Assembly: GCA_944371905.1 (NCBI GenBank)
Contig: CALVYA010000004.1
Coordinates: 9,078 to 73,077, forward strand
Direction: 5' to 3'
DNA: 64,000 bases
Origin: an uncultured Bacilli bacterium
GTDB lineage: Bacteria > Bacillota_I > Bacilli_A > RF39 > UBA660
Shown here: piece after piece, positions 1-64,000 of the stretch
Position numbering within the stretch: the stretch's first letter is position 1
How the letters are laid out: each line of letters starts with the position of its first letter
The notes under the pieces: generated by a model
What the model was told of the DNA's origin: nothing
Databases searched by the model: none
What the model saw: the letters and a program-made list of their open reading frames with translations, nothing else
Program-made: the position numbers and the translations under genes

Positions 1-370
1 TGTTAAAGAGCACGAACGATTATATAATGTTTTCTATGATGTATTTAATAACTTTACGAATAAAAATATTGATATTGTTGGAAAGAAGAATATTTTGAAT
101 CAACCAGAATTTAATAATATAGATAAGGTAAAGGAAATATTAGATAAATTAGATGAAGATAATATTGTTGATTTAGTCGAAGAAAAAGATAATGATATCA
201 AAATATATATTGGTAAAGAAAATAATCTAGATGATGATATGACCGTAATTAAGACCAAATATAAGACACCATTAGAAGAAGGGACCATTGCGATTGTGGG
301 ACCTAAGCGAATGGAGTATGACAGAGTTGTATCACTATTGGAGTATATTAAATCTAATCTAGAAAAATAA
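1..370 (+). CDS. hrcA: Heat-inducible transcription repressor HrcA, 5'-truncated by window edge
   Basis: Frame open from nt 2; GKKNILNQPEF and GTIAIVGPKRMEY motifs; directly upstream of grpE-dnaK. Confidence 0.9.
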   Translation, partial: VKEHERLYNVFYDVFNNFTNKNIDIVGKKNILNQPEFNNIDKVKEILDKLDEDNIVDLVEEKDNDIKIYIGKENNLDDDMTVIKTKYKTPLEEGTIAIVGPKRMEYDRVVSLLEYIKSNLEK

Positions 371-380
371 GGAGAGTAAG

Positions 381-2821
<2,441 letters not shown>

Positions 2822-2834
2822 TAACTAATAAAAG

Positions 2835-2864
2835 GATAAAGTTCTAGATTTCTAGAACTTTATC
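2835..2864 (+). other. Perfect 14-bp stem-loop between dnaK and pepF, probably mRNA stabilising or processing (no U-tract)
   Basis: GATAAAGTTCTAGA-TT-TCTAGAACTTTATC. Confidence 0.6.
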
Positions 2865-2882
2865 TATAATAAGGAGAATACT

Positions 2883-4694
2883 ATGGCTAAAAAGCAAAAA
2901 TTACGTAGTGAGATTGATCCAAAATATCAATGGGATTTAAGTACAATATATAATAATATTGATGAATTTAATAAAGATTATGAATTAGCATCTAATCTAA
3001 TTTTAAAATTTTCTATTCATCAAAATAATATGATGGAAAGTGCTACTAATTTATTAGAAACAATTGAAGATGATCATAAATTAGCAAGACTGATTACTAA
3101 ACTATATATGTATGCTCACCTAAATAGTGATAGTGATACTACTAATACCACTTATCAGGAATTAAAAGGTAGAGTAGAAAATTTAGATAATGATTATGAT
3201 AAAGCATCATCCTTTATGATACCAGCTTTATTAAAATACGATTATTCTAAAATAGAAGAATTTTATAAAGTGGAACCTAAATTATTAGAACATAGGTTTA
3301 ATTTAGAAAATATATATCGCTTTAAAGATCATGTATTAAGTGAACATGAAGAAGAAATGCTATCAACATTAAATCCAGTTTTTGGAATTAGTGAAAATAT
3401 ATATGATGCTTTTACTAATTCTGATCTATCTTTTGGATATATTAAAGATGAAAATAATGAAGACGTAGAACTAACGGAATCTACATTTTCTAAATTCTTA
3501 AGATCGAAAGATCAAAGAGTAAGAAAAGCGGCATTTAAAAAGATGTACGAAACTTATGGAAATTATAAAAATACGATAGCTAAAATATTAGTAGGAGAGA
3601 TTAAAAGTAATGCTGCCGTGAATAAAGTTAGAAAATACTCATCTAGCTTAGAGGCTTGCTTATTTAGTGATAATATTTCAAAAGAGGTTTATGATAATTT
3701 AATTAATACCATTCATGAAAATTTAGAACCTCTTTATCATTATTTTGATTTAAAAAAGAAAATGCTTAAGGTAGATGAATTACATCTATATGATACTTAT
3801 GTATCTGTTATTCCTGACAATAATAAAGAATATACTTTTGATGAGGCTAAAAATGTTGTTATCCATGCTTTAGAAGTGTTAGGAGAAAAGTATATCAAGG
3901 ATTTGTACAAAGCTTTTGATGAACGTTGGATTGATATCTATGAAAATAAAGGTAAAGTAACAGGAGCCTATTCTTCAGGTTCTTATGACACCAATCCTTT
4001 TATCTTATTAAACTTTAATGGCACTCTAGATAGTGTATCTACTCTTGCTCATGAATTAGGACATTCTATGCATAGTTATTATTCGAAACTTAATAATCCA
4101 TATCAATATTCCGGTTATAAAATATTTGTAGCTGAAGTAGCGTCTACAGTAAATGAATTACTTTTAGCCAACTATTTATTAACTAATAGTAACGATGACA
4201 AATTAAAACTTACTATTTTAAATAATTTACTAGATATGTTTAAAGGTACTATCTATAGACAAGTTATGTTCGCAGAGTTTGAAAAAATAATATATGAAAA
4301 AGAAGAAGCAAAAGAAGTATTGACTCATGAAGTATTATCTAATATTTACTATGATTTAAATAAAAAATATTTTGGTAATACTGTAATAATTGATGATGAA
4401 ATACGTTATGAATGGATGAGAATACCTCATTTCTATTATAATTTCTATGTTTATAAATACGCAACAGGATTAAGTGCTGCTTGTCACATCGTAAAACGTA
4501 TTTTAAATAAAGAAGATGGTGCTGTTGATAGTTATTTAGAATTTTTAAGTAGTGGAGGAAGAGATTATCCACTAGAAGAATTAAAAATAGCTGGAGTTGA
4601 TATGACTGATAAAAAAGTAATAGAGAGTGCTATTAGTATGTTTAAGAAATATTTAGAAGAATTTGAGGATTTACATAATAAGATCAGTAAGTAG
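2883..4694 (+). CDS. pepF: Oligoendopeptidase F (M3B)
   Basis: WDLSTIY N-terminus, GAYSSG, HELGH zinc motif, AEVAST, PHFYYNFYVYKYATG. Confidence 0.95.
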   Translation: MAKKQKLRSEIDPKYQWDLSTIYNNIDEFNKDYELASNLILKFSIHQNNMMESATNLLETIEDDHKLARLITKLYMYAHLNSDSDTTNTTYQELKGRVENLDNDYDKASSFMIPALLKYDYSKIEEFYKVEPKLLEHRFNLENIYRFKDHVLSEHEEEMLSTLNPVFGISENIYDAFTNSDLSFGYIKDENNEDVELTESTFSKFLRSKDQRVRKAAFKKMYETYGNYKNTIAKILVGEIKSNAAVNKVRKYSSSLEACLFSDNISKEVYDNLINTIHENLEPLYHYFDLKKKMLKVDELHLYDTYVSVIPDNNKEYTFDEAKNVVIHALEVLGEKYIKDLYKAFDERWIDIYENKGKVTGAYSSGSYDTNPFILLNFNGTLDSVSTLAHELGHSMHSYYSKLNNPYQYSGYKIFVAEVASTVNELLLANYLLTNSNDDKLKLTILNNLLDMFKGTIYRQVMFAEFEKIIYEKEEAKEVLTHEVLSNIYYDLNKKYFGNTVIIDDEIRYEWMRIPHFYYNFYVYKYATGLSAACHIVKRILNKEDGAVDSYLEFLSSGGRDYPLEELKIAGVDMTDKKVIESAISMFKKYLEEFEDLHNKISK

Positions 4695-4703
4695 GTGATA
4701 TAA

Positions 4704-5810
4704 GTGAATAAAAGAGATTATTATGAGGTATTAGGAGTTGATAAAAGTGCTACGGATGCTGAGATTAAAAGTGCTTTTAGAAAATTAGCAAAACAATATC
4801 ATCCAGATGTAAATAAAGCTCCTGATGCAGAACAAAAATTTAAAGAGATTCAAGAAGCTTATGCTGTTTTATCTGATGAATCTAGACGTCGTCAATATGA
4901 TCAATTTGGTCATGCTGCTTTTGATGGAAGTGCTGGTGGTGCTTCAGGATTTGGTGGTTTTGATGCCTCTGGTTTCGATTTTAGTGATATTTTTGATAGT
5001 ATTTTTGGAAATAGTTTTGGTTTCGGACAATCTAGAAATAGAACTAGTCGTGGAGCAGATAAATTAATGCGTATTAGATTAAGTTTTGAAGAAGCTATTT
5101 ATGGATGTGAGAAAACTATTAGTTTAGATATGGATATAGAATGTCCGGAATGTGATGGTAAGGGTGGATTTCATGAATCTACTTGTGATAAATGTCATGG
5201 AAGCGGAACAGTAACTAGTGAACAGAGAACTTTATTTGGTACCTTTATGACTAAGACTACTTGTCCAAAATGTGGAGGACAAGGAAGAAGTTTTAAAGAA
5301 AAATGTAGTAGATGTCGTGGTAAGGGAACTATTAGACAAAATAAAGAAATTAGTGTTAATATTCCCAAAGGCGTTGATAATGGTTATCGTCTAAAACTAT
5401 CTGGTAAAGGAGAAGCCGGTACTAACGGTGGTGCTAATGGAGATTTATATATTGAATTTATTGTAGATAAACATAAATATTTTGAGCGTGATGGAGATGA
5501 TATTTATTTAGAAGTTCCAATTACTATAACTGAGGCAATTTTAGGATGTAAAAAGGAAATACCAACCTTATATGGCAATATTAAATTAACGATACCAGCC
5601 GGTTCTAATAGTGGTGATAAGCAACGTATTAAAGGAAAAGGTGTCGATAATGCTAATAGTTATCGTAATGGTGATATGTACATTATCTTAAAAGTTAAAA
5701 ATCCTAAGAAATTATCAAGATTACAAAAAGAACTTTTAATTAAGTTAGATGATACTGATCTAGAAGATAGTGAAATTAGATCTTTTGATGACTTTACAAG
5801 AAAAAATTAA
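4704..5810 (+). CDS. dnaJ: Chaperone DnaJ
   Basis: J domain with HPD, G/F region, four CxxCxGxG repeats; GTG start. Confidence 0.97.
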
Positions 5811-5838
5811 AATAGACAAAATTTATGTCTATTTTTTT
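5809..5838 (+). terminator. Intrinsic terminator after dnaJ
   Basis: AAAATAGACA-loop-TGTCTATTTT followed by T run. Confidence 0.7.
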
Positions 5839-5913
5839 AGTTTAAAATATATATTGCCTTTTCAATATTTATGTTATAATTTAAATGAATGTAGTAAATA
5901 AAGTGGTGAAGAG

Positions 5914-7182
5914 ATGAAAAAGAAAATTATCCTGATAGTAGTGTTAATCATCCTGATAATAGGTAGTGGAGTAGGTGGTTATTTATATTATGATTCTCAC
6001 CAAAAAGCACTTATGAAAGAGCAAGAATTAGAAGAACATGAAGAACAGTTGAAAAAGGAAAAAGAATTGCTCAACGATATTAAAAGTAATTATAATGAAT
6101 TTGTAAAAACTAACAAGGAAGCTAAATTATATAAATTAGTGGAAGAGAAATATCAAGAAATTGGAACACTTGCTAATAACACTAATTTATCTTTAGCGAT
6201 CGTAGAAGATATTACTATCAACCATCAATATTTTAAGTTAGCAAATCATGACTATTATGTATTTTATAGGGATATTGAACCAAGTGAAAAAATAAAAGAA
6301 GATTCTTATTATAAAAATTATATTCCTTTTGATTATCATATTATTACAAAAAAGCCTACAAATTTCTATATTGATGAACAATTAATTTATAGTATTAATG
6401 AATCTTTAGAATTATCTGTAATCATGGAAGATGAAAGTAATTATTATGTAAATTTTGATAATAGATTATTTGCCATCAAAAAAGAAAATGTAGAAAAGAA
6501 GAGTGATTATAATCAAGATAGTAAAGTAGCAAAAGAAATAGCAGTATTAAATTATCATTTTTTCTATGATCCGGATAATGGTGAGGTTTGTAATGAAATT
6601 ATTTGCTTAACTAAGCAAAATTTCGAGGAACAATTAAAATATTTAAAAGAAAATAATTTTTATACAGCAACGATGCACGATTTATCATTGTGGTTAGAAG
6701 GAAAAATAAGATTGCCTGAACATAGTGTAGTAATTACCATTGATGATGGAGCTATGGGAACAGATACTTATTTGATAGAATTGCTAGAAAAATATGATAT
6801 GCATGGAACATTATTTTTAGTTACTTCGTGGTGGTCCAAAGATAAATATGCATCTCCTAACTTAGAAATACAGTCTCATGGACATAATTTGCATGAGAGA
6901 AGTACTAATGGATTAGGCAAAGCAATGTTTATGACCAAAGAACAAATACTAGTTGATTTAAAAGAATCTATTGCTACTTTAAATGGAGAAAATACAGCAT
7001 TTTGTTATCCTTTTTATCATTCTAATGATACAGTAATGAATGCTGTCAAAGAAGCAGGATTTAAACTAGGATTTCTTGGCGGTAATGTAAAAATCACACA
7101 AGAAGATAATCCTTATCAATTAAATCGATATATTATATTTAGTTATACCACTATGAGTCAATTTAAGAGAATGGTAAATTAA
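5914..7182 (+). CDS. Membrane-anchored polysaccharide deacetylase (NodB/CE4 family)
   Basis: N-terminal TM helix; VLNYH, VVITIDDG, QSHGH, FCYPF motifs. Confidence 0.85.
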   Translation: MKKKIILIVVLIILIIGSGVGGYLYYDSHQKALMKEQELEEHEEQLKKEKELLNDIKSNYNEFVKTNKEAKLYKLVEEKYQEIGTLANNTNLSLAIVEDITINHQYFKLANHDYYVFYRDIEPSEKIKEDSYYKNYIPFDYHIITKKPTNFYIDEQLIYSINESLELSVIMEDESNYYVNFDNRLFAIKKENVEKKSDYNQDSKVAKEIAVLNYHFFYDPDNGEVCNEIICLTKQNFEEQLKYLKENNFYTATMHDLSLWLEGKIRLPEHSVVITIDDGAMGTDTYLIELLEKYDMHGTLFLVTSWWSKDKYASPNLEIQSHGHNLHERSTNGLGKAMFMTKEQILVDLKESIATLNGENTAFCYPFYHSNDTVMNAVKEAGFKLGFLGGNVKITQEDNPYQLNRYIIFSYTTMSQFKRMVN

Positions 7183-7195
7183 AACTTCATTAAAA

Positions 7196-8422
7196 TTAAT
7201 GAAGTTCTTGTTTTTTTATTTGATCTATTTTATCTTTTACTTGCTTTAGCATTCTTTCGTTAGGTGAATTGTCACTTGGAATATAGTATCTTTTATTTTT
7301 TAAATTATCAGGCAAATATTGTTGTACTACAAAATGATTAGGATAATCATGGGGATATTTATATGTAGAAGATGAGTTTTTGATATGCGTAGGAATATTA
7401 CCACATCGACCAGTTCTTACATCTTCTAAAGCTTTATCTAAAGCAAGATGACTAGTATTAGATTTAGGAGACAATGCTAGTTCTATTACGACTTCCGCTA
7501 GAGGAATTTTAGCTTCTGGTAGACCTACTAGTTGACTAGCCTGAATAGCAGCCATCACTTTGGGACCCATAGATGGATTGGCTAGTCCAATATCTTCATA
7601 ACATATAACACTCATTCGTCGAAAAATACTGTCTAAATCACCAACTTCAATTAATCTTGCTAAATAATGTAAGCTAGCATCTACATCACTTCCACGAATA
7701 GATTTTTGGAAAGCACTTAAAAGATCGTAATGACCATCTTCGTTTTTATCATAAAATAAAGAAGGTTTATTATTAATTTTAGTTAAATGTTCCATAGTTA
7801 TTTTTTTATCTGGGGAAGAATAATATGCTACTTCTAATAAATTATAAGCATATCTTAAATCAGTATTAGCGACTTTGGCTATATAATCTATACTTTCTTT
7901 ATCTATTTCAATCCCTTTTAAATATTCACTTTGAACTGCTTTATTTAATCCTTCCATAATATCGTCATCACTAAGAGGCAAAAGTTCAAACAATTGACAT
8001 CTACTTCTAATAGCAGGATTAATGGCATGATAAGGATTACTGGTAGTAAGACCTATTAAAGTAATTAAACCGCTTTCCAATTGAGGCAATAATAAGTCTT
8101 GTTTATCTTTGTTTAAACGATGAATTTCATCCATGATTAAAACCATACCATCAAATAATTTGGCTTCTTCTACTACAACATCAAAATCATGTTTATTATT
8201 AATGGTAGCATTTAAAAAACGATATTTTACTCCTAATTGTTTCACAATAGCATTAGCAATCGATGTTTTACCAATACCAGGACGTCCATATAAAATCATA
8301 GAGAATATTTTATTGTTGTTCACCAGATTCGTTAAAACTTTACCTGGACCTATTAAATGTTTTTGTCCAATTACTTCCTCTAGCGAATTAGGTGCTAATT
8401 TTAATGCTAATGGTTTATCCAT
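7196..8422 (-). CDS. rarA: Replication-associated recombination protein A (MgsA/RarA AAA+ ATPase)
   Basis: GRPGIGKT Walker A, MDEIHR, TTSNP, SAFQKSIRGSD, YPHDY. Confidence 0.95.
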   Translation of the reverse strand: MDKPLALKLAPNSLEEVIGQKHLIGPGKVLTNLVNNNKIFSMILYGRPGIGKTSIANAIVKQLGVKYRFLNATINNKHDFDVVVEEAKLFDGMVLIMDEIHRLNKDKQDLLLPQLESGLITLIGLTTSNPYHAINPAIRSRCQLFELLPLSDDDIMEGLNKAVQSEYLKGIEIDKESIDYIAKVANTDLRYAYNLLEVAYYSSPDKKITMEHLTKINNKPSLFYDKNEDGHYDLLSAFQKSIRGSDVDASLHYLARLIEVGDLDSIFRRMSVICYEDIGLANPSMGPKVMAAIQASQLVGLPEAKIPLAEVVIELALSPKSNTSHLALDKALEDVRTGRCGNIPTHIKNSSSTYKYPHDYPNHFVVQQYLPDNLKNKRYYIPSDNSPNERMLKQVKDKIDQIKKQELH

Positions 8423-8495
8423 AGTAATCCTCCCTTTCTATCTATTAATAGTTTATCATATACGAAAGTATGTTTGCAATATGATAATAATTTAG

Positions 8496-8524
8496 TTTAC
8501 TTTTAAAATTAGGGATGTTATACT
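8496..8524 (+). promoter_or_regulatory. Predicted sigma-A promoter of cas9
   Basis: TTTACT(8496)-N17-TATACT(8519) with extended TGn. Confidence 0.65.
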
Positions 8525-8539
8525 AATTCTAATTAAGGG

Positions 8540-8574
8540 CTAGTAAAGACTTAGTTGTTTTTACTAGTTTTTTT
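8540..8574 (+). terminator. Terminator-like hairpin inside the predicted cas9 5' leader
   Basis: CTAGTAAAGAC-ttagtt-GTTTTTACTAG (11 bp, one G-U) plus T7, before SD AAGGAGGT at 8582. Confidence 0.6.
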
Positions 8575-8597
8575 GTTATAAAAGGAGGTAAGAAGTT

Positions 8598-11500
8598 ATG
8601 ACAAATATGGCCCTAGGAATAGACATTGGAATATCTTCTGTAGGAGTAGGAATAATTAATCAAGATACTGGAGAAATTATCGATAGTGCAGTTAGAATTT
8701 TCCCTCAAAATCATAAAGAAGATAATACTATAAGACGTACCATGAGGGGTAGTAAGAGAACATTAAGAAGAAAAAAACATCGTTTAGAAAGAGTAAGAGA
8801 TGAATTAGAAAATATAGACTTTCCTTGCCCAGACTATAAAAAATATAGTCATACTAATCCTTATGAAATTAGAGTCAAAGGATTAAATCATAAACTGTCA
8901 AAAGAGGAGATCTACATAGCTATTATGCATATTACTAAAAGACGTGGAATTAGTTATCTAGAAGATTTTACAAATGATAATATTAAAGATCCAAAAGTAA
9001 CAAACAAAATAATAGAAGAAAACTTAGAACTATCTAAAAACAAATATATATGTGAGATTCAGTTAGAGCGTTTACAAAATAATGATAAGGTACGTGGAAT
9101 TGATAATGTTTTTGAGACTAGAAAATATATAGAAGAATTGCAAAAAATTCTAAAAACGCAAGCTATATATTATGAAGAAATAGATGATGAATTTATTAAT
9201 GTAATAACAAATATAGTGAAATCAAAACGTGAATATTTTGAAGGACCTGGAAGCATTAAATCGAAAACAGATTATGGAAGATTTAAAACGAATGGAGAAG
9301 TATTAGATAATCTATTTGAAATATTGATTGGTAAATGTAGTATCTTTAAAGAGGAATTACGTGCTCCTAGAGCCTCCTACGATGCACAATTATTTAATTT
9401 TTTAAATGATTTAAATAATTTGATTATTAATAATGAGAAACTGACAAAAGAGGATAAACTAGCTATATATCATCATGTGATGAATTCTAAATCAGTTAAT
9501 ATGATTAATTTTATATGTAAATTAAAAAATGTTACAAAAGAACAAATAGAAGGTTATCGCATTGATCCTAATGGCAAACCTTTATTTCATAAGTTTGAAA
9601 TATATAAAAACTTTATGAATCAATTAGAAAAACGAGGAATAGATTCTAGTATGATTGACATTACTTCTTATAATAAAATTAGTCGTTGTCTTACCTTAGA
9701 GACTTCTAAAGCAAGAAAAGAAAAAGTTTTAAAAGAAGAATTGCCTGAGTTAAAAATAGAGGTTATTAAGGCTATCATTGAATTGGATGACAGTCATTTT
9801 AGCAAATGGCATTCCTTATCTTATAAGGCTATGAATGAAATTATCGATGATTTATGGAATACTTCCTTAGAACAACATACTTTGTTTTTACAACATAATT
9901 TGATTAAAGAGAACTACGAAATATATCAAGGTAAAAAGAATATTCCTACGGATTTTATTGATATGGATATTATGAATCCTATAGCAAGAAGAAGCATTCG
10001 GCAGGCTATTAAAATGATTAATGCTTTAAGAAAAAAATATGGGGAATTTAGCCATATTATTATTGAAATGGCTAGAGAACTATCCACAGATCCTAAAGAA
10101 ATACAAAAAGAACAAAAAAGAAATATGAAAGAAAAAGAAGAAGCGGTAGCTTTAGTAAAAGAATATGGGTATACATTAAATTCAATCCCAAATGAATTAC
10201 TAACAATGTTACGTTTATGGAAAAGTCAGGATGGAAAATGTATTTATTCTCATAAAAGTATTTCTATAGATGATTTAATAAATAATCACTATATGTTTCA
10301 AATTGATCATATTATTCCTAAATCGATTTCTTTTGATGATAGTATGAAAAATAAAGTACTATGCTATAGTAGTGAAAATCAAAAGAAAGGAGTTAAAATT
10401 CCCTCTCGCTATTTTGCAAGTGGTATGGCTAGTATTAGTTATGAAGAATATAAAAATTATGTTTTAGATTTGTTTGAACGTAATTTAATTACTAACGCTA
10501 AAAAAGAGTTGTTATTATATGATAAAGATATTACAAAATATGAAGTAAGAAGAGGATTTATTAATCGTAATTTGCAAGATACAAGATATGCTACTAGAGT
10601 AGTATTAAACACTTTACAAAATTATATGAAAGCTAATAATATAAAAACTAGTATTTTTACAGTAAAAGGAGCCTATACCAGTAAAATTAGAAATAGATGG
10701 AATCTTTCTAAAGATCGAACTTATTATAAACATCATGCAGTTGATGCATTAATTGTTGCCGCTAGTAATAAAGCAAAATTATATTATGATGGTCCTTTTT
10801 ATAATTATATTAATTCTTTTTTGAATAACGAGAAAGAAGAGAACCTTCTTATCCATAATGTTATAGATGATACTACTTATGATGAGATTGTATATTCAGA
10901 GCCATATTCTCATTTTATTAAAAATTTGAAAGAATTAAATCCAAAAATATCTCACAAAGTAGATACTAAAATAAATAGAGTTATTTCTGATGCAACTATA
11001 AAATCTTCTAGAATTATAAATGGTCATGAATATAAAATAACAAAATCAAATAACATTTATGAACAGGATGGTGAAAAAATAAAAAAGAAAATTTTAGAAA
11101 ATCCAGAGCAATTACTAATGTATTATCATGATAGACAGACATTTGATTATTTAGAAGAAATAGTAAAACACTATGCTGATGCTAAAAATCCTTTTTTAGA
11201 ATACTATAAAGAGCATGGAGCTATAAGAAAATATTCTAAAAAAGGAAATGGTCCTGTTATTACTTCTGTTAAATATTTAAATGGTAAATTAGGAATTCAT
11301 TTATCTATTCGGCACAAATATAAAGATACCAAAAATAATGTTTTTTTATCAACCCTTAAACCTTATAGAATAGATGTATATCAAAATGATAAAGGAAAAT
11401 ATAAATTTATTACTATTACTAACTCGATGTTTTCCTTTCATGGTGATAAATTACAATTAGAAAAAAGTCAATTGGAATTAGAAAAAAATAAGAAGAAAAT

Positions 11501-11768
11501 AACAGATGATTATCAGTTTCAATTCTCTTTATATAAAGGAGACTGTTTTGAAATAATGATAAATGATCATAAATATACCTATTCATTTTTAGGTATTCAA
11601 AGTGATAAAACAAATAAAATAGAATGTACTTATGTGGAAAAACAAAGGAGGAAAGAAGAAAGAATTTTTCTTAGTATTGGACCAAGTGTAAAAGAATTTA
11701 GAAAGTACTATACCGATATTTTAGGTAATAAATATTATAGTAAGTCCTTGACAAAATGTAATAATTAA
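8598..11768 (+). CDS. cas9: Type II-A Cas9, compact (1056 aa), S. aureus / S. thermophilus CRISPR1-like
   Basis: RuvC-I GIDIG, bridge helix RRTMRGSKRTLRRKKHR, RuvC-II IEMARE, HNH QIDHIIP...NQKK, RuvC-III HHAVDA, C-terminal TDILGN; catalytic residues appear intact. Confidence 0.97.
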   Translation: MTNMALGIDIGISSVGVGIINQDTGEIIDSAVRIFPQNHKEDNTIRRTMRGSKRTLRRKKHRLERVRDELENIDFPCPDYKKYSHTNPYEIRVKGLNHKLSKEEIYIAIMHITKRRGISYLEDFTNDNIKDPKVTNKIIEENLELSKNKYICEIQLERLQNNDKVRGIDNVFETRKYIEELQKILKTQAIYYEEIDDEFINVITNIVKSKREYFEGPGSIKSKTDYGRFKTNGEVLDNLFEILIGKCSIFKEELRAPRASYDAQLFNFLNDLNNLIINNEKLTKEDKLAIYHHVMNSKSVNMINFICKLKNVTKEQIEGYRIDPNGKPLFHKFEIYKNFMNQLEKRGIDSSMIDITSYNKISRCLTLETSKARKEKVLKEELPELKIEVIKAIIELDDSHFSKWHSLSYKAMNEIIDDLWNTSLEQHTLFLQHNLIKENYEIYQGKKNIPTDFIDMDIMNPIARRSIRQAIKMINALRKKYGEFSHIIIEMARELSTDPKEIQKEQKRNMKEKEEAVALVKEYGYTLNSIPNELLTMLRLWKSQDGKCIYSHKSISIDDLINNHYMFQIDHIIPKSISFDDSMKNKVLCYSSENQKKGVKIPSRYFASGMASISYEEYKNYVLDLFERNLITNAKKELLLYDKDITKYEVRRGFINRNLQDTRYATRVVLNTLQNYMKANNIKTSIFTVKGAYTSKIRNRWNLSKDRTYYKHHAVDALIVAASNKAKLYYDGPFYNYINSFLNNEKEENLLIHNVIDDTTYDEIVYSEPYSHFIKNLKELNPKISHKVDTKINRVISDATIKSSRIINGHEYKITKSNNIYEQDGEKIKKKILENPEQLLMYYHDRQTFDYLEEIVKHYADAKNPFLEYYKEHGAIRKYSKKGNGPVITSVKYLNGKLGIHLSIRHKYKDTKNNVFLSTLKPYRIDVYQNDKGKYKFITITNSMFSFHGDKLQLEKSQLELEKNKKKITDDYQFQFSLYKGDCFEIMINDHKYTYSFLGIQSDKTNKIECTYVEKQRRKEERIFLSIGPSVKEFRKYYTDILGNKYYSKSLTKCNN

Positions 11769-11777
11769 TTATATACT
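11748..11777 (+). promoter_or_regulatory. tracrRNA promoter overlapping cas9 3' end
   Basis: TTGACA(11748)-N18-TATACT(11772). Confidence 0.75.
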
Positions 11778-11783
11778 GGTATT

Positions 11784-11876
11784 GTGAACGACGGTTCACC
11801 AAATACCGTAAGTTAACAGAGCTTACTAAAATAAGGGTTTATCCCGAAATCGAGATTCTTTGGAATCTCTTTTTTT
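11784..11876 (+). ncRNA. tracrRNA: tracrRNA
   Basis: Anti-repeat CAAATACCGTAAGTTAACAGAGCTTACTAAAAT pairs with repeat nt 1-31 with the typical bulge; nexus-like AAGGGTTTATCCCG; terminator GAGATTC-TTTG-GAATCTC-T7. Confidence 0.9.
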
Positions 11877-11881
11877 ATATT

Positions 11882-12784
11882 ATGTTTCGAATTATATATA
11901 TAAAAGAAAGCGAAAAATTATCTTTAAAGTTAGATAGTTTGTTAATTGATAACAATAATAATGAATATTCTATACCACTAGAAGATATAGATACGATCAT
12001 GTTGGAAAATAATAAATGTATATTAACTTCAAAATTGATTTGTAAATTAATGGAATATAAAATTAACTTTATAGTTTGTAATGACAAAATGATGCCTACA
12101 GGAATGATGTTACCATATCAACAACATAGTAGGGGAACTAAAGTTATTTTAAACCAAATAAGTTGGACAAAAGAAACTAAAGATTTTTTATGGGATATCA
12201 TAATAGAAAACAAAATAAGAAATCAAAGAAAAACACTAGAATTATTTAATAAGACCAAAAAAGTGATTGATAAATTAAAAGAATATGAAGAATTAGTAGA
12301 TAACGGAGATAGTAGTAATAAAGAAGGCCATGCTGCTAAAATATATTTTAATGAAATGTTTGGAAAAGATTTTATTAGATTTGATAATGATCCAGTTAAT
12401 AGTGCATTAAATTATGGATATACCATATTAAGAGCCAATATATGTAGAGTTGTAGTCGCATATGGATTAATTCCTAATCTTGGTATTAATCATAGAAATG
12501 AATTTAATAATTACAACCTTGCTGATGATATTATAGAAGTATATCGACCAATTGTAGATATGTGGGTATACAAAAATATGATACATAAAACCTTTTTATC
12601 TAGAGAAGATAGAATGAGTTTGATTAATCTATTAAATGGTACTATTGAAATTGGCAATACTACACAAACGTTAACCAATTCATTTCAAAAATATTTAAAT
12701 GGAATATTAGGCTTTATTGAAACTGGTGATCTAGGTAGGTTAGTCTTTCCTAAAATTGAAACTTTTAAAGAATATGAATTATAG
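11882..12784 (+). CDS. cas1: CRISPR integrase Cas1 (type II)
   Basis: EGHAAKIYF, NSALNYGYTIL, GINHRNEFNNYNLADDIIEVYRP. Confidence 0.96.
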   Translation: MFRIIYIKESEKLSLKLDSLLIDNNNNEYSIPLEDIDTIMLENNKCILTSKLICKLMEYKINFIVCNDKMMPTGMMLPYQQHSRGTKVILNQISWTKETKDFLWDIIIENKIRNQRKTLELFNKTKKVIDKLKEYEELVDNGDSSNKEGHAAKIYFNEMFGKDFIRFDNDPVNSALNYGYTILRANICRVVVAYGLIPNLGINHRNEFNNYNLADDIIEVYRPIVDMWVYKNMIHKTFLSREDRMSLINLLNGTIEIGNTTQTLTNSFQKYLNGILGFIETGDLGRLVFPKIETFKEYEL

Positions 12785-13100
12785 ATTTATGAGATTATTA
12801 GTTATGTTTGATTTACCTACTAATACAGCTTTAGATATTAGAAATTATAATAATTTTAGAAAATTTCTTATTAAAGAAGGATTTTATATGTTGCAGTATT
12901 CCATATATGTAAAAATATGTACTAATAAAGATTCTGCGGATTTAGAAGTAAATAAAATAATAAAAAACAAGCCTCCACAAGGAGCGATAAGGACTTTAAT
13001 ATTAACGGAAAAACAATACTCTGATATGAATATCATCATTGGTGGAAGTAAAAAAGAGGACGAAAAAATAGGTATTAGAAAATTAATAATTTTTGATTAG
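12774..13100 (+). CDS. cas2: Cas2
   Basis: MNYRFMRLLVMFDLPT, MLQYSIY, LTEKQY; overlaps cas1 stop. Confidence 0.96.
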   Translation: MNYRFMRLLVMFDLPTNTALDIRNYNNFRKFLIKEGFYMLQYSIYVKICTNKDSADLEVNKIIKNKPPQGAIRTLILTEKQYSDMNIIIGGSKKEDEKIGIRKLIIFD

Positions 13101-13102
13101 AG

Positions 13103-14167
13103 GTGATAATAATTATAATAGAAAAATTTAATCATATAAATAATTTTAAATTACCAACCAACAATATTAATTTTATAATAGGAAATGATTATAATTTTAA
13201 AAATGATATTATAAAAGCTTTGTCTATCTACTTTGGTAATGAAAAAGAAAGTACTGATTATATAGAATATAATAATACAAAATTACAAATTTTAAATAAA
13301 AATAATCTGATAAATCCAAAAGAATATAAGTTCTTAAAATTAGATATATTAAAATTAGATTTGAATAATGAAATAGAATTAAATAAACATTCTTTTTTTA
13401 GAGAAATTATGGATAATTATTTACAAAATAATTACATTAGTACTGATTTAGAAATGTTAGTAAACTCTATCATTGAAGATATATTTTGTGATAAAGAATA
13501 TGATTTTGCTAACGGCATTTCTTTAAAAGTTAATATTAATCCATTAACTAGTAAAATAATAATTGAACATTTATTAAACATTGAAGTTAAAAAGAATGAT
13601 CAAAATATTCCTATTGATTATCTAACATATTTTGATAAAGTCAATATATTGTTAGAAGAAATCGGGCATTTGATTGATATTTATTTAAAGGAAAATAAAG
13701 TAATTCTAGTACTTGATAATATAGATTATAAATTAACGATAGAGGAAATCAAAAAAATATACAAAAAAATCCAAATATTAAGTGAATATCCTGATTTATA
13801 CATTTATATATTTACAAATAATACAATTTTAATAGAAAATCAAAGTAATTTATTGAAATGTGTTCTTATTAATATTAACAATAGTATTGTCTATTTTGAA
13901 AATTATGACGATATTTTGTTGAAAATAAAAGAGAATTATCCGTTGGTAATAGAAGATAAACATTTAGATAAATTAACAACAAGCACAATAGTAAAAAATA
14001 TAAATAGTATTTGTAATTTATGCACATTAAGTGATAGTGAATTTAATAATTTAGAGGAAATGACAATAATAAAAATAATCAATGATATTTTTGATTTTAA
14101 ATATGATCTTAATTTTTTGTATGAATATTCAAATAATTGTTATTATTCTTATTTAACGAGCGACTAA
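13103..14167 (+). CDS. csn2: Csn2, long (S. thermophilus CRISPR1-type) form; start codon uncertain
   Basis: 354 aa ORF between cas2 and the array, size and position typical of the long Csn2; sequence highly diverged. Confidence 0.75.
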   Translation: MIIIIIEKFNHINNFKLPTNNINFIIGNDYNFKNDIIKALSIYFGNEKESTDYIEYNNTKLQILNKNNLINPKEYKFLKLDILKLDLNNEIELNKHSFFREIMDNYLQNNYISTDLEMLVNSIIEDIFCDKEYDFANGISLKVNINPLTSKIIIEHLLNIEVKKNDQNIPIDYLTYFDKVNILLEEIGHLIDIYLKENKVILVLDNIDYKLTIEEIKKIYKKIQILSEYPDLYIYIFTNNTILIENQSNLLKCVLININNSIVYFENYDDILLKIKENYPLVIEDKHLDKLTTSTIVKNINSICNLCTLSDSEFNNLEEMTIIKIINDIFDFKYDLNFLYEYSNNCYYSYLTSD

Positions 14168-14214
14168 TTTAAATGATTGTATTTTTTTTAAAATAATTAT
14201 ATAATTATTTTGAG
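14168..14214 (+). promoter_or_regulatory. Short CRISPR leader with promoter and leader-anchoring sequence
   Basis: TTGTAT(14177)-N17-TATAAT(14200); leader ends TTTTGAG, matching the ATTTGAG-type II-A leader end. Confidence 0.8.
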
Positions 14215-15233
14215 GTTTTAGTATTCTGTTAATTTAAGGTATTTGAAAACGTGAGATATTAAAGAGTATAGCAAGGCAAAGTTTTAGTATTCTGTTAATT
14301 TAAGGTATTTGAAAACTTGTTACTGCTTTAACAACTGGTATTACTGGTTTTAGTATTCTGTTAATTTAAGGTATTTGAAAACTTAAATATTTAACGACAC
14401 GACTTGGACTTTGTTTTAGTATTCTGTTAATTTAAGGTATTTGAAAACTTCGGAGCAAAAGTAGTTGCGGAAATAGTAAGTTTTAGTATTCTGTTAATTT
14501 AAGGTATTTGAAAACATCTTAATAATCATTATAGTTTTTATCCAAGTTTTAGTATTCTGTTAATTTAAGGTATTTGAAAACTAGATGGAGTAAAGTCTTT
14601 ATTTATTCCAGGTTTTAGTATTCTGTTAATTAAGGTATTTGAAAACAAAAGATGTTAATAGAATAACAACAACTTATGGTAAAGAAGAGTACGATGGCAG
14701 TTCATTAGAAGGATTACCAGGTTATATGGAACGTAACAGAGATAATATTGTGTATGATATAGATAAAGACATAAAAAAAAGAACCACTAACCCAAAGCTC
14801 CAATTGCATAACGTTAGTGGTTCATCTGGGAATAATATAACACAAACTGTTGAAAATGTCAATTTCCCTATTAATTACGATATGCAAAATCAACAAAATA
14901 ATACACAAGATTTTAAAGTTCCTATTCAAGAAGATATAAGACAAATGGAAATTTCTGATATCAAATTACCAACTAGAAAAACTTTAAATCCAACAGAAAT
15001 ATCTAGTTTAATTGAAGAAGATGAAAATACAACACCAATATTACCAAATGCTAAAGTTTCAACAGGAAAAGGAGAAAGTAATTTTGGTAATAATATTGAA
15101 AATAAAAATAATATGTTAAATGAAAATAGTAAAAGTACTATATTATCAGTTTGTTTTAGTATTCTGTTAATTTAAGGTATTTGAAAACGATTATTTAATA
15201 GTTTTCTATTACTGTTAGGTTTTAGTATTCTGT
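14215..15233 (+). CRISPR. Type II-A CRISPR array: 8 repeats plus truncated terminal repeat, 8 spacers, one of 506 bp
   Basis: Repeat GTTTTAGTATTCTGTTAATTTAAGGTATTTGAAAAC at 14215, 14281, 14347, 14413, 14480, 14546, 14612 (35 nt, one T missing), 15153; 15-nt partial at 15219; seven spacers of 30-31 nt. Confidence 0.98.
14647..15152 (+). other. 506-bp giant spacer or captured coding fragment within the array
   Basis: Flanked by repeats 7 and 8; one frame is stop-free across its whole length (ORF 14639-15175). Confidence 0.85.
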
Positions 15234-15326
15234 GACTTATATTTTCTTTAAAATATTGCATTAAATATTTTTGTAATATTTTTTTATTTTATAGATTGTG
15301 GTAAAATATAGGTGCAAGGTGATTAT

Positions 15327-16217
15327 ATGAATAACACGTATCAGGATGAATATCTATCGTATATAGAATTCGAACGTAGATTATCTAAAAATACAATTTT
15401 ATCCTATAAAAATGATTTAGAAAAATATATAGCTTTTTTAAAAAAAAGAAAAATCGGTTCAATAACTAATATTACCCAAAAAGATATATTAGAATATTTA
15501 GAATACTTATCTCAAGAAGGAATATCTACTACTTCAATTGCTAGAAAATTAACTACAATTAAGAATTTTCATAGTTTTTTATATCAAAGAGAATTTATTG
15601 AGCATGACGTAGCTTCTTCTATAGAGCGTCCTAAATTAAGAAAATCTTTACCTAAAGTTTTAACAGTAGAAGAAGTAGATAGATTACTAGATGTGCCATT
15701 AAATACGATATTTGACTATCGTGATAAAGCTATGTTAGAATTAATGTATGCAACAGGATTAAGAGTAAGTGAATTATTAAATTTAACTTTAAACGACATT
15801 GATTTTGAAAGTTGTATAGTAAGATGTATGGGAAAAGGGAAAAAAGAACGTATTATTCCTATTGGTGAATATGTTTTAGATTCCATGAGACAATATTTAG
15901 AAAAGCGACCTAAATTATATTTAATGAAACGTGATGAACATTTATTTTTAAATAATCATGGGAAAGGATTAAGTAGAAGTAGTTTTTTTAAAATGATAAA
16001 ACGAAGATTGCAATCATGTAATATTAATATTGATATATCACCTCATACGCTACGACACAGTTTTGCTACTCATATGATTGAATACGGTTCAGATTTGCGT
16101 GTTGTCCAGGAATTATTAGGGCATTCTGATATCAGCACAACTAGAATATATACCCATATTTCTAATCAAAAAGTACGAACTGATTATGAAAATTATCATC
16201 CAAGAAGTAAAAAGTAA
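15327..16217 (+). CDS. xerD: Site-specific tyrosine recombinase XerD
   Basis: YATGLRVSEL, GKGKKER, SPHTLRHSFATH, LLGHSDISTTRIYTH; adjacent to deoB as in Bacillus ripX-drm. Confidence 0.92.
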   Translation: MNNTYQDEYLSYIEFERRLSKNTILSYKNDLEKYIAFLKKRKIGSITNITQKDILEYLEYLSQEGISTTSIARKLTTIKNFHSFLYQREFIEHDVASSIERPKLRKSLPKVLTVEEVDRLLDVPLNTIFDYRDKAMLELMYATGLRVSELLNLTLNDIDFESCIVRCMGKGKKERIIPIGEYVLDSMRQYLEKRPKLYLMKRDEHLFLNNHGKGLSRSSFFKMIKRRLQSCNINIDISPHTLRHSFATHMIEYGSDLRVVQELLGHSDISTTRIYTHISNQKVRTDYENYHPRSKK

Positions 16218-16229
16218 GGAGATTTAAAT

Positions 16230-17399
16230 ATGAAATTTAAAAGAATATTTGTATTAATATTAGATTCTTTAGGAGTAGGGGAAGCACCTGATGCTAATAA
16301 CTATAATGATAGTGGAGCTAATACATTAAAACATATTATGGATAATTATGATTTATTTATACCAAATTTAAAAAAATTAGGATTTTTAAATACAATTAAT
16401 ATGGATGATAATCCTAATGTAGAAGCATATTATACTATTGCTCATCCTAGTAATATTGGTAAAGACAGTATTTCTGGGCATTATGAAATTATAGGGTTAG
16501 AAAATAAAATTCCATTTAAAACTTTTTCTGAAAAAGCTTTTCCTAGAGAATTAATAGATATTATAGAAGCTAATATAGGAAAAAGATTAATTGGTAATAA
16601 AGTAATTAGTGGCGAAAATATATTAGCAGAATTAGGAGATAGACATTTAAATTATGGGTCTTTAATTATTTTTACTTCAGGGGATTCGACGCTAGAAGTT
16701 GCGGCTCATGAAGATATAGTACCAATCTCTAAATTATATTCTTATTGTGAAAAGATTAGAAAGTTAACTGAGCGTGAAGAATGGAGAGTAGCTAGAGTTA
16801 TTGCAAGACCATTTACTGGAAAAAATGGTAAATTTAAATTTACTAATGACCGTAAGGATTATACTTTAAAGCCACAAAAGAAAAGCATTCTAAACAATCT
16901 AAAAGATAATGGATATAGTGTTATTTCTATTGGCAAATTAAATGATATAGTAGATGGAGAAGGAATTACTAAAATAATTAAAGCATCTGCTACTAATATT
17001 GATACCATTAATAAAATGACTGATATTATGGCTAAGCACTTTACAGGAGTATGCATTACTAATTTAAGTGAATTTGATAGTTTTTATGGACATCAACGAA
17101 ATGTAGAAGGATATGCTACAGCTATTGAAGAATTAGATGTAGAAATACCTTTGATATTAAATAAATTAAACAATGATGATTTACTAATTATTACTGCTGA
17201 CCATGGTAATGATCCAACATTTGAAGGAACTTATCATACGAGGGAAAATGTCCCAGTTATTATATTTGGAAGAAATTTTAAAAGTCCAAAAAAAATACCT
17301 ATATTAACTTCATTAGCTGATATAGGTGCTACTATTGCAGATAATTTTGATGTTCCTAAAACTGATATGGGAACAAGTTTCTTAGAACAATTAAAATAA
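16230..17399 (+). CDS. deoB: Phosphopentomutase
   Basis: ILDSLGVG, GKDSISGHYE, RVIARPF, ITADHGNDPT, HTRENVP. Confidence 0.95.
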   Translation: MKFKRIFVLILDSLGVGEAPDANNYNDSGANTLKHIMDNYDLFIPNLKKLGFLNTINMDDNPNVEAYYTIAHPSNIGKDSISGHYEIIGLENKIPFKTFSEKAFPRELIDIIEANIGKRLIGNKVISGENILAELGDRHLNYGSLIIFTSGDSTLEVAAHEDIVPISKLYSYCEKIRKLTEREEWRVARVIARPFTGKNGKFKFTNDRKDYTLKPQKKSILNNLKDNGYSVISIGKLNDIVDGEGITKIIKASATNIDTINKMTDIMAKHFTGVCITNLSEFDSFYGHQRNVEGYATAIEELDVEIPLILNKLNNDDLLIITADHGNDPTFEGTYHTRENVPVIIFGRNFKSPKKIPILTSLADIGATIADNFDVPKTDMGTSFLEQLK

Positions 17400-17402
17400 A
17401 AA

Positions 17403-17431
17403 GAGTAGGGAATTCACTCCCTATTCTTTTT
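17403..17431 (+). terminator. Intrinsic terminator after deoB
   Basis: GAGTAGGGA-attcac-TCCCTATTC-TTTTT. Confidence 0.75.
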
Positions 17432-17606
17432 ATTGTTCTTTCTTTTTAAAACTATCACATATAGTTTCATTTTTTTCATGTACTTTATCGGTCTTACATC
17501 CACTATTACATGATACCATAATTTCTTCTAAATTACATTCATTGCAATCACATTTGTTGTATTCACAGCTTTTAACATTACATTTAATTGTTTGATTATT
17601 TTTCAT
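17430..17606 (-). CDS. Small Cys-rich protein, DUF1540-like
   Basis: IKCNVKSCEYN...C..EEIMV...ETICDSF pattern; SD GGAGG before ATG 17606. Confidence 0.75.
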   Translation of the reverse strand: MKNNQTIKCNVKSCEYNKCDCNECNLEEIMVSCNSGCKTDKVHEKNETICDSFKKKEQ

Positions 17607-18267
17607 TTGATTACCTCCATTACTATTTTGCTCCAAAATTAGACTATTATTCCCCTATTCTTAATTAATAGGGAAGGAAGGAACACTAATGATGATTAAA
17701 ACAAAATTAAATAGTAAAAGATAGATAATTATTCATCTTAATTTATTTTAAATTATATTAATATGGGAAAACATTATTAAGATATATAATATAATGAAAT
17801 AATTAATATTATAATAATAAATTAAAATAGTTAATTTGAAAAAATAATATTTTATGTAATTATTATTTATAGTATAATAATTATAAAAGAAGAGTAATAC
17901 TCTTATAAATATATTTCATTATAATAAATAGTAAATATATTATCTATGATTTGTATTAGATATAAAAAAGAAGTCAACATAACATTAATTATCGGAAGTT
18001 GTTAAAAAGCAGATTTATCACTATCTTTTTATTCACTCTATTAAAATAACTCATATTATTATTAACCTTTTATATGATTTTGTTATGCCTTTTTTTTTAT
18101 CATTATTTATTATTATTATTATTTTTTTTATCAATACTTTATTTATATATGTAATAAATAAGTTCCTTTACTTATTGTAATAAATATAAATTAAGTTTTA
18201 AGTTTTTTCAATATAAAATTAAAAAGACAGTGTATATTTTACAGTGTCTTTACTATTAATAATGATC

Positions 18268-19035
18268 TTATACTTTTCTAGATTGAATTTCTGCTATTTT
18301 TTCTAATACTTCTTTTGCATTTTCTTCATTTATTTCCGTATATCCAAGTTCTCTTAAGGCTTGTACTTTTGCCGTATTTAATTCTTGAGTTCTACTTAAT
18401 TTTTCTTCGTTTTTATGTTCAATATCTTGAACAAATCTTTTATGTGATTCTGCTAATTTAACTTTTGAAGCACTACCATTATTATATAATGTTAAACCAG
18501 AGAATAAAATACTCTCGAAAATAAATTGTTGATCAGGATTAAATACAAATTCCATTGGATCCGTAAATCCCATTGATTTAGACATATAAGCTAAAATATA
18601 TTTAAGTTCTTTAGAAGTTTCCATAGATTGCAAATAATGATATAAATAAACATAAGCATTATAAGTATCTTTTGTAGTATCTTCTTGTAACTTTTCTTTT
18701 AATAAATTAATAATATCCGTTAGTAACTCTTGTTCTTTTTTATTAAATCCTTTTAAATCTGCTAATACTTCACGATCAGAGGAATCCTTAACCCCTTCAT
18801 TTAATCTACCTTCAACATCGATAATATAATTACCATCTACATTTAAGGAATCAAGCTCTTTTTCATCCTTTATATTTAATAAACTCATAAGCTTAGTTGC
18901 TTTTTCTTTTGGCCATTCACTTAATGAATTTAAAGCTAAATAATTATATAACATTTGTCTTGAAACACCCAAATATTTAGCTAGTCTAACCTTAGAAACC
19001 CCCAACTCATTTAGCAAGTTATTTAAATTCTCCAT
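18268..19035 (-). CDS. Helix-turn-helix DNA-binding protein
   Basis: N-terminal LGVSKVRLAKYLGVSRQMLYNY HTH; strong SD GGAGGG. Confidence 0.75.
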   Translation of the reverse strand: MENLNNLLNELGVSKVRLAKYLGVSRQMLYNYLALNSLSEWPKEKATKLMSLLNIKDEKELDSLNVDGNYIIDVEGRLNEGVKDSSDREVLADLKGFNKKEQELLTDIINLLKEKLQEDTTKDTYNAYVYLYHYLQSMETSKELKYILAYMSKSMGFTDPMEFVFNPDQQFIFESILFSGLTLYNNGSASKVKLAESHKRFVQDIEHKNEEKLSRTQELNTAKVQALRELGYTEINEENAKEVLEKIAEIQSRKV

Positions 19036-19143
19036 ATTACTCTACCCTCCATACATAATTTTATCATAGCTATTGACATTGTCAAGTGTAAACTTACAAG
19101 AATTGATAAAAAAACTTATGTAAAATTGTGGTAAAATAAAAAA

Positions 19144-20253
19144 TTATAGTAAATACCATAACTTTTTATTATTTTTACGTACTTCCTTAATAATTCCTCC
19201 ACCAATACATTTTTCACCATCATATAATACACAAGCTTGTCCTGGAGTTACTGATTTAATATTATCATATTTTACTAAAATTTCTTGATTATTTAAATAT
19301 TTTAATTCCACTGGATAATCTTTAGCACGATATCTAAATTTAGCAGTACATTTTTTAGGTCTTAATTCACAATTAAAATTAATATTATCGATGATACAAC
19401 TATTAGAATACAAATATTCATTATCTTCCCCAAGGGCTACATATAAAATATTTTCATTTAAATTTTTACCAACTACAAATAATCGTTCATTATTACCACC
19501 AATGTCTAAACCTCTTCGCTGACCTATAGTATAATACATAAGTCCTATATGTTCTCCTAATACTTCATTGGTTTCAATATTCACTATTTTTCCTTTTTGA
19601 TTAGGCAAATAATTCTTAAGAAATTCTTTAAAGTTACGTTCTCCAATAAAGCAAATACCTGTAGAATCTTTTTTAGTGGCTGTAATTAGATCATAGTTGC
19701 TAGCTATTTTTCTTACTTCATCTTTTGTAATATCACCTAGAGGAAAAATAACATTTTCTAATTGTTCTTTACTTAATTGAGATAAAAAATAAGTTTGATC
19801 TTTATTTGTATCCTTACTACGGCATAAATATCCATGATCCATTTTAGCATAATGACCTGTTGCTATATAGTCTGCTCCCAGACGTTTCGCTTCTTTAATA
19901 AAATAATCAAATTTAATATATTTATTACACATAATATCAGGATTAGGCGTTCTACCTTTTTTCAATTCCTCTAAAAAATAAGTAAAAACATAATCCCAAT
20001 ATTCTTTTACAAAATCCACTCTATGTAATGGGATACCAATCTTCTCACACACTTTAATAGCATCATTATAATCTTTTTCTTGAGGACAAATATCACTATT
20101 TAAATCAGGATTGCCTAAATAATCGTTATTTATAGAACTATCCCAATTTCTCATAAATAATCCAATCACTTCATAACCTTGTTCTTTTAAAAGAATAGCG
20201 GCAACAGAAGAATCTACTCCCCCACTCATTCCTATTACTACCTTTTTATTCAT
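19144..20253 (-). CDS. mnmA: tRNA 2-thiouridylase MnmA
   Basis: GMSGGVDSS, PNPDIMCN, IATGHY, KDQTYFL, KDSTGICF, TPGQ. Confidence 0.97.
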   Translation of the reverse strand: MNKKVVIGMSGGVDSSVAAILLKEQGYEVIGLFMRNWDSSINNDYLGNPDLNSDICPQEKDYNDAIKVCEKIGIPLHRVDFVKEYWDYVFTYFLEELKKGRTPNPDIMCNKYIKFDYFIKEAKRLGADYIATGHYAKMDHGYLCRSKDTNKDQTYFLSQLSKEQLENVIFPLGDITKDEVRKIASNYDLITATKKDSTGICFIGERNFKEFLKNYLPNQKGKIVNIETNEVLGEHIGLMYYTIGQRRGLDIGGNNERLFVVGKNLNENILYVALGEDNEYLYSNSCIIDNINFNCELRPKKCTAKFRYRAKDYPVELKYLNNQEILVKYDNIKSVTPGQACVLYDGEKCIGGGIIKEVRKNNKKLWYLL

Positions 20254-20311
20254 ATCACTTCACCACGAACATATTATATATTATTTTCTAATAAAATAAA
20301 AGAAAAATAAT

Positions 20312-20950
20312 CTAAATTAGCAAAGTAAATAACCTAATTAAATAAGTAGAAATAAATGTCTCAAATAAAGAAATAACAATTGCTACTATACTGGAAATAA
20401 GTAATATTTTTAAATATTTTCTCATGGCCTCTTTAAAGTTGATCATTTGTTTCAAAAACAAATATTTAAATAATTTCATGCAGAAAGATGAAGCATAAAA
20501 ACCTAATAATATTAATAACAATAAAAATATAATTTGATGAGGAAAGATATAGACAAAAGCTCCCAATAATCCTTTAAAACCATAGATAGCTACAATAGAA
20601 GAAATAGAAAATCCTACGATAAAACTTTTTATAGTTATCATAAAAAGAATAATAGGCAAACCAATAACGGAAATACCTAGTAGCCATATTAAAACAATAT
20701 AGATTAAATTAGTGATAATCGAATTAATGAAAGAAGCCCAATAATTAATATTATCTCCTTCTTTTATGCAATTAAAAAAGTTAGTTAATTCATTAGTTAC
20801 TAATAGCTTGTCTTCTTTACTAATAGCAAACCAAAATAAAATTCCTGCCATTAATCCTACGATAATTAGTCCTATTAAGAAAAAATATAATTTTTTTTGA
20901 TTCATTATATTATTCTTAGCTTTTTTCATTCCTAAATTCATTTTCGTCAC
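20312..20950 (-). CDS. spoIIM: Stage II sporulation protein M-like membrane protein
   Basis: WLLGISVIGLP, KSFIVGFSI, IFPHQII, FETFIS; multi-TM. Confidence 0.8.
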   Translation of the reverse strand: MTKMNLGMKKAKNNIMNQKKLYFFLIGLIIVGLMAGILFWFAISKEDKLLVTNELTNFFNCIKEGDNINYWASFINSIITNLIYIVLIWLLGISVIGLPIILFMITIKSFIVGFSISSIVAIYGFKGLLGAFVYIFPHQIIFLLLLILLGFYASSFCMKLFKYLFLKQMINFKEAMRKYLKILLISSIVAIVISLFETFISTYLIRLFTLLI

Positions 20951-21031
20951 CTACTAAATCTTATTAAATTGATGAAAAAATATTCCTATTTTATAAGAGA
21001 TTATGATATAATGGTTAACGAGGTGTTGATA

Positions 21032-21121
21032 ATGAATAAAACAGTTGTAAAAGTGGTTTCTGTATTTTTATTACTTGTTATGATTTTATCATTTGTAGCA
21101 GGACTTATCTATATGTATTAA
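21032..21121 (+). CDS. 29-aa single-TM microprotein (Prli42/DUF4044-like), missing from ORF track
   Basis: MNKTVVKVVSVFLLLVMILSFVAGLIYMY; own promoter TATAAT, SD GAGGTG, terminator ACAACT-aatt-AGTTGT-T run. Confidence 0.75.
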   Translation: MNKTVVKVVSVFLLLVMILSFVAGLIYMY

Positions 21122-21190
21122 TTACAACTAATTAGTTGTTTTTTTATGGTCTAAAGTTATATATCTTCTTTTGATACATATATTTGTTAT

Positions 21191-22483
21191 ATGAAGAAAG
21201 AGACTTTTATTACATCGACAATTATTTTAATATTAGGTGGATTTTTAACTAAAATTTTGGGAATGACTATCAAAATAGTTATGACTAGAATTGTAGGCGT
21301 TGAGGGTATTGGTCTATATATGTTGGTTTTCCCTACTTTTGCTTTATTTATGACTTTATCACAATTAGGCTTTCCGGTAGCAATTAGTAAATTAGTTTCA
21401 GAAGATAAACATAATAATAAAAACTTAGTTTTCTCTATTATTCCATTTTCTTTAATCATTAATATTATTTTAATGATTATCATTATATTATTAGCACCTA
21501 TATTAGCTAATGATTTATTAAAAGATCCTAGATGTTATTATCCTATTTTAGCAATCGGATTAGTATTACCTTTTGATAGTTTATCCGGTATATTAAGAGG
21601 TTATTTTTTTGGTAAACAAAGAATGTTTCCTCATGTAATTTCTAATGTTACAGAGCAGATAACTAGACTTATTTTAATTACTGTTACTATTCCTACTCTT
21701 TTAAATAAGAGTCTAATTTATGCTGTATCAGGTTTAATTTTAGTTAATGTAGTTAGTGAACTAATGTCATCTTTAGTTTTATTTTTATTCCTACCTAAAC
21801 GTTTTCGTATAAAAAAAGAAGATATCAAACCAGATCCTGTAAATGTAAAAGCGATACTCAATATTTCTTTGCCTACTACTGGAGGTAGACTTATTGGTTC
21901 TATTGGTTATTTTTTGGAACCTATTGTTCTTACCTTTGTATTATTAATGGTTGGATATGATAACTCTTATATAGTAAGAGAATATGGGGTTATTAGTGGG
22001 TATGTTTTACCTTTATTATTATTACCATCTTTCTTCACTAATGCTATTTCTCAAGCGTTATTACCAATTGTAAGTAAAGCATATGCTAAGGGAGATAAAA
22101 AGTTTATTATTAAAAAAATTAAGCAAGCAATTTTCTTTTCTATGTTAATTGGTATTCCGGTAACAATAATATTTGAACTTATTCCAGAGATTCCTTTAAA
22201 ATTAATTTATAATACAACAGAAGGATTAGCATATATAAGATTTTTAGCTCCAATATGCTTAATTGAATATATTCAATCTCCTCTTTCTTCTAGTTTAGAT
22301 GCTATTGGAGAAAGTAAAATTAACATGAATACGTCAATTATAGGTGTATTTATTAGAACATTGGGATTATTTATCTTCTCTTTATTTAAGATCGGTATAT
22401 GGGGCTTAATTTTAGGAATAAGCGTTAGTTGTATTTATATTACTTGGTATAATTATAAAAAATTAAAAGAGTTATTAAAATAA
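21191..22483 (+). CDS. spoVB: SpoVB-like MOP flippase / polysaccharide biosynthesis protein
   Basis: FITSTIILILGGFLTKILG, GFPVAISKLVSE, LRGYFFG, ISLPTTG; about 12 TM. Confidence 0.75.
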   Translation: MKKETFITSTIILILGGFLTKILGMTIKIVMTRIVGVEGIGLYMLVFPTFALFMTLSQLGFPVAISKLVSEDKHNNKNLVFSIIPFSLIINIILMIIIILLAPILANDLLKDPRCYYPILAIGLVLPFDSLSGILRGYFFGKQRMFPHVISNVTEQITRLILITVTIPTLLNKSLIYAVSGLILVNVVSELMSSLVLFLFLPKRFRIKKEDIKPDPVNVKAILNISLPTTGGRLIGSIGYFLEPIVLTFVLLMVGYDNSYIVREYGVISGYVLPLLLLPSFFTNAISQALLPIVSKAYAKGDKKFIIKKIKQAIFFSMLIGIPVTIIFELIPEIPLKLIYNTTEGLAYIRFLAPICLIEYIQSPLSSSLDAIGESKINMNTSIIGVFIRTLGLFIFSLFKIGIWGLILGISVSCIYITWYNYKKLKELLK

Positions 22484-22529
22484 TTGCAAAATAAAAAGCA
22501 CTAAATACATTTAGTGCTATTATTATGAA

Positions 22530-23738
22530 TTAGTTCTTTTTTTTCATGAAATATATACTACTAATAGATCCAGCTAATCCTAAAGTTAAGATACCAGCAA
22601 AAATCATAATGTTATCACTAGTAGAAGGATTACTTGGATTTTCTACATTCTCACCAAGAATTGCATAATTACTTAAGTGCGTTGTAGTAAATACTGCATA
22701 TCCATCTTCTACTGTAACTGGGAAGGTTTCTTTGATTTCTCCATTTTCTACATACACTGCAGTTAATTTATTATATTTTTGCATATCGTTAGTTAATTTT
22801 ATTCTGATAGTAAATTCTCCATCTTCCATAGGTACTACAACATCACTACCATTTAATACAGAAATATCATATAATCCTAACAATGTTTGTTTTTCTGTTA
22901 CTAATTTTGCTATGTCTTCCTCACTCAAAGAAGAAGTTAAATCTGTTACCTCTAATTTATAATCTCCATTTAAAGTATCTTTAGACTCGAATATAACATT
23001 ATCACTAGTCAAAATATTATTTGATGAGAAAATTACAGCATCATCAGTATAAGTAATCTTCATATCTGTAGTAATATTTTTTTCGATCCATTCTTTTGAT
23101 GGGTATTTATCTTCCGTAGATGTTATGACAGAAGTAAATATCATTACATTCTCTTCATTATAAGTTTGATCTGCTAACTCTGGATTATATTTTTTTAACT
23201 CTTCAAATTGAGATTCTAAATCTTCCATACTTTTTAAGAAAGTACGTTCACCTTCCGCATTTACTATTTGTACAGAAGTTAATTTTTCAGGTATATAATA
23301 CTCTGCTTGATACAATATATTTCCATCTTCATCAGTAACGTAAGTTGGTTCATGCACTAAATTAATAGTTAATGTTCCATTCCCTTTAATAACATAAGAA
23401 ACAGTACCATCTAAATAATTAATAGTATTATTTCCATTTACTAATATCGTAGTATCATTGATTCCACCAGCAAAGTGATAAGCGCTTTTATCTTTTTCAA
23501 AACTCAATACTGTGTCGTTGAAAGAATAAGAAGCAATAACTTCATCAGTTCCCTCTGGATTACAAGTTTTATTGTATAGAGTTAATTCACTTTGTCCTCC
23601 ACCAATACCACAAGTTTTTCCTTCTACACTTCCCCATCCAATTTCGTAATCTTGTTGTACGGTATCAGCACTTACTATCATCGGTAAAACTAATAATGAG
23701 CAACCCAAAGCCCCTAAAATTCTGTTAAATTTTTTCAT
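22530..23738 (-). CDS. Secreted cell-wall-anchored protein with sortase-type motif
   Basis: Signal peptide; C-terminal NPSTSD + hydrophobic helix + KKKN. Confidence 0.7.
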   Translation of the reverse strand: MKKFNRILGALGCSLLVLPMIVSADTVQQDYEIGWGSVEGKTCGIGGGQSELTLYNKTCNPEGTDEVIASYSFNDTVLSFEKDKSAYHFAGGINDTTILVNGNNTINYLDGTVSYVIKGNGTLTINLVHEPTYVTDEDGNILYQAEYYIPEKLTSVQIVNAEGERTFLKSMEDLESQFEELKKYNPELADQTYNEENVMIFTSVITSTEDKYPSKEWIEKNITTDMKITYTDDAVIFSSNNILTSDNVIFESKDTLNGDYKLEVTDLTSSLSEEDIAKLVTEKQTLLGLYDISVLNGSDVVVPMEDGEFTIRIKLTNDMQKYNKLTAVYVENGEIKETFPVTVEDGYAVFTTTHLSNYAILGENVENPSNPSTSDNIMIFAGILTLGLAGSISSIYFMKKKN

Positions 23739-23815
23739 CTATTTCATATCCTCCTTATATAAAAAATATACCTCTATTTTTAAAAAAAATCAAGATAAAA
23801 TACGGTGATAGAGTA

Positions 23816-24505
23816 TTATTTTTTTAATGTTTTTAAATATTCTTTATCTTCCTTACTTACTCGATAAGATTCTATTATTTTTTGAATAGCTTTATTATAA
23901 GTAAATTTATCTAAGTGATTATTTTTTATAAAGGCTAAAGTTTTATTGCGATATTTAACATAACAAACGCTAATTAACCAAGCTTTAGCCATATTAACAT
24001 AGTAATAACTCGATAGTTTTTCTTGATTTAAAATAGATAAAATTTCATCAATATGTTGATCATTCATAAAATGATCCATCATGATAATATACCCTACTCT
24101 ACCTATAAATTCTTGATTAGATTTAATATATTTTTTAGATAAATTGAAATACTTTTTGTCTTTTTTTAACTGTTTCATACTACTAATACACATGTCACAT
24201 ACAGCCCAATTATTAATTTTATATACAAATTTTTCTAAATATTCATCAAATAGTTGATTATCTTTTATTCTTGCTATTACTAGTCCTTCTAATAAACTTT
24301 CTTCATAATATTCATTTTTCAACAAATGAATAAAGTTGATAATTTCGTTTTTGTCTATTTCTTTAGCAATTTTTTTAATAATAGGAGATCTAATTCCTAT
24401 GATTGGACTCGTTGTATTTATTATTTTTTGATTAAATTCTAAATATTTAAGATCTTGAAAAGTAAATAAATATTCTATTAATTCATCGTAACTGTTAAAT
24501 TTCAT
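23816..24505 (-). CDS. DNA alkylation repair protein (AlkD-like HEAT)
   Basis: IIGIRSPIIKKIAK, YYEE, INNWAVCD, YYVNMAKAWLIS, NKAIQKIIESYR. Confidence 0.85.
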   Translation of the reverse strand: MKFNSYDELIEYLFTFQDLKYLEFNQKIINTTSPIIGIRSPIIKKIAKEIDKNEIINFIHLLKNEYYEESLLEGLVIARIKDNQLFDEYLEKFVYKINNWAVCDMCISSMKQLKKDKKYFNLSKKYIKSNQEFIGRVGYIIMMDHFMNDQHIDEILSILNQEKLSSYYYVNMAKAWLISVCYVKYRNKTLAFIKNNHLDKFTYNKAIQKIIESYRVSKEDKEYLKTLKK

Positions 24506-24508
24506 ACA

Positions 24509-25786
24509 TTACTCCTTAATTATTTTCCCTATACAAAATGGATATTCAATTCTATCTATTTTTACGGTTACCAAAGTATTATGAGCAATATTATCCTGAA
24601 TTTTAACTTGCAAATAATTAGTGGTATGTCCAATACTATAATTATCTTTATTGACTTCTACTAATACTTCTACCTCTCGATTTAAAAATTTCTTCATATA
24701 ATGAAGTTCCAATTCTTTAGATAACTTTAATAAAGTCTTAGCTCGTTCTTTCTTTATATCATCATTTATTTGTTCCATCTGGCTAGCTTTTGTTCCATCT
24801 CGTTTAGAATATGGAAATACATGTAATTTAGAGAACCCTATTTCTTTAATCGTATCTATACTATTATTAAAATCTTCTTCTGTTTCTCCAGGATGCCCTA
24901 CAATAATATCAGTAGTAATAGAAACATCTTTTTTTATTTCTTTTATTTGTTGGACCTTATTCTTAAAATATGCTAAATCATATTTACGATTCATTAACTT
25001 TAAAACATGATCGCTAGCTGCTTGTATTGGAATATGAAAGTGATTAACAATAATATCATTATCTTTAATAACTTCTAAAATATCATCGTGTAATTCTGTT
25101 ATTTCAATAGAAGAAATTCTAAGACGTTTTAAGCCTTTGATTTTAACTAATTCTTTTAATAACTCACAAAGATTAGTATTAATATCAGTTCCATAGTTTC
25201 CTGTATGTATCCCTGTTAAAACTATTTCATAAAACCCATTTTTTACTAACTCTTTCACTTCGTGAATTACTGTATTAAAATCTTTAGAACGACACTTACC
25301 ACGTACAAAAGGAATAATACAATAACTGCAGAAATTTTCACACCCATCTTGTATTTTGACAAAAGCCCTTGTTCTAGTAGCAAAAGAATCAATATACATA
25401 TCCTCAAAAGTAGTTCCTAAATCACTATATATATTACTTATTTTCTTTTTGTCTTTATAGAAATTATCAATATACTCAATTATCTTACTTTTATCTTTAT
25501 TTCCTAATAAGATATCAACCTCTTCCATATCTAATTTAGGATTTGCTTGAATATAACATCCAATTGCAATCACTAATGCCTCTTGATTCTTGCGACGTGC
25601 TTGCCTTATTATTTTTCTACTTTTAATATCACTAGTATTAGTTACTGTGCAGGTATTAATAATATAAATATCACATACTTCATTAAAATCACAGATTTCG
25701 TAATTATTTTTCTTTAATAAATTACTAATATATTCACTCTCATAAGTGTTTACTTTACATCCTAAAGTATAAATTCCTACTTTCAT
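24509..25786 (-). CDS. mtaB: tRNA methylthiotransferase MtaB
   Basis: TLGCKVNTYE, INTCTVT, KIQDGCENFCSYC radical SAM motif, LHVFPYSKRDGT. Confidence 0.95.
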   Translation of the reverse strand: MKVGIYTLGCKVNTYESEYISNLLKKNNYEICDFNEVCDIYIINTCTVTNTSDIKSRKIIRQARRKNQEALVIAIGCYIQANPKLDMEEVDILLGNKDKSKIIEYIDNFYKDKKKISNIYSDLGTTFEDMYIDSFATRTRAFVKIQDGCENFCSYCIIPFVRGKCRSKDFNTVIHEVKELVKNGFYEIVLTGIHTGNYGTDINTNLCELLKELVKIKGLKRLRISSIEITELHDDILEVIKDNDIIVNHFHIPIQAASDHVLKLMNRKYDLAYFKNKVQQIKEIKKDVSITTDIIVGHPGETEEDFNNSIDTIKEIGFSKLHVFPYSKRDGTKASQMEQINDDIKKERAKTLLKLSKELELHYMKKFLNREVEVLVEVNKDNYSIGHTTNYLQVKIQDNIAHNTLVTVKIDRIEYPFCIGKIIKE

Positions 25787-25844
25787 ACTGCTCTCCTTTA
25801 CAAATAAAAAAGCTATAACGTTATTATTATAGCATACTTCATAA

Positions 25845-26816
25845 TTATTCTAAATTCTTTCTTAACTCTTTTAATGCGGATAAAAATTCGTTTGTTTTTC
25901 TTATTTCCTCATTTAATTTATCTAAATTGGCTGTTTGTTCCAAAGAAATACTTGATTCTGTAGGTTTTAATCCATAAACAGGAGAAATTACTGGTGTATT
26001 TTTAAAATCTTTATCATCATAAGCCTCTATAGCTGGTTTAATTTTTACTTTAAAGTCAGGCATTGTTATTTTTTCTTCATGTTCTTCCTGTATTACTTCT
26101 TGTTTCTTTTCTTCTTTTACTGGTTCATCTACACTTTTATACAACGCTTCTAATTCTTTAATAGAAATAGGCTCATTACCATCATCTTCATATTGTTCTA
26201 TTTCTTCCTCTGTTATGTTCTTACTTGCTTTAGCCAGTTCCTCTACACTGATAATAGCTTTTTCCTCTTGCTCTTGTTCAAAGGTATTTACTTCTTCTTC
26301 CATTGTTTTTGCTGGCTCTATGATTTCTTGCGGCTTATCTTCAACAATAAGTTCTCTTGTTTCCTCTTTCGGTAATTGAGGATCTTCCTTTTCTTTTATA
26401 GGAGTTTCTTCTTTTACTGGCATTTGATTTTTTTCTTGTTCCATTTTTGCTAATTCTTTTTTTAATGTCTCAAGTTCTAATAAAGCCTTTGTTTTTTCTA
26501 ATTCTTCATCTTCTTCTACATATTTTATTTCATCAATTTCTTCTGTTTTATCTAAATTTCTACTTACTTTGTCTATATTAATGTTTCGTAGTGCATTCTC
26601 ATCTGCTATCATTCCTAATTCGTGATTAGACGTATCAATTTTTATATTAGTGTCTTCTAGAGATCTCTCTTCTTCAAATGCAATATCATCTTTGTTATTT
26701 CTTCTAGATACCATATCAATGATAATAATTGTCATAATTAAAATAAATATAGCGATCATTAAAACTACTACGATGGTTAATTCATTCGTAGATAAAAACT
26801 CTAAAAAGTCTGCCAT
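25845..26816 (-). CDS. Hypothetical membrane-anchored acidic protein
   Basis: N-terminal TM, long Glu-rich region, SPVYG motif near C-terminus. Confidence 0.7.
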   Translation of the reverse strand: MADFLEFLSTNELTIVVVLMIAIFILIMTIIIIDMVSRRNNKDDIAFEEERSLEDTNIKIDTSNHELGMIADENALRNINIDKVSRNLDKTEEIDEIKYVEEDEELEKTKALLELETLKKELAKMEQEKNQMPVKEETPIKEKEDPQLPKEETRELIVEDKPQEIIEPAKTMEEEVNTFEQEQEEKAIISVEELAKASKNITEEEIEQYEDDGNEPISIKELEALYKSVDEPVKEEKKQEVIQEEHEEKITMPDFKVKIKPAIEAYDDKDFKNTPVISPVYGLKPTESSISLEQTANLDKLNEEIRKTNEFLSALKELRKNLE

Positions 26817-26820
26817 AAAC

Positions 26821-27528
26821 TCACCTCATCAATATATAGTTAATAATGCTTAAAACAAATAATGATGCTGTCTCAGTTCTTAAGACTCTAGATCCTAAAC
26901 TGACAGAGATAAATCCATTATTTATAAGGCACTCTTCTTCTTCCTTAGTAAAGCCACCTTCTGGTCCTACTACAATTAATATTCTATCACTTTCTCGAAT
27001 ATTTGATAAGACTGTTTTTATATTTTTTGACAACTCATTTACAGTACATAAAATCTTGTAATCGTACTCTAAGGTAGATAATTCCTTGATATTATAAGCT
27101 TTATTTACTAAAGGTATCTCTAATCTTTTAGACTGTTCACTAGCTTCCTTGACAATTAAATTCCAACGATTTATTTTTCTTTCTTCTTTTTTATCAATTT
27201 TAACTACACTCCTAGTAGTAATCAATGGAATAAATTCTTTTGCTCCTAACTCTGTACCTTTTTGTAAAATATAATCCATCTTTTGTTCTTTCACTAAACT
27301 TTGAGCAATAGTTACATTTAAGAAATTATTACTACTATCTACGGAGGTAACTTTTTTAGCAACTACCAAAGGTGTCAATGAAGTAATTTCTGCTAAATAT
27401 AAGGTATGATTACAAACAATTTCTATAGTAGTCCCAATAGTATATCGCATTACTTTAGTAATATGGTAACTATCATCTTTTGACAAAGTGAATACATCAC
27501 CATCGGTTTTACAAAAATATCTTTGCAT
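26821..27528 (-). CDS. rsmE: 16S rRNA m3U1498 methyltransferase RsmE
   Basis: HITKVMR, QKGTELG, EASEQS, VGPEGGF, RVLRTETA. Confidence 0.95.
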   Translation of the reverse strand: MQRYFCKTDGDVFTLSKDDSYHITKVMRYTIGTTIEIVCNHTLYLAEITSLTPLVVAKKVTSVDSSNNFLNVTIAQSLVKEQKMDYILQKGTELGAKEFIPLITTRSVVKIDKKEERKINRWNLIVKEASEQSKRLEIPLVNKAYNIKELSTLEYDYKILCTVNELSKNIKTVLSNIRESDRILIVVGPEGGFTKEEEECLINNGFISVSLGSRVLRTETASLFVLSIINYILMR

Positions 27529-28397
27529 TAGTCCTCCCTTTGTATAAAATTATATACCTCTTCTATCGTTTGATTAAAATCACTATAATTTACCTCAAAC
27601 CAATTCATATTGAATTGATGATGAAAGAATGTATATTGTCTTTTTGCATAATGTCTAGAATTTTTCTTAATTAGAGTTATTGCTTCCTCAAGAGTTATTT
27701 CATGATTAAAATATCGATATAATTCTTTATAACCTATTCCTGTTTGAATTGCTTTACTATCAATATTTCTTTCATATAACGCTCTAGCTTCTTCTATTAA
27801 TCCTTCTTCTACCATTTCATCTACACGTTTATTAATACGTTCATACAAAGTATTACGATTAGTAGTAAGACCAATAATGGTAAAAGGATACACGATTTCA
27901 TTTCCTAACCCATTAGATTGAGTATGATTATATATTTTAGTAAGTTCGCGTTCCAATCTTTTACGGTTATTAACATGAATCGTAGTATCATGATCTTTTT
28001 TTATTTCATTTAATAGTTCTATATTAGTATAATTAGAAAAATCATAAATTTCTTCTTCATGATTAAAATTATAATTATATAATGCTGCTTTGATGTATAA
28101 ACCTGTCCCCCCTACTATAATTATATTATGCCCTCTTGCCTTTATTTCTTCTATTTTTTTTCGACAATCTTTCTGATAATCATATACAGTATAATTATAA
28201 GTTACGGGAACAATATCAAATAAATGATGAAGAATTCCCTGTTTTTCTTTATCTTTTATCTTAGCAGTTGCAATATCTAACCCTTGATATACTTGCATCG
28301 AATCTCCATTAATAATTTCTGCATTTAATCTTTTAGCAAGTTCTATAGACATTTTCGTTTTACCTACTCCTGTGGGTCCTGTAATCACAAGAATCAC
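27528..28397 (-). CDS. miaA: tRNA dimethylallyltransferase
   Basis: GPTGVGKT, DSMQVY, VGGTGLY, IGYKE, YAKRQYT. Confidence 0.96.
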   Translation of the reverse strand: MILVITGPTGVGKTKMSIELAKRLNAEIINGDSMQVYQGLDIATAKIKDKEKQGILHHLFDIVPVTYNYTVYDYQKDCRKKIEEIKARGHNIIIVGGTGLYIKAALYNYNFNHEEEIYDFSNYTNIELLNEIKKDHDTTIHVNNRKRLERELTKIYNHTQSNGLGNEIVYPFTIIGLTTNRNTLYERINKRVDEMVEEGLIEEARALYERNIDSKAIQTGIGYKELYRYFNHEITLEEAITLIKKNSRHYAKRQYTFFHHQFNMNWFEVNYSDFNQTIEEVYNFIQRED

Positions 28398-28405
28398 AAT
28401 ATCAC

Positions 28406-28984
28406 CTACTTCTTTACTCTTTGATTATAATAATCATAAGTTAATAAATAGATACGGTTTTTAGAACCAATATTACTTTCTATAGCCTCTGTTACGTATC
28501 CGTTTTTTAATAAAAAATCTTTTAATTGACGATAATGAGCTTTTACTTCTCTAAACAAATCTGTCTTTTTCTCAGTACATATACCTACAGAAAAAGAGCC
28601 ACAAGTTAATACTTGATAAATTTGTTCTAAAGTATCACTATAGTAACCATTACATATATAATGCATTTGTACTTTACCAGGTTGACCTTTAGTAAGGGTG
28701 AATTTATCAAAATCACTAATCATAATTAGACGATTATTACCTAAAAAATTAGAAACAGATAATTCTCCACTAAGTGCACTTTCTAATACAAAGGTATCCG
28801 TATTAACCCTATCATTGTCTTTAAGACATTGAGCAAATAAATTATTTCTATGTTCTTGTTCACTATGCCACTTACTATATTTTAAAGGATCTAAAAATGC
28901 TTTTCCTTCTAAATATTCATAATACATATCTAAATTATCATATACATCCATAAAAAACTTTCTTAGATGTTTATCACTTTCCAT
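28406..28984 (-). CDS. Hypothetical protein
   Basis: Long ORF with SD GAGGTG before ATG 28984; no recognisable family. Confidence 0.7.
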   Translation of the reverse strand: MESDKHLRKFFMDVYDNLDMYYEYLEGKAFLDPLKYSKWHSEQEHRNNLFAQCLKDNDRVNTDTFVLESALSGELSVSNFLGNNRLIMISDFDKFTLTKGQPGKVQMHYICNGYYSDTLEQIYQVLTCGSFSVGICTEKKTDLFREVKAHYRQLKDFLLKNGYVTEAIESNIGSKNRIYLLTYDYYNQRVKK

Positions 28985-29372
28985 GTCTTCACCTCTATAG
29001 AGGTTATAATAACACATAAGTCTTTAAAGTACAATAACAGTATTTGCCAAAATAATAGAAAAGAACTTATAGATGGTTATTAGTAATGTGTAGATGTTAC
29101 TACGCCTTAGATTATTGCTACCAGCGATTCTACTACTATATTATACCATTTTAGTACTATCAAATCTACTGTCAATGCTAATTTAGATTATTTTTCTTCT
29201 ATGTATTCTCTTGTTTGTCTTTCTACTCTTTATGATATTTAAAAAAATTAAATATCTAAAGTTTTTTTGTCGTGCTTTATTGTATTTAAAAAATGTAACT
29301 TTTTCAACATTATAAGTTACATTTTTATCTTTTTATTGTTATTTTTACTAATTCGTACATGATTGGTCGTAC

Positions 29373-29429
29373 TTTTATCTTTATTTTTTCTTATTTTTCA
29401 ATTCTTTTTTAAAACTGCCCGTTATTCAG
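29373..29429 (-). repeat. Conserved 3' flank shared with paralog 2 (40010-40067)
   Basis: ~57 nt, differing by one substitution and one indel. Confidence 0.85.
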
Positions 29430-31413
29430 TAATTATATAAGGCTCAGAACTAGTGCCATCTCCTTGGATAATTTCAACATCAGCACTTAAATTAATGACC
29501 GGGCGGACACCTCCAACAATATTAACATTGCCATAGTTATCTATGCCTCCAAAGGAACCAATACTACCAGCATGAGCTATACCTTCAGAAAAATCAATAG
29601 GACTCATTGTCCAATACCAAGCTCCTGTATATAGAAAATAATCATTATTTTCTCTTACTAATCCTCCACCCGCATACATTCCTTCATCTAATGTTATTAA
29701 TCCTATTGGATAATCTAATGCTTTATTTCCTTTATTACTACTACTAGTTGTATACAAATCATTACTTTGTGGGCATCCAAACCGTGGCGCGAATTCATCG
29801 ATTCTGTTAACTAAACTATACATAGTTTCATTTTGAGCATATCCTGATCCATCAAATACACTTCTATCACCGCAGAAACCACTATCTGATAAAAATTTAG
29901 TATAACTTAGTAAATTTTCTTTATACCAAGCATCTAAATATAATTTCATTACACTATCATGGGTATTAATATGTGTTGAATCATAATTATTACCTCCTGC
30001 CTCGCCATACATATATCCTACATAGGCATTATCATTGTAAGCAGTATTACAAGCACTTTTTCCTATCGTGGCTTCGTTTCCTGTCGCCCTAGAATTTGTA
30101 CCTTGATAAATGAGTCTTATTGACTCATCTTCATTAATTCTTATAATCCTCCAGTAAAATCCTGCAAAATATACATAATTATTCTCTACTGCTCCCCTAA
30201 AATAATACGTTGTCTTATTATCTTCCGTATTCTTGTTTGTATAGTATAATCCCGTCGTTCCATCCTCTTCACTCGTTTTACTAAAATCGATATTGGTATC
30301 TATTTGGGCTATGTTATCTTTTAATATTGCTATATTTAAATATGGTATCTTCTCTACATTACTTTTTAATGTTATTATTACTGGCCTTATTCTTTTTGCT
30401 GTAGTAGCTGAAGCTGTTGTTATTGTACTTCCATTAAAGTAATAAACAGTATTATTGCTGGTTCCTTTAGTCATTAACCAAAAGTTATAATTATTGGTTG
30501 TTGGTACCCAACTAGGAATTCCTCTTTTTGTTAGGTCATCATATTCTTCTTTCGTTAATAGTCTTGCTGTGGTTCCTGCTATATTCCCTCCATTATTCTT
30601 GATACTATTCTTGATATATGTTTCTACCGTATTCTTAACATAATATCCTATGTTATTTGTATCAAACTGATCATATTCATTCGTATTGTTACTATCAAAA
30701 GCTTTTGTATAAGTTCCATTCGTGGATACACTTCCATTACTACTTACTGTATTTTCACTTACTAGGGTTACTTTATCTTCATTACTAGAACTATTTTTAG
30801 TAACATACCAAATAGTGCCATCGATCAATCGAACCGCTTCTCCTACTTCATAAATTTCATACTCTCCTTCACTACTTCCTCCGGAACTACTTGGTTTACT
30901 ATTATCTATATAAATAAACGTTAGCATTAATTCTTTTTTTGTTTCACTGATATTCGTTACTCCACTTTTATATTTGATTGTTACTTTGGCTGTATTGGTC
31001 TCTCCTGGAGCTAAGGTTGTTACTTCTTCTTCTATCCCACTAATCTCATAAGTAATATTACTGTTCTCATCTTCAATTATTTCAATGTCATTTAATTTGG
31101 CTGGAATATTCCCTTGATTAGATAAAGTAATAGTATAAGTGATGGTAGAACTTGACGTTGGTAAGTTAGCATTTAAGGTTACTGTATTACTTACATAGTT
31201 ACTACTGATACTTGTAGCACTATTCGTTACCGTATTGGTTACCTTTGTTACCTTTACTATCCAACTTCTATCGATACTTGCTATTCCGTCTAGTTCTATA
31301 TATTGACTTAAAGCGGCATCCCCTAGGCTCATTACAAATACCACAAGACATAAGGATAACACTAGTATTCGCCTTTTTGTAAAGAACCTTTTTATTCTCT
31401 TCGTTGTTACCAA
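29422..31413 (-). CDS. Secreted TasA-like / CLec-like (DUF6273-like) surface protein, paralog 1; start codon doubtful
   Basis: N-terminal hydrophobic signal + LAPGETNTAKVTI Ig-like domain; YFRGAVENNYV, YPIGLITLDE, GVRPVINL, GDGTSSEPY. Confidence 0.75.
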   Translation of the reverse strand: MVTTKRIKRFFTKRRILVLSLCLVVFVMSLGDAALSQYIELDGIASIDRSWIVKVTKVTNTVTNSATSISSNYVSNTVTLNANLPTSSSTITYTITLSNQGNIPAKLNDIEIIEDENSNITYEISGIEEEVTTLAPGETNTAKVTIKYKSGVTNISETKKELMLTFIYIDNSKPSSSGGSSEGEYEIYEVGEAVRLIDGTIWYVTKNSSSNEDKVTLVSENTVSSNGSVSTNGTYTKAFDSNNTNEYDQFDTNNIGYYVKNTVETYIKNSIKNNGGNIAGTTARLLTKEEYDDLTKRGIPSWVPTTNNYNFWLMTKGTSNNTVYYFNGSTITTASATTAKRIRPVIITLKSNVEKIPYLNIAILKDNIAQIDTNIDFSKTSEEDGTTGLYYTNKNTEDNKTTYYFRGAVENNYVYFAGFYWRIIRINEDESIRLIYQGTNSRATGNEATIGKSACNTAYNDNAYVGYMYGEAGGNNYDSTHINTHDSVMKLYLDAWYKENLLSYTKFLSDSGFCGDRSVFDGSGYAQNETMYSLVNRIDEFAPRFGCPQSNDLYTTSSSNKGNKALDYPIGLITLDEGMYAGGGLVRENNDYFLYTGAWYWTMSPIDFSEGIAHAGSIGSFGGIDNYGNVNIVGGVRPVINLSADVEIIQGDGTSSEPYIITE

Positions 31414-31439
31414 CTCCGTTTTAGTTTATCTCTTATATC

Positions 31440-31470
31440 ATTATACCCCCCCCCCCCAGAAAATTTTCAA
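31440..31470 (-). promoter_or_regulatory. Poly-G (G12) spacer promoter of paralog 1
   Basis: Minus strand TTGAAA(31470-31465)-19 nt incl. G12(31457-31446)-TATAAT(31445-31440). Confidence 0.8.
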
Positions 31471-31586
31471 CAAAAATTTTTAGGGATCTTACATTATTTG
31501 ACAGGGTACATTATCTTATAATTTTATTTTATCAAATAAACTTTCTCTTTTAAATACTCCTGCACCCTATAAATTTCAACAAAAAA
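31440..31586 (-). repeat. ~147-bp conserved upstream element shared with 41578-41725
   Basis: Colinear high-identity non-coding alignment by eye. Confidence 0.85.
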
Positions 31587-31592
31587 GAACAA

Positions 31593-33383
31593 TTAATCCA
31601 TTGCTCTTTTAAATAATTTTTCTAGTTCATATTTAGAATAAGATATAATCGTTGGTCTTCCATGAGGACAAGTAAATGGATTCTCAGTTTTTCTTAAAGT
31701 ATCCAATAAATATTCCATATCTGCAAGACTAATATGATCGTTTGCTTTAATACTCATTTTACAAGCAAGAGTAATTGCTACTTTTTCTGTAAATTTATAG
31801 CTATCAAAGCTTTCTTTAGAAATAATAATATCAATAATCTTTCTAATAGCTTCCTCTACATTACCACTTGGTAACCAAAAAGGATGACTTCGAATTAATA
31901 TAGCATTATTACCAAATTCCTCTACTACAAAATTTAATTCTTCTAATAAATTCATATGTTCTTTTAAAATAATAAAATCATTGGTTGGTAATTCAATTCT
32001 AATAGGAATTAATAAATCTATCATTTTATTATCATGGCTTCCCATAGCTTTTAAATATTTTTCATAATTAATTCTCTCATTAGCTGCATGCTGATCGATC
32101 ATATACATTCCATCTTCGTTTTCCGCAATAATATAAGTCCCATGGACTAATCCTACAGGATACATTTTTTTTACTCTTTCGGTACTATTGGTATCATTAT
32201 TGTAAGATATTTCGTTATTATTTTCACTAACTTCAAAATCAAATGATAATTCTTCTATCTCTTTATTTGATTGATCAAAAGAATCCTTATCATCGTGAGA
32301 ATCCATATAGTTATCAATGATTTTAGTTAAATCTATCTTACTAGGTTGCATAGAAATACTTTCTGGTTTTTCTTTTGAAGATTCTATTTTAGGAATCAAA
32401 GTAAGTTGTTCTAATTTGGAACTAATCACTTTATGAATTAATTCTTTCAATACATCAAAAGAAGAAAATTTAATATCCATTTTTGTCGGATGAATATTTA
32501 CATCTATTAAATACGGATCAGCTTCAATATTTAAAATTATAATTGGATATTTTCCTTCATGAATATAAGTATGATAACTATCTAATATACATTTATTTAA
32601 GTCATTATTACGAATAATTCTACCATTTACTAACGTAGTAATTACGGATCTAGTAGATCTTGTCACTTCGGGATAAGAAATATATCCTTCTACCTTATAG
32701 TCTCTATTTTCACCTTCTATTTTGATCATTTTCTTACTAACATCTAGTCCATAAATATTATAAATGACTTTTAATAGATTCCCAGAACCATCTGTATTTA
32801 GTAAAACCTTTTCATTATTAGTTAAAGTAAATTTAATCTTAGGAAAAGATAAAGCCATTTTATTTACGTATTCCACAATATTAGATAACTCTATATATAA
32901 ATTTTTTAAGTATTTTAATCTAACTGGAGTATTGTAAAATAAATCCTTTACTGTTATTCTAGTACCTTGCTTTAAATCGCTATTATTTACACTTTCAATA
33001 TTTCCACCATGAATCACGACTTCTGTTCCTGTTTTTCCATCACTAGTTTTTAAGGTAACACGACTAACAGATGCGATCGATGGTAATGCTTCTCCACGAA
33101 ATCCTAAACTTTCTATATTAAACAAGTCTTCTAGATCTTTTAATTTACTAGTAGCATGTCTAGAAAACGCAAGAGTAGCATCATTTCTATCCATCCCAAT
33201 CCCATCATCTGTAACTGTAATCTCTTTTACTCCACTATCTACTAAATCAATTTTAATAGAACTACTTTTAGCATCAATAGAATTTTCTACTAATTCTTTT
33301 ACTACATTCATTGTTTTCTCAACAACTTCTCCAGCAGCAATTTTATTAGCTAAATTTTCATCCATTACTTTTATTTTACTCAT
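31593..33383 (-). CDS. mutL: DNA mismatch repair protein MutL
   Basis: IAAGEVVE, KELVENSIDA, GFRGEALPSI, DVNIHPTK, DQHAANER, ACKMSIK, CPHGRP. Confidence 0.97.
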   Translation of the reverse strand: MSKIKVMDENLANKIAAGEVVEKTMNVVKELVENSIDAKSSSIKIDLVDSGVKEITVTDDGIGMDRNDATLAFSRHATSKLKDLEDLFNIESLGFRGEALPSIASVSRVTLKTSDGKTGTEVVIHGGNIESVNNSDLKQGTRITVKDLFYNTPVRLKYLKNLYIELSNIVEYVNKMALSFPKIKFTLTNNEKVLLNTDGSGNLLKVIYNIYGLDVSKKMIKIEGENRDYKVEGYISYPEVTRSTRSVITTLVNGRIIRNNDLNKCILDSYHTYIHEGKYPIIILNIEADPYLIDVNIHPTKMDIKFSSFDVLKELIHKVISSKLEQLTLIPKIESSKEKPESISMQPSKIDLTKIIDNYMDSHDDKDSFDQSNKEIEELSFDFEVSENNNEISYNNDTNSTERVKKMYPVGLVHGTYIIAENEDGMYMIDQHAANERINYEKYLKAMGSHDNKMIDLLIPIRIELPTNDFIILKEHMNLLEELNFVVEEFGNNAILIRSHPFWLPSGNVEEAIRKIIDIIISKESFDSYKFTEKVAITLACKMSIKANDHISLADMEYLLDTLRKTENPFTCPHGRPTIISYSKYELEKLFKRAMD

Positions 33384-33413
33384 ATCAAAACCCTTTACTA
33401 CTACTTTTTCTTA

Positions 33414-33776
33414 TTAATCTGTATCCATATCAATATAAGATTTACCATTTGTCGGATCTACATAATAAATAATTTCGCTATCATCTACTATATTAGTAAC
33501 AATAACTTTATAAAAACTATCTTCTGTTACTTCATATCTAAACTCATAATTATCACTACCGAAGTTTTCTTTTACGATTTCAATCGCTTGTTCTCCTGTC
33601 ATATCAGTAGCTTCTTCTAATTGATCTTCTCTTTGCTCTTCTTGTTCTTCTTTTGTAGGAGTATCCTTACCTTCCTCTTCTTTCGCTAAATTAATAATAA
33701 TTACTCCTGCAATAATTAAAAGAAGTGCTACTGCAATAGCAATGATTAAACGTAAATTATTCTTAATAAATTTCAT
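33414..33776 (-). CDS. Membrane-anchored small protein, PepSY-like
   Basis: N-terminal TM; EQAIEIVK...YYVDPTNGK pattern. Confidence 0.55.
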   Translation of the reverse strand: MKFIKNNLRLIIAIAVALLLIIAGVIIINLAKEEEGKDTPTKEEQEEQREDQLEEATDMTGEQAIEIVKENFGSDNYEFRYEVTEDSFYKVIVTNIVDDSEIIYYVDPTNGKSYIDMDTD

Positions 33777-33829
33777 ATCTTACACCTTCCTATAATAAGT
33801 ATTATAACCCCTTTTTGATTTTAAGTAAA

Positions 33830-35617
33830 TTAATTTTCTAAATCTTGTAAGTATTGATATAAATTACTAGCAACCTCTTTATTTAATACCTTTTCTAGGT
33901 CTTCTTGGGATGCTTCCTTCATTTTCTTTAAAGATCCAAAAGTTCTTAACAATTCTTTTTTTCTTTTTTCTCCAATTCCTGGAACAAAATCTAAAATACT
34001 AGACAACATTCCCTTACTTTTAATATTTCTATGGTAACTAATAGCGAAACGATGTACTTCATCTTGTACTTTTGTTAAGAAAAGAAACAAATTACTTTTA
34101 TTATTCATTTCTATCGTTACCAGATCTTCATTAATAATACTACTAGTACGATGTTTATCATCTTTTTTTAATCCGATAATAGGAATTTTTAAATTTAAAG
34201 AATCTAATACTTCTTTTACTACTTTTACTTGTAACTCTCCTCCATCAATTACAATTAAAGAAGGCGCTAGTTCTTCTTCCATTAAAACTTTATAATAACG
34301 TCTATAAATTACTTCTTTCATTGCACTTAAATCATCTTTTACCGTAGTACTAATTTTATATTTTCGATATAAATCTTTATTAGGGATAAACTCATCAAAA
34401 ACTACCATAGCACCTACATAAAATGTCCCAAATAAATGAGAGTTATCAAAAGCTTCAATTCTTGTAATATTGTCTATATGCAATGCTTCTTCTAATTCTT
34501 TTTTGGCCTGTAACCTTGCTTCATCATTTTTCTTTAAAATCTCTTCTTTTTCTGTAAGCGCTACTTTGGCATTATCGTTAGCTAATAACAATAACTTTTT
34601 TATATCTCCTTTTTTAGGAACTAAGACTTTAACATGTAAGTATTGTTCTAATAATTCGCTATTTATATTTTCATTTATAACGATTTCGTTTGGTAACAAG
34701 TGATCTTTTTCATAAAATTTAATAATATACTCCATGATTTCTTCCGCTTCATCATCTAAAGTAGTAATAATATCTTTATGACGCCCAAATAAAAGTCCAT
34801 CTCTAATAAAAAAGACTTGAGTAGATAAATAATTATTATTTTTATAAAAACCAAATAAATCAAAATTGTATTTACGATTTAAATCAATTTTTTGACGTTT
34901 TAAAGTAATTTCGATATCTTCTAACATACTTTTTAGTTCCTTAGCTTTTTCAAAATTAAGGGATTCACTAGCTTTATACATATCTTCTTCTATCTTTTTA
35001 GTAATAATACTAGCATCTCCTTTTAAAAAGGAAATGATCTCTTCTTTCATTTTATTAATTTCTTCTTTATCAATATTATGGTATTTACAATATCCTAAGC
35101 ATTCTCCTAAATGATAGTAAAGACAAACATCCTTTTTTAAATTAGCACATTTACGCAAAGGATAAATACGATTAATGATTTCTACTGTTCTTCTTGCGGC
35201 ATTCACATTAGGATAAGGTCCAAATAAATGATTTTTATTTCGCTTACGATTTACATTTCTTACTACTTTTACTGTTGGATATTTATCGTTTGTAAGTTCA
35301 ATATAAGGATAACTTTTATCATCTTTTAACAAGATATTATATTTAGGGTTATATTTCTTAATTAGTGTTATTTCTAATATTAAAGATTCTAATTCAGAAG
35401 ATGTGACAATATATTCGAATGTAACAATATCATTTACTAGCATAGCGGTTTTACCCGTAACTGTTCCTGTAAAATAACTTTTTAATCTATTCTTTAAATT
35501 TTTAGCCTTACCAACATAAATAATAATACCATCTTTGTTTTTCATTTGATAACATCCAGGTAACGTAGGAACTAAAGATAGTTTTTCTTTAATATGTTTT
35601 TTTATCTCACTATTCAT
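33830..35617 (-). CDS. uvrC: Excinuclease ABC subunit C
   Basis: GIY-YIG PGCYQM..YVGKAKNL, LKDDKSYPY, EAFDNSH, IDGG, QDEVHRFA, HhH. Confidence 0.97.
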   Translation of the reverse strand: MNSEIKKHIKEKLSLVPTLPGCYQMKNKDGIIIYVGKAKNLKNRLKSYFTGTVTGKTAMLVNDIVTFEYIVTSSELESLILEITLIKKYNPKYNILLKDDKSYPYIELTNDKYPTVKVVRNVNRKRNKNHLFGPYPNVNAARRTVEIINRIYPLRKCANLKKDVCLYYHLGECLGYCKYHNIDKEEINKMKEEIISFLKGDASIITKKIEEDMYKASESLNFEKAKELKSMLEDIEITLKRQKIDLNRKYNFDLFGFYKNNNYLSTQVFFIRDGLLFGRHKDIITTLDDEAEEIMEYIIKFYEKDHLLPNEIVINENINSELLEQYLHVKVLVPKKGDIKKLLLLANDNAKVALTEKEEILKKNDEARLQAKKELEEALHIDNITRIEAFDNSHLFGTFYVGAMVVFDEFIPNKDLYRKYKISTTVKDDLSAMKEVIYRRYYKVLMEEELAPSLIVIDGGELQVKVVKEVLDSLNLKIPIIGLKKDDKHRTSSIINEDLVTIEMNNKSNLFLFLTKVQDEVHRFAISYHRNIKSKGMLSSILDFVPGIGEKRKKELLRTFGSLKKMKEASQEDLEKVLNKEVASNLYQYLQDLEN

Positions 35618-35693
35618 AAGAATCACCGATACTATTATAGCATATCTACTAGCAGGAAAGCCAATAATAAGTTATAATAATAGAGGTGATTTT

Positions 35694-36269
35694 ATGTACA
35701 CAATTAAAAATAATGTAAGAAAAGAAATAGAGATTAAAAAATCAAGATTTATTACTGTTCTTTATCAACTTAATAAAGTAGAAGAAGTAATACCTCTTTT
35801 ATTACAAATAAAAGAAGAATATAAAGATGCTACGCATTATTGTTATGCTTATATTATAAATGAAAATAAAAAATCTAGTGATGATAATGAACCAAGTGGT
35901 ACAGCTGGAATGCCTATTTTACAAGTATTAGAGAAAAATAATTTAAATTATGTTTTGTGTATTGTAATTAGATACTTTGGAGGAATCAAACTAGGGGCTG
36001 GAGGATTAGTAAGAGCCTATACTAAATCCGCAACTGAAGCATTAAAAGAAACAGAAAAAATAAAACTAGTTCCAGGATATGAAATAGAAATTAAAATTCC
36101 TTATCATGAGCAAAAAAGATTAGATTATATATTAAAAGAATATAAATTTACTAAAAATTTTAATAATAAGGTCACCTATAAAATATTAATACCCAAAGAA
36201 GAAATAAACAGATTAAACGAATTTAACCCTAAAATAATACAAGAAACACAAATAGAAAAAGAGAATTAA
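35694..36269 (+). CDS. yigZ: IMPACT/YigZ family protein
   Basis: IKKSRFI, DATHYCYAY, SDDNEPSGTAG, RYFGGIKLGAGGLVRAY. Confidence 0.92.
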   Translation: MYTIKNNVRKEIEIKKSRFITVLYQLNKVEEVIPLLLQIKEEYKDATHYCYAYIINENKKSSDDNEPSGTAGMPILQVLEKNNLNYVLCIVIRYFGGIKLGAGGLVRAYTKSATEALKETEKIKLVPGYEIEIKIPYHEQKRLDYILKEYKFTKNFNNKVTYKILIPKEEINRLNEFNPKIIQETQIEKEN

Positions 36270-36284
36270 TCAAAATTCTCTTTT

Positions 36285-36590
36285 TTAGTCAAACCAACGC
36301 ATTAACACTTCTTTAGGAACAAATCCTATTTGTTTTTTATCTATTACTCCATCTTTAAATAGAATAATAGTAGGAATCGACATAATACCATATGCTTTAG
36401 CAATATCTTCTCGCTCATCTACATTCACTTTTAATACTTTCACATCTTTTAATTCATTACTTACTTCTTCAATAATAGGTCCTACCATACGACAAGGACC
36501 ACACCAATCTGCATAAAAGTCTACTAAAACAGTACCACTTTTAATTTCTTCCTTGAAATCTTCCTTTGTTAAATGTTTTACCATACTCAT
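36285..36590 (-). CDS. trxA: Thioredoxin
   Basis: DFYADWCGPC, SIPT. Confidence 0.96.
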   Translation of the reverse strand: MSMVKHLTKEDFKEEIKSGTVLVDFYADWCGPCRMVGPIIEEVSNELKDVKVLKVNVDEREDIAKAYGIMSIPTIILFKDGVIDKKQIGFVPKEVLMRWFD

Positions 36591-36594
36591 TCTC

Positions 36595-37302
36595 CTATCT
36601 ATATTTATTTAATATTGAGTCAATACCAGGAACTCTTATTTTCCCATGATCAACTAATTTCTCAACATATTTTACTGTAATCATCTTATGTTCTAACATA
36701 ATATCGATGGCTTCTCTATTAAATCCATCAGGATCATTTTCATATCTATTATCTTCTATCAAATGATAAACATCCGTAACAGTATCATCTACACTAGAGA
36801 TAACTTCATTTAAAACAGGAGTATCTAAAATGCGATCTTTAAATTTAGAGCCTTCCATAATACCTACATCTAACATAGGTTGGTTTAAAATAAACACTAC
36901 GATAAAAGCAATAATATATCCTTCTATAGCCCCAACAATAGCTCCTAATATTTTAGAAGGAATTCCTAAAATAATAGTAAATTTCAATATTTTCTCAACA
37001 AATCCTGTAGCACTTAATATTAATCTAAAAATAACCATAATTAAACTAAAGACCAATAAAAATGCTAATAATTGATAAAGAATAATATTTAATACTGTAA
37101 CTCCTTCAATCGCTCCACCAAATTTAAAAAATGGCAAATAAGGACTAAGAAAATCAGCAACTGGATTTTTTAAATAAAAAGATATAATAAAAACTAATAA
37201 GAATCCTACCGTCATTACTAATTCATTTAAAACTCCTCGCTTAAATCCTACTACTGCTGCACATAAAATGATTAAAATAATAACTACATCTATAATATTC
37301 AT
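36595..37302 (-). CDS. cvpA: CvpA (colicin V production) family membrane protein
   Basis: MNIIDVVIIL..GFKRG, ILGAIVGAIEG; downstream of mutS. Confidence 0.8.
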   Translation of the reverse strand: MNIIDVVIILIILCAAVVGFKRGVLNELVMTVGFLLVFIISFYLKNPVADFLSPYLPFFKFGGAIEGVTVLNIILYQLLAFLLVFSLIMVIFRLILSATGFVEKILKFTIILGIPSKILGAIVGAIEGYIIAFIVVFILNQPMLDVGIMEGSKFKDRILDTPVLNEVISSVDDTVTDVYHLIEDNRYENDPDGFNREAIDIMLEHKMITVKYVEKLVDHGKIRVPGIDSILNKYR

Positions 37303-37366
37303 ATACTTCCTCCTTATTATAGTATAATCAAATTATAACGATATATTAAAAAATAGTCAATTAAGT

Positions 37367-39916
37367 TTACTCTTTCTCTTTGATACTATTTTTTAATTCG
37401 TATAAGAAGTTCAACGCTTCTATTGGTGTCATTTCTAATGGATTTATTTCTTTTATTTTTTCTTCTAAATAATTAGGTTCTTCCTCTTTTTCATTAGTAT
37501 CTAAAAAAAGTGAAGTTTGAACAAAGGATTGTTTTTTATTATTTTTATTTTCATAAATTGCTAAAATTTCGTTAGCACGTTCAATTAATGAATGTGGTAA
37601 TTTAGCTAGTGATGCTACATGAATACCATAACTTTTATCTACAGAACCTGATTTTATTTTATGTAAAAATGTTATTTTCCCATCCTCTTCGATAGCACTT
37701 ACATGAACATTTCTTAAATTAGATAAATCAGCAGATAAACTAGTTAATTCATGATAATGTGTAGAAAATAATGTTTTAGCTTTTATTTTATCATGAATAT
37801 ATTCCAAAATAGCTTGTGCTAGACTCATTCCATCATAAGTAGCAGTACCTCGTCCTAATTCATCAAATAAAATTAAACTATTAGGAGTGGCTTCTTGAAT
37901 AGCATAATTAGCTTCTTTCATTTCAACCATAAAGGTAGATTCTCCACTAACCAAATCATCGCTTGCTCCAATTCTAGTAAATATTTTATCAAAAATAGGA
38001 ATCGTACAACTCTTAGCCGGAACAAAAGAACCAATTTGAGCCATAATTACCGTAATAGCAAGTTGTCTCATATAAGTAGATTTACCAGCCATATTAGGCC
38101 CTGTAATTAATAAAATATCAATACCAGATCCCATAATAACATCATTGGGTACATAAGTAGATTTACTAACTTTTTCTACTACTGGATGACGTCCTTCTTT
38201 AATACAAACATTACGATCAGTAGTAATAATAGGTCTTACATAATTATTTTCTTCACTAACAGTAGCAAGAGAAGCCATCATATCCACTTCTGCTAATACT
38301 TTAGATACCCTTTGAATTTTACCAATAAATTCTTTTACATAAGATCTTATTTCCATAAATAATTTATATTCTAAATTAATAATTTTCTCTTCTGCCCCTA
38401 AGATAATATTTTCTTTTTCTTTTAAAAGTGGAGTAATAAATCTCTCGCAGTTAGCTAAAGTTTGTTTACGATCATAACCATATTCTTCTTTAATTAATGG
38501 AATATTGCTTTTAGATACTTCTATATAGTAACCAAATACCTTATTAAATCCAACTTTCAAATTTTTAATACCGGTACGTTCTCTTTCATCTTGTTCAATT
38601 TTTAAAATAAAGTCTTTAGAACCACTACTAATACTTTTTAATTCATCTAGTTCCACAGAATAGCCATCTTTAATTAAGGATCCCTCTTTTATGGTAATAG
38701 GTGCATCTTCATTAATAGATCTTTCTAATAAATCGTATACATCATCTAAAGTATCGATTGTTTTTGGATATTTAATTTCTTCTAAAATCCTTTTGATATC
38801 TGGTAACACTTTTAAACTATTTTTTAATTGTAATAAATCTCTTGCATTTAAATTACCATAGCTAATACGCCCGGCTAATCGTTCTAAATCATATACCTCG
38901 TTTAAATTTCTAGTTAATTCTTCTTTCAAAATAAACTCGGTAAGGAGTGTTTCAATAATGTCGTATCGTTTATTAATTTCATTAATATCAGTAAGTGGAT
39001 TTTCAATATTAGTTCTTAAAAACCTACTTCCCATTGCTGTTTTTGTTTTATCTAGTAACCATAATAAAGAATATGTTTTTTCTCCTAAACGGATAGTTTC
39101 AGTTAACTCTAAGTTTTTCTTAGTATGAACATCAAAAGTTAAGTATTTATGTATGTCTATTACTTCTACTTCTTGTAAATGAGATAAATCTCCCTTTTTG
39201 GTTTCAATAATATATTGTAATAAATGTTTAATCGTTGTAACTAATCTAATATCTTGGATGTTTTTATATAAATAATGATAATTTTCTAATTCACATATAT
39301 CATCCGTAATTGTTACTAAAATTTGATAATTATCTCTTAATATACTAATAATTTCTCTATTTATTTTATCGTTGACAATGACTTCTAATATATTTCTATT
39401 TACTATTTCTTTTATTAATTTATTTTGATCATGTTCTATTATTAACGCATAAAAATATCCTGTAGTAATATCTGCATAACTTATTCCATAGCAATATTCA
39501 AAATCATAAATATTACCAACATAACTATTATCTTTTTCGTTTAATGTATTATCGATCCTAGTTCCTTTAGTAACTACTTGAATCACATCACGTTCTACCA
39601 TTCCTTTAGAGTCTTTTGGGTCCGTTAACTGTTCACAGATAGCTACTTTATATCCTTTATCAATTAATTTATTTAAATATCCAACATAAGAGTGATAGGG
39701 AATCCCACACATAGGAACTCTCTCATCAAGGCCTGCATTTCTACCCGTTAAAGCAAGTTCTAGTTCTCTACTACAAATAACAGCATCTTCAAAAAACATT
39801 TCATAAAAGTCTCCAAGACGAAAAAAGATAATGGTATCATTATATTTATCCTTAATATCTAAATATTGTTGCATCATAGGACTTAATTTTGTTCTATCTA
39901 CTTCACTTCGTTTCAT
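37367..39916 (-). CDS. mutS: DNA mismatch repair protein MutS
   Basis: LSPMMQQY, FRLGDFYEMF, TGPNMAGKST, GESTFMVEM, DELGRGT, THYHEL, KSYGIHVA. Confidence 0.97.
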   Translation of the reverse strand: MKRSEVDRTKLSPMMQQYLDIKDKYNDTIIFFRLGDFYEMFFEDAVICSRELELALTGRNAGLDERVPMCGIPYHSYVGYLNKLIDKGYKVAICEQLTDPKDSKGMVERDVIQVVTKGTRIDNTLNEKDNSYVGNIYDFEYCYGISYADITTGYFYALIIEHDQNKLIKEIVNRNILEVIVNDKINREIISILRDNYQILVTITDDICELENYHYLYKNIQDIRLVTTIKHLLQYIIETKKGDLSHLQEVEVIDIHKYLTFDVHTKKNLELTETIRLGEKTYSLLWLLDKTKTAMGSRFLRTNIENPLTDINEINKRYDIIETLLTEFILKEELTRNLNEVYDLERLAGRISYGNLNARDLLQLKNSLKVLPDIKRILEEIKYPKTIDTLDDVYDLLERSINEDAPITIKEGSLIKDGYSVELDELKSISSGSKDFILKIEQDERERTGIKNLKVGFNKVFGYYIEVSKSNIPLIKEEYGYDRKQTLANCERFITPLLKEKENIILGAEEKIINLEYKLFMEIRSYVKEFIGKIQRVSKVLAEVDMMASLATVSEENNYVRPIITTDRNVCIKEGRHPVVEKVSKSTYVPNDVIMGSGIDILLITGPNMAGKSTYMRQLAITVIMAQIGSFVPAKSCTIPIFDKIFTRIGASDDLVSGESTFMVEMKEANYAIQEATPNSLILFDELGRGTATYDGMSLAQAILEYIHDKIKAKTLFSTHYHELTSLSADLSNLRNVHVSAIEEDGKITFLHKIKSGSVDKSYGIHVASLAKLPHSLIERANEILAIYENKNNKKQSFVQTSLFLDTNEKEEEPNYLEEKIKEINPLEMTPIEALNFLYELKNSIKEKE

Positions 39917-40009
39917 ATACTTCACCTACAAAAGATATTATACCAAAGATGGGTACTTTTTTCTAATAAAAAAAGAATAATTTTTGGTAATATATTCCAA
40001 CATCATTCT

Positions 40010-40067
40010 TTTTATCTTTATTTTTTCTTATTTTTCAATTCCTTTTTTAAAACTGTCCGTTATTCAG
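40010..40067 (-). repeat. Conserved 3' flank shared with paralog 1
   Basis: GAATAACGGACAGTTTTAAAAAAGGAATTGAAAAATAAGAAAAAATAAAGATAAAA (minus strand). Confidence 0.85.
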
Positions 40068-41547
40068 CTAATTGATATGGATTAGAAACAGTTCCATCTC
40101 CTATCAATTGTCCTGCATCAGATTTCAGATTGATGACCGGACGGACACCCCTCGAATAGTTGACGCGGTAGTCGCTGAACAAGCGACCGAAGGAATTGAC
40201 GCCGCCAACGACAGCGTAAGACCCATCGAAGCCGACAGGGGTAAGACCCCAATAGTAATCACCTGTATATAAGTAATAACTTTCATTACTATTAAAAACT
40301 GTTCCCCCTGCATACATTCCTTCATCTAAGGTTATCAATCCTATTGGATACTCTAATGACTTATTCCCTTTTGTACTATTTCTTGTTGTATATAAATCTT
40401 GATTTTGTGGACAACTATATTGTGGTTGATAAGTATTAAATAATCTATTATTTATTTGATAATATGTTTCGTTCTTTCCATATCCTAATCCAGTAGACCC
40501 TTCCAAAGTAGCAATACTTCTATCTCCACAAAATCCACTATCTGCTATGTAACTCGCATAACTTAATAAATTCTCTTCATACCATGTATCTAATACTGTT
40601 TTGATTGTACTATCATTAATATTTGCATGGGTCTCTTCATAGGTGCTACTTCCAGGTGTTCCATACATATATCCTACATACGCATTATCATTATATTCTT
40701 CATTAAATGCACTACTTCCTATCATTGCTTCACTTCCCATTGCATCTGGTGTTGTTCCTTGATAGATAATTCTTAAACTTCCATCTTCATTGATTCTTAT
40801 AATCCTCCAATAGTATCCTGCAAATTTTACATAGTTATTCTCTACTGCTCCTCTATAGTAATATACTGTCTTCCCATCTTCTGTATTTGTGTTCGTATAA
40901 TATAATCCTTTCGTTCCATCTTCTTCACTTGTCTTACTAAAATCTATTTCACTATCATTTTTTACTGTATTATCTTCTAGTATAGAATTAATGAAAGATG
41001 GTCCTTCTATTTCTGGATCACTTGGGGTTATCTCTTGTCCTACATTTTGGGCATAATCAATATTTACTGTTAACTTATTATTTGTCTTTTCTGGTTGACT
41101 TGTTATACTATTATCATAACTTATCTTTATCTTAAATGTCGTACTTTCTTGTTTTAATAAGATATCTCCTATTCTTATATTACTGATTTCAAACTTTATT
41201 GCATCACTTCCAGTCTCACTAGCATTAATATCTTCTATGATGGCATCTAGTGTTCCTTGGTTCTCTACTGTGATTTGATATTCTATTGAGTCTCCCGGCT
41301 TTTGTAAATCTACATCAAATGTGACCGTTGTTCCACTTGCTGTTGGAGTATTATTTATCGTTACTCCATTTGTTTTACTTAACTCTTGAATATTCGTAAA
41401 TACTACTTTCCAATTCGATTCGATACTTGATGTTCCATTGATATTTAATGTTGTACTAAATGCTGCAAATGCTATTGCCATAATACAAATTAAACTACAC
41501 ATCACTCCTATGATTATTTTCTTTTCTCTCATATACTTCTCTTTCAT
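40060..41547 (-). CDS. Secreted TasA-like / CLec-like surface protein, paralog 2; probable DGR target
   Basis: IAFAAFSTTLNINGT signal motif, LQKPGDSIEYQITVENQG domain, C-terminal YW..GVRPVINL domain with GC-rich tip. Confidence 0.8.
   Translation of the reverse strand: MKEKYMREKKIIIGVMCSLICIMAIAFAAFSTTLNINGTSSIESNWKVVFTNIQELSKTNGVTINNTPTASGTTVTFDVDLQKPGDSIEYQITVENQGTLDAIIEDINASETGSDAIKFEISNIRIGDILLKQESTTFKIKISYDNSITSQPEKTNNKLTVNIDYAQNVGQEITPSDPEIEGPSFINSILEDNTVKNDSEIDFSKTSEEDGTKGLYYTNTNTEDGKTVYYYRGAVENNYVKFAGYYWRIIRINEDGSLRIIYQGTTPDAMGSEAMIGSSAFNEEYNDNAYVGYMYGTPGSSTYEETHANINDSTIKTVLDTWYEENLLSYASYIADSGFCGDRSIATLEGSTGLGYGKNETYYQINNRLFNTYQPQYSCPQNQDLYTTRNSTKGNKSLEYPIGLITLDEGMYAGGTVFNSNESYYLYTGDYYWGLTPVGFDGSYAVVGGVNSFGRLFSDYRVNYSRGVRPVINLKSDAGQLIGDGTVSNPYQLAE
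40126..40263 (-). other. Putative DGR variable region (VR) with IMH-like GC core GGTGTCCGTCCGGTCAT
   Basis: 46 consecutive codons with no A at third position, 23 ending in C; 71/120 G+C at 40131-40250 versus AT-rich rest of gene. Confidence 0.75.
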
Positions 41548-41577
41548 ACTCCCTCCGTTATTATTCTTCCTATCCTC

Positions 41578-41608
41578 ATTATACCCCCCCCCCCCAGGAA
41601 TTTTTCAA
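41578..41608 (-). promoter_or_regulatory. Poly-G (G12) spacer promoter of paralog 2
   Basis: Minus strand TTGAAA(41608-41603)-19 nt incl. G12(41595-41584)-TATAAT(41583-41578). Confidence 0.8.
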
Positions 41609-41725
41609 GAAAAATTTTTAAGGACCTTACATTATTTGACAGGGTATCATATTCTATAATTTTATTTTATCAAACATTCAGTTTCTTTAAAATACTCCTA
41701 CACCCTATATTTCTCGACAAAAAAA
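41578..41725 (-). repeat. ~148-bp conserved upstream element shared with 31440-31586
   Basis: Colinear non-coding alignment. Confidence 0.85.
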
Positions 41726-41745
41726 TAAAGAACCCAAATAGTTCC

Positions 41746-42702
41746 TTATTTTACTTTACCTAAACTTTTTAAGTGATATCTTCCTACTTCATCTTGTGTA
41801 AAAACATACTTATATTCCGTAAAATGATCTAATTCTTTTTCTATCTCTTCTTTATTTAAAGTAGCAACACCATTTTTTATGGTTGCATCAAAATTATCAA
41901 TAAAATTCTTAAATTCGATATTCTTATATAATTTAATTTGACTACTATTTTCTGGTGCTACTTGAAGGAAAGCAACTTTCTCATAAATTTCAATGGTATT
42001 ATCAACTTTTTTAGCTTCACTATAATAATTAATATACATCTGTTCGCTTTTCATAAATCCACTAGAAAGACTTTCTTTTGATATTTCAATCGTACCTTCT
42101 ACGTCATTATATCTTATTAATGGATAAGTTGGTAACGAAGAAATATTTATTACATATGGTCGAACCTCACTAATATCTTTTGGTAACTCATCTAAATTAT
42201 CTCCAAAAACATCACTTATCAATCGAATCACATCTAAACTATCAATTACATAGCCTATTTCATAGCTTACACCATTATATTCTAATGTTTCATTTCCATT
42301 ATACTCATCATAATCAGATATTTTACTTAACAATAGCATCATAATTAAATTACTATCTAAATTGTTAACATCTCTCACAGTCTTTAAACGATAAATATTA
42401 GTCTCAATACTATTTTCATCTAAAGATTTACTAGTCTCTAAACTACCATTAGTTTTACTTATTAGACTTAATAACTCCTCTATTTCTTCCTCTTCCATAT
42501 CTAATTCTTCTTCTGTTGGTTCTTGCTCTTCTTCTGGATTAGAACTAGGATCTTCTTCTTCCATGATTTCCTCTTCCTCATTATTTTTATCTTTTCCTTT
42601 GCTTTGGCTTACACCAATAGCAATCATTAAAACAATAAGTGCAATGACTACAATAATTATTAAAATTGCTACTATTTTTCCTGGTTTCCTTTCCTCATCC
42701 AT
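41746..42702 (-). CDS. Hypothetical membrane-anchored extracellular protein
   Basis: N-terminal TM helix, acidic linker. Confidence 0.7.
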   Translation of the reverse strand: MDEERKPGKIVAILIIIVVIALIVLMIAIGVSQSKGKDKNNEEEEIMEEEDPSSNPEEEQEPTEEELDMEEEEIEELLSLISKTNGSLETSKSLDENSIETNIYRLKTVRDVNNLDSNLIMMLLLSKISDYDEYNGNETLEYNGVSYEIGYVIDSLDVIRLISDVFGDNLDELPKDISEVRPYVINISSLPTYPLIRYNDVEGTIEISKESLSSGFMKSEQMYINYYSEAKKVDNTIEIYEKVAFLQVAPENSSQIKLYKNIEFKNFIDNFDATIKNGVATLNKEEIEKELDHFTEYKYVFTQDEVGRYHLKSLGKVK

Positions 42703-42722
42703 TTCTATTCTCCTTTACTAAT

Positions 42723-43748
42723 TTAATCTAACTTATTTAATTCTTCTATTGCTTCATCAAAAGTATCTACTCCTATTATTTTTATATCATATCCTTTTTC
42801 TTTTTGCAACTGAATACATTCTTCATAATTACTTCCGTTAGGAACGATAAAAACATCTGCTTTCTTTTTTACTGCTCCTAATAATTTATACTTCACTCCA
42901 CCTATTTCTCCAATGTTTCCTTCCATATCAATAGTTCCTGTTCCTACTATTTTTAATCCATGAGTAATATCTTCTTCTGTTAGTCTATTATAGATAGCTA
43001 AAGCTAAAGTAAATCCTCCGGAAGGACCAGTTTCTGTCTCTTTAAAAGAAAGAGTAATTTCTGGATCTGTTTCATAATCTAGCAAATCAAAGAAAGCAAG
43101 GCCAGTATATTTTACTCCTCTTTCCTCATAGATAGGAGTAGTAATAGATATTTTTTTATCTTTTCTTTTTAACTTGATATTAACCGTATCTCCTACTTCT
43201 TTTTGATTTACATATTCACGAAATAAATCGAGATCTACTGTATCTAAATCATCTACTCCAAGCAATTCATCCCCTACTCTAATCTCTTCACTTGCTCTTT
43301 CATCAACAAAATATACATAATAATGATGCTCATTTATTTCGAATTCTTTCCCTGCTTTTTGATAGGCAACATAAATCGCTGACTGATTTGCCTCTTGTAA
43401 ATACATCTTATCTCTATTATTAATATCCTCTATTGTCTCTTCTTCATTAATTTGATAACTATCAATTTCAATTCTCTCCCAAGTAGGAATAATAAAACTT
43501 AATAAATATGTGGGAATAGTAGCACGTAATTCTGAGACATAAGCAAGATTAAAAGATCCTTCCTCAGGATAACTATTCTCGATACTAACACGATCCCCTA
43601 CATCGATCGTTCCTCCAGATACACATATATAGTAAGGTAGTGGAAACGTCATTATAATATAAAAAATAATTAAAAATATAATCTCTTTATAGTTTTCTTT
43701 TATAAATTTTTTTACTTTCTCATATATTTTATTAATCAATGAAATCAC
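42723..43748 (-). CDS. ylbL: PDZ + Lon-like (S16) protease, YlbL/SepM family
   Basis: LPYYI..GG, GPSGG..LAL, GTGTI, IGGVKYK, FIVP. Confidence 0.88.
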   Translation of the reverse strand: MISLINKIYEKVKKFIKENYKEIIFLIIFYIIMTFPLPYYICVSGGTIDVGDRVSIENSYPEEGSFNLAYVSELRATIPTYLLSFIIPTWERIEIDSYQINEEETIEDINNRDKMYLQEANQSAIYVAYQKAGKEFEINEHHYYVYFVDERASEEIRVGDELLGVDDLDTVDLDLFREYVNQKEVGDTVNIKLKRKDKKISITTPIYEERGVKYTGLAFFDLLDYETDPEITLSFKETETGPSGGFTLALAIYNRLTEEDITHGLKIVGTGTIDMEGNIGEIGGVKYKLLGAVKKKADVFIVPNGSNYEECIQLQKEKGYDIKIIGVDTFDEAIEELNKLD

Positions 43749-43783
43749 ATCCTTATTTAATTATAACAGAAAGACTGATAATT

Positions 43784-44752
43784 ATGAAAACAAAAATAAC
43801 AAGTTTACTTATTGTTGTACTATTAGTAATTACTACTATATTATTTTTAACTTTTCCAGAAGATGTCATGTCTTCAGTTAGCTTTTCTATTTCTATTTGG
43901 AAAGATACGCTAATTCCATCTTTATTTCCTTTCTTTTTAATTTCTGAATTATTAATTCATTATGGGTTTATTGAATTATTAGGTGAAGGATTAAGAGGTT
44001 TTATGAATAAAGTATTTCATTTACCGGGGGAAGCATCTTTCGTCTTAATTGGAAGTTTAATATCAGGGTTCCCTAGTAGTAGTAAATATATTAGTGGACT
44101 ATTAGATGATGGGAAAATTAATATTCAACAAGCTTCTTATTTATTAAAATTTAATCATTTTTCTAATCCTTTATTTGTAATTGGAACTGTAGGTACCTTA
44201 ATGTTAAATAACAAAAGTATTGGGATCTTAATTTTAATCATACATATATTATCCAATTTTATCGTAGCAATGATTTATCGTCCTAAATATTGTAATGATA
44301 CCCCTGCAAAATCATCTTTTTTTATAGGAATTAGTCGCATGCATAAAAAAAGAATAGATAATAATACTTCCTTCGCTTCCTTTCTTACTGAAAGTATTTT
44401 TAAGATATTTCAAACTTTATTATTACTATTGGGAATCATTACTAGTTTTTTAATTATTACTACGTTATTAAAAAAGGTTTTAAACTTAGATAGTATGTCC
44501 TTTTCTATTTTAAGCGGTCTTTTAGAAATGACACAAGGAATAAAAAATATATCTTTATTAGATATATCTCTTAGTATCAAAGCTAGTATTATTACTTTTT
44601 TTATTTCTTTTGGGGGATTTAGCATCCATATGCAAGTACTTTCTATTTTATCTAATTATAAAATAAAGTATCTTCCTTACCTTTTAGCAAGACTAGTTCA
44701 TGCTATCATTGCTAGTAGTATTATTTTCATCCTTTTAACCCTAGTTATTTAA
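43784..44752 (+). CDS. ylbJ: Sporulation integral membrane protein YlbJ-like
   Basis: LIPSLFPFF, SGFPSS, FSNPLF, GLLEMTQG, GGFSIHMQV; adjacent to ylbL. Confidence 0.85.
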   Translation: MKTKITSLLIVVLLVITTILFLTFPEDVMSSVSFSISIWKDTLIPSLFPFFLISELLIHYGFIELLGEGLRGFMNKVFHLPGEASFVLIGSLISGFPSSSKYISGLLDDGKINIQQASYLLKFNHFSNPLFVIGTVGTLMLNNKSIGILILIIHILSNFIVAMIYRPKYCNDTPAKSSFFIGISRMHKKRIDNNTSFASFLTESIFKIFQTLLLLLGIITSFLIITTLLKKVLNLDSMSFSILSGLLEMTQGIKNISLLDISLSIKASIITFFISFGGFSIHMQVLSILSNYKIKYLPYLLARLVHAIIASSIIFILLTLVI

Positions 44753-45287
44753 CCCCAGTAGTTACGACATCTATTACAAATTCATCATCCAAATCTTGAT
44801 GATCAATACGTAATTTTATATGATATATTACTCCATATTCTAAATTATCAGTACTAACAGAAGAAGTTAAAATATAATCATCTACCACATTAGCAAATTT
44901 AGGATCTGGATTATCATATTTTACTCCACCATATAGAATATAAAATGTTGGTATTTCAAAGTGACCATCCATGATCACATCTTCTACTACTTTTAATTGC
45001 TTAGTAGCACCATCTAGAAATTTAATATCGATACATTGTTTAATGATGGAATTATCATTATTTCTACAAAAATCAATAGAATCTACTTTACGATCTACTG
45101 TATCTTGATAAATATCTTGTGTTAAAGTATTTTGTAGTGTCAATAGATCTCTTCTTACAGATTCTTCTTGCTCTCTATTACGATAATTATTGACAAGAGC
45201 AAACATTGCTACTGCTAAAAACATAACTAGAGCAAAACTTAAAATTAATTCAATTACAGTAAAACCTTTATTATTATCCAACATCAT
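44745..45287 (-). CDS. Type IV pilin-like protein
   Basis: Class III signal KG|FTVIE + hydrophobic helix. Confidence 0.8.
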   Translation of the reverse strand: MMLDNNKGFTVIELILSFALVMFLAVAMFALVNNYRNREQEESVRRDLLTLQNTLTQDIYQDTVDRKVDSIDFCRNNDNSIIKQCIDIKFLDGATKQLKVVEDVIMDGHFEIPTFYILYGGVKYDNPDPKFANVVDDYILTSSVSTDNLEYGVIYHIKLRIDHQDLDDEFVIDVVTTGVK

Positions 45288-45861
45288 AACGCACCTCTAT
45301 ATTTGAAAATCTTCCATCATTAAATACTACTATCATTCTATAATAACTATCATATCTACTAGAATACTTTCCATAATCAGGAAGATAATCTACGTATTCT
45401 CTCAATGCTCGATCAAAATTCTTATTGTCTTTGACTTCATTTTTAAAACTTCCTAATTTAAACGGCGTTACAATGACTTCCTTGACATTTAAATAATCTT
45501 CACTAAATAATTTATTGCAATAATTAGGAGAAGTTAATAATGAACAAAGACGATTTTTAGTAACAACATCATCTCCTACCGTTTCATTATAATTTTGATA
45601 ACGATAGTAGCCACTATTACCTGAAATATGACTAGAAAATATACTAGTTAAATTAGCATCTTTATCAAATTCTCTTAGAAGCATTTTTCTAATTTCATGA
45701 GCTTTATATTTGGTATCTACATTATCGTAATCACTTACCCGTTCATAATCAGCGATCAATGGCAAAAAATTTGTAAATAAAAAGGTACATATCCCTATTA
45801 CAAATACTGCAACAATAATAGTTTCAACCATTACAAACCCCTGGTTGTCAATCTTTTTCAT
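45274..45861 (-). CDS. Type IV pilin-like protein
   Basis: Class III signal QG|FVMVE + hydrophobic helix. Confidence 0.75.
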   Translation of the reverse strand: MKKIDNQGFVMVETIIVAVFVIGICTFLFTNFLPLIADYERVSDYDNVDTKYKAHEIRKMLLREFDKDANLTSIFSSHISGNSGYYRYQNYNETVGDDVVTKNRLCSLLTSPNYCNKLFSEDYLNVKEVIVTPFKLGSFKNEVKDNKNFDRALREYVDYLPDYGKYSSRYDSYYRMIVVFNDGRFSNIEVRYDVG

Positions 45862-45955
45862 TTTTTCACTTACCTTTATTGATTATATCTTGAATCTATT
45901 ATATAATAAATTAGAGTAAAATACTATAGAGAAAATCAAAAAGGGGCTAAAAAGT

Positions 45956-47323
45956 ATGGTAGAATATGATTTACAACATGTACCAATAGTAGATATTGTT
46001 AACCAAATTATATTGTATGCTGCACAACATAATGCTAGTGACATACATTTGGATCCTAGGGAAGATTGTCTAATGATTCGTATGCGTATGGATGGACAAT
46101 TAAGAGACCATACTATGATTCCTAAAGAATATGAACGTAATTTAACTACTAGGGTAAAACTGATATCTAATATGAATATTACGGAAACAAGATTACCTCA
46201 AGATGGAGCCATTAAAGGACGTATTGAAGGAAAAGATTTAGATATGCGTGTATCTGCTCTACCTACTAATGAGGGAGAAAAAGTAGTTATTCGTATTTTG
46301 GATTTTACTAAAAGCTTGACAGGAATGGATAGTTTAGGTTTTTCTCCTAAAAATTATAAATTAGTTAGTAAGATGATGGAAGTACCTAATGGTATCATTT
46401 TAGTTACTGGTGCTACTGGTAGTGGTAAATCTACTACTACTTATTCCATGTTACAAGCACTAAATAAAGAAGAAACCAATATTATTACCGTAGAAGACCC
46501 AATAGAAATGAATATTGAAGGAATTAACCAAGTACAAGTAAATAGTGATATTGGATTAACTTTTGCCACCGTTTTAAGATCTATTTTAAGACAAGATCCT
46601 AATATTATTCTAATAGGAGAAATTCGTGATTCAGAAACAGCAAAAATAGCTGTTCGTGCTTCTATTACTGGTCACTTAGTACTATCAACTATCCATACTA
46701 ATGATTCTTTAAGTACTATTGAAAGATTACTAGATATGGATGTAGAACGATATTTATTGTCTAGTGCATTAACTGGTATTATTTCTCAAAAATTAGTAAG
46801 AACTCTTTGTCCTTATTGTCGTAAAAAAAGACCTGTCACTCCTTATGAAGAACATTTTTTTAGAAGAGTGTTAAATAAATATGTTCCTGAAGTATACGAA
46901 CCTGTGGGATGTGAACACTGTAATCACGGATTTAGAGGCCGTATGGCTGTACATGAAGTTTTATATATTACTGATCACTTGAGAGATGTTATTAGTGATC
47001 CTAGTATTGATAAAGAAGAATTAAGAAAAATTGTTTATAATGGAAGTACTACTACTCTACTACAAGATGCTTTAGAAAAAGTAATTGAAGGATATACAAC
47101 TTTTAATGAAGTGGTACGTATCGTTGAAGTAGATGCTGATTTAGAAAAAAGTATTTCAACTGAAGTGGAAGAAGAAACTGTTTCTAAATATGAAAAAGAG
47201 GAAGAAGAGAAAGAAATATATGAAATTATTGATGCGTATGAATTAGAAGTCATTGATGCTTATGCTGTTGAAATAGAAATTATCGATATGTATGATAGTT
47301 TTAGATTAAATTATGGCACTTAA
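45956..47323 (+). CDS. PilB/GspE-family secretion or pilus assembly ATPase
   Basis: ASDIHLDP, GATGSGKS, TVEDPIE, LRQDP..GEIRD, HLVLSTIH, CPYC..CEHC zinc motif. Confidence 0.92.
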   Translation: MVEYDLQHVPIVDIVNQIILYAAQHNASDIHLDPREDCLMIRMRMDGQLRDHTMIPKEYERNLTTRVKLISNMNITETRLPQDGAIKGRIEGKDLDMRVSALPTNEGEKVVIRILDFTKSLTGMDSLGFSPKNYKLVSKMMEVPNGIILVTGATGSGKSTTTYSMLQALNKEETNIITVEDPIEMNIEGINQVQVNSDIGLTFATVLRSILRQDPNIILIGEIRDSETAKIAVRASITGHLVLSTIHTNDSLSTIERLLDMDVERYLLSSALTGIISQKLVRTLCPYCRKKRPVTPYEEHFFRRVLNKYVPEVYEPVGCEHCNHGFRGRMAVHEVLYITDHLRDVISDPSIDKEELRKIVYNGSTTTLLQDALEKVIEGYTTFNEVVRIVEVDADLEKSISTEVEEETVSKYEKEEEEKEIYEIIDAYELEVIDAYAVEIEIIDMYDSFRLNYGT

Positions 47324-47353
47324 AAAACCTTTGCGAAAAATCGTAAAGGTTTT
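47324..47353. terminator. Bidirectional terminator between the PilB-like ATPase and paralog 3
   Basis: AAACCTTTGCGA-AAAA-TCGTAAAGGTTT between convergent genes. Confidence 0.75.
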
Positions 47354-47358
47354 ATTTT

Positions 47359-49848
47359 TTAATCCGTTAGAATTATATATGGATCATTTTCTGTACCATT
47401 ACCTGATATCCACTCTACATTAGATTTTAAATTAATTACGGCACGAACACTTAACAAGTAGTTCAATCTGCGTATATCTAAATTACCATCATTACCTACT
47501 GTAAAATTATATGCATAATTACGATCTATTTCACTACCACCATTTTCTAAAGAAACATTGCTTGGTGTCATCGTCCAATACTCACCTTCAGAATATAAAT
47601 AATAACTATCATTTGATTTACTTATTACTCCTCCTGCATATGCTACTTCATCTAAAGATATTAATCCAACCGGATAATCTAACGCTTTATTTCCCTTTGT
47701 ACTACTAGATGTAGTATATAAATCATTACTTTGTGGACACGCAAACTGTGGTGTTTTATTATTATATAATCTATTGTATGCTCCATAGTAAGTAGTAGTT
47801 TCCGCAATTCCTGTCCCACTAGATAAGCTCCTATCTCCACAAAATCCTGCATCTGCTAAATAAGAAGCATAATCCAATAGATTTTCTTCATACCAAGTAT
47901 CTAATACTGTCTTGATTCTACTATCATTGATATTAGCATGTGTTGCTGAATAACTACTACTTCCTGTCTCTCCATACATATATCCTACATGGGCATTATT
48001 ATTATAAACAATATTAAACACACTATTTTGAGTTTCAATTTCAGCGTCTTGTTTATCCATAATAATTCGAATAGAACCGTCTTCATTAATTCTTATAATC
48101 CTCCAGTAAAATCCTGCAAATTCTACATAGTTATTTTCTACTGCTCCCCTAAAATAATAGGTGGTTTTATTATCTTCTGTATTTTCATTGGTATAATATA
48201 ATCCTTGTCCATTAGTACTACTACTTATTTGACTAAAATTGATATTACTATCACTTTGTTCATTATTGTCTTCTAATATTTGATCTTTTAAATATGCCGG
48301 TTGTTTTATATTCCCTTTTAATGTGGTTATTACTGGTCTTACTCGATAATACGAAGTTGGCGTTGCTTGCGATAAACTACTCCCATTAAAGTAATATACA
48401 TTATTTCCTATTTTCGTCATCAACCAATATCCATACCCATTGGCTACTTTTACCCAACTTGGTATTTCACTTCCCTTCTTCGTCATTTTATCATATTCTT
48501 CTTTGGTTAATAACCTAGCTTTCGTACTGGCTTCTTTTCCTCCATTATTTTTTATACTATTCTTAATATAACTTTCTACGGTATTCTTTACATAATATCC
48601 TATATTATTACTATCATAGGGATCATATTCGTTGGTATTATTACTATCAAAAGACCTCCCTGCTACCGATGGTGGTACTGCTACGCTCCCATTACTTGCT
48701 GCTAAGTTCTCACTCATTAATGTTACCATCGCATTTCCTGTCCCACTATCTTTGGTTACATACCATATCGTTCCATCTATTAGTTCCACTTTCTCTCCTA
48801 CTTCATATCTTTTATGCTTTTCCAAATTACTCTTTGCTACTGTGATTACTGGTCTGATTCCACTTTCAATAGTATCATCTATTTTAAATATAAAAGTTTC
48901 TTCTTCTACGTAACCTATAACATAATAACTATTTGATCCATTTATTAATGATAATTCATGTTCTTCTCCTAATAACCATTCTGCTATAGTAAACTTCTCA
49001 CTGGAAGCCGAGTAATCTTTATTTGCATCATAGGCTATCCCTGATAACTTTGCTATCTCTTCCATCGTTGGTAATCTTTTTGTTAATACTTTACTTTTGT
49101 TATAGTATACATTTGCATAGTTATTTAAGGCGGTTTGGGCTCCACTGGCTGTCGATGTCGTTACGGCTTCATCTGCTATCATTTGTACTGTAGTAGCACT
49201 TGTTGTGTCATTCGTGGTTACTATGTAATATAATTTCTCTCCATTCCCTGCATTATACATCACTGCTTCTCCTGGTTGATATACTACATTTTCTGTATCT
49301 GATGTGGAATCTCCTGAATTTCCTCCTGTTGTCCCACTATTTTCTACATAAATAAAGGTTAGCATTAATTCTTTTTTTGTTTCACTGATATTCGTTACTC
49401 CATTTTTATATTTAATTGTTACTTTGGCTGTATTGGTTTCTCCTGGGGCTAAGGTCGTTACTTCTTCTAATACCCCACTAATTTCATAGGTGATATTACT
49501 ATTCTCATCTTCAATTATTTCAATGTCATTTAATTTGGCTGGAATATTCCCTTGATTAGATAAAGTAATAGTATAAGTGATGGTAGAACTTGACGTTGGT
49601 AAGTTAGCATTTAAGGTTACTGTATTACTTACATAGTTACTACTAATACTACTTGCTCCATTACTTGTGGTATTAGTAACGTTCGTTACTTTTACTATCC
49701 AGCTTCTATCAATACTTGCTATTCCATCTAGTTCTACATATTGACTTAAGGCAGCATACCCTAGACTCATTACAAATACCACAAGACATAAGGATAACAC
49801 TAATATTCTTTTCTTATCAAAAAATCCTTTAATTTTCCTTTTCATCAC
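47359..49848 (-). CDS. Secreted TasA-like / multi-CLec-like surface protein, paralog 3
   Basis: SLGYAALSQY signal; N-terminal domain near-identical to paralog 1; three modules ending IRPVI, VRPVI, VRAVI. Confidence 0.8.
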   Translation of the reverse strand: MMKRKIKGFFDKKRILVLSLCLVVFVMSLGYAALSQYVELDGIASIDRSWIVKVTNVTNTTSNGASSISSNYVSNTVTLNANLPTSSSTITYTITLSNQGNIPAKLNDIEIIEDENSNITYEISGVLEEVTTLAPGETNTAKVTIKYKNGVTNISETKKELMLTFIYVENSGTTGGNSGDSTSDTENVVYQPGEAVMYNAGNGEKLYYIVTTNDTTSATTVQMIADEAVTTSTASGAQTALNNYANVYYNKSKVLTKRLPTMEEIAKLSGIAYDANKDYSASSEKFTIAEWLLGEEHELSLINGSNSYYVIGYVEEETFIFKIDDTIESGIRPVITVAKSNLEKHKRYEVGEKVELIDGTIWYVTKDSGTGNAMVTLMSENLAASNGSVAVPPSVAGRSFDSNNTNEYDPYDSNNIGYYVKNTVESYIKNSIKNNGGKEASTKARLLTKEEYDKMTKKGSEIPSWVKVANGYGYWLMTKIGNNVYYFNGSSLSQATPTSYYRVRPVITTLKGNIKQPAYLKDQILEDNNEQSDSNINFSQISSSTNGQGLYYTNENTEDNKTTYYFRGAVENNYVEFAGFYWRIIRINEDGSIRIIMDKQDAEIETQNSVFNIVYNNNAHVGYMYGETGSSSYSATHANINDSRIKTVLDTWYEENLLDYASYLADAGFCGDRSLSSGTGIAETTTYYGAYNRLYNNKTPQFACPQSNDLYTTSSSTKGNKALDYPVGLISLDEVAYAGGVISKSNDSYYLYSEGEYWTMTPSNVSLENGGSEIDRNYAYNFTVGNDGNLDIRRLNYLLSVRAVINLKSNVEWISGNGTENDPYIILTD

Positions 49849-49951
49849 TTAATTCACTCACTTCTCCACACCTATTATAAATTCATTATACCCCTATCTT
49901 CTATCTTATTACAATAAAAAAAGTAACTATTTTCTAGTTACTTTACAATTA

Positions 49952-50647
49952 TTATCTACAATAAATTAAAGGATTATCACTAATGAGATAGACTCTATTA
50001 ATATTAGCTTTTAATTTATCTTTTAACTCTTTAAATTGCTTTTTTGTATTAATTGTCCACACCATAATCGCTTTTTTATCCTTTAATTTATTATTTACGA
50101 TATCATTTGTAATTATATATTGAGAAATCGAATAGAAATCAAAATCTAAATTTAACAAATCTTTATTAAAAGTATCAATTAATATTCCCACAGGTCGATT
50201 ACTATATCTTTTTAAATAATTAACAATATCTAAAGAAAAACTTTTTAACCAGATATTTAATAATGGATAATTATTTACGATTTCTATTACTTTACTTGCT
50301 AATACATCATTTTTCTCACGTTCATCCTTCAATTCAATAATGAGTAAAGTAGAAGGACTAATTTTATCTAATACTTCGGAAAGACTATTCACTGTGGATG
50401 GTTTTACAACCGTACCATAATTAAATCTTTTCAATCGTTCCAAAGACATTTCGTTAGTTCTTCCTCTTCCGTTACTAACTACATCAATATATTCATCATG
50501 AATTACTATCACTTTGTTATCCTTGGTAAGTCTTACATCAATCTCTACTCCATCGATATCTTGGTGCCTACTACCTAATTCAATTGCTTCTAACGTATTT
50601 TCTTTAGTATTTTTCGAGTGAAGACCTCTATGAGCGATGAGATTCAT
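49952..50647 (-). CDS. Glycerophosphodiester phosphodiesterase family
   Basis: IAHRG, KENT, EIDVRLTKD..VIHD, IELK, VWTIN. Confidence 0.9.
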   Translation of the reverse strand: MNLIAHRGLHSKNTKENTLEAIELGSRHQDIDGVEIDVRLTKDNKVIVIHDEYIDVVSNGRGRTNEMSLERLKRFNYGTVVKPSTVNSLSEVLDKISPSTLLIIELKDEREKNDVLASKVIEIVNNYPLLNIWLKSFSLDIVNYLKRYSNRPVGILIDTFNKDLLNLDFDFYSISQYIITNDIVNNKLKDKKAIMVWTINTKKQFKELKDKLKANINRVYLISDNPLIYCR

Positions 50648-50656
50648 TATTACCTC

Positions 50657-51328
50657 CTAACTATGTAATATTATATTCATAATTTCTTGATTAATGTCAG
50701 GAATACTTCTAAGTTTATCATCTTTGATACAATTAATATACTTCCAATTATATAAACCAACTAATTCTAAATAAGCTCTCTCTGCATTTTTTAAGTGTTC
50801 TTCGTCTTTTTCGGCTTTATCTAAAGATGCTCTATTTTTCTTTAACTCTTTAGCATAAGCAAAAGGAACATGTAAAAAAATAGTAATATCTGGTTTAGGT
50901 AATCCCATTAACCAATAATTTAATTTGTCTATCCATTGATATGTTTGAAAACGTTCTTCTTTATCTATAATTTTACTCCCCTGATGCCCTAAACTACTAG
51001 TAACATAACGGTCTAATATGACATAATATCCTTTTTCTAAGTAATTATGAATCATATTAATATTATATTTAAAATCAGCCGTGTAATAAAGACAAGAGAC
51101 CTTCGGATCTACTTTAGTTGGTCCTTCTTCAAAATAACATTCTCCTATCTCCTCTTTTCCTAAAAAAGGACCTCCTATTATTTTACCCGTAGGACTATCA
51201 TAATTAGGAAACCCTAACGTAAAACACTTGTATCCTCGGCTTTTCAAATTTTCTACTAACAAATTACTCTGCGTCTCTTTTCCAGAACAATCTGTTCCTT
51301 CAATAACAATCAATTTACCTCTTTCCAT
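50657..51328 (-). CDS. tmk: Thymidylate kinase
   Basis: IEGTDCSGKETQ, FPNYDS, LDRYVTS, PKPDITIFL. Confidence 0.9.
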   Translation of the reverse strand: MERGKLIVIEGTDCSGKETQSNLLVENLKSRGYKCFTLGFPNYDSPTGKIIGGPFLGKEEIGECYFEEGPTKVDPKVSCLYYTADFKYNINMIHNYLEKGYYVILDRYVTSSLGHQGSKIIDKEERFQTYQWIDKLNYWLMGLPKPDITIFLHVPFAYAKELKKNRASLDKAEKDEEHLKNAERAYLELVGLYNWKYINCIKDDKLRSIPDINQEIMNIILHS

Positions 51329-51338
51329 ATAAACCTCT

Positions 51339-52553
51339 TTATATTTTTCTTAATAATTTTATTCCATCATTAAAGTTGCAACTCTTAGGACAATCATAAT
51401 CATGAAAAGTACATCTAGCACCATGCATATAACTTTCCATTTCTTTTTTCTTAGGATGATCCTCTTCCACTAAAGCTTGATAATACTCATCTCTAGTTGC
51501 CTCTGTTTGCATAGCTACTTCTAATTGAGCGGCACTACACAATCTTTCTTTCATTTTCATTACAAAATTATCAAAAGTTCCCTGTTCACTAATCGTTACT
51601 TTTTCGTTTTGTGGAATACACTGATATTTTTCAATTAGTGTTCTTGTATCATTTAACCATTCATCTACTAATAAAGGATCCTCCAAAATAATTGGTGGAA
51701 TGAAATATTCTTTATTTTTATTTCGTTCCATCTTGTAATATATAGTTCTATGGCGATGTGCTTGGGCAAGTTCAGCATAAGATCCCTGATAAATAGTAGA
51801 GTAAACTTCTCCATATTCTTTATTATTTTCTGATAAATGTTCTCCAAATATGGATAATTTACGATGTTTTCTATTAGATAATAATCTTTCATCAATCACA
51901 TTAACACGATATAATTCTTCAATCAATTTTTCAATATGAGGCAACAACTGTTCCTGTAAATCATCTTTTTTCCCATTTATACCATGTTCCTTATAATCGA
52001 TCATATAATTGATTACTCTATTTAATTGTGCTAAAGGAATCGTATGAACCATTTCAGTGGGAATGGTCACTGGCATCAAATAGCGACTATTTTCTTGTGC
52101 TAATTTCATTATTTGTTTATCCGATTTAATAGATCCATATTTTTCTTTTATTTTAACAAAGAAAATATTATTCCACTTCTGATATAATTGAATCATTTCT
52201 TCCGTTATTACTCCATCTTCTTTAATAGTAGTATAACGAAGAGATCTTTCACTAGTAGCATATTGATGCTCATTATTTAATATCATATTCAAAAATTTAG
52301 GACTATTTTGTAAATAAAGTCCAATATTGACATGTTCAAACACACTTTGATGTTCTCCACTAGTAGTTCTTTCTACTCTTTTAGAAGTAGATTCTTCTTT
52401 TTCATGAAACGATGCTAAAAGTCCATCTTCATTATAGCAAATTCCACCAATTTGACCTTGATATATCATCGCTTTTTTTAGATTAAAGGTTCCATCTTCC
52501 ATTAAAAAAGATGTATGTGGTAACAAAGTTACTTTTAAATTACTTATTTCCAT
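51339..52553 (-). CDS. thyX: FAD-dependent thymidylate synthase-like protein (two-domain Thy1/ThyX)
   Basis: HQSVFEH, SERSLRY, QAHRHR, RLCSAAQLE; next to tmk. Confidence 0.7.
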   Translation of the reverse strand: MEISNLKVTLLPHTSFLMEDGTFNLKKAMIYQGQIGGICYNEDGLLASFHEKEESTSKRVERTTSGEHQSVFEHVNIGLYLQNSPKFLNMILNNEHQYATSERSLRYTTIKEDGVITEEMIQLYQKWNNIFFVKIKEKYGSIKSDKQIMKLAQENSRYLMPVTIPTEMVHTIPLAQLNRVINYMIDYKEHGINGKKDDLQEQLLPHIEKLIEELYRVNVIDERLLSNRKHRKLSIFGEHLSENNKEYGEVYSTIYQGSYAELAQAHRHRTIYYKMERNKNKEYFIPPIILEDPLLVDEWLNDTRTLIEKYQCIPQNEKVTISEQGTFDNFVMKMKERLCSAAQLEVAMQTEATRDEYYQALVEEDHPKKKEMESYMHGARCTFHDYDCPKSCNFNDGIKLLRKI

Positions 52554-52584
52554 ATTTTACCTCCCCATAAATAGTAAATAAGTA

Positions 52585-53193
52585 TTACCCTATGACATCA
52601 TTATTATTATCAAATTCTACATTTATAAATTTTCTACTAGCTAAATAATCACACATGTGAACAAAACTTTGATATTTAGTTCTCGGTACTGGTAATACTT
52701 CATTTCCATCAAAATCTTTATTCCATGCACCCATATGAGATGAAATTACCTCACAAATAAATTCAATATCTTCATCGTCCATTTCCAAATTATCCATATT
52801 ATCTTTAATAAATTCCGCAACTAATAAGGGATGTTCCACTTTTGTATATTGACTTTTCTCTTTACCTGATTTCAATCCATCATGTAAGATTAAGGCTATG
52901 ATCATTAAGTCTTTTTCATGAAGTGTATATTTTCCTCCAATAATAGGATTACTAAGTAATTCATAAGCCATTCTAACAGCAGATTTAGTATGTCGTACTA
53001 GTCCTCCCTCTCCTAACGCATACTTCGGATGATACTTTCCCGTAGAAGAAGCCGGAACTTCAAAAAAATAATCTGGTAACATCGAAACTAAATATTTTAC
53101 ATCATTTACTAATTTAGGATCCTTAATATAACTATACTCTTTATTAAAAACGTCTACTTTACTCATCACTGTATTATTCATACTTACTTCCAT
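52585..53193 (-). CDS. HD-domain phosphohydrolase
   Basis: PASSTGKYHP, GGLVRHT, ILHDGLK, SHMG, HMCDY. Confidence 0.85.
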   Translation of the reverse strand: MEVSMNNTVMSKVDVFNKEYSYIKDPKLVNDVKYLVSMLPDYFFEVPASSTGKYHPKYALGEGGLVRHTKSAVRMAYELLSNPIIGGKYTLHEKDLMIIALILHDGLKSGKEKSQYTKVEHPLLVAEFIKDNMDNLEMDDEDIEFICEVISSHMGAWNKDFDGNEVLPVPRTKYQSFVHMCDYLASRKFINVEFDNNNDVIG

Positions 53194-54011
53194 TGTCCTT
53201 TCTCTTTTACGTAAATGTCTAATTTATTATAAGGAATTTCTACTTTATGCTTATCTAACGTATTTTTTAATAATTTTAATGCCTCTCTTTTTACTCCAAA
53301 ATAAGTCATTGGTTTACAATCAATTACGATGCTATAAGTAATAGCCGAATCTGATAAAGAAGATACTCCTAATAATTCTGGTTCTTTAATTACATTTTCA
53401 ATATCTTTAATATCTCCTTTAATACCTTCTAGAATTTTCTCTAATTTATCAATATTAGTATCATAACTTACATTAATATCGACAATGACTTTAGCATTCG
53501 CCGCACTATAATTAATAACTTCAGTAAAAGCACTATTAGATATAGTCATAATCTCTCCCGTATAAGCTTTTATTTTCGTATCCTTTAATCCTATAGAAAT
53601 GACTTCTCCCATAAAATCTTTTATCTTAACCGTATCTCCTACAGAATAAGCATCATCAAAGACAGTAAATATTCCTGCTAAAAAGTCTTTTGCAATATCT
53701 TGAAAAGCAAGTCCAATAATTACTCCAGCTATTCCTAAAGAAGCAATAATACTAGTTGTATTTACTCCATAAACATTTAAAATAGCTAATACTACAATAA
53801 TAGCAATAAAATACTTAATCAAATTTTTAATAATGGATATTACAGTAGCACGTTTTTTCTCAGCTCTTACTCCACCTTTACTTAATTTTACTTTATTAAA
53901 TTTATTAATAGAATTAGCAATAATACTATATACAATAATTCCTAATCCTATAAAAATAATTGGTAAATAAAATCTTTTAGAACAAATAAAATCTAAAATA
54001 ATTTCTATCAT
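53184..54011 (-). CDS. Small-conductance mechanosensitive channel (MscS family)
   Basis: SLGIAGVIIGLAFQD, YSVGD, IGLKDT, VEIPY. Confidence 0.9.
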   Translation of the reverse strand: MIEIILDFICSKRFYLPIIFIGLGIIVYSIIANSINKFNKVKLSKGGVRAEKKRATVISIIKNLIKYFIAIIVVLAILNVYGVNTTSIIASLGIAGVIIGLAFQDIAKDFLAGIFTVFDDAYSVGDTVKIKDFMGEVISIGLKDTKIKAYTGEIMTISNSAFTEVINYSAANAKVIVDINVSYDTNIDKLEKILEGIKGDIKDIENVIKEPELLGVSSLSDSAITYSIVIDCKPMTYFGVKREALKLLKNTLDKHKVEIPYNKLDIYVKEKGQWK

Positions 54012-54048
54012 ATTATCATATCCTTCCTATAAAATTATAACTTAATTA

Positions 54049-55152
54049 TTAGCGAATATCAATAAATCTCTCCAATATTTGATTAGATAAATATAAATAT
54101 TTTTGATTAATAGAAAGATAATCCCCCTCTATTTTTAAAACTTCCTGTTTTACTAAATCGTGAATACGAAAAACTTCTTCTATTGTTTGACCATATTTTA
54201 AAATAAACTGGTTCATATTTACTCCTTTTATTTTTCTAAGTCCTAAGATCATTTCATTACTCATTTCTATATCTCTATCTTCATAATCTTTAGTTAAAAC
54301 ATAACATCCTTTATTATAGTGATTAATACTCCTAGTATTCGTTATACGATAATGATCTATATATCCCACAGCGCCCAATCCAAATCCATAGTAAAATTCA
54401 TTATTCCAATAAGTTAAATTATGTTTCGATGCATATCCTTTTTTAGCAAAATTACTAAATTCATAGTGACAATATCCTAACTCTTCTAAAAATTGAATAA
54501 TATAAAAATACATCTCGGACTCTATTTCTTCCTCTAACGGTTTTGTTTTATCGATAAATAATTTAGTATTTGGCTCTAGAATTAAAGAATAAATAGAAAT
54601 ATGAGGCACATCTAAACTTTTAAAAAATAATAAATCTTCTTTCACATCTTGTAATGTTTGTCCATAAAATCCATACATAAAATCAACATTAATATTATGA
54701 AAATATTTTTTAGTAAGCATGACTTTATCATAGACATCGTTTTTGGTATGATCCCGGTTTAAAAAAGTTAAAAATTTATCATTTACTGTTTCTATCCCAA
54801 TACTAATACGATTTACTTGATAATGTTTTAACAACAGTAATAATTCTTCCGTAATATCAGAGATATTTACTTCAAAACTAAATTCTAAATTATCACTTTG
54901 CTTAATTATTTTTAAACTATTAAATAATTGTATCAACCTATCTTTACTTAAACTAGAAGGTGTACCTCCTCCTATATATAGTGTTTCAATGATATCGTTT
55001 TGATAATAAGTTTTGATTTCTTTTTCTAAACTACTTAAATATTGACTTGCTAATTGTTCATGATAATACATTTTGCAAAAATCACAGTAAGAACAAATAT
55101 GTTTACAAAAAGGAATGTGAATATATAAAGATTTAACATTCCTTTTGGTCAT
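54049..55152 (-). CDS. hemW: Radical SAM heme chaperone HemW (HemN-like)
   Basis: YIHIPFCKHICSYCDF, YIGGGTPS, NRISIG, YEFSNF, HNLTYW. Confidence 0.9.
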   Translation of the reverse strand: MTKRNVKSLYIHIPFCKHICSYCDFCKMYYHEQLASQYLSSLEKEIKTYYQNDIIETLYIGGGTPSSLSKDRLIQLFNSLKIIKQSDNLEFSFEVNISDITEELLLLLKHYQVNRISIGIETVNDKFLTFLNRDHTKNDVYDKVMLTKKYFHNINVDFMYGFYGQTLQDVKEDLLFFKSLDVPHISIYSLILEPNTKLFIDKTKPLEEEIESEMYFYIIQFLEELGYCHYEFSNFAKKGYASKHNLTYWNNEFYYGFGLGAVGYIDHYRITNTRSINHYNKGCYVLTKDYEDRDIEMSNEMILGLRKIKGVNMNQFILKYGQTIEEVFRIHDLVKQEVLKIEGDYLSINQKYLYLSNQILERFIDIR

Positions 55153-55166
55153 ATTTCCACACTCCT

Positions 55167-55691
55167 TTATTTTTTTCGTTCTTTAGTATTTATGTGTTCA
55201 CTAATAATATCTTTCGATACTTGTTCTACGATAGCATGTTCTTTTTTATGGGCTTCCATATATTCTTCTAGAGTCATTCCTCTAATATTAGCTTCTGATA
55301 GCGCATATAACAAGGATACTGTATAATCATCCGTAACTCCTTTATTAATCATATCATATAAGGTCGATTTAGGAATACCTGCTACCATTCCTTCTTCACT
55401 ATAAGTTCTACCTTTTTCAATCATATCAAGAGCTAAATCTAAGGCTTGTTCCTTGGTCCAAGTAGGACCACGTTTACCAAGGCTTCCTCCTTTACTTTGT
55501 CCTTGTCTAATACGACTTTCTTTTTTATCTTTTACTAATTTATAGATATCTGGAGCACTACTTTCTAATTTTTTTAGATGTAATTGAAAAGTTCTTTTAC
55601 TAATACCTAAATCATGACTTGCTTGTTCTATAGTTACATCATTGTTTAAATAATACTCTGCTTCTTTTATCATATCTTCTTTATTTGCCAT
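55167..55691 (-). CDS. Tandem HTH protein, SpoIIID-like
   Basis: TIEQASHDLGISKRTFQLHL..L...RIRQG and a second GIPKSTLYDMI HTH. Confidence 0.6.
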   Translation of the reverse strand: MANKEDMIKEAEYYLNNDVTIEQASHDLGISKRTFQLHLKKLESSAPDIYKLVKDKKESRIRQGQSKGGSLGKRGPTWTKEQALDLALDMIEKGRTYSEEGMVAGIPKSTLYDMINKGVTDDYTVSLLYALSEANIRGMTLEEYMEAHKKEHAIVEQVSKDIISEHINTKERKK

Positions 55692-55692
55692 A

Positions 55693-57492
55693 TTATTCAT
55701 CCTCCATACTAAGTACACTCATGAATGCTTCTTGTGGTAGTTCTACACTACCTATTTGTTTCATTTTTTTCTTTCCTTCTTTTTGCTTTTCTAAAAGTTT
55801 TCTTTTCCTTGTAATATCTCCACCATAACATTTTGCTAATACATCTTTTCTTAATGCTTTTACTGTACTTCTTGCAATCACGTGATTACCAAGAGAAGCT
55901 TGAATAGGAACTTCAAACATTTGTCTGGGGATTACTTCTTTTAATTTTTCTACTACACTTCTACCACGTTTATAAGCAAAATCTTTGTGAACAATAACAC
56001 TTAAGGCATCTATGATTTCTCCATTTAACAAAATATCCATTTTTACCAAATCACTTGGTTTATACCCTATAATTTCATAATCAAAAGAAGCATATCCTTT
56101 AGTATAAGACTTTAGCTTATCAAAAAAGTCATAGACAATCTCTGATAATGGTAATTCATAATGAATATTGACTCGTAATGGATCAATATAATCCATACTG
56201 ATATAAATTCCTCTTTTTTCTTGACATAATTCCATAATAGGGCCAATATATTCACTTGGGGTAAAAATATTAGTTTTAATATAAGGCTCTCTTATTTCTG
56301 ATATTTTACTTTTATCTGGTAATTTATTAGGAGCATCAATCATTACTACTTCTTTATTAGTTAATACTACCTCATAAATAACAGAAGGCGCTGTTGTAAT
56401 TAAATCGATATTAAATTCTCTAGTTACTCGTTCTTTAATTATTTCCATATGCAAAAGGCCTAAAAAACCACAACGAAAACCAAATCCTAATGCACTAGAT
56501 GTCTCTGGTTCAAACAAAAGGGACGCATCATTTAATTTTAATTTATTTAGGGCATCTCTTAAATCTTCAAATTTAGAAGATTCGATTGGGTATATACCAC
56601 AAAAAACCATAGATTTCATAGGTTTATATCCTGGCAATCTAGAAGTTGCTGGATGATTAGCAAGTGTTATCGTATCCCCTACTTTGACATCTGAAATACT
56701 TTTAATACTAGCACAAATAAAACCTACTTCCCCGGCTATTAATTCCTGTTTTTTTACTTCTTTAGGAGTATTAATACTAATATCTACTACTTCATAACTA
56801 GCATTAGTTTCCATCATTTTAATGGTATCCCCAACTTTTACTTTTCCCTCAACAATACGAACCGATACTACAATTCCTCGATAAGGGTCAAAAATACTAT
56901 CAAAGATCAATGCTTGCAATGGGTTTGAACTATCACCTTTAGGAGAGGGAATTTTTTCGACGATAGCATCTACTAACTCTTTAATTCCTTCTCCAGTTTT
57001 AGCACTTGTTAATAAAATTTCTTCTTCCTTAAAACCTATTAAATCCTGTAATTCTTTTTTTACTTTTGGTACATCAGCATTAGGTAAATCTATTTTATTA
57101 ATAACAGGGATAATAACTAAATCATTTTCCATCGCTAAATATAAGTTCGCTAATGTCTGTGCTTCAATTCCTTGAGCAGCATCTACAACTAAAATAGCTC
57201 CTTCACAAGCCGCAAGACTTCTTGAAACTTCATAAGAAAAATCGACATGACCTGGTGTATCTATTAAATTTAAATAATATTCTTCCTTATGATAATGATA
57301 TTTTAGACTAGCAGTATTTAATTTTATCGTAATACCACGTTCTCTTTCAATATCCATACTATCTAACATTTGGGCTTTTGCTTCTCTTTTAGAAACAGCA
57401 TTTGTAACTTCTAAGATCCGATCCGCTAATGTACTTTTTCCATGATCAATATGAGCTATAATGCTAAAATTTCTAATGTGTTGTCTGTTCAT
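55693..57492 (-). CDS. lepA: Elongation factor 4 LepA
   Basis: [42 protein letters not shown]. Confidence 0.98.
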
Positions 57493-57609
57493 AATATCAC
57501 CTTTTATTATTATATCATAAGCATTTTTATAAATCTAATTTTTTATCAAGAAAATTCTTTGCGATTATCTATTTATTTGTTATAATGTAACTCGTTAGAA
57601 GGTGTTGCT

Positions 57610-58098
57610 ATGAGAAATCTTGTTTATCATGAATTTCCTCCAGAATATCATAAAAATGATACAGTGTTAATATTAGGATCGATCCCTTCTCCTAAATCTA
57701 GAGAAGAACAATTTTATTACGCTCATCCTCAAAATAGGTTTTGGAGGGTACTAGCTGAAATTTTCAAAGAAAAACTCCCTAGTACTATAGAAGAAAAAAA
57801 AGAATTTTTAAAAAAATATCATATTGCCTTATGGGACGTTATTTATTCTTGTGAAATAGAAAAAGCATCAGATACTTCTATTAAAAATGTAACGCCAAAT
57901 AACATTAACTTAATTTTAGAAAAATGTCCTATTGAGAAGATATTTACTGTAGGAAAAACAGCTACTAAATTATATAAAAAATATTGTTATCCCAATACTA
58001 AAATAGAGTCTATTTACTTACCTTCTACTAGTCCTGCTAATTGCGCTATAAAAATGGAGCAATTAATCAAAGAGTTCGAAAAAATTATTACAAAATAA
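57610..58098 (+). CDS. Uracil-DNA glycosylase-like (hypoxanthine DNA glycosylase family)
   Basis: LILGSIPS, YYAHPQNRFW, IALWDVI, LPSTSPAN. Confidence 0.88.
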   Translation: MRNLVYHEFPPEYHKNDTVLILGSIPSPKSREEQFYYAHPQNRFWRVLAEIFKEKLPSTIEEKKEFLKKYHIALWDVIYSCEIEKASDTSIKNVTPNNINLILEKCPIEKIFTVGKTATKLYKKYCYPNTKIESIYLPSTSPANCAIKMEQLIKEFEKIITK

Positions 58099-58116
58099 AA
58101 AGATCCTTAAATCTTT

Positions 58117-59946
58117 TTATTTTTTTAATATGTGATGAAGAAGTTTCTCAAATTCTTTCTTTTTGATTGGTTTAGATAAAATACCATGAAATCCCGTCCT
58201 TAAGTACATATTAATAGCTAATTTATCTGTAGTATCTGTCATAATTACTACTGGTGTATCAAAATCTTTAATTCGTTTTAATTTTTGTAAAGTATCTATT
58301 GTACTTAATTTTTTTAATACATCATCAATCAAAATTAAATCATATTTTTCTTTTTCTCTTATTTTCTCTAAACACAATTGTCCCCCATTCACAGGGATAA
58401 TATTAACAGTATCATTAGCAAACTTTTTCGTAATGTTTTCTAAATTTTTACTATCGTCATCTACAACCATAATATTAATTTTATGTTCTTGAATTTGCTT
58501 ATAAGTTTGCAATTCTTCCATAACTTTACGATCACTATGATCCACTATTTTTTGATCGACTACTACTGTTATGTTAGAGCCATTACTATCTCCACCTTTC
58601 ACAACAATAGTACCTCCCATAGAATTCACTCTTTTTTTAATCTCATTTAAAGGAACTTCATTATCATCTTCTTGTTCTATTTTTTCTTCTTCCTTATTAG
58701 TATTCATCAGATATTTATCCACTACTTCCGCATTAATTCCTTTACCGGAATCCTCGATATTAATAATCAATCGGCAAACATCATATTTCACTATCGAATT
58801 AATATTCAATTCAATAAATCCTTTATCGGTATATTTAATAGAATTAGATAATAATGAATTAATTACCTGCTTTAATTTAATATAATCTCCCAGCAATTCT
58901 TCTGGCATTCCTTCGTCTACATTAATTCTAAAATCTAATCCTTTATTCTGAATTGTAGTTTTATTTTTTAAAACAATTTCATCTAATAAATTGCGTATAT
59001 TATATTCGTTTTCAATTACCTTAATCCTATTAGCATCTAAAGTCGATAAATCAAAAACAGAACTCAATGCATTTAAAATACGATTACTTAAATCATTAAT
59101 TTCTAATAAATTACTCTTTAATAATTTTATATCGTTTTCTTCCGATGTAATATTACTCATATCTACAATACTTTTAAGACGAGGTTTCATCTGTTGCGTA
59201 AAATTAAATAATAGTAATGATTTATCATTATTATATTTTTCCGATAACTCTTTTGCTTTATTTAACTCTTCAATCATTCTAATATCTGGATTTTCTATAG
59301 TAAAATACATCAAAAAGGTAACAAAGGTTTCCATCGAAGTCATCAATAAAAAGGAAGGATTTAATCTTTGAATAATAATTACAATCGTTCCAATAATCAT
59401 AAATACAAACATGGGAACATACTTACGAGATTTAATATTTTTAATATTATAACACATACATATTACCCACGCTACAACACTCATAGTACCAACAATATAA
59501 GATAAATTAGCACTTGGCCCATAAGAGTAGATTTGATTATTTTCATTATGGTAATAAAGAGGTAACGAAATAATTAAAAATAAACTAATAACAGCAAAAA
59601 TAATATAAATATTCACTAACTTTTTATGAGATCTAACTAAGGTTTTAAAACTTTCGTTATTTTTCTTAAAAGAAATAACAAAAATATAAGATGTTAATAT
59701 ACAAATCCAAACATGAAGATATACTAAATAAGATTTAGTAACAATGACATTCAGTATCGGTATAGCTTCCATATTGGTTACTGTAAAAATACTCATAATA
59801 TCTAGAATAATTCCAATTAAGTTCGTAATAATTAAAACTTTAAAAATTTTATTTTCATCCGTTTCTAATCTTTGTTTATAAAAATAAACGGTAATTAATA
59901 AAATACTATAAAACAAACTAGCAATTAAAACAAATAAACTATTCAC
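58117..59946 (-). CDS. 7TM hybrid sensor kinase-like protein with receiver domain; kinase motifs degenerate
   Basis: 7TM N-terminus, FTIENPD, N box LLSNSIKYT, G1 EDSGKGI, REC VVDDD..LILIDD..KP; H box reads FNFTQQMK. Confidence 0.8.
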   Translation of the reverse strand: MNSLFVLIASLFYSILLITVYFYKQRLETDENKIFKVLIITNLIGIILDIMSIFTVTNMEAIPILNVIVTKSYLVYLHVWICILTSYIFVISFKKNNESFKTLVRSHKKLVNIYIIFAVISLFLIISLPLYYHNENNQIYSYGPSANLSYIVGTMSVVAWVICMCYNIKNIKSRKYVPMFVFMIIGTIVIIIQRLNPSFLLMTSMETFVTFLMYFTIENPDIRMIEELNKAKELSEKYNNDKSLLLFNFTQQMKPRLKSIVDMSNITSEENDIKLLKSNLLEINDLSNRILNALSSVFDLSTLDANRIKVIENEYNIRNLLDEIVLKNKTTIQNKGLDFRINVDEGMPEELLGDYIKLKQVINSLLSNSIKYTDKGFIELNINSIVKYDVCRLIINIEDSGKGINAEVVDKYLMNTNKEEEKIEQEDDNEVPLNEIKKRVNSMGGTIVVKGGDSNGSNITVVVDQKIVDHSDRKVMEELQTYKQIQEHKINIMVVDDDSKNLENITKKFANDTVNIIPVNGGQLCLEKIREKEKYDLILIDDVLKKLSTIDTLQKLKRIKDFDTPVVIMTDTTDKLAINMYLRTGFHGILSKPIKKKEFEKLLHHILKK

Positions 59947-60006
59947 TTTTACTCACCTCTATTATTATTTATCTATAGTATAACACATAAAAAAAAGAAA
60001 TAATCA

Positions 60007-62004
60007 TTATTTCTTTTGAGATGATAATTTTTTTACTTTTAATTTTTCATCAGACTTTCTATTAAAGAATAAATAGCTAGTAGCAGGAATACATTTTTCA
60101 GTAATTCCCTCTTTTTCTAAGGCCACATTATTTCTTTTACCACACCCGGTTAATGGATAAGCTTCATCATGATCTCTTACTCTTAATAAAAGTAGATCAG
60201 TAACTCCTGGATGACATTCATTATAAACACGATCAGCAATACTTCCTAATACTTTATCCATAGACTTTTTACTGTCTGGTTGTAATTCAATATGTGCAAC
60301 TGGGATATCTAAATTATTTTCGTTTTTTACTGCTACTACTTCACATGACAAAACGTTTTTAGTATCTTTTAAAATAGCATCTGCAACCGTAAATAAAGGA
60401 ACTTTTTCTCCTGTTAATAATTCAATTTCATTACCAATACGTCCTTTGATATGAACATCACCATAAGTATCAATATAAGCCCAAACATTGTTATCTCCCC
60501 ATGTTCTTCCATAAATATCTGTAATAAAAAATTCTTCTGTTGCTTTAGGATTATCTTTATATCGTTTCATAGTACAAGGAGAAGTGGATACTAATCTTCC
60601 ATATTCACCATATTTACATTCTGTCCCATCTTCTCTTAAAACTGCTAATTCAGTTAATTGAAAAGGAGTTAATCCATGTCCTTCTTTAGATAAAGAAATT
60701 TTATCATATAAAGCTTTATATAATTTAAAGAATAATCCTCCATGTTCACAATCTCCTCCACCCATAGATAAAGGAGCTGTAATTATTGGTAATTTATCAC
60801 TTCCCGCTTTTAGTTTACGTAATCCTTTATTAATAAATTTCTCTTCCCCTAAAGAAGTTGCTTCTCCTACAGAAGCAGGAATTAATAAGAAAGGTAATTT
60901 CATTCCTTGAAACTCTTCTTTTTCCTGAAAATCCTTTATTCCTTGTATCCAAAAACTTCTAGTAGCAGGAGCAAAACTAGGACGATTAATCAAAAGACTA
61001 TAAGCAAAGAAGTCTTTATCATAAATAGGCTCTAAAGCTACAGTACAAGTTTGTGACAATACATCCGAAATACTAGTAATTAAGTCTGTATTAGAATGTG
61101 GTGGAATATGAGCAAGACCTACAATATTACGCATTTCAGGTAATCCTGATAAATCTGTATCATGAAATCTTGCCATAGTAATTAAACTACTATTAGTATG
61201 AACAATAGCCTTTGGACGACCATTTTTAGTAGAACCACTAGTATAAGTAATAATAAATTCATCTTCTAATTGTACTTTAGGAGTTAATAAAGGACCTTTA
61301 TAATTGTTAGCTTTGATCAAAAATTCTCTAAAAGATAAAATTGTATTATCTTCTTTTTGAAACTTACCTACTTTATTCATAAATTTATAAAAACGATCAT
61401 CATAACTAGCAAAAGGATCTTTCCCATCTTTTAAGGAATCTGTTAAAGAGATTATTACTTTATTATCTTTATTTGTCCCAGTCAAAATATCTTTTATCTC
61501 TTCATATTTATCATCAGTTGCGATCAACAAGTTTGAATTACAAGAAGATACAATTTCTCTAATATATTCTTTATCAAAATCAGCACCAAAAATATTAACT
61601 TTTGCTCCGATTAAATTCAAAGCACCTAAAAAATATAACATTTCTGGACAGTTAGATACGCACATAGGAACCTCATCTTCTTGTTTTACACCCATTTTTA
61701 TTAACGCTTTACTAACCCTTATGATATTTTCAAACATTTCTTCATAACTAATAGTTGTCCCACGATAATAAAGAGCTGGACCATTTAAATTATCTTTATT
61801 ACGGATTAAAATATCTTCGATCCAGGAATGATTATGTTTTTCTTGTAATTCTTTCATTACCTGATCTAAGTTCGTTTTCCTTTTTATATGTCTTTTCTGA
61901 ACAGAAGGTAGATAAGAAGAAATAACTATTTTTCCCTCCATTCCTCCTTGTGGTTTTATTTTTTGATCTTCAGAAATATTTTCTTCATTAAAATTTAACT
62001 TCAT
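60007..62004 (-). CDS. Adenylate-forming (ANL/AMP-binding) enzyme
   Basis: YTSGSTKNGRPKAIVHT (A3), IKGR (A8), PLTGCGK (A10). Confidence 0.85.
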   Translation of the reverse strand: MKLNFNEENISEDQKIKPQGGMEGKIVISSYLPSVQKRHIKRKTNLDQVMKELQEKHNHSWIEDILIRNKDNLNGPALYYRGTTISYEEMFENIIRVSKALIKMGVKQEDEVPMCVSNCPEMLYFLGALNLIGAKVNIFGADFDKEYIREIVSSCNSNLLIATDDKYEEIKDILTGTNKDNKVIISLTDSLKDGKDPFASYDDRFYKFMNKVGKFQKEDNTILSFREFLIKANNYKGPLLTPKVQLEDEFIITYTSGSTKNGRPKAIVHTNSSLITMARFHDTDLSGLPEMRNIVGLAHIPPHSNTDLITSISDVLSQTCTVALEPIYDKDFFAYSLLINRPSFAPATRSFWIQGIKDFQEKEEFQGMKLPFLLIPASVGEATSLGEEKFINKGLRKLKAGSDKLPIITAPLSMGGGDCEHGGLFFKLYKALYDKISLSKEGHGLTPFQLTELAVLREDGTECKYGEYGRLVSTSPCTMKRYKDNPKATEEFFITDIYGRTWGDNNVWAYIDTYGDVHIKGRIGNEIELLTGEKVPLFTVADAILKDTKNVLSCEVVAVKNENNLDIPVAHIELQPDSKKSMDKVLGSIADRVYNECHPGVTDLLLLRVRDHDEAYPLTGCGKRNNVALEKEGITEKCIPATSYLFFNRKSDEKLKVKKLSSQKK

Positions 62005-62074
62005 TTAAAACTCCCCATTTTCTAAAATATTTACTACTAGTGGTTATCTTACTTGATTTTATAATTTTTGTCAA

Positions 62075-63523
62075 TTACACATTAATCTTTTCGCGTTCTA
62101 ATCTATCTTTTAAATGACGCATGGCTTCTTCTATGTCATTAAAATATATAGTCTCTTTCTTTAGTTTCTGATATGTTTCGTTTCCTTTACCAAGAATTAA
62201 CACAATATCCTTTTCATCTGCCATATCAATGGCACGTTTAATTGCCATACTTCTATCTACTACAATTTCGAAATTTTTATGATCTTCTTTAATATCCCTA
62301 ATCATCATATTAATAATATCTATTGGCTCTTCGCTTCTTGGATCTTCATAAGTAAAAATAGCATAACTAGCATTATCTACTACTGTTTTTCCCATTAACG
62401 GTCTTTTTAAATAATCACGTTCTCCAGCAGAACCAATAACTACAATACTCCTATTGATATCTAATGTATGAACAAAGTTTAAAAGTTTGCTAATTCCATT
62501 AGGTGTATGAGCATAATCTACCATGACATAGAATTTTTGCCCAATATTAGGTAACATATCAAGTCGCCCGGACACAAATAACTTATCGACATTTTTTAGT
62601 ATCTCTTCTATTTTTTTACCCGTAGCAAGACAAACTAGAATAGCACAAGCTAAATTATAAACATTAAAATCTCCTAGTAATGGGCTTACAATTTCATAAT
62701 TTTGATCGTTATATCGATAAGTAATAATTGTCTTATCAGGGCGAATAGTAAAGCTTTTAATTTGTAAAGTGTTATCCTCATCTTTTCCGTAAGTATAAAT
62801 ATGTGCACACTCACAACTTTTCCTTACAGTCTCATATAATTCATCATCTTTATTTAAAATAGCATATCCATCTTTTTCAATTTGCCTAAATAATTGACAT
62901 TTGCAATCAACATAGTTTTCAAAGTTACCATGAATATTCAAATGTTCTCTGGTAATATTCGTAATAGCCCCTATTTTATAAGTAATTCCTGTTAATCTAC
63001 CCCTAAAGAAAGCTTCACTAGAAGATTCCATGGCTACATATTTACATCCCGCTTTAACAAATTCATCTAAATATCCATATAATTTATCTCCGTCTGGTGT
63101 AGTATTATTAGTATCTTTGTTAAATTTACTACAACTTCTTCCATTAGTACCAATATAACCACAAATGTCATTTCCTAATAGAGTCTGGGTAATAGTCGCA
63201 ACACTCGTTTTACCATCCGTACCTGTAATTCCTATCATATTCAATTTATTCTCTGGATGATCATAGAACAAAGAACAAAGTCTAGGTACTTCTGCATTCG
63301 TATCTTCTACTTTAATAGTAGGGACATCAGAATTAACATCACGACTCACTACTAGTGCTACTGCACCATTTTTAATAGCATCTGGAATAAAATCATGTCT
63401 GTCTGCAGTAACCCCCATAGTACAGACAAACAAATCTCCTGGTTCTACTTCTTTAGAATTTATTTTTATACCTTTAATTTCAATCTCCGGTGCATTATTA
63501 TAAAGTTCATTTAGTTTCTTCAT
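62075..63523 (-). CDS. murE: UDP-N-acetylmuramyl-tripeptide ligase MurE
   Basis: GITGTDGKTS, NTTP, MESSS, NITREHL, VDYAHTP, EDPRSE, GKGNE; start MKKL at 63523. Confidence 0.93.
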   Translation of the reverse strand: MKKLNELYNNAPEIEIKGIKINSKEVEPGDLFVCTMGVTADRHDFIPDAIKNGAVALVVSRDVNSDVPTIKVEDTNAEVPRLCSLFYDHPENKLNMIGITGTDGKTSVATITQTLLGNDICGYIGTNGRSCSKFNKDTNNTTPDGDKLYGYLDEFVKAGCKYVAMESSSEAFFRGRLTGITYKIGAITNITREHLNIHGNFENYVDCKCQLFRQIEKDGYAILNKDDELYETVRKSCECAHIYTYGKDEDNTLQIKSFTIRPDKTIITYRYNDQNYEIVSPLLGDFNVYNLACAILVCLATGKKIEEILKNVDKLFVSGRLDMLPNIGQKFYVMVDYAHTPNGISKLLNFVHTLDINRSIVVIGSAGERDYLKRPLMGKTVVDNASYAIFTYEDPRSEEPIDIINMMIRDIKEDHKNFEIVVDRSMAIKRAIDMADEKDIVLILGKGNETYQKLKKETIYFNDIEEAMRHLKDRLEREKINV

Positions 63524-63629
63524 TTTCTCATCTCCATACATCATAAGTATACAGTAAAATCCGTAAAAAAAGTAGACATTACCTTGAAATATACAAATAT
63601 TTACAGTATAGTAGTACAAGGTGATAAAA

Positions 63630-64000
63630 ATGAATTTAACATTAATCAATGCAAAAACAGATTTAGGAGTTATAGTAGATGGAAGTGATAAAGGACCTGA
63701 AATCATTAGTAATCATTTTAAAAACAGTACTAAAATTCATAAAATAATTAATATAGATAAACCTAATATTATTAAAAGTAAAAACAAAAAAGATTTAGAA
63801 AAAAACTTAGATGGTATTAATATCTTTAATCAAAAACTATACGAAGCTGTTAAAGAAGTTAAAAATAACAATGAGTTTCCTATTATTTTAGGAGGCGATC
63901 ATAGTTTAGCTATCGGGTCCGCTTTAGCTTCTATTCAAAAAGAAAAAAAGTTAGGAATTATTTGGATCGACTCTCATGGAGATTACAATACTTTTGAAAC
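63630..64000 (+). CDS. rocF: Arginase family protein, 3'-truncated by window edge
   Basis: [10 protein letters not shown] and [10 protein letters not shown] motifs; SD AAGGTG. Confidence 0.85.

Follow-up and report, generated by a model that had tools for sequence, protein, structure and literature searches.

The window, as we call the whole 64-kb stretch of DNA analysed here, carries a complete type II-A CRISPR locus, with cas9, a putative tracrRNA, cas1, cas2, csn2 and an array (Table 1). This agrees with the original prediction, made from the letters and open reading frames, which had called the array type II-A: cas9, cas1 and cas2 were recognised by NCBIfam models, and csn2, which gave no hit in Pfam, NCBIfam and PDB sequence searches, by a PADLOC HMM alone. 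The 354-aa csn2 product is thus a divergent long-form Csn2. The putative tracrRNA sits between cas9 and cas1; its anti-repeat is predicted to form a duplex of -32 kcal/mol with the repeat, the best such site outside the array, and is followed by GAGATTCTTTGGAATCTC and a T7 run. An Rfam search of positions 7000-16500, the putative tracrRNA included, returned no match.

The Cas9 of the window is 64% identical to that of a rabbit-gut MAG with the same repeat. This MAG, labelled 'uncultured Bacilli bacterium', is the only GTDB genome that shares the window repeat, and it has two arrays around its cas operon, each with its own leader (L004 1546-1977; L004 7863 to L005 293). Further along the window, at ~17000-18500, the sign of the GC skew flips and genes pass from the + to the - strand, a pattern of convergent replication which suggests a terminus region next to xerD and the CRISPR locus.

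Table 1. Coordinates of the locus, its array and the insert in the window, and of related features in other contigs.
Feature	Position	Strand	Basis or remark
cas9, 1056 aa	8598..11768	+	NCBIfam TIGR01865, E 8.5e-192, full length
Putative tracrRNA: anti-repeat (~11793-11833), hairpin, T-run terminator	11792..11876	+	RNA duplex with repeat
cas1 (type II)	11882..12784	+	TIGR03639, E 1e-91
cas2	12756..13100	+	TIGR01573, E 3e-22; gene callers start ~50 nt later, 98 aa
csn2, long form, 354 aa	13103..14167	+	PADLOC Csn2 model PDLC01379, E 3.2e-21, whole model
Leader end (...AATTATATAATTATTTTGAG)	14168..14214	+	Same motif before first repeat of L004, L005, L021, L051-L055
Repeats R1-R6 and spacers S1-S6 (30-31 nt)	14215..14611	+	
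Repeat R7, 35 nt, one T gone from TTT run (AATTTAAGG to AATTAAGG)	14612..14646	+	
506-bp insert, in-frame piece from the interior of a phage MuF_C polyvalent-protein gene; frame start 14648	14647..15152	+	HMMER
Putative former spacer X, first 29 nt of insert	14647..14675	+	ATGGTA directly after
PAM-like ATGGTA inside insert	14676..14681	+	Fits NNGG(NA)
Putative former spacer Y and present guide segment, last 30 nt of insert	15123..15152	+	Abuts perfect R8
Repeat R8, perfect	15153..15188	+	
Spacer S8, oldest, 30 nt	15189..15218	+	Identical in every contig reaching S8
Degenerate terminal repeat (GTTTTAGTATTCTGTGACTTATATTTTC...)	15219..15254	+	
xerD-type tyrosine recombinase, chromosomal neighbour outside the element	15327..16217	+	TIGR02225, E 1.8e-106
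Protospacers in IMG/VR phages giving the PAM	L036 17891; L043 17708; L045 17641; L024 13040-13068		
L020/L021 insert, 1784 bp, between penultimate and terminal repeats	L021 5042-6825		
L059-L061 fragment, 595 bp, decayed	L060 95-689 (unit L060 60-790)		
L062/L063 fragment, ~1060 nt, directly after last repeat	L063 458-1600		

The array spans positions 14215-15254 and is built on a 36-nt repeat, GTTTTAGTATTCTGTTAATTTAAGGTATTTGAAAAC, which is perfect in seven copies (starts at 14215, 14281, 14347, 14413, 14480, 14546 and 15153). Seven spacers measure 30-31 nt, and the R7-R8 interval measures 506 bp (14647-15152), far outside the spacer ruler given by the ~100 spacers of related arrays, which are 29-31 nt long. 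This insert lies flush with R7 (35 nt) and R8 (36 nt), with a repeat on both sides. It is the second-to-last unit of the array and also the second-oldest, as the leader faces csn2 and the degenerate repeat faces xerD. One of its six frames has no stops over 168 codons (mechanical ORF 14639-15175, 178 aa), a fully open state found in only 1 of 20,000 shuffles of the insert, and its GC content by codon position (0.37/0.31/0.12) is typical of coding DNA; overall GC (26.7%) equals that of the 64-kb window. No repeat remnants were found within it, the best ungapped match to the repeat being 20/36, and neither half of the repeat matched at two or fewer mismatches. A second copy of the insert was absent from the window. 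The repeat coordinates and the shuffles thus bear out the original prediction on spacer lengths, flanking repeats, the single stop-free frame of about 168 codons and the lack of internal repeat remnants. The 1-nt deletion in R7 had escaped it.

The insert in same-species contigs and its phage relatives

Contigs of the same species were retrieved from many metagenomes by exact-protein look-ups with the ORF and the neighbouring XerD. The block made up of R7 (with its 1-nt deletion), insert, R8, S8 and terminal repeat was 100% identical in L002, L003, L006, L008, L009, L011 and L013, and the R7 deletion was present in every other contig covering R7. Two further contigs hold parts of the block: L001 carries S6, R7 and the insert for ~280 nt, and L014 the 3' junction. 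The BRZ_* and ONAT22-1_* contig pairs are probably the same reads assembled twice, which leaves about five or six independent samples. At the leader end the arrays vary: S1 is strain-specific and is replaced by two other spacers in L006 and L001, L008 and L009 have neither S1 nor its two replacements, and L013 lost S5. Because the insert and its junctions are identical in seven contigs with differing leader-end spacers, the insert is real and fixed and arrived before the current turnover of spacers, and the same variation means that the array stayed active after its arrival. The comparison with related strains, which the original prediction had proposed, supports its view of an old event, retained near the trailer.

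Some contigs depart from this picture at their edges. In L002 (1-2246) and L003 (1-2037), a secreted-protein gene of 52% GC is joined to the last 15 nt of S6; this left side is an assembly chimera, and the two contigs are probably one read set assembled twice. In L001, the copy of S3 (215-235) differs from the window at three positions (GCAG vs GGAC), and after ~280 nt of the insert the contig runs into 31 nt absent elsewhere (749-779), features that may reflect either poor coverage at the end of the contig or true variation.

The insert is foreign DNA, shown by colinear protein homology to be a piece of a phage gene for a MuF_C "polyvalent" virion protein, as the idea of a captured foreign gene fragment had anticipated. 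An exhaustive HMMER search with the insert peptide returned 58 relatives, nearly all of them matching inside proteins of 1500-2900 aa. The peptide is colinear from end to end with residues 505-650 of P0005 and matches P0003 at residues 599-721 (E 3e-20; colinear over 599-712), with 39-47% identity to the two proteins. MuF_C, LPD23 and SprT-like domains occur in the relatives, and the polyvalent-protein genes are located in phage structural modules, with portal and capsid genes on one side and tail, holin and lysin genes on the other. A motif profile retrieved 28 IMG/VR phage contigs, and the nucleotide identity of the insert to phage loci is ~70-76%; the closest phage is that of P0003, and its contigs were assembled from the sample series that also yielded the host.

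With MuF_C polyvalent proteins (Pfam PF18819; LPD23 and ART-PolyVal in relatives) the insert shares an aligned MuF_C end, linker and conserved motif, NPxEISKLTxxDANTTP...GESxF...NKxxML, and it differs from them in comprising 168 residues, cut mid-motif, with neither start codon nor promoter of its own. It covers only these 168 of 1500-2900 residues, with no full-length ORF, and gave no Pfam domain above threshold. Its end falls within the conserved motif ...NKxxMLxExSKxxILS|xxDVxYY, which marks it as a fragment rather than a functional gene. The ORF had been considered as a functional gene, a reading that was rejected, the analogous fragments in L021, L060 and L063 (described below) holding frameshifts and stops. 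Comparison of the insert DNA and peptide with phage and plasmid collections, the check originally advised, gave no match, nor did the single insert peptide against IMG/VR or against GTDB genomes; two word-indexed protein searches returned no relative above 63% identity besides the insert's own array copies. A near-identical source, the true source phage, is absent from all collections searched.

Fragments in related arrays and the phasing of their ends

Three extra cases were found through short ORFs among the homologues of the window peptide, so that their shared gene of origin reflects ascertainment and is not evidence of a hotspot. The largest, in L020 and L021 (a Hadza gut sample and one other), lies in a different type II-A array at a locus with cas9, cas1, cas2 and csn2, whose repeat, GTTACAGGACCCTGTTAATTTTTAGTAATGTATAAC, is identical to the window repeat at 23/36 positions. 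It is colinear with polyvalent proteins and decayed, with frameshifts and stops. In this locus csn2 is on the opposite strand, and downstream of the array L020 has an inovirus-like block (7700-12354; Zot and a replication-initiator family), where L021 has mutS, tig and greA. The second case, in L059-L061, shares the layout of the window: the repeat before it has lost one base and measures 35 nt, and after it come a repeat, a 30-nt spacer and a degenerate repeat. A single-base deletion in the upstream repeat is thus seen in both. The third, in L062 and L063, has no recognisable downstream repeat; it has in-frame TGA at conserved Trp positions and was read with genetic code 4, which its host or phage thus uses. 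L060 and L063 have repeats 1 nt apart, in different genomic contexts and with different fragments.

Each of the four fragments forms either the last or the second-to-last unit of its array, at the trailer end. They are independent events, since their boundaries and upstream domain architecture differ; common descent was rejected on these differences, and Cas1 of the window and of L021 are only 41% identical. Oversized spacers were absent from seven other array stretches of the window repeat family. In JGI metagenomes the exact window repeat was not found, and a degenerate repeat search there gave six arrays, none with an oversized spacer.

The PAM was approached with 91 spacers from all collected arrays, scanned against 31 phage loci at a threshold of L-6 or better. 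This gave 19 hits, compared with 2 for shuffled spacers. Three spacers account for 13 of them: L052_s5 (30/30 in L036 and L043), L051_s22 (28/29 in L045 and 25-26/29 in seven further loci) and sp17 of the rabbit MAG (24-25/29); the other six, matching at 23-24 positions, were set aside as noise. In the 3' flank of each of the 13, positions 3-4 are GG, and the usual form is NNGGNA. We thus read the PAM of this small-Cas9 family as NNGG, mostly NNGGNA, from three spacers of related Cas9s (64% identity or more distant) and not from the window's own spacers, and phages with the polyvalent gene are natural targets of this CRISPR family. For the window itself, the concatenated spacers found no protospacer in phages and plasmids, and two 24-mers of its spacers found none in IMG/VR. 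Ungapped scans at 22/30 or better stayed at background level (38 hits vs 31 in shuffles), the signal emerging only at L-6 or better.

Read against this motif, the 5' ends of the fragments appear to be phased as those of ordinary spacers are, starting 29-30 nt upstream of NNGG in three of four cases. In the window the first 29 nt of the insert are followed by ATGGTA, and ATGG is kept in 7/7 alignable phage homologues; the chance of NNGG at an offset of 29-31 is ~0.07, from its frequency of 0.024 in the insert. In L063 the first 30 nt are followed by GTGGGT. In L021 they are followed by AAGATA, which is AAGGTT in 8/14 phage homologues, one G-to-A change away. At the 3' end, 26/27 homologues of the L021 insert continue with NTGGAT, and 25/25 homologues of the window insert read NNGA, not NNGG, the source phage itself not having been found. 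The L060 fragment shows no phasing at its 5' end, and at its 3' end it misses the GG of homologues by one nt. With NNGG at 1.5-3.4% of positions in the fragment sequences, chance is ~0.07-0.10 per end, and the ~4 phasing hits in 7 tests are unlikely to have arisen by chance (roughly 1e-3). The statistics are modest, with two of the hits read from homologues of ~75% identity.

Routes by which phage DNA could enter an array

We hypothesise that phage DNA recombined with two pre-existing spacers, rather than entering by one oversized integration, and we consider this account about equally likely to be right or wrong. The ancestral array would have held two ordinary spacers from the phage gene in the same orientation, X on the leader side and Y on the trailer side. 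Infecting phage DNA would have recombined with the array at X and Y, either by a double crossover or by integration at X followed by deletion at Y, and the array segment between them, with at least one repeat, would have been replaced by the phage sequence between both protospacers. The outcome would read repeat-[X...phage DNA...Y]-repeat, each junction being flush with its repeat. This unit would be transcribed in the pre-crRNA, and only its last ~20 nt, beside the intact R8, would mature through tracrRNA and RNase III, the other ~480 nt being inert passenger sequence; X would no longer yield a crRNA, as no repeat follows it. We infer the former separate spacers, the recombination and the processing of the unit alike. 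The earlier suggestion that the 3' end of the insert could serve as a guide is plausible, given the intact repeat beside it and the lack of any terminator-like site in 14100-15350.

The 5' phasing, together with NTGG at the 3' end of the L021 insert, favours recombination through two spacers over the capture of an untrimmed prespacer. The L062/L063 fragment also speaks for it, because full-site integration would not leave a fragment without a downstream repeat. Against it, recombination with 30-nt arms is inefficient, and the trailer position of all four fragments is left unexplained. Separate X and Y spacers were seen in no array, every recovered strain holding the fused form, and none of 97 collected spacers matched any of the inserts. 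Varble and colleagues reportedly demonstrated in 2019, by experiment in staphylococci, recombination between phage and CRISPR through spacer and protospacer, and Nussenzweig and colleagues are said, in the same year, to have found that Cas9 cleavage biases new acquisitions to nearby sites, which would make two neighbouring colinear spacers plausible. As in that recombination, a spacer here would act as a short homology arm and the hybrid junction would fall exactly at a spacer. The laboratory work on recombination reportedly followed the CRISPR locus moving into the phage and its transduction, whereas here phage DNA became fixed in a chromosomal array, apparently via two spacers, in natural populations.

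Two other routes were tried and rejected. A single crossover with an internal deletion needs identical first and last 30 nt of the insert, and these differ; two Cas9 cuts would free a piece starting 3 nt ahead of a PAM, which the ends do not fit. The fetched parts of phage loci L016-L018 contain no CRISPR-like repeat at nine or fewer mismatches and so give no sign of a solitary repeat borne by the phage.

A possible but rather doubtful alternative is the one first proposed, in which a single full-site reaction by Cas1-Cas2, together with Csn2 and Cas9, would have inserted an over-length prespacer at the repeat that was then leader-proximal and duplicated that repeat. Of that proposal, the capture of a phage gene piece and the flush repeats stand; the one-step mechanism is not established, as the insert starts 29 nt upstream of ATGGTA. 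Such an event would need no pre-existing spacers, and it fits the intact adaptation module (cas1, cas2, csn2), junctions that in three of four cases are flush with a complete repeat on either side, the continued activity of the array and the PAM-adjacent 3' end of the L021 insert, as expected for any prespacer selected by Cas9. The insert resembles canonical type II-A acquisition by Cas1-Cas2-Csn2, with Cas9 selecting the PAM, in being phage-derived DNA flush between full repeats, with its 3' end abutting a repeat and a leader end that keeps gaining spacers. Simple capture, however, predicts an arbitrary 5' end, and three of four are phased 29-30 nt from NNGG. The type II-A Cas1-Cas2 measures prespacers tightly, and all related arrays keep to spacers of 29-31 nt. 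Unlike canonical acquisition, the insert has 506 bp in place of 30±1 and an internal protospacer plus PAM at its 5' end, and the four analogous cases range over 0.5-1.8 kb, one of them (L062/L063) without a downstream repeat. In a variant, two adaptation complexes at two PAMs would make only the outer cuts; this would also yield the 5' phasing, with the same ends as recombination, but two inner cuts must fail together. If an integrase was at work, the event would resemble casposon integration, in which a Cas1 enzyme inserts long DNA and duplicates its target, here the repeat, but the insert has neither terminal inverted repeats nor a casposase, and the enzyme would be an adaptation-type Cas1-Cas2.

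We think it improbable that the fragments are instead scars of phage-borne CRISPR-cas transfer, in which a phage would have recombined with one spacer, packaged the cas genes together with the array as far as that spacer, and carried this DNA into a new genome or into a resident array; the fragment would then mark where the imported array stops. In favour of this account are the location of every one of the four fragments at the trailer end, the one-sided junction of L063 and the near-identical repeats of L060 and L063 in different contexts with different fragments. But repeats follow the fragment in the window, L021 and L060, which would call for a resident array beforehand; no direct evidence of transfer was obtained, and age, or selection against long mid-array inserts, would also account for the fragments being found at the trailer end. 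Two-spacer recombination may also be linked to phage-mediated transfer of CRISPR loci, given the one-sided junction in L063 and the trailer-end positions.

An artefact or ordinary insertion is hardly credible, for although metagenome chimeras near arrays occur, as the left sides of L002 and L003 illustrate, and arrays interrupted by IS or other mobile DNA likewise have an inter-repeat interval far above spacer length, the chimeric assembly, IS/MITE match and duplicated locus named in the original prediction as its possible undoing were not borne out: insert and junctions recur identically in seven other contigs with different array variants; the insert occurs once in the window and lacks terminal inverted repeats, a transposase, any target-site duplication besides the repeats and any match in plasmid and phage collections, its only open frame being an in-frame internal fragment of a phage structural-module gene; a duplicated host gene is countered by its only protein matches above 63% identity being its own array copies; and a degenerated array is ruled out by its coding signature and its phage homology, repeat remnants being absent as well.

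CRISPR spacers are treated as strictly length-limited. Here a natural population has a 506-bp phage fragment stable in a spacer position, and three related arrays hold pieces of 0.6-1.8 kb. We tentatively propose, while thinking it unlikely to hold in full, that oversized spacers are a recurrent natural product in this type II-A clade, recording either spacer-guided recombination that copies kb-scale phage DNA into arrays, possibly tied to phage-mediated movement of CRISPR loci, or casposase-like insertion of 0.5-1.8 kb by adaptation integrases in vivo. Either process, if true, would mean that long stretches of foreign DNA can enter arrays at defined sites. Should the end phasing stand, it would be evidence from genomes that spacers serve in nature as homology arms for exchange with phage DNA, which bears on the trade of DNA between CRISPR loci and phages; if an integrase is responsible, Cas1-Cas2 can insert long DNA site-specifically in vivo. 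To our knowledge, homology exchange between spacers and phages has so far been shown only in the laboratory, and we know of no documented kb-scale spacer-guided recombination or long integrase insertion in wild genomes; a literature search on giant, oversized or unusually long spacers and on spacer-mediated recombination found nothing relevant. In practice, array finders with spacer-length caps will split or miss arrays like that of the window.

Remnants of the polyvalent gene also occur outside arrays. In L019 (5765-10300), from a relative, they include an internal 300-nt duplication and no CRISPR repeat, and they lie between SpoIIM, mnmA, a 255-aa gene and DUF1540, in synteny with 17.4-20.9 kb of the window. 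Among these remnants is P0060, which of all homologues comes closest to the window insert, with 63% identity over the motif.

What the first reader, a model, noticed from the sequence alone, without database searches (positions are those of the whole stretch)
29422..49848. Candidate integrated system: dispersed TasA-like fibre/adhesin family with hypervariable tips and ON/OFF promoters
Three paralogs (29422-31413, 40060-41547, 47359-49848) each have an N-terminal hydrophobic segment ending (G/A)(Y/F/D)AA(L/F)S, like SipW-class signal peptides. This is followed by a TasA/camelysin-like domain (L.PG....Y.ITV.N.G) and 1-3 modules ending in R(P/A)VI. Together with a DGR-like VR and slippage promoters, this suggests two-tier antigenic or receptor variation (sequence diversification plus expression switching) of surface fibres in a gut Bacilli lineage. 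I do not know of this combination having been described.
Basis: inference. Interest (0 to 1): 0.8.

Follow-up and report, generated by a model that had tools for sequence, protein, structure and literature searches.

The report
Phase-variable lectin-headed surface adhesin gene family
An uncultured, low-GC gut bacterium carries a large, unnamed family of surface proteins (a pilin-like base plus lectin-like heads); many copies sit behind a slippery run of G's inside the promoter and exchange sequence patches with each other, which is the classic design for varying the cell surface, found here in a new protein family.

Summary
The three paralogs are real. Each has a signal or anchor helix, an Ig-like domain, and one to three modules ending in R(P/A)VI.

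**Promoters.** Two paralogs have a 12-G run exactly between TTGAAA and TATAAT. These are the only G/C runs of 7 or more in the 64 kb window. The third has a fixed 18-nt spacer. In related uncultured Bacilli MAGs the family has at least 13-17 copies per genome. About half carry G10-G12 at the same promoter position. Tract length differs at orthologous loci whose flanks are otherwise identical (12 vs 13; 11 vs 12).

**Diversification.** No DGR was found: no reverse transcriptase, no TR/VR pair and no A-biased changes. Strain differences are patches that match other paralogs 100%, which indicates gene conversion.

**Protein identity.** TasA homology is not demonstrated; only a 30-residue motif matches. 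In sister genomes, however, a conserved triad is present: a small subunit homologous to the family's N-terminal domain, a SipW-type signal peptidase, and a DUF5305 protein. This triad is the hallmark of TasA-superfamily donor-strand fibre loci. The C-terminal domain is DUF6273-like (C-type-lectin-like).

**Most likely model:** switchable, recombining lectin-headed adhesins, possibly fibre tip subunits. This is a new variant of a known kind.

The parts
29422..31413 (-). Paralog P1 (663 aa): signal/anchor helix, Ig-like domain (about aa 47-172), one inserted lectin-like module (about aa 190-345, nt 30379-30846), and the conserved ~310-aa C-terminal DUF6273-like domain (nt 29425-30351). It has a TTG start that abuts the ribosome-binding site.
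31440..31470 (-). P1 promoter: -35 TTGAAA (31465-31470), 7-nt spacer part, G12 tract (31446-31457), -10 TATAAT (31440-31445). The total spacer is 19 nt.
   Evidence: not listed by the 16-18 nt promoter scan
31438..31586 (-). 149-nt upstream element, 85% identical to the one upstream of P2. It contains the promoter and the conserved box ACCCTGTCAAATAATGTAAG. Its function beyond the promoter is unknown.
   Evidence: (D8)
40060..41547 (-). Paralog P2 (495 aa), the minimal architecture: helix aa 2-33, Ig-like beta-sandwich (about aa 45-170, nt 41038-41415), and the C-terminal DUF6273-like domain (aa 185-495, nt 40063-40995).
41578..41608 (-). P2 promoter: -35 TTGAAA (41603-41608), AATTCCT, G12 tract (41584-41595), -10 TATAAT (41578-41583). 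The spacer is 19 nt. The ortholog in another sample has G13 with otherwise identical DNA.
41576..41724 (-). Upstream conserved element of P2, the partner of 31438-31586.
   Evidence: D8
47359..49848 (-). Paralog P3 (829 aa): helix, Ig-like domain, module A (nt 48814-49293), module B (nt 48289-48801), and the C-terminal domain (nt 47362-48261). In a sister strain the gene is a mosaic while 10.9 kb that includes its first ~880 nt is 99.96% identical.
49885..49914 (-). P3 promoter without a slippery tract: TTGTAA, an 18-nt spacer ending in GGGG, then TATAAT. It is identical in the sister strain.
29384..29421 (-). Downstream flank conserved between P1 and P2 (its partner is 40022-40059). Together with the upstream element, it shows that a whole cassette was duplicated.
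   Evidence: D10
40022..40059 (-). Downstream conserved flank of P2.
   Evidence: D10

Best explanation
The three genes belong to a very large, unnamed family of exported proteins of uncultured low-GC gut Bacilli. Each protein has four parts:
- an N-terminal signal or anchor helix;
- a short conserved segment;
- a pilin-like Ig-fold domain;
- one to three lectin-like (DUF6273-type) modules, the last being a conserved ~310-aa head with a variable tip.

**Shown.** Many copies, including two of the three here, carry a poly-G tract inside the promoter spacer. Tract length differs between paralogs, between species, and between strains at the same locus. Strains that are otherwise about 100% identical differ inside these genes by patches that are exact copies of other paralogs.

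**Inferred.**
- Slipped-strand mispairing changes the -35/-10 spacing. Copies with fixed promoters use 17-18 nt. The two tracts here give 19 nt and are therefore probably low or OFF. Each copy would thus switch expression stochastically and independently.
- Gene conversion among paralogs reshuffles the binding heads.

**More speculative.** After cleavage by a SipW/TafD-type signal peptidase working with a DUF5305 (TafG-like) partner, the pilin-like domain docks by donor-strand exchange onto a fibre built from a small homologous subunit encoded next to that peptidase. The family would then be a switchable repertoire of fibre tip adhesins.
For: **Family and copy number**
- More than 6379 homologs were found, none of them named.
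- There are 9749 50%-identity cluster representatives at E <= 1e-3.
- The search of species-representative genomes gave 429 hits. At least 13-17 copies fall in each of four Bacilli MAGs, and many contigs end inside the genes.

**Promoter tracts**
- The two 12-G tracts are the only long G/C runs in the window, and both sit in promoter spacers.
- Twenty of 46 related loci have G10-G12 at TTGCMA-8 nt-Gn-TATAAT. A further five or so have interrupted tracts, and the remainder have fixed promoters with 17-18 nt spacers.
- Same-locus polymorphism: G12 vs G13 with 7.5 kb otherwise identical outside the gene; G11/G11 vs G12.
- One contig breaks at the tract.

**Gene conversion**
- All 30 substitutions in a 7488-nt orthologous alignment lie inside P2. 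Twenty-five of them fall in two patches.
- Each patch is 100% identical to another paralog. One donor is in the same assembly.
- P3 is a mosaic in a sister strain.
- The N-terminal regions of P1 and P3 are 95% identical at the DNA level.

**Fold**
- The AF2 model has pLDDT 84.5, with a helix, a disordered segment at residues 33-43, an 8-strand sandwich and a large C-terminal domain.
- The C-terminal domain matches phage DUF6273 proteins (E = 1.6e-4 to 2.8e-3).
- It also matches PDB 9qa6, whose N-terminal domain is DUF6273 (PMC12402451).
- DUF6273 has been described as C-type-lectin-like (PMC10743442).
- 23 of 73 homologs hit PF19789.

**Fibre context**
- A SipW-type peptidase plus DUF5305 lies immediately upstream of a paralog.
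- The triad of small subunit, peptidase and DUF5305 is conserved in 5 loci representing 3 further lineages of relatives.
- The small subunit aligns end to end with the family's signal plus Ig domain (36% identity, E = 1.6e-24).
- Signal peptidase plus DUF5305 is the conserved core of Tafi/Abp/TasA-superfamily donor-strand fibre loci, which also encode tip proteins (PMC11821415, PMC12337348, bioRxiv 10.64898/2026.01.04.697558).
Against: - No expression data exist, and which tract lengths are ON is unknown.
- Interrupted ('locked') tracts give 19-20 nt spacers, which fits awkwardly with 19 nt being OFF.
- A one-base difference in a 12-13 G run between assemblies could be a consensus or sequencing error.
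- The peptidase/DUF5305/small-subunit triad is not in the window. It was seen only in related assemblies.
- TasA-superfamily membership of the Ig domain is not shown by sequence or by Foldseek.
- The inserted modules have no significant structural match and no Pfam hit in the window proteins.
- No multimer modelling was possible.
- P1 lacks a good start codon.
Confidence: 0.65

Rival explanations
1. One reading: a diversity-generating retroelement mutagenises a variable region in the heads, in combination with promoter slippage.
For: - DUF6273/C-type-lectin-like domains are bona fide DGR targets in gut phages (PMC10743442; other DUF6273 papers listed).
- The most variable stretch among the paralogs lies just before the final VRPVINL strand, where C-type-lectin variable regions sit.
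Against: - No RT motif occurs in any frame of the window.
- There is no TR/VR-like repeat.
- No A-biased mismatch window exists among the paralogs.
- The between-strain substitutions are of all base types. They lie in the Ig domain and at the start of the head, and they are exact copies of other paralogs.
Confidence: 0.04
2. The switching and recombination are the same, but the proteins are stand-alone, N-terminally membrane-anchored (uncleaved signal-anchor) or freely secreted lectin-like adhesins. They are not subunits of a donor-strand fibre. On this view, the small homolog next to the peptidase is just another family member.
For: - The N-terminal helix of about 30 residues is modelled as a single transmembrane-like helix.
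- There is no significant TasA, Abp or pilin structural match.
- Only one paralog in the data set is adjacent to the peptidase.
- Relatives attach the same head to other anchors: dockerin, Flg_new, LRR, and a prepilin N-terminus.
Against: - The conserved post-helix segment (A-A-L/F-S-x-x-L-x-I-x-G-x-A-S-I-x-x-x-W) is shared with the 166-190-aa subunit of the peptidase operon, and it is disordered in the monomer model, as donor strands are.
- The small subunit ends exactly where the paralogs' Ig domain ends.
- The triad matches published donor-strand fibre loci (PMC11821415; bioRxiv 10.64898/2026.01.04.697558).
Confidence: 0.28
3. The poly-G runs are static promoter elements or sequencing/assembly artefacts, and the genes are ordinarily regulated.
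For: - Homopolymer lengths in short-read assemblies are error-prone.
- Several loci in one species all read G12.
- One same-locus comparison showed no difference (L004 and L102).
Against: - The tract is at the same promoter position in independent studies and species, while the surrounding spacer sequence differs.
- Lengths range from 7 to 13, with interrupted variants.
- No other long G/C run exists in 64 kb. There is only one in 565 kb of related DNA, and none on the opposite strand.
- Two same-locus length differences were found.
Confidence: 0.05
4. The conserved C-terminal domain is an enzyme (for example, acting on glycans or proteins) rather than a binding head.
For: - Many invariant polar residues occur in the domain core (H307, D320, C340, D342, R343, C379, D384, K393).
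- The closest solved relative is the N-terminal domain of an IgA protease (PMC12402451).
Against: - There is no catalytic-family match in Pfam, NCBIfam or PDB.
- In the IgA protease the catalytic unit is the separate M64 domain (PMC12402451).
- DUF6273 is used as a receptor-binding head in phages (PMC10743442).
Confidence: 0.08

Closest known systems
Neisseria meningitidis porA / opc promoter homopolymer phase variation (PMC3639595)
   Same: A poly-G (or poly-C) tract lies between the -35 and -10 hexamers of a surface-protein gene. Slippage changes the spacer length and therefore expression.
   Different: Those are single genes for outer-membrane porins or adhesins of a diderm pathogen. Here there is a family with dozens of members, in a different protein family, in an uncultured monoderm gut commensal. 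Expression has not been measured.
Mycoplasma hyorhinis Vlp and related mycoplasma variable surface protein families (own knowledge; poly-A tract in the promoter spacer)
   Same: A multigene family in a low-GC Bacilli-related lineage. Each gene has its own homopolymer in the promoter spacer, which gives combinatorial ON/OFF surface mosaics. Recombination occurs among the paralogs.
   Different: Vlps are lipoproteins with tandem-repeat regions, encoded in one cluster, in wall-less cells. Here the genes are dispersed between housekeeping genes. The proteins have no canonical lipobox, are built from Ig plus lectin-like domains, and the organism appears to be walled (PASTA kinase, FtsW).
Treponema pallidum tpr genes: poly-G-modulated promoters (PMC7864442) and tprK gene conversion (own knowledge)
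   Same: A combination of G-homopolymer-dependent transcription and segmental gene conversion in a paralogous surface-antigen family.
   Different: The protein family is unrelated. tprK uses silent donor cassettes, whereas here the donors are other full-length, potentially expressed paralogs, and no silent fragments are present in the window.
TasA-superfamily donor-strand fibres: B. subtilis TasA/SipW, archaeal Tafi (TafD peptidase + TafG DUF5305), Abp/AbpX loci with tip proteins (PMC11821415, PMC12337348, bioRxiv 10.64898/2026.01.04.697558)
   Same: An archaeal/SipW-type signal peptidase plus a DUF5305 accessory protein lies next to a small beta-sandwich subunit. Larger proteins share that subunit's domain and could act as tip or minor subunits. 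A TasA-like A-x-F-S signal-end motif is present.
   Different: No significant sequence or structure match to TasA, Abp or Tafi pilins was obtained here. The peptidase carries a ~250-aa polytopic N-terminal extension. The candidate tip genes are scattered genome-wide, number in the dozens, and are phase-variable. None of these points was reported in the papers I found.
DUF6273 / C-type-lectin-like heads of gut phage receptor-binding proteins ('tentaclins', PMC10743442) and the N-terminal domain of the Thomasclavelia ramosa IgA protease (PMC12402451)
   Same: The C-terminal domain has the same fold class, supported by Foldseek hits and partial PF19789 hits in homologs. The variable surface lies near the last strands.
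   Different: In phages the domain is diversified by a DGR. Here no DGR is seen, and diversity comes from paralog exchange. The domain here is about 310 aa, enlarged by a ~150-aa conserved insertion. The window proteins themselves do not reach the Pfam threshold.
FimH-type two-domain tip adhesins of chaperone-usher pili (own knowledge)
   Same: The concept is the same: a pilin domain for incorporation into the fibre plus a lectin domain for binding. fim expression is phase-variable.
   Different: The domain order is reversed and the folds and assembly machinery are unrelated. fim switches by promoter inversion and has a single adhesin rather than a repertoire.

Membership tests
Simple-sequence-repeat (promoter-spacer) phase variation | A hypermutable homopolymer located between the -35 and -10 hexamers | tested here: met
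   G12 lies between TTGAAA and TATAAT for P1 and P2. The same layout is present in 20 of 46 related loci.
Simple-sequence-repeat (promoter-spacer) phase variation | Tract length polymorphic at the same locus between strains or populations | tested here: met
   G12 vs G13 (window vs L081). G11/G11 vs G12 (L008/L104 vs L103). L004 and L102 are both G11. Caveat: these are assembly consensus sequences, not reads.
Simple-sequence-repeat (promoter-spacer) phase variation | Expression level depends on tract length and switches reversibly within a clone | not testable with these tools
   This needs reporters, transcriptomes or read-level data. The only indirect hint is that fixed-promoter paralogs use 17-18 nt spacers against 19 nt here.
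TasA / camelysin (Pfam Peptidase_M73) | Significant match to the family profile | tested here: not met
   P2 gives E = 0.014 and 15.7 bits (cut-off 22.5) over 30 residues. 17 of 73 homologs match below threshold, the best at 8.4e-4.
TasA / camelysin (Pfam Peptidase_M73) | Structural similarity of the domain to TasA | tested here: inconclusive
   No TasA entry appears among the top 50 Foldseek PDB hits. The best hits are generic Ig-like domains at E of about 1e-3. No dedicated pairwise superposition was possible.
TasA-superfamily donor-strand fibre locus (Tafi/Abp type) | Archaeal/SipW-type signal peptidase I with a DUF5305 accessory protein next to a small beta-sandwich subunit | tested here: met
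   This is met in related genomes, not in the window. In L084, TIGR02228 scores 105.6 bits and PF17231 has E = 1e-20. The triad is present in L084 and L086-L091. The small subunit is homologous to the family's N-terminal domain.
TasA-superfamily donor-strand fibre locus (Tafi/Abp type) | Polymerisation by N-terminal donor-strand exchange | not testable with these tools
   Only indirect evidence exists: a conserved amphipathic segment after the signal is disordered in the monomer model (pLDDT < 50 at residues 33-43).
DUF6273 (PF19789, C-type-lectin-like) | Match to the Pfam profile | tested here: inconclusive
   The window proteins give no hit even at E <= 10. Close homolog P0045 scores 27.2 bits (cut-off 23.5), but only over profile positions 122-172. 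23 of 73 homologs match.
DUF6273 (PF19789, C-type-lectin-like) | Same fold as known DUF6273 domains | tested here: met
   This holds for the C-terminal domain. BFVD DUF6273 proteins match at E = 1.6e-4, 1.1e-3 and 2.8e-3 (TM up to 0.53 on the target). PDB 9qa6 matches at E = 3.8e-3 over 330 columns. It is not shown for inserted modules A and B, where C-type lectin CRDs appear only at E = 0.5-3.
Diversity-generating retroelement target | A reverse transcriptase and a template repeat nearby | tested here: not met
   There is no RT motif and no TR-like repeat in 64 kb. The rest of the genome could not be searched.
Diversity-generating retroelement target | Variation confined to positions that are adenines in the template | tested here: not met
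   Substitutions are of all base types, and the patches equal other paralogs. There are no A-biased windows.
Type IV pilin / pseudopilin | Class III signal: short basic leader, G|F/M-x-x-x-E, N_methyl motif | tested here: not met
   The three paralogs give no N_methyl hit, whereas the neighbouring gene 44745-45287 does hit. The hydrophobic segment precedes the A-A-L/F-S site.

The most novel reading that the evidence does not exclude
Uncultured gut Bacilli build a TasA-superfamily-like donor-strand fibre from three conserved core components: one shaft subunit, a polytopic SipW-type peptidase, and a DUF5305 partner. They cap or decorate this fibre with one of dozens of genome-dispersed tip adhesins. 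Each adhesin gene is switched independently by a poly-G promoter tract. The C-type-lectin-like heads are continually reshuffled by gene conversion between paralogs. This would be a cellular, DGR-free counterpart of phage receptor-binding-protein diversification, and the first phase-variable adhesin repertoire for this fibre class.
Probability: 0.35. Interest if true: 0.8.

Novelty: new variant of a known kind. Interest (0 to 1): 0.6.

Why it matters
The bacteria that carry this family are uncultured, reduced-genome gut Bacilli. They have been recovered from Hadza, Brazilian, rabbit and goat samples, and their biology is essentially unknown.

If the model holds:
- It shows how these bacteria vary their surface, whether against host IgA, against phages or for different glycan niches. 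They would do so with a combinatorial switchboard of the kind known from Neisseria, Mycoplasma and Treponema, built on an entirely different and uncharacterised protein family with thousands of members.
- It gives a functional context (tip adhesin, signal peptidase plus DUF5305 export) to DUF6273-type heads and to bacterial relatives of the newly described archaeal donor-strand fibres.
- It explains practical problems in the MAGs of these lineages, such as contig breaks at the family's genes and at the poly-G tracts.

Tried and rejected
**Hypotheses tested and rejected or left unsupported**
- **DGR.** I searched all six frames for RT motifs, looked for TR/VR repeats, and scanned paralog alignments for A-biased mismatches. 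All were negative.
- **TasA membership.** Pfam, NCBIfam, a PDB sequence search with single sequence and with a profile, Foldseek, and hhalign against TasA found only a 30-residue PGD...N.G motif.
- **Type IV pilin.** I considered this because a GspE ATPase and two prepilin-like genes adjoin P3. The paralogs lack a class III signal.
- **SipW-type peptidase in the window.** None was found.

**Searches that returned nothing useful**
- Rfam search of the window: no hits, so the conserved upstream element is not a known RNA.
- Terminator scan around P1 and P2: none found.
- Metagenome scan with the upstream box CCCTGTCAAATAATGTAAG: one unrelated high-GC chance hit only.
- Exact look-ups of the window's own P2 and thioredoxin: not on record.
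- SipW/DUF5305 in the 4-kb flanks of 79 paralog loci: found only in L084.
- Extra or silent copies in the window: none.
- Structure search of the inserted modules: no significant PDB match.
- BLASTP of P3 against itself: the modules are not detectably similar to each other.
- Look-up of a multi-sample paralog (P0080): it turned out to have no G tract. It served only as a stable control.

Full report
**1. The observation**

ORF listing finds three minus-strand genes at exactly the stated coordinates: P1 29422-31413 (663 aa), P2 40060-41547 (495 aa) and P3 47359-49848 (829 aa). Their alignment shows 47-66% identity and a common plan:
- a basic N-terminus and a hydrophobic helix ending in GDAALS, AFAAFS or GYAALS;
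- a ~125-aa beta-rich domain;
- zero, one or two inserted modules;
- a strongly conserved ~310-aa C-terminal domain (GLYYT...YYFRGAVENNYV.FAG.YWRIIRINEDGS...GFCGDRS...CPQ...GVRPVINL).

The modules ending R(P/A)VI number 2, 1 and 3. The genes lie between ordinary housekeeping genes. On the minus strand the order is GDPD, P3; YlbL-like protease, unknown, P2, mutS; mutL, P1, unknown, miaA. No further copies or fragments are present in the window.

**2. The promoters**

About 30 nt upstream of P1 and P2 the sequence reads TTGAAA, 7 nt, G12, TATAAT. A run-length census shows these are the only G or C runs of 7 or more in 64 kb of 27% GC DNA. The next longest is a single 6-mer. Chance cannot explain this: by my arithmetic the expected number of 12-mers is about 6e-6.

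The resulting spacer is 19 nt, so the 16-18 nt consensus scan does not list these promoters. P3 has a fixed TTGTAA-18 nt-TATAAT promoter with only GGGG.

P1 and P2 also share a 149-nt upstream element (85% identity) and a ~40-nt downstream flank. Whole cassettes were therefore duplicated. The upstream element matches no Rfam family, and its role beyond carrying the promoter is unexplained.

**3. The family elsewhere**

P2 has more than 6379 homologs among the scored candidates, none of them named. An exhaustive search finds 9749 50%-identity cluster representatives at E <= 1e-3 and 5397 at E <= 1e-10. The C-terminal domain is repeated up to 12 times in giant proteins.

Among species-representative genomes there are 429 hits. 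The best 80 fall almost entirely in a few uncultured 'Bacilli' MAGs from Hadza, Brazilian, rabbit and goat samples, with at least 13-17 copies per MAG. Many contigs end inside the genes.

In 46 of these loci with a complete 5' end:
- 20 have TTG(C/A)(C/A)A, 8-9 nt, G10-G12, TATAAT.
- About five more have interrupted tracts, for example GGGGGAGGGGG.
- The rest have ordinary promoters, with 17-18 nt spacers in all nine that could be parsed.

In 565 kb of this related DNA every long G run but one is at such a promoter, and none lies on the opposite strand. The tract is therefore a conserved, family-specific promoter feature whose length is not conserved.

**4. Are the tracts fixed?**

An orthologous locus from another sample (L081, same YlbL-unknown-P2-mutS synteny) aligns to the window over 7488 nt with a single gap: G13 instead of G12.

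In a Hadza lineage, one locus with an identical protein reads G11, G11 and G12 in three assemblies. Another locus reads G11 twice. One contig begins about 10 nt after the tract, which is an assembly break at that point. A paralog without a tract is identical, promoter included, in ten samples.

These are assembly consensus sequences, so single-base differences carry some risk of error. Read-level counts are the decisive test.

**5. The second tier is gene conversion, not a DGR**

In the 7488-nt alignment, all 30 substitutions lie inside P2. Of these, 25 cluster in two patches (nt 219-259 and 772-839). They involve all base types.
- The first patch, as found in L081, is 100% identical over 70 nt to another paralog (P0004). 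A copy of that paralog lies in the same assembly.
- The second patch is 100% identical over 90 nt to paralog P0003.

P3 behaves likewise. A stretch of 10.9 kb that includes the first ~880 nt of the gene is 99.96% identical to a sister strain. The end of module A and the distal two-thirds of the C-terminal domain are diverged or unalignable. The N-terminal 300 nt of P1 and P3 are 95% identical.

By contrast, there is no RT motif in any frame, no template/variable repeat pair, and no A-biased mismatch window. The DGR component of the finding is therefore not supported, at least within the window.

**6. What the proteins are**

Pfam and NCBIfam give only sub-threshold Ig-like hits for the N-terminal domain: DUF7507, HYDIN-type Ig, choice-of-anchor D, and Peptidase_M73 at E = 0.014 over 30 residues. 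Across 73 homologs the weak hits are to HYDIN-Ig (39), DUF6273 (23, best 4.2e-6), Peptidase_M73 (17, best 8.4e-4) and DUF7507 (15). There is no PDB sequence match.

The AF2 model of P2 (pLDDT 84.5) has these parts:
- a helix at residues 2-33;
- a disordered stretch at 33-43;
- an eight-strand sandwich;
- a large, confidently modelled C-terminal domain.

Foldseek finds generic Ig-like domains for the sandwich (E about 1e-3). For the C-terminal domain it finds PDB 9qa6, the Thomasclavelia ramosa IgA protease (E = 3.8e-3, 330 columns). The N-terminal domain of that protease is annotated DUF6273 (PMC12402451).

Against viral models, the C-terminal domain matches several gut-phage 'DUF6273 domain-containing' proteins (E = 1.6e-4 to 2.8e-3). 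DUF6273 has been described as C-type-lectin-like and as a DGR target in phage receptor-binding proteins (PMC10743442). The head is therefore plausibly a ligand-binding, lectin-like domain.

The inserted modules (model pLDDT 78.5) have no significant PDB match. C-type lectin CRDs appear only at E = 0.5-3.

TasA homology is not demonstrated.

**7. An export and fibre context found outside the window**

One paralog (P0003, G12 promoter, 5'UTR identical to that of P2) lies directly downstream of two genes:
- a 382-aa protein whose C-terminal part is an archaeal/SipW-type signal peptidase (TIGR02228, 105.6 bits against a cut-off of 51.85), preceded by a ~250-aa polytopic region;
- a DUF5305 protein (PF17231, E = 1e-20).

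This peptidase architecture has 640 relatives. In five further loci, representing three more-distant lineages, it is again followed by DUF5305 and preceded by a small protein of 166-296 aa with no Pfam family.

That small protein is homologous, end to end, to the signal plus Ig domain of the family (36% identity, E = 1.6e-24). It stops exactly where the paralogs continue into their linker and heads. The segment A-A/L-L-x-x-x-L-x-I-x-G-x-A-x-I-x-x-x-W after the helix is shared.

In the literature, a signal peptidase plus DUF5305 (TafD/TafG) is the conserved core of archaeal Tat-fimbriae and of Abp/AbpX-type loci of the 'TasA superfamily'. Those loci also encode a major subunit, minor subunits and predicted tip proteins that assemble by donor-strand complementation (PMC11821415, PMC12337348, bioRxiv 10.64898/2026.01.04.697558).

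By analogy, the window's proteins may be tip or minor subunits, that is, a pilin-like domain plus lectin-like heads. The disordered conserved N-terminal segment would be the donor strand. This step is inference: the triad is not in the window, and multimer modelling was not available.

Synteny also shows that the paralogs behave as insertable cassettes. L086 has the same gene order as L084 (small subunit, SipW-type peptidase, DUF5305, ThiF, LexA) but has no paralog between DUF5305 and ThiF.

**8. Mechanism proposed**

Shown:
- family membership and copy number;
- poly-G tracts in promoter spacers, with length varying between paralogs, species and strains;
- exact paralog-derived conversion patches;
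- a DUF6273-like head.

Inferred:
- Slippage alters the spacer length and therefore transcription of each copy independently. With 19-nt spacers, P1 and P2 are probably in a low or OFF state in this assembly, while P3 is constitutive.
- Gene conversion reshuffles the heads.
- The proteins are exported and cleaved by the SipW-type peptidase.

Speculative:
- They are displayed on a donor-strand fibre.

One awkward point is that interrupted ('locked') tracts give 19-20 nt spacers. The ON length is therefore uncertain, and G-rich spacers may have a different optimum.

**9. Comparison with known systems and novelty**

The regulatory logic is that of N. meningitidis porA/opc (PMC3639595), the Mycoplasma Vlp families (own knowledge) and the T. 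pallidum tpr genes (PMC7864442). The diversification resembles gene-conversion systems such as tprK or vlhA (own knowledge). The protein family, its lineage and its probable link to a signal peptidase/DUF5305 fibre system are different. Literature searches for DUF6273, for DUF5305, for poly-G phase variation with RF39, and for TasA with tip adhesins and phase variation found no description of it.

I rate it a new variant of a known kind. It was right on four points: the family, the switches, the SipW idea and the lectin-like heads. Its DGR mechanism is not supported, and its claim of TasA homology is unproven.

**10. Context**

The window is ordinary chromosome, with grpE-dnaK-dnaJ, mutS/mutL, uvrC and a type II CRISPR-Cas locus. 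Standard genetic code 11 gives intact long ORFs. Related genomes encode a PASTA kinase and FtsW, so the organism is probably walled.

Noticed in passing
window 8598-15238: Type II CRISPR-Cas locus. It comprises Cas9 (1056 aa, 8598-11768), Cas1 (11882-12784), two further ORFs (12756-13100, and 13103-14167 with no Pfam hit), and an array of 36-nt repeats GTTTTAGTATTCTGTTAATTTAAGGTATTTGAAAAC at 14215-14631. An orphan repeat at 15153-15188 lies beyond ORF 14639-15175. A XerC/D-like recombinase gene follows at 15312-16217.
   Followed up: partly
window 44745-47323: Type IV pilus/Com-like remnants lie beside P3: a GspE/PilB-type ATPase (45956-47323, +) and two prepilin-like genes (45274-45861 and 44745-45287, -; one has an N_methyl motif). 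No PilC or PilD was seen nearby. No link to the paralogs was established, although a distant relative (P0174) carries a prepilin N-terminus on a related head.
   Followed up: partly
window 31593-33383 and 37367-39925: P1 lies immediately downstream of mutL, and P2 immediately upstream of mutS. Mismatch-repair genes are thus flanked by repeat-controlled genes. The same synteny is seen in L081. This may be coincidence.
   Followed up: no
window 31395-31420: P1 has no ATG. The only early start is a TTG that abuts the GGAG ribosome-binding site. A gene caller chose a 646-aa product that lacks the basic N-terminal region. P1 may be poorly translated or decaying.
   Followed up: partly
window 31438-31586 and 41576-41724: A conserved ~150-nt element lies upstream of the poly-G promoters. 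It includes ATAGGGTG(Y)AGGAGTATTT and ACCCTGTCAAATAATGTAAG, and variants of it are present in a sister species (L001, L003, L015, L084). It has no Rfam match and its function is unknown. It could be a regulator site, a second promoter, or a homology arm for cassette exchange.
   Followed up: partly
L083:1-42: The contig starts about 10 nt after the position of the poly-G tract of a paralog. The assembly breaks exactly at the tract.
   Followed up: no
L092-L101 (400 nt upstream of the gene): A paralog without a G tract (P0080) has an identical protein and promoter in ten samples from several studies. This contrasts with the mosaic, tract-bearing copies.
   Followed up: partly
L084:316-1464; L086:7001-8149: The SipW-type signal peptidase is fused to a ~250-aa polytopic N-terminal membrane region. 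This 382-aa architecture is conserved in 640 relatives and always lies next to a DUF5305 gene. The role of the extension is unknown.
   Followed up: partly
window 41746-42702: A 318-aa protein with an N-terminal transmembrane segment and a long acidic low-complexity stretch lies directly upstream of the P2 cassette. It has no family match and is conserved in L081.
   Followed up: no
L090:11204-12352; L091:7128-8276: An IS605 OrfB/TnpB-like (Cas12f-related) gene lies a few kb downstream of the peptidase/DUF5305 operon in a more distant relative.
   Followed up: no

Follow-up and report, generated by a model that had tools for sequence, protein, structure and literature searches.

The locus and the product of its target gene

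The stretch of DNA that we analysed, 64 kb long in all and called the window in what follows, carries on its minus strand an open reading frame of 495 amino acids (40060-41547), the last part of which is the subject of this work. The product begins with a hydrophobic helix (residues 2-33, a signal or an anchor, with an AAFST motif). In the AF2 model (mean pLDDT 75) one can recognise an Ig-like beta-sandwich at about residues 48-167, followed at the C-terminus by a domain of some 300 residues which is DUF6273-like (C-lectin-like) and bears the variable region (VR) discussed below, the strands of that region being predicted with a pLDDT of 86-91. The structural matches of the model in BFVD are DUF6273 proteins (probability 1.0, TMt 0.54-0.58), and DUF6273 has been described as a C-type-lectin-like domain which is diversified by the DGRs of gut phages (PMC10743442). 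The original prediction had placed the variable region at a tip with a C-type-lectin fold, and the DUF6273-like character of the model is compatible with such a fold. The PDB matches obtained with Foldseek for the full-length model are mostly Ig-like, through the N-terminal domain; Mtd, TvpA and any other solved CLec structure are absent from the top 50. No Pfam match was found for the protein even at E<=1, and the threshold of DUF6273 (PF19789) was not reached; a precomputed PF19789 match exists in a few homologues (P0045, P0058-60). Going by the model, the likeness to DUF6273 is structural and not at the level of the sequence. A homology search returned more than 6000 homologues of the product.

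Two paralogues lie in the same window, both on the minus strand and both with an AT-rich, undiversified tip. The one at 29422-31413 (663 amino acids) has the same GC core as the target gene, at 29495-29511, and the same sequence after the stop codon; the other, at 47359-49848 (829 amino acids), is without the GC core. Between 44745 and 47323 one finds a neighbourhood which is type IV pilus-like or competence-like: two prepilin-type proteins on the minus strand (44745-45287 and 45274-45861), with the N-termini G/FTVIE and G/FVMVE, and a PilB/T2SSE ATPase on the plus strand (45956-47323). Members of the family in related organisms also adjoin genes of this kind (T2SSE, prepilin peptidase A24, PilC-like). 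This gene neighbourhood suggests that the family is associated with a pilus.

Composition of the 3' end of the target gene

The segment 40126-40263 has a GC content of 56%, compared with 27.5% for the window and 33% for the whole CDS; windows of 60 nt in the last part of the CDS range from 52 to 58%. When the 64 kb are scanned with windows of 138 nt, this segment is the top GC peak (z=+5.7), the next best window outside it having a GC fraction of 0.45. The anomaly is thus a real one, well outside what chance would give. On the coding strand the segment consists of 43 T, 40 G, 37 C and 18 A, so that adenine makes up 13% and T 31% of it; the depletion in A has a z of -3.9. The 46 codons end in C (23), T (16) or G (7) and never in A, compared with 208 A-ending codons among the 496 of the whole CDS. 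The abrupt switch to GC-rich, A-poor codons which had been noticed at this place, with none of 46 codons ending in A and half of them in C, is hence confirmed.

From 5' to 3' on the minus strand, the segment is composed of a conserved scaffold encoding YYWGLTP, of a putatively mutagenised VR core (40150-40233, residues 439-466, GFDGSYAVVGGVNSFGRLFSDYRVNYSR), of a GC core resembling an IMH (40133-40149, GGTGTCCGTCCGGTCAT, encoding GVRPVI) and of ATCAATCTG. In the VR core, codons of the form NNC or NNT stand at the sites which vary between homologous VRs.

Comparison with homologous variable regions

In the homologues of the family conservation extends as far as YW..SP and resumes at RPVINL, and between these two motifs fixed variable sites are set in a constant scaffold. 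The type-1 scaffold, xxFxGSxAxEWxVxxxGxLxxxxVxxSxGxRPVINL, is found family-wide, with the same variable positions in hundreds of members. The VR of the window belongs to a type-2 scaffold, TPVxFxGxxAxxGxVxSxGRLxxx(x)RVxxSxGVRPVINL, which it has in common with P0020, P0027, P0037 and P0049. For the comparison of type-2 VRs at the DNA level we used the gene of P0037 (L001 17688-19163, from a related metagenome), whose protein is 60% identical overall to that of the window. Between these VRs there are 11, 7 and 1 differing sites in codon positions 1, 2 and 3 respectively, plus one extra codon within a run of variable codons. Third-position identity is 0.95 for an amino-acid identity of 0.65, while elsewhere in the gene third-position identity is between 0.47 and 0.87 and third positions are the less conserved ones. 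The variation is thus confined almost entirely to codon positions 1 and 2 and the silent sites are kept, as in a DGR-type variable region, which is what the segment had been taken for. This inverted pattern implies that both VRs would have been overwritten from a common AAC/AAT-rich template with mutagenesis of the adenines; it is not a pattern that ordinary divergence or the import of a foreign patch would produce. We hold it very probable that 40126-40263 is the VR of a remote target, written by a DGR.

One could also imagine that ordinary selection on a binding loop rich in Gly, Val, Ser, Tyr, Phe and Arg, combined with an odd choice of codons, produced a merely coincidental likeness to a DGR target. 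The GC core GGTGTCCGYCCGGTCAT is indeed present in the undiversified paralogue too, which means that some of the GC-rich codon choice is a trait of the family. However, the two paralogues of the window encode the same domain in normal AT-rich codons, and selection on amino acids does not account for a third-position identity of 95% together with an amino-acid identity of 65%. The specific depletion in A and the templates of the genus, described below, are likewise left unaccounted for. We regard this explanation as scarcely credible.

Template repeats in the same genus

Two genomes, the MAG BRZ_DI__bin68 and GCA_964318055.1, are about 87% identical in nucleotides to the window over the pilB-lon region and were on this ground taken as belonging to the same genus. 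Scanning BRZ_DI__bin68 for the conserved 3' end of the VRs gave nine sites, seven of which are complete type-1 VRs; L022 and L033 of this MAG have a divergent tip which is not of type 1. At the ninth site, which is on L016, stands a copy rich in AAC; it encodes RNFNGFNANEWNVNADGNLTGNNVNNSNGSRPVINL and is placed 95 nt downstream of a target gene and behind a perfect hairpin. Together with related samples, this MAG provided template repeats (TRs) at L016 6797-6972, L021 1219-1320 and L041 1627-1815 and on L129/L130. The template which had been guessed by putting AAC in place of the variable codons of the window, ...NVNSNGNLNNNNNVNN..GVRP, closely resembles these real template repeats, for example the one encoding RNFNGFNANEWNVNADGNLTGNNVNNSNGSRPVINL.

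Compared with the type-1 VRs, the templates are mismatched at 14-24 of their 32-33 adenines and at 3-14 of the 75-76 other positions, an adenine bias whose Fisher p ranges from 4e-3 to 4e-12. The non-adenine mismatches are partly common among type-1 VRs. This suggests that the template has existed in more than one variant and that the VRs were written some time ago; with 3-14 such mismatches, none of the templates found is the exact donor of any VR compared here. From one genome to another, the TR copies have kept their own adenines well.

The L016 and L041 copies lie between a target gene and rpsU or 6S RNA. We considered whether they prove the existence of a template uncoupled from its RT, and rejected this. 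In both copies the sequence continues across the IMH and into the 3'-terminal part of a target gene, and both are without the spacer which separates TR and avd. They are for this reason better read as chimeras produced by TR/VR recombination from a cassette of the L021 type, and would not be working templates.

Intact and decayed cassettes in relatives

On L021 a conserved spacer of about 180 nt separates the template from an ORF of 60 codons (avd) downstream. Through homologues of this ORF we reached L045, from a more distant low-GC gut relative, where the cassette is intact: it comprises the 3' end of a target, the hairpin, the TR, the spacer, a bAvd-like protein (PF22296) and an RT of 505 amino acids with RVT_1, the motifs IGNMTSQ and YMDD, and a C-terminal MutS_I domain (32 bits for a cut-off of 20.6). 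This cassette adjoins fmt. Relatives of the L045 RT are encoded in 137 metagenome stretches, and the best 80 of these 137, which we kept, have a GC content of 21-32%. When L045-L047 are added to these 80 loci, an N-rich TR-like segment is present in 46 of the 83, nearly always upstream of the RT and on the same strand. We confirmed the MutS_I domain in three of them only, L045, L047 and L071, and in L047 it stands as an ORF of its own. L071, likewise from a more distant relative, is intact as well, with two targets, a TR, an Avd and an RT with the MutS_I tail. The TR of L071 ends in the 23 nt AAC AAT TCG AGG GGT GTC CGT CC, which are the 3' end of the window VR bar one A. In an adenine-tolerant scan of the 80 RT loci, which was dominated by A-rich low-complexity sequence, this TR 3' end was the only meaningful match.

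While the DGR-type RT and the Avd are thus intact in L045 and L071, they are deleted or broken in BRZ_DI__bin68 and in L047. In the former (L021) the avd ends after 60 codons and abuts a truncated transposase of the IS256 family (residues 7-144 of 379); no RT follows this truncated avd in L021, where one finds housekeeping genes instead, and the fragment has no NCBIfam match. The truncated avd recurs, with an extra frameshift and no more than a stub of the IS, in L128-L130, one of which comes from the same study as the near-identical strain of the window, so that the dead cassette is present in at least four samples. The avd of L047 is the closest to the L021 fragment and contains an in-frame TGA, and the 5' end of the L047 RT has suffered a deletion with a frameshift. 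To judge from these sequences, the core of the retroelement is dead in the sister species BRZ_DI__bin68.

The related cassettes also allowed us to look at the GC core, which had been proposed to act like an IMH. In these cassettes the homology between TR and VR ends inside the GC-core motif or at its end: the TR ends in ...GGGGCTCGCCC on L021, in ...GGGGTTCGTCCGGTG on L045 and in ...AGGGGTGTCCGTCC on L071, and the end points of the homology are CGCCC, CGTCCGGTG and CGTCC. A GC-rich, IMH-like core thus stands at the 3' end of the window VR (40133-40149), where such homology would be expected to end. However, the core is not specific to VRs: the undiversified AT-rich paralogue at 29422-31413 has GGTGTCCGCCCGGTCAT at 29495-29511, and hence the GC core alone does not mark a VR.

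Search for the cognate template and for an RT

In the window itself, an adenine-tolerant ungapped scan revealed no template repeat and matched only the two paralogues, scans for RT motifs found no RT, and Pfam scans of about 45 ORFs gave housekeeping genes, Cas9 and Cas1 only. The absence of any RT, Avd or template from these 64 kb, as stated in the original prediction, is therefore upheld by all three kinds of scan.

Outside the window, the exact type-2 VR/TR pattern was found neither in viral contigs nor in GTDB genomes (the representatives, among which the window's own genome is not included), and a TR-specific type-2 pattern gave no match in metagenome contigs. No template cognate to the window VR was thus found in the window, the GTDB representatives, the metagenome contigs or the viral contigs that were searched. 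A profile search with TR-ORFs brought up numerous TR-like ORFs which are rich in N and of the DUF6273 style, none of them with the type-2 scaffold. The C-terminal domain had no match in phage genomes by tblastn. No RT was found within 10 kb on either side of P0007, P0026, P0001, P0097, P0021, P0057 and P0083, a set which includes 58 kb of one scaffold with four members of the family (P0007, P0037, P0057 and P0083). The 17-mer CGYCCGGTCATCAATCT gave nine matches in viral contigs, which are chance matches in unrelated GC-rich sequence, and a GC peak on L003, at first considered as a candidate template, was due to tRNA genes.

Variation between strains

Strain L004 and the window share 99.8% identity along 16.7 kb. 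The differences, about 30 in number, all lie within the target gene or just upstream of it, and they consist of two clustered patches, three single substitutions and the length of the promoter tract, which is G12 in the window and G13 in L004. Patch 1 (41287-41325, minus strand, residues 75-87) looks as if a paralogue situated beyond the window had donated it by gene conversion; patch 2 covers 40708-40776 (minus strand, residues 258-280). Both patches are AT-rich and away from the VR.

Patchy gene conversion between strains appears to occur in this gene, and one could think, given also the abrupt shift in composition, that the GC-rich tip is itself a tract acquired by recombination with a high-GC donor or by horizontal transfer, or the outcome of GC-biased gene conversion, without any retroelement. 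Against this, A alone is depleted in the tip and not A and T together, homologous VRs differ nearly only at codon positions 1 and 2, the same scaffold of variable positions recurs in hundreds of members of the family, templates rich in AAC with adenine-biased mismatches exist in the genus, and the patches exchanged between strains are AT-rich and situated elsewhere in the gene. We consider such an origin highly improbable, and keep to an origin of the tip by a DGR.

The tract of G mentioned above belongs to a promoter-like sequence upstream of the target gene, TTGAAA-N7-G12-TATAAT (41578-41608, minus strand), in which the poly-G occupies 41584-41595. The paralogue at 29422-31413 has a G12 promoter tract as well (31446-31457), and in members of the family G10-G13 are found between a -35-like and a -10 hexamer, with a length which varies between samples.

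The VR behaves differently from the rest of the gene. It is identical in the window, in P0275, whose protein is the same as that of the window throughout, and in P0001, which differs elsewhere at 12 residues. In 10 clusters formed at 90% identity, whose members come from different samples, the VRs show 0-1 differences while N-terminal and middle patches differ. The few assembled strains thus give no sign of an ongoing diversification, with three identical VRs on the one hand and at most one difference in each of the 10 clusters on the other. As the patches differ while the VRs stay identical, the VRs are unchanging on the timescale on which conversion patches are gained. Between the close alleles P0042 and P0297, three VR codons with adenines in the template are different, and some recent change of the VR may have taken place.

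Origin and present state of the variable region

We propose the following history. An AAC/AAT-rich template RNA would have been reverse-transcribed with random misincorporation opposite its adenines, and by mutagenic retrohoming, with the GC core (40133-40149) as anchor, the cDNA would have taken the place of 40150-40233, which encode the tip of the DUF6273/C-lectin-like domain at the C-terminus. The target gene would be a remote target acted on in trans, with template, Avd and RT outside the 64 kb. The element would belong to a clade of chromosomal DGRs of low-GC gut bacteria, arranged as target, hairpin spacer, TR, spacer, bAvd and RT-MutS_I, and the writer of the window VR would be a type-2 template still to be found. 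Such a cognate template should match 40150-40233 at the non-adenines and continue with ...GGTGTCCGTCC and the conserved TR-avd spacer. The VR would by now be a frozen relic, rewritten rarely or never, and the present-day variation of the gene would come instead from gene-conversion-like patches and from the poly-G tract of the promoter. Taken as a whole, this reading of the sequences, a remote DGR target which is now probably a frozen relic, has in our estimate a probability of about 0.6.

The alternative which deserves most attention supposes that the target is still live: TR, Avd and RT, the first being a type-2 template, would stand intact as a cassette elsewhere in the genome and occasionally rewrite 40150-40233. 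Relatives do carry intact cassettes of the clade (L045 and L071), among non-phage DGRs a distance of more than 100 kb between the RT and a remote target has precedents (PMC5758913), and both the good conservation of the TR-copy adenines between genomes and the three codons distinguishing P0042 from P0297 would be natural under this alternative. It fits poorly, however, with a VR which is the same in three strains despite two conversion patches and a change of the poly-G, with the invariance of the VRs in the 10 clusters, with the deletion of avd-RT in a species of the same genus and with the failure to find a type-2 template in GTDB representatives and metagenome contigs. We therefore look on a live target as rather unlikely. 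Because of the static VRs, the dead core of the sister species and the missing template, we estimate that, given an origin by a DGR, a frozen VR is about twice as likely as a still active one. It had been proposed that a DGR acts in trans on this remote chromosomal gene; the signature of the VR and its orphan position in the window speak for that proposal, but the evidence favours a frozen region over an active one.

If the frozen reading is extended to the large paralogous family of this genus of uncultured low-GC gut bacteria, one arrives at a scheme with three layers of surface variation, in which the decayed DGR would have served as a one-time generator of a library, the tips would now be frozen, the poly-G promoter tracts would turn single paralogues on or off, and gene conversion would shuffle the protein outside the tip. 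We put this scheme forward tentatively, as a conjecture more apt to be wrong than right.

Relation to known systems

The DGR of Treponema denticola acts on TvpA and on seven further targets that are remote, and it is not the only non-phage DGR of this kind (Wu et al. 2018, PMC5758913). As in T. denticola, the system described here is chromosomal, its targets are many paralogous surface proteins scattered far from the RT, and the VR stands at the tip of a C-terminal domain, here probably of the C-lectin type, and ends in a GC-rich, IMH-like core. The target domain is however DUF6273-like here and FGE-sulfatase/CLec1 there; the accessories in the related cassettes are bAvd and a MutS_I fused to the RT, where T. 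denticola has HRDC; and in this genus the core is decayed, the window VR being tied to no RT or template.

RTs with a C-terminal MutS_I-like extension and MSL accessory genes were noted as Architecture D by Wu et al. 2018 (PMC5758913), whose survey knew only three MutS_I-tailed RTs. The RTs of the related cassettes carry MutS_I like those of Architecture D, and an Avd is also present. Unlike that survey set, relatives of the L045 RT occur in 137 stretches, the tail being confirmed in L045, L047 and L071 only. Compared with Architecture D, the related cassettes have the order TR-avd-RT on one strand, downstream of the target and of a conserved hairpin spacer.

Among the targets of gut-phage DGRs, DUF6273 proteins are known as tentaclins and from Faecalibacterium prophages (PMC10743442, PMC11792537). 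Our targets have the same fold class (Foldseek) and the same style of VR and TR, SP.NFN..NAN..NVN..GN.NNNNVNN.NGVRP. They differ from the phage targets in being cellular, chromosomally encoded surface proteins whose genes lie beside type IV pilus/competence-like genes, and no phage match was found by tblastn, viral contigs giving chance matches only. In Bacteroides, DGRs are reported to diversify the adhesive tips of type V pili (bioRxiv 10.1101/2024.11.15.621889). The two cases have in common the diversification of presumed adhesive surface proteins of gut commensals, and differ in phylum, pilus system and target fold.

The mechanism itself is already known. What is added here is the size of the cellular family, the decay of the core while the VRs persist, and the occurrence of a poly-G tract and of conversion patches in one gene. 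Surveys which start from the RT overlook remote targets, as their authors state (PMC8144416). The presumed adhesins considered here form a very large family of cellular proteins in uncultured gut bacteria, with tips that bear the signature of a DGR far from any RT, and the retroelement core has already died in at least one species of the genus. If this is general, many "orphan" VRs of metagenomes are the record of a past hypermutation and not live systems, and the way in which the activity of DGRs is inferred from sequence alone must change.

Finally, contingency loci of mucosal bacteria have homopolymer tracts in promoter spacers, for example porA and opc of Neisseria and vlp of Mycoplasma. 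The G10-G13 tracts of this family resemble them, both by their place between the -35-like and -10 hexamers and by a length which differs between samples. Unlike those loci, the target gene joins a poly-G tract to a tip apparently written by a DGR and to putative conversion patches. With the tract and the patches in the same gene, it is a good candidate for the study of surface variation in commensals.

Decayed cores and template copies in related genomes

The closest relatives of the window hold decayed DGR cores (L021 1219-2206, L128-L130 and L047 1-1863). In L021, which comes from the same-genus MAG BRZ_DI__bin68, avd is cut at codon 60 and adjoins an IS256-family remnant, while the RT is missing at this locus (1219-2206); the same avd allele, with an extra frameshift, recurs in three other samples (L128-L130). 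In L047 there is a nonsense codon in avd and a frameshift at the 5' end of the RT, and MutS_I lies on a separate ORF.

Each copy of the template (TR) has a conserved hairpin on its 5' side (L016 6797-7041, L041 1560-1815, L021 1150-1320 and L045 739-925), with the sequence CCAGTGGCAAAacccTTTGCCACTGG, which becomes CCACCGGCAAcccccTTTGCCGGTGG in L045, a distant relative with an intact cassette. Between the hairpin and the ATG which opens the template there is a conserved spacer, about 43 nt long (in L045 about 79 nt). The copies of L016, from the same MAG as L021, and of L041, another of the related stretches, run on into the 3' end of a target gene and have no adjoining avd or RT: their flanks are rpsU or 6S RNA, the 6S RNA gene of L041 (1873-2047; Rfam RF00013, 59.8 bits) being directly downstream of the template copy. 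As for the intact cassette of L045, which is found on one short contig, its template (843-925) falls short of the adjoining variable region (VR, 500-640) by about 14 codons and is therefore not colinear with it. An assembly artefact or a deletion may be the cause, or the template may be cognate to another target.

The RTs of L045 (1420-2937) and of L071 (5977-7458), the latter also a distant relative with an intact cassette, have a C-terminal MutS domain I-like module which scores above the Pfam cut-off. A scan of metagenome contigs gave 137 stretches encoding relatives of the L045 RT, and across the 80 RT loci kept the GC content is 21-32%; within this clade, the MutS_I tail is confirmed in L045, L047 and L071 only.

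The GC core and the post-stop sequence

The GC core of the VR gene (40060-41547, minus strand; core at 40133-40149) is also present, as GGTGTCCGCCCGGTCAT at 29495-29511, in the undiversified paralogue 29422-31413 (minus strand). The two genes have in common a post-stop sequence, TAACGGGCAGTTTTAAAAAAG in the paralogue (29404-29422) versus TAACGGACAGTTTTAAAAAAGG after the VR gene (40041-40060). In the VR gene, the ACGGACA right after the stop codon is complementary to the TGTCCGT of the GC core (the z-score of the DNA fold is -2.7), and in the paralogue a C/G change is matched on both sides of the pairing.

Variation between strains

We compared the window with L004, a near-identical strain. Over 16.7 kb which are otherwise identical, the target gene has two short patches, 41287-41325 and 40708-40776, which hold nearly all the substitutions. 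The alternative versions of these patches are also present in the homologues P0003, P0004 and P0008, members within other clusters of the family vary at the same positions, and the donor lies outside the window. The patches look like gene conversion among paralogues.

The window contains only two runs of at least seven G, both G12 and both on the minus strand, upstream of the VR gene (41584-41595) and of the paralogue 29422-31413 (31446-31457). Each lies between a TTGAAA and a TATAAT, and related stretches have such sites too (L004 6549-6561, L043 9949-9961, L044 6586-6597, also L022 and L029). Between samples, the tract of the VR gene is G12 or G13 and that of the homologue P0083 G13 or G12; other family members have G10-G13. 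The tracts are candidate phase-variable promoters, with the caveat that the TTGAAA-TATAAT spacers which contain them are 19-21 nt long, above the optimum length.

The window also carries a type II CRISPR-Cas locus (8598-15257), with Cas9 (8598-11768, 1056 aa), Cas1 (11882-12784) and a 354-aa ORF (13103-14167). Its 36-nt repeats, GTTTTAGTATTCTGTTAATTTAAGGTATTTGAAAAC, form two groups about 500 nt apart: the one at 14215-14650 has seven copies, the one at 15153-15257 has two.

Follow-up and report, generated by a model that had tools for sequence, protein, structure and literature searches.

Does a run of twelve guanines in the promoter spacer of a predicted surface-protein gene, between −35 and −10, act as a switch set by its own length, or is it a static feature of the promoter? 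The question is raised by P2, a minus-strand gene in the window, the 64,000-nucleotide stretch of DNA from an uncultured Bacilli bacterium that was analyzed here. The window holds at least three paralogous genes of this kind, designated P1, P2, and P3 (Table 1). An earlier note on the same DNA had described a phase-variable P2 promoter, a candidate operator over its −35, and a putative DGR target. Phase variation of the promoter is likely, and the DGR link and the operator are not supported. Specifically, G12 is probably a hypermutable homopolymer in a σA-type promoter spacer, where slippage would set promoter strength and the assembled length would be weak or OFF. This reading draws on the position of the tract, its specificity to the promoters of one gene family, its polymorphism between assemblies, and a comparison of promoter spacers.

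Table 1. Coordinates of P2, its promoter parts, and its paralogs in the window
Feature	Coordinates	Strand	Description
P1	29422..31413	(-)	Paralog, 663 aa as the ORF is listed
P1 promoter	31440..31470	(-)	TTGAAA 31470-31465, attttct, G12 31457-31446, TATAAT 31445-31440; 19-nt spacer
P2	40060..41547	(-)	495 aa, proposed regulated gene; predicted N-terminal membrane helix, Ig-like β-sandwich, and DUF6273-like C-terminal domain
P2 5′ leader (predicted)	41548..41577	(-)	30 nt; Shine-Dalgarno GGAGGG at 41556-41551
P2 −10 hexamer	41578..41583	(-)	TATAAT; TATAAT/TATACT follows the tract directly or after ‘tg’ in all tract-bearing promoters
P2 G tract	41584..41595	(-)	Uninterrupted G12 (C12 on the + strand); proposed slippage-prone element
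P2 non-G spacer part	41596..41602	(-)	aattcct, 7 nt
P2 −35 hexamer	41603..41608	(-)	TTGAAA; TTGnnn lies 5-9 nt 5′ of the G run in 24/24 tract-bearing promoters
P2 upstream block	41609..41724	(-)	~115 bp 5′ of the −35, ~85% conserved between the P1 and P2 cassettes
Terminator-like hairpin	41719..41745	(-)	GGAAC-tatttg-GGTTC plus T run; closes the upstream 318-aa gene
P3	47359-49848	(-)	Third paralog, 829 aa
P3 promoter	49885..49914	(-)	TTGTAA-N18-TATAAT with only GGGG beside the −10; putative fixed, non-switching counterpart

The P2 promoter

The P2 promoter is TTGAAA-N19-TATAAT on the minus strand with G12 abutting the −10 hexamer, exactly as had been claimed. The tract does lie in a σ70/σA-type spacer, which is 19 nt long, and spacer length is the quantity that varies with it. 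The non-G part of the spacer is 7 nt throughout P2’s species group; other lineages have 8 nt or 6+2 nt, with correspondingly shorter G runs. Promoter-like sites number 94 in the window and 104 in the expectation from shuffles, and hexamers alone are not significant in AT-rich DNA, so the case for this promoter is comparative. The weight of the P2 hexamers comes from their conservation across paralogs and distant relatives. The leader of 30 nt between the −10 and the ATG (41547-41545) is kept in the related loci L001, L004, and L005, and P2 transcription would start downstream of the tract’s −10.

A terminator-like hairpin ends the upstream 318-aa gene, and P2 therefore probably needs a promoter of its own; a simple terminator scan missed this hairpin because its stem is short. 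In the lineage with TTGCCA/TTGCTA-aatcccta-G10/11-TATAAT promoters, the −35 stands directly 3′ of the upstream gene’s terminator hairpin, which leaves no other promoter available there. The upstream block of P2, whose P1 counterpart spans 31471-31586, is better conserved than the N-terminal coding regions. It holds a second promoter-like site, TTGATA-N16-TATGAT at 41673-41646, which could drive tract-independent P2 transcription and is degenerate in P1. In addition, a G at −14 forms a partial extended −10 that might soften the spacing dependence of the P2 promoter. No known RNA family in Rfam matches anywhere in the window, so the conserved promoter cassette is not a known riboswitch or sRNA.

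The palindrome AATTTTTC-N2-GAAAAATT is present over the −35 at 41599-41616, but its candidacy as an operator was rejected. Perfect inverted repeats with 8-bp arms occur 24 times in the window, or about one per 2.7 kb, and the form of this one is not kept: in P1 the dyad around the −35 differs and is imperfect, and in the TTGCCA lineage no palindrome is present. The A5T5 in the upstream block beside the −35 could equally be an UP-like element. An inverton was also rejected, since no conserved inverted repeats flank the P1 or P2 promoter and the neighboring genes, which encode a Lon/PDZ protease-like protein, a membrane protein of 318 aa, MutS, and MutL, include no recombinase.

Distribution of G tracts

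The window has a GC content of 27.5%, and just two of its G/C runs exceed 6 nt. Both are G12 and occupy homologous positions in the P1 and P2 promoters, the next longest run being 6, whereas composition predicts ~1e-5 runs of at least 12 in the window. The assertion that long G runs are otherwise absent was thus mistaken, since the second G12 stands on the minus strand at the same place in the P1 promoter.

Exact-protein look-ups and one profile-based metagenome scan gathered 118 related loci (identified here by L numbers), whose contigs derive partly from human gut metagenomes, Hadza samples included. Look-ups with the neighboring 318-aa protein and MutL recovered further loci, while those with the window’s own P2 and with thioredoxin returned no matches. 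MutS retrieved only contigs that start inside P2 or later and added no tract data, and a single-protein search of genome contigs yielded one locus, a tract-free relative with an N17 spacer. The exact DNA pattern of the −35 region plus GGGG had no match in JGI metagenome contigs.

A census of G/C runs of at least 8 covered the window and the first 112 loci, a total of 450 kb at 29% GC. All 24 such runs fit the arrangement TTGnnn-(5-9 nt)-Gn-(0-2 nt)-TAnnnT 5′ of a family member, with G always on the coding strand and the tract ~30 nt upstream of that member’s start codon. Each run abuts TAnnnT directly or with ‘tg’ between them. Where the upstream DNA of family members was readable, about half show a tract of G9-G13 and the others ordinary spacers. 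Tract-bearing promoters recur in unrelated projects (ONAT22, BRZ, ERZ2916xxx, Hadza, MERR22, and OIYG/OLHG). Selection or ongoing slippage would seem to be needed to explain why pure G12-13 persists in many diverged paralogs at 27-29% GC. The poly-G promoter signature (TTGnnn, 5-9 nt, G≥9, TATAAT) also serves as a simple searchable marker for such genes.

Tract length between assemblies

Three tract-bearing loci, P2, P1, and P0100, were recovered in more than one independent assembly. At the P2 locus, between the 318-aa gene and mutS, the tract is G12 in the window and G13 in L001, L092, and L095, between flanks that are identical over the stretches compared. Across 9,488 aligned bases of the window and L001 there is a single indel, which is located in the tract. 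At the P1 locus, after mutL, the window and L099 have G12 and L098 has G13. The P0100 locus belongs to a different lineage and has G11 in L111 and G10 in L112, again between identical flanks. Tract length therefore differs by 1 nt between assemblies at each of the three loci, and the invariance that the earlier note had set as grounds for refutation is not seen; all of these lengths come from consensus short-read assemblies, several at 3-6x coverage, where homopolymer calls are unreliable. Homopolymer lengths from short-read assemblies generally call for caution (PMC4577077). Two tract-free promoters served as a control and are identical across assemblies from different samples, P0032 in 6 and P0080 in 10.

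Public short-read contigs repeatedly break within the promoter cassette or early in P2, and most of the assemblies examined lack a contiguous stretch that covers both the cassette and the gene at the P2 locus. The break points include L006 1-41, the 3′ ends of L092-L095 and L097, and the 5′ ends of L113-L118. L006 begins right after the −10, and three Logan contigs stop at the same base.

Spacer length and promoter state

Tract-free promoters of the family have spacers of 17-18 nt. One example is L002, whose promoter is TTGAAA-N17-TATCAT and whose protein is 65% identical to P2; further examples are P3 (N18), L014, L017, L036, L039, and L085. Two relatives of L044 carry an interrupted tract, GGGTGGGGG in L051 and GGGTGGGGA in L056, and each has an 18-nt spacer, whereas L044 itself has G10 and a 19-nt spacer. 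The 24 tract-bearing spacers are 17 nt in one case, 18 in three, 19 in 15, and 20 in five. They are longer than the fixed ones (Mann-Whitney p = 3e-5, with phylogenetically non-independent samples). The claim that the assembled P2 spacer is over-long is borne out, as its 19 nt exceed by 1-2 nt the 17-18 nt of tract-free and interrupted-tract relatives.

The non-G and G parts of the spacer combine as 7+12/13, 8+10/11, 9+10, and 8+9/10. G-run length drops as the non-G part grows (Spearman -0.89, samples again non-independent). Across these sequences the total distance between −35 and −10, not the number of Gs, stays within tight limits, as it should if function depends on spacing. On this comparison, the strong state of P2 should be 17-18 nt (G10-G11), and 19 nt (G12) and 20 nt (G13) should be weak or OFF, in line with the earlier note.

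Short GGG or GGGG beside the −10, seen in P3, L017, and L039, looks like the seed of the long tracts. A static weak promoter is one reading that builds on this, with the tract as a neutral by-product of GGG/GGGG expansion and the 1-nt length differences as drift or assembly error. It would account for GGG or GGGG standing in the same place in tract-free paralogs, and the low coverage of several assemblies leaves it room. Among 7 assemblies of two loci from P2’s species, moreover, only G12 and G13 were found, and the predicted ON lengths G10-G11 are absent. Against neutrality, the tract is uninterrupted in 24/24 promoters, in lineages whose proteins are 30-60% identical to P2, despite strong AT bias, and its length compensates for that of the non-G spacer. 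It also fronts about half of the readable family promoters and no other gene, and where interrupted tracts do exist they come with an 18-nt spacer. A static promoter with a neutral tract is therefore judged unlikely.

The 19-nt mode is seen repeatedly across lineages and might itself be a selected functional state. A G-rich spacer of this length could be read by a tract-binding regulator, or a stiff A-like geometry could make 19 nt equivalent to about 17-18 nt; changes in length would in that case adjust expression or, at lengths other than 19, turn it OFF. The mode is sharp (15/24) and is reached as 7+12, 8+11, and 9+10 in different lineages, as this explanation would have it. Tract-free and interrupted-tract promoters of the same family nevertheless use 17-18 nt, and in the G-tract promoters of the Neisseria porA type it is the canonical 17-bp spacer that gives high expression (PMC4577077). 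No regulator candidate was found linked to the family loci. Taken together, these points make a functional 19-nt state quite unlikely, and a spacer that is over-long by slippage is the preferred reading.

Paralogs and gene conversion

The flanks of P1 and P2 are conserved over ~150 bp upstream (~85%) and ~40 bp downstream (~75%), and their proteins share 29% identity in the N-terminal domains and 58% in the C-terminal ones. P1 begins with ACG in the window (31404-31402) and with ATG in the near-identical L098 and L099, where GGAG lies 9 nt upstream. P1 may thus be translationally silent in the window’s strain, and the ACG start fits a silent, dispensable P1 there.

Over the 9.5 kb shared by the window and L001, 30 of 30 substitutions fall inside P2 (binomial p = 7e-25), mostly in the patches 41289-41329 and 40709-40776. 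For each of the two, the L001 sequence is found verbatim in other paralogs, L005/L006 for one and L004/L003 for the other, which points to gene conversion among paralogs. In other lineages, L007 and L013 share an upstream context that continues into different downstream leaders and genes, as do L011 and L015, and the sequences diverge near the poly-G promoter (within ~100 nt of G11 on each side). This suggests that the conserved promoter is used as a junction for cassette exchange.

The P1 and P2 cassettes are direct repeats, at 29384-31586 and 40022-41724, that lie about 10.1-10.6 kb apart and enclose mutS, cvpA, thioredoxin, a UPF0029 gene, uvrC, a 120-aa ORF, and mutL. Recombination between them would remove both mismatch-repair genes. 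P2 immediately precedes mutS, and P1 immediately follows mutL; the other tract-bearing paralogs lie in unrelated gene contexts. The 134-nt gap between P2 and mutS contains an AT-rich hairpin followed by U7, and mutS has a TG-extended −10 promoter-like site of its own, so a coupling of P2 to mutS is not indicated. On this arrangement, the adjacency to mismatch-repair genes is probably coincidental. MutS and MutL are both encoded intact in the window, and intact proteins would lower slippage rates, which counts against the switch.

The P2 protein and its family

P2 is predicted to be a membrane-anchored protein exposed at the cell surface. Its family counts more than 6000 members in databases, all of them unnamed. 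P2 matches no Pfam family above threshold, and P1, P2, and P3 show weak matches to Ig-like domains (DUF7507 and choice-of-anchor D). In relatives of P2 the match to DUF6273 is confined to its last third, and dockerin or CBM_X2 inserts are present in some of them. A sequence search of the PDB with P2 found nothing.

The AlphaFold2 model of P2 reaches a pLDDT of 87 with 85 sequences, up from 53 with 16 sequences. In it, residues 1-33 form an N-terminal helix, 48-167 an Ig-like β-sandwich, and 180-495 a globular C-terminal domain. In Foldseek comparisons the sandwich resembles Ig-like domains of appendages and filaments. The C-terminal domain weakly matches DUF6273 phage proteins (TM 0.2-0.5) and, also weakly, the IgA peptidase of Thomasclavelia ramosa, whose N-terminal domain is annotated as DUF6273 (PMC12402451).

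In L004 (1-2276) the tract-bearing paralog lies directly 3′ of a signal-peptidase-I-like gene (Peptidase_S26, a weak match) and a DUF5305 gene. This order recalls sipW-type export operons, and the family has the N-terminal motif ‘AAFS(T)’. Between P2 and P3, at 44745-47323, the window encodes a pilin-like protein whose N terminus bears a methylation motif (ORF 44745-45287), along with a type II/IV secretion ATPase (45956-47323). The window also contains a Cas9 gene (1056 aa, 8598-11768) and, within 14215-15238, a CRISPR array in which 30-nt spacers separate six 36-nt repeats (GTTTTAGTATTCTGTTAATTTAAGGTATTTGAAAAC); one more repeat lies at 15153, past an intervening ORF at 14639-15175.

DUF6273 has a C-type-lectin-like fold and is present in phage DGR targets (PMC10743442), which probably explains why P2 had been labeled a DGR target. 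If the label were right, the promoter tract would gate a receptor diversified by a retroelement, and the weak DUF6273 likeness of the C-terminal domain is all that speaks for it. Among the ORFs of at least 80 aa in the 64-kb window, however, none has the reverse-transcriptase YxDD motif in a credible context, and the single ORF that contains YxDD has no Pfam match. The window also has no template/variable repeat pair, as the direct repeats of P2 reflect whole-gene paralog similarity of 67-85%, and no reverse transcriptase is listed in about 10 genomic contexts of family members. Allelic differences fall in the Ig-like domain and the middle of the protein, not in a variable region at the C terminus, and match other paralogs exactly. 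P2 was therefore rejected as a DGR target, and a retroelement-diversified protein is very unlikely; the variation traces to gene conversion between paralogs.

The proposed switch

In the preferred reading, a length switch in the promoter spacer, slipped-strand mispairing at replication would add or remove single Gs in the tract. Each such change would shift the σA −35 to −10 distance by 1 nt and thereby alter promoter strength. At any given moment, most copies would be one to three steps longer than the optimum. The tract stands before roughly half of the readable family members, so each paralog could switch alone; independent switching would yield a population of mixed surface composition, to which gene conversion between paralogs would add sequence diversity. 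P2 looks like a typical target of such a switch, as a predicted surface protein from a multigene family with mosaic gene conversion. The tract’s position, family specificity, length polymorphism between assemblies, and spacer comparison are observations; the slippage rate, its reversibility within a clone, the length dependence of transcription, and the surface location of P2 are inferences.

A sequencing or assembly artefact, such as poly-G from two-colour Illumina chemistry, is hardly credible: homopolymer G runs are a known artefact class and contigs often break near the cassette, yet the tract lies within its contigs, flanked by unique sequence, and such runs turn up in assemblies of several unrelated projects, always at this place in the promoter and nowhere else in 450 kb.

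A wider proposal would extend the switch to the whole family in uncultured human-gut Bacilli, as an OFF-biased poly-G device combined with cassette-like gene conversion in more than 6000 lectin-like surface proteins, with a 19-nt mode that perhaps serves something beyond ON and OFF. This proposal is speculative and seems improbable. The extra role of the 19-nt mode may lie in G-tract geometry, a tract-binding factor, or coupling with mutS/mutL.

Should the tracts indeed switch, expression in a very large, unnamed family of lectin-like surface proteins would be governed stochastically, one gene at a time. Such control would bear on strain-level heterogeneity, on evasion of phages and antibodies, and on how metagenome assemblies that break at these loci are interpreted.

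Comparison with known systems

Promoter switching mediated by repeats is textbook knowledge for Neisseria, Haemophilus, Bordetella, and the mycoplasmas. The tract lengths of the Neisseria porA promoter were reportedly described by van der Ende et al. in 1995. Like porA, fetA, and opc of N. meningitidis, the P2 promoter has a G:C homopolymer in or next to a σ70-type spacer, where 1-nt slippage would alter spacing, and a target that is predicted to be a surface protein. It differs in its host, which is an AT-rich uncultured member of the Bacilli and not a proteobacterium. The Neisseria tracts control single genes, whereas here many paralogs from one very large family are preceded by a tract. The assembled states here cluster at +1 to +3 over the optimum.

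The fim2 and fim3 promoters of Bordetella pertussis are said to carry poly-C of about 13-15 nt 5′ of the −10, whose length sets the spacing of an upstream element (Willems et al. in 1990). They resemble the P2 promoter in having a long C:G homopolymer upstream of the −10. Unlike P2, which has a canonical TTGAAA −35 and no activator indicated, they require the activator BvgA.

DGR variable proteins with DUF6273 or C-type-lectin-like domains are similar to P2 in the weak sequence and fold resemblance of the C-terminal domain (PMC10743442). They differ in that P2 is found without a reverse transcriptase, a template repeat, or adenine-directed variation, and its diversity arises from paralog gene conversion. 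Gut invertons likewise give phase-variable expression of surface structures in gut commensals, as is proposed here, but the P2 promoter has neither conserved inverted repeats around it nor a recombinase next to it.

Mycoplasmas offer a further parallel. In vlp of M. hyorhinis (poly-A) and Vmm of M. mycoides (TA repeats), repeats in the promoter spacer switch expression (PMC10502178). These systems share with P2, whose product is predicted to lie at the surface, a multigene family of surface proteins in an AT-rich relative of the Firmicutes, in which each gene has its own repeat promoter (PMC10502178), an arrangement that allows combinatorial ON/OFF patterns. In contrast to their poly-A or TA repeats, the P2 family uses poly-G in a 27% GC genome. 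Its proteins also differ from the repeat-region lipoproteins of mycoplasmas, being composed of Ig-like and DUF6273-like domains with an N-terminal membrane helix. A literature search returned no report of promoter-repeat switching in uncultured AT-rich gut Bacilli or in P2’s family; the type of switch itself is already known. If true, a family-wide switch would be the commensal Firmicute counterpart of mycoplasma vlp and neisserial opa.
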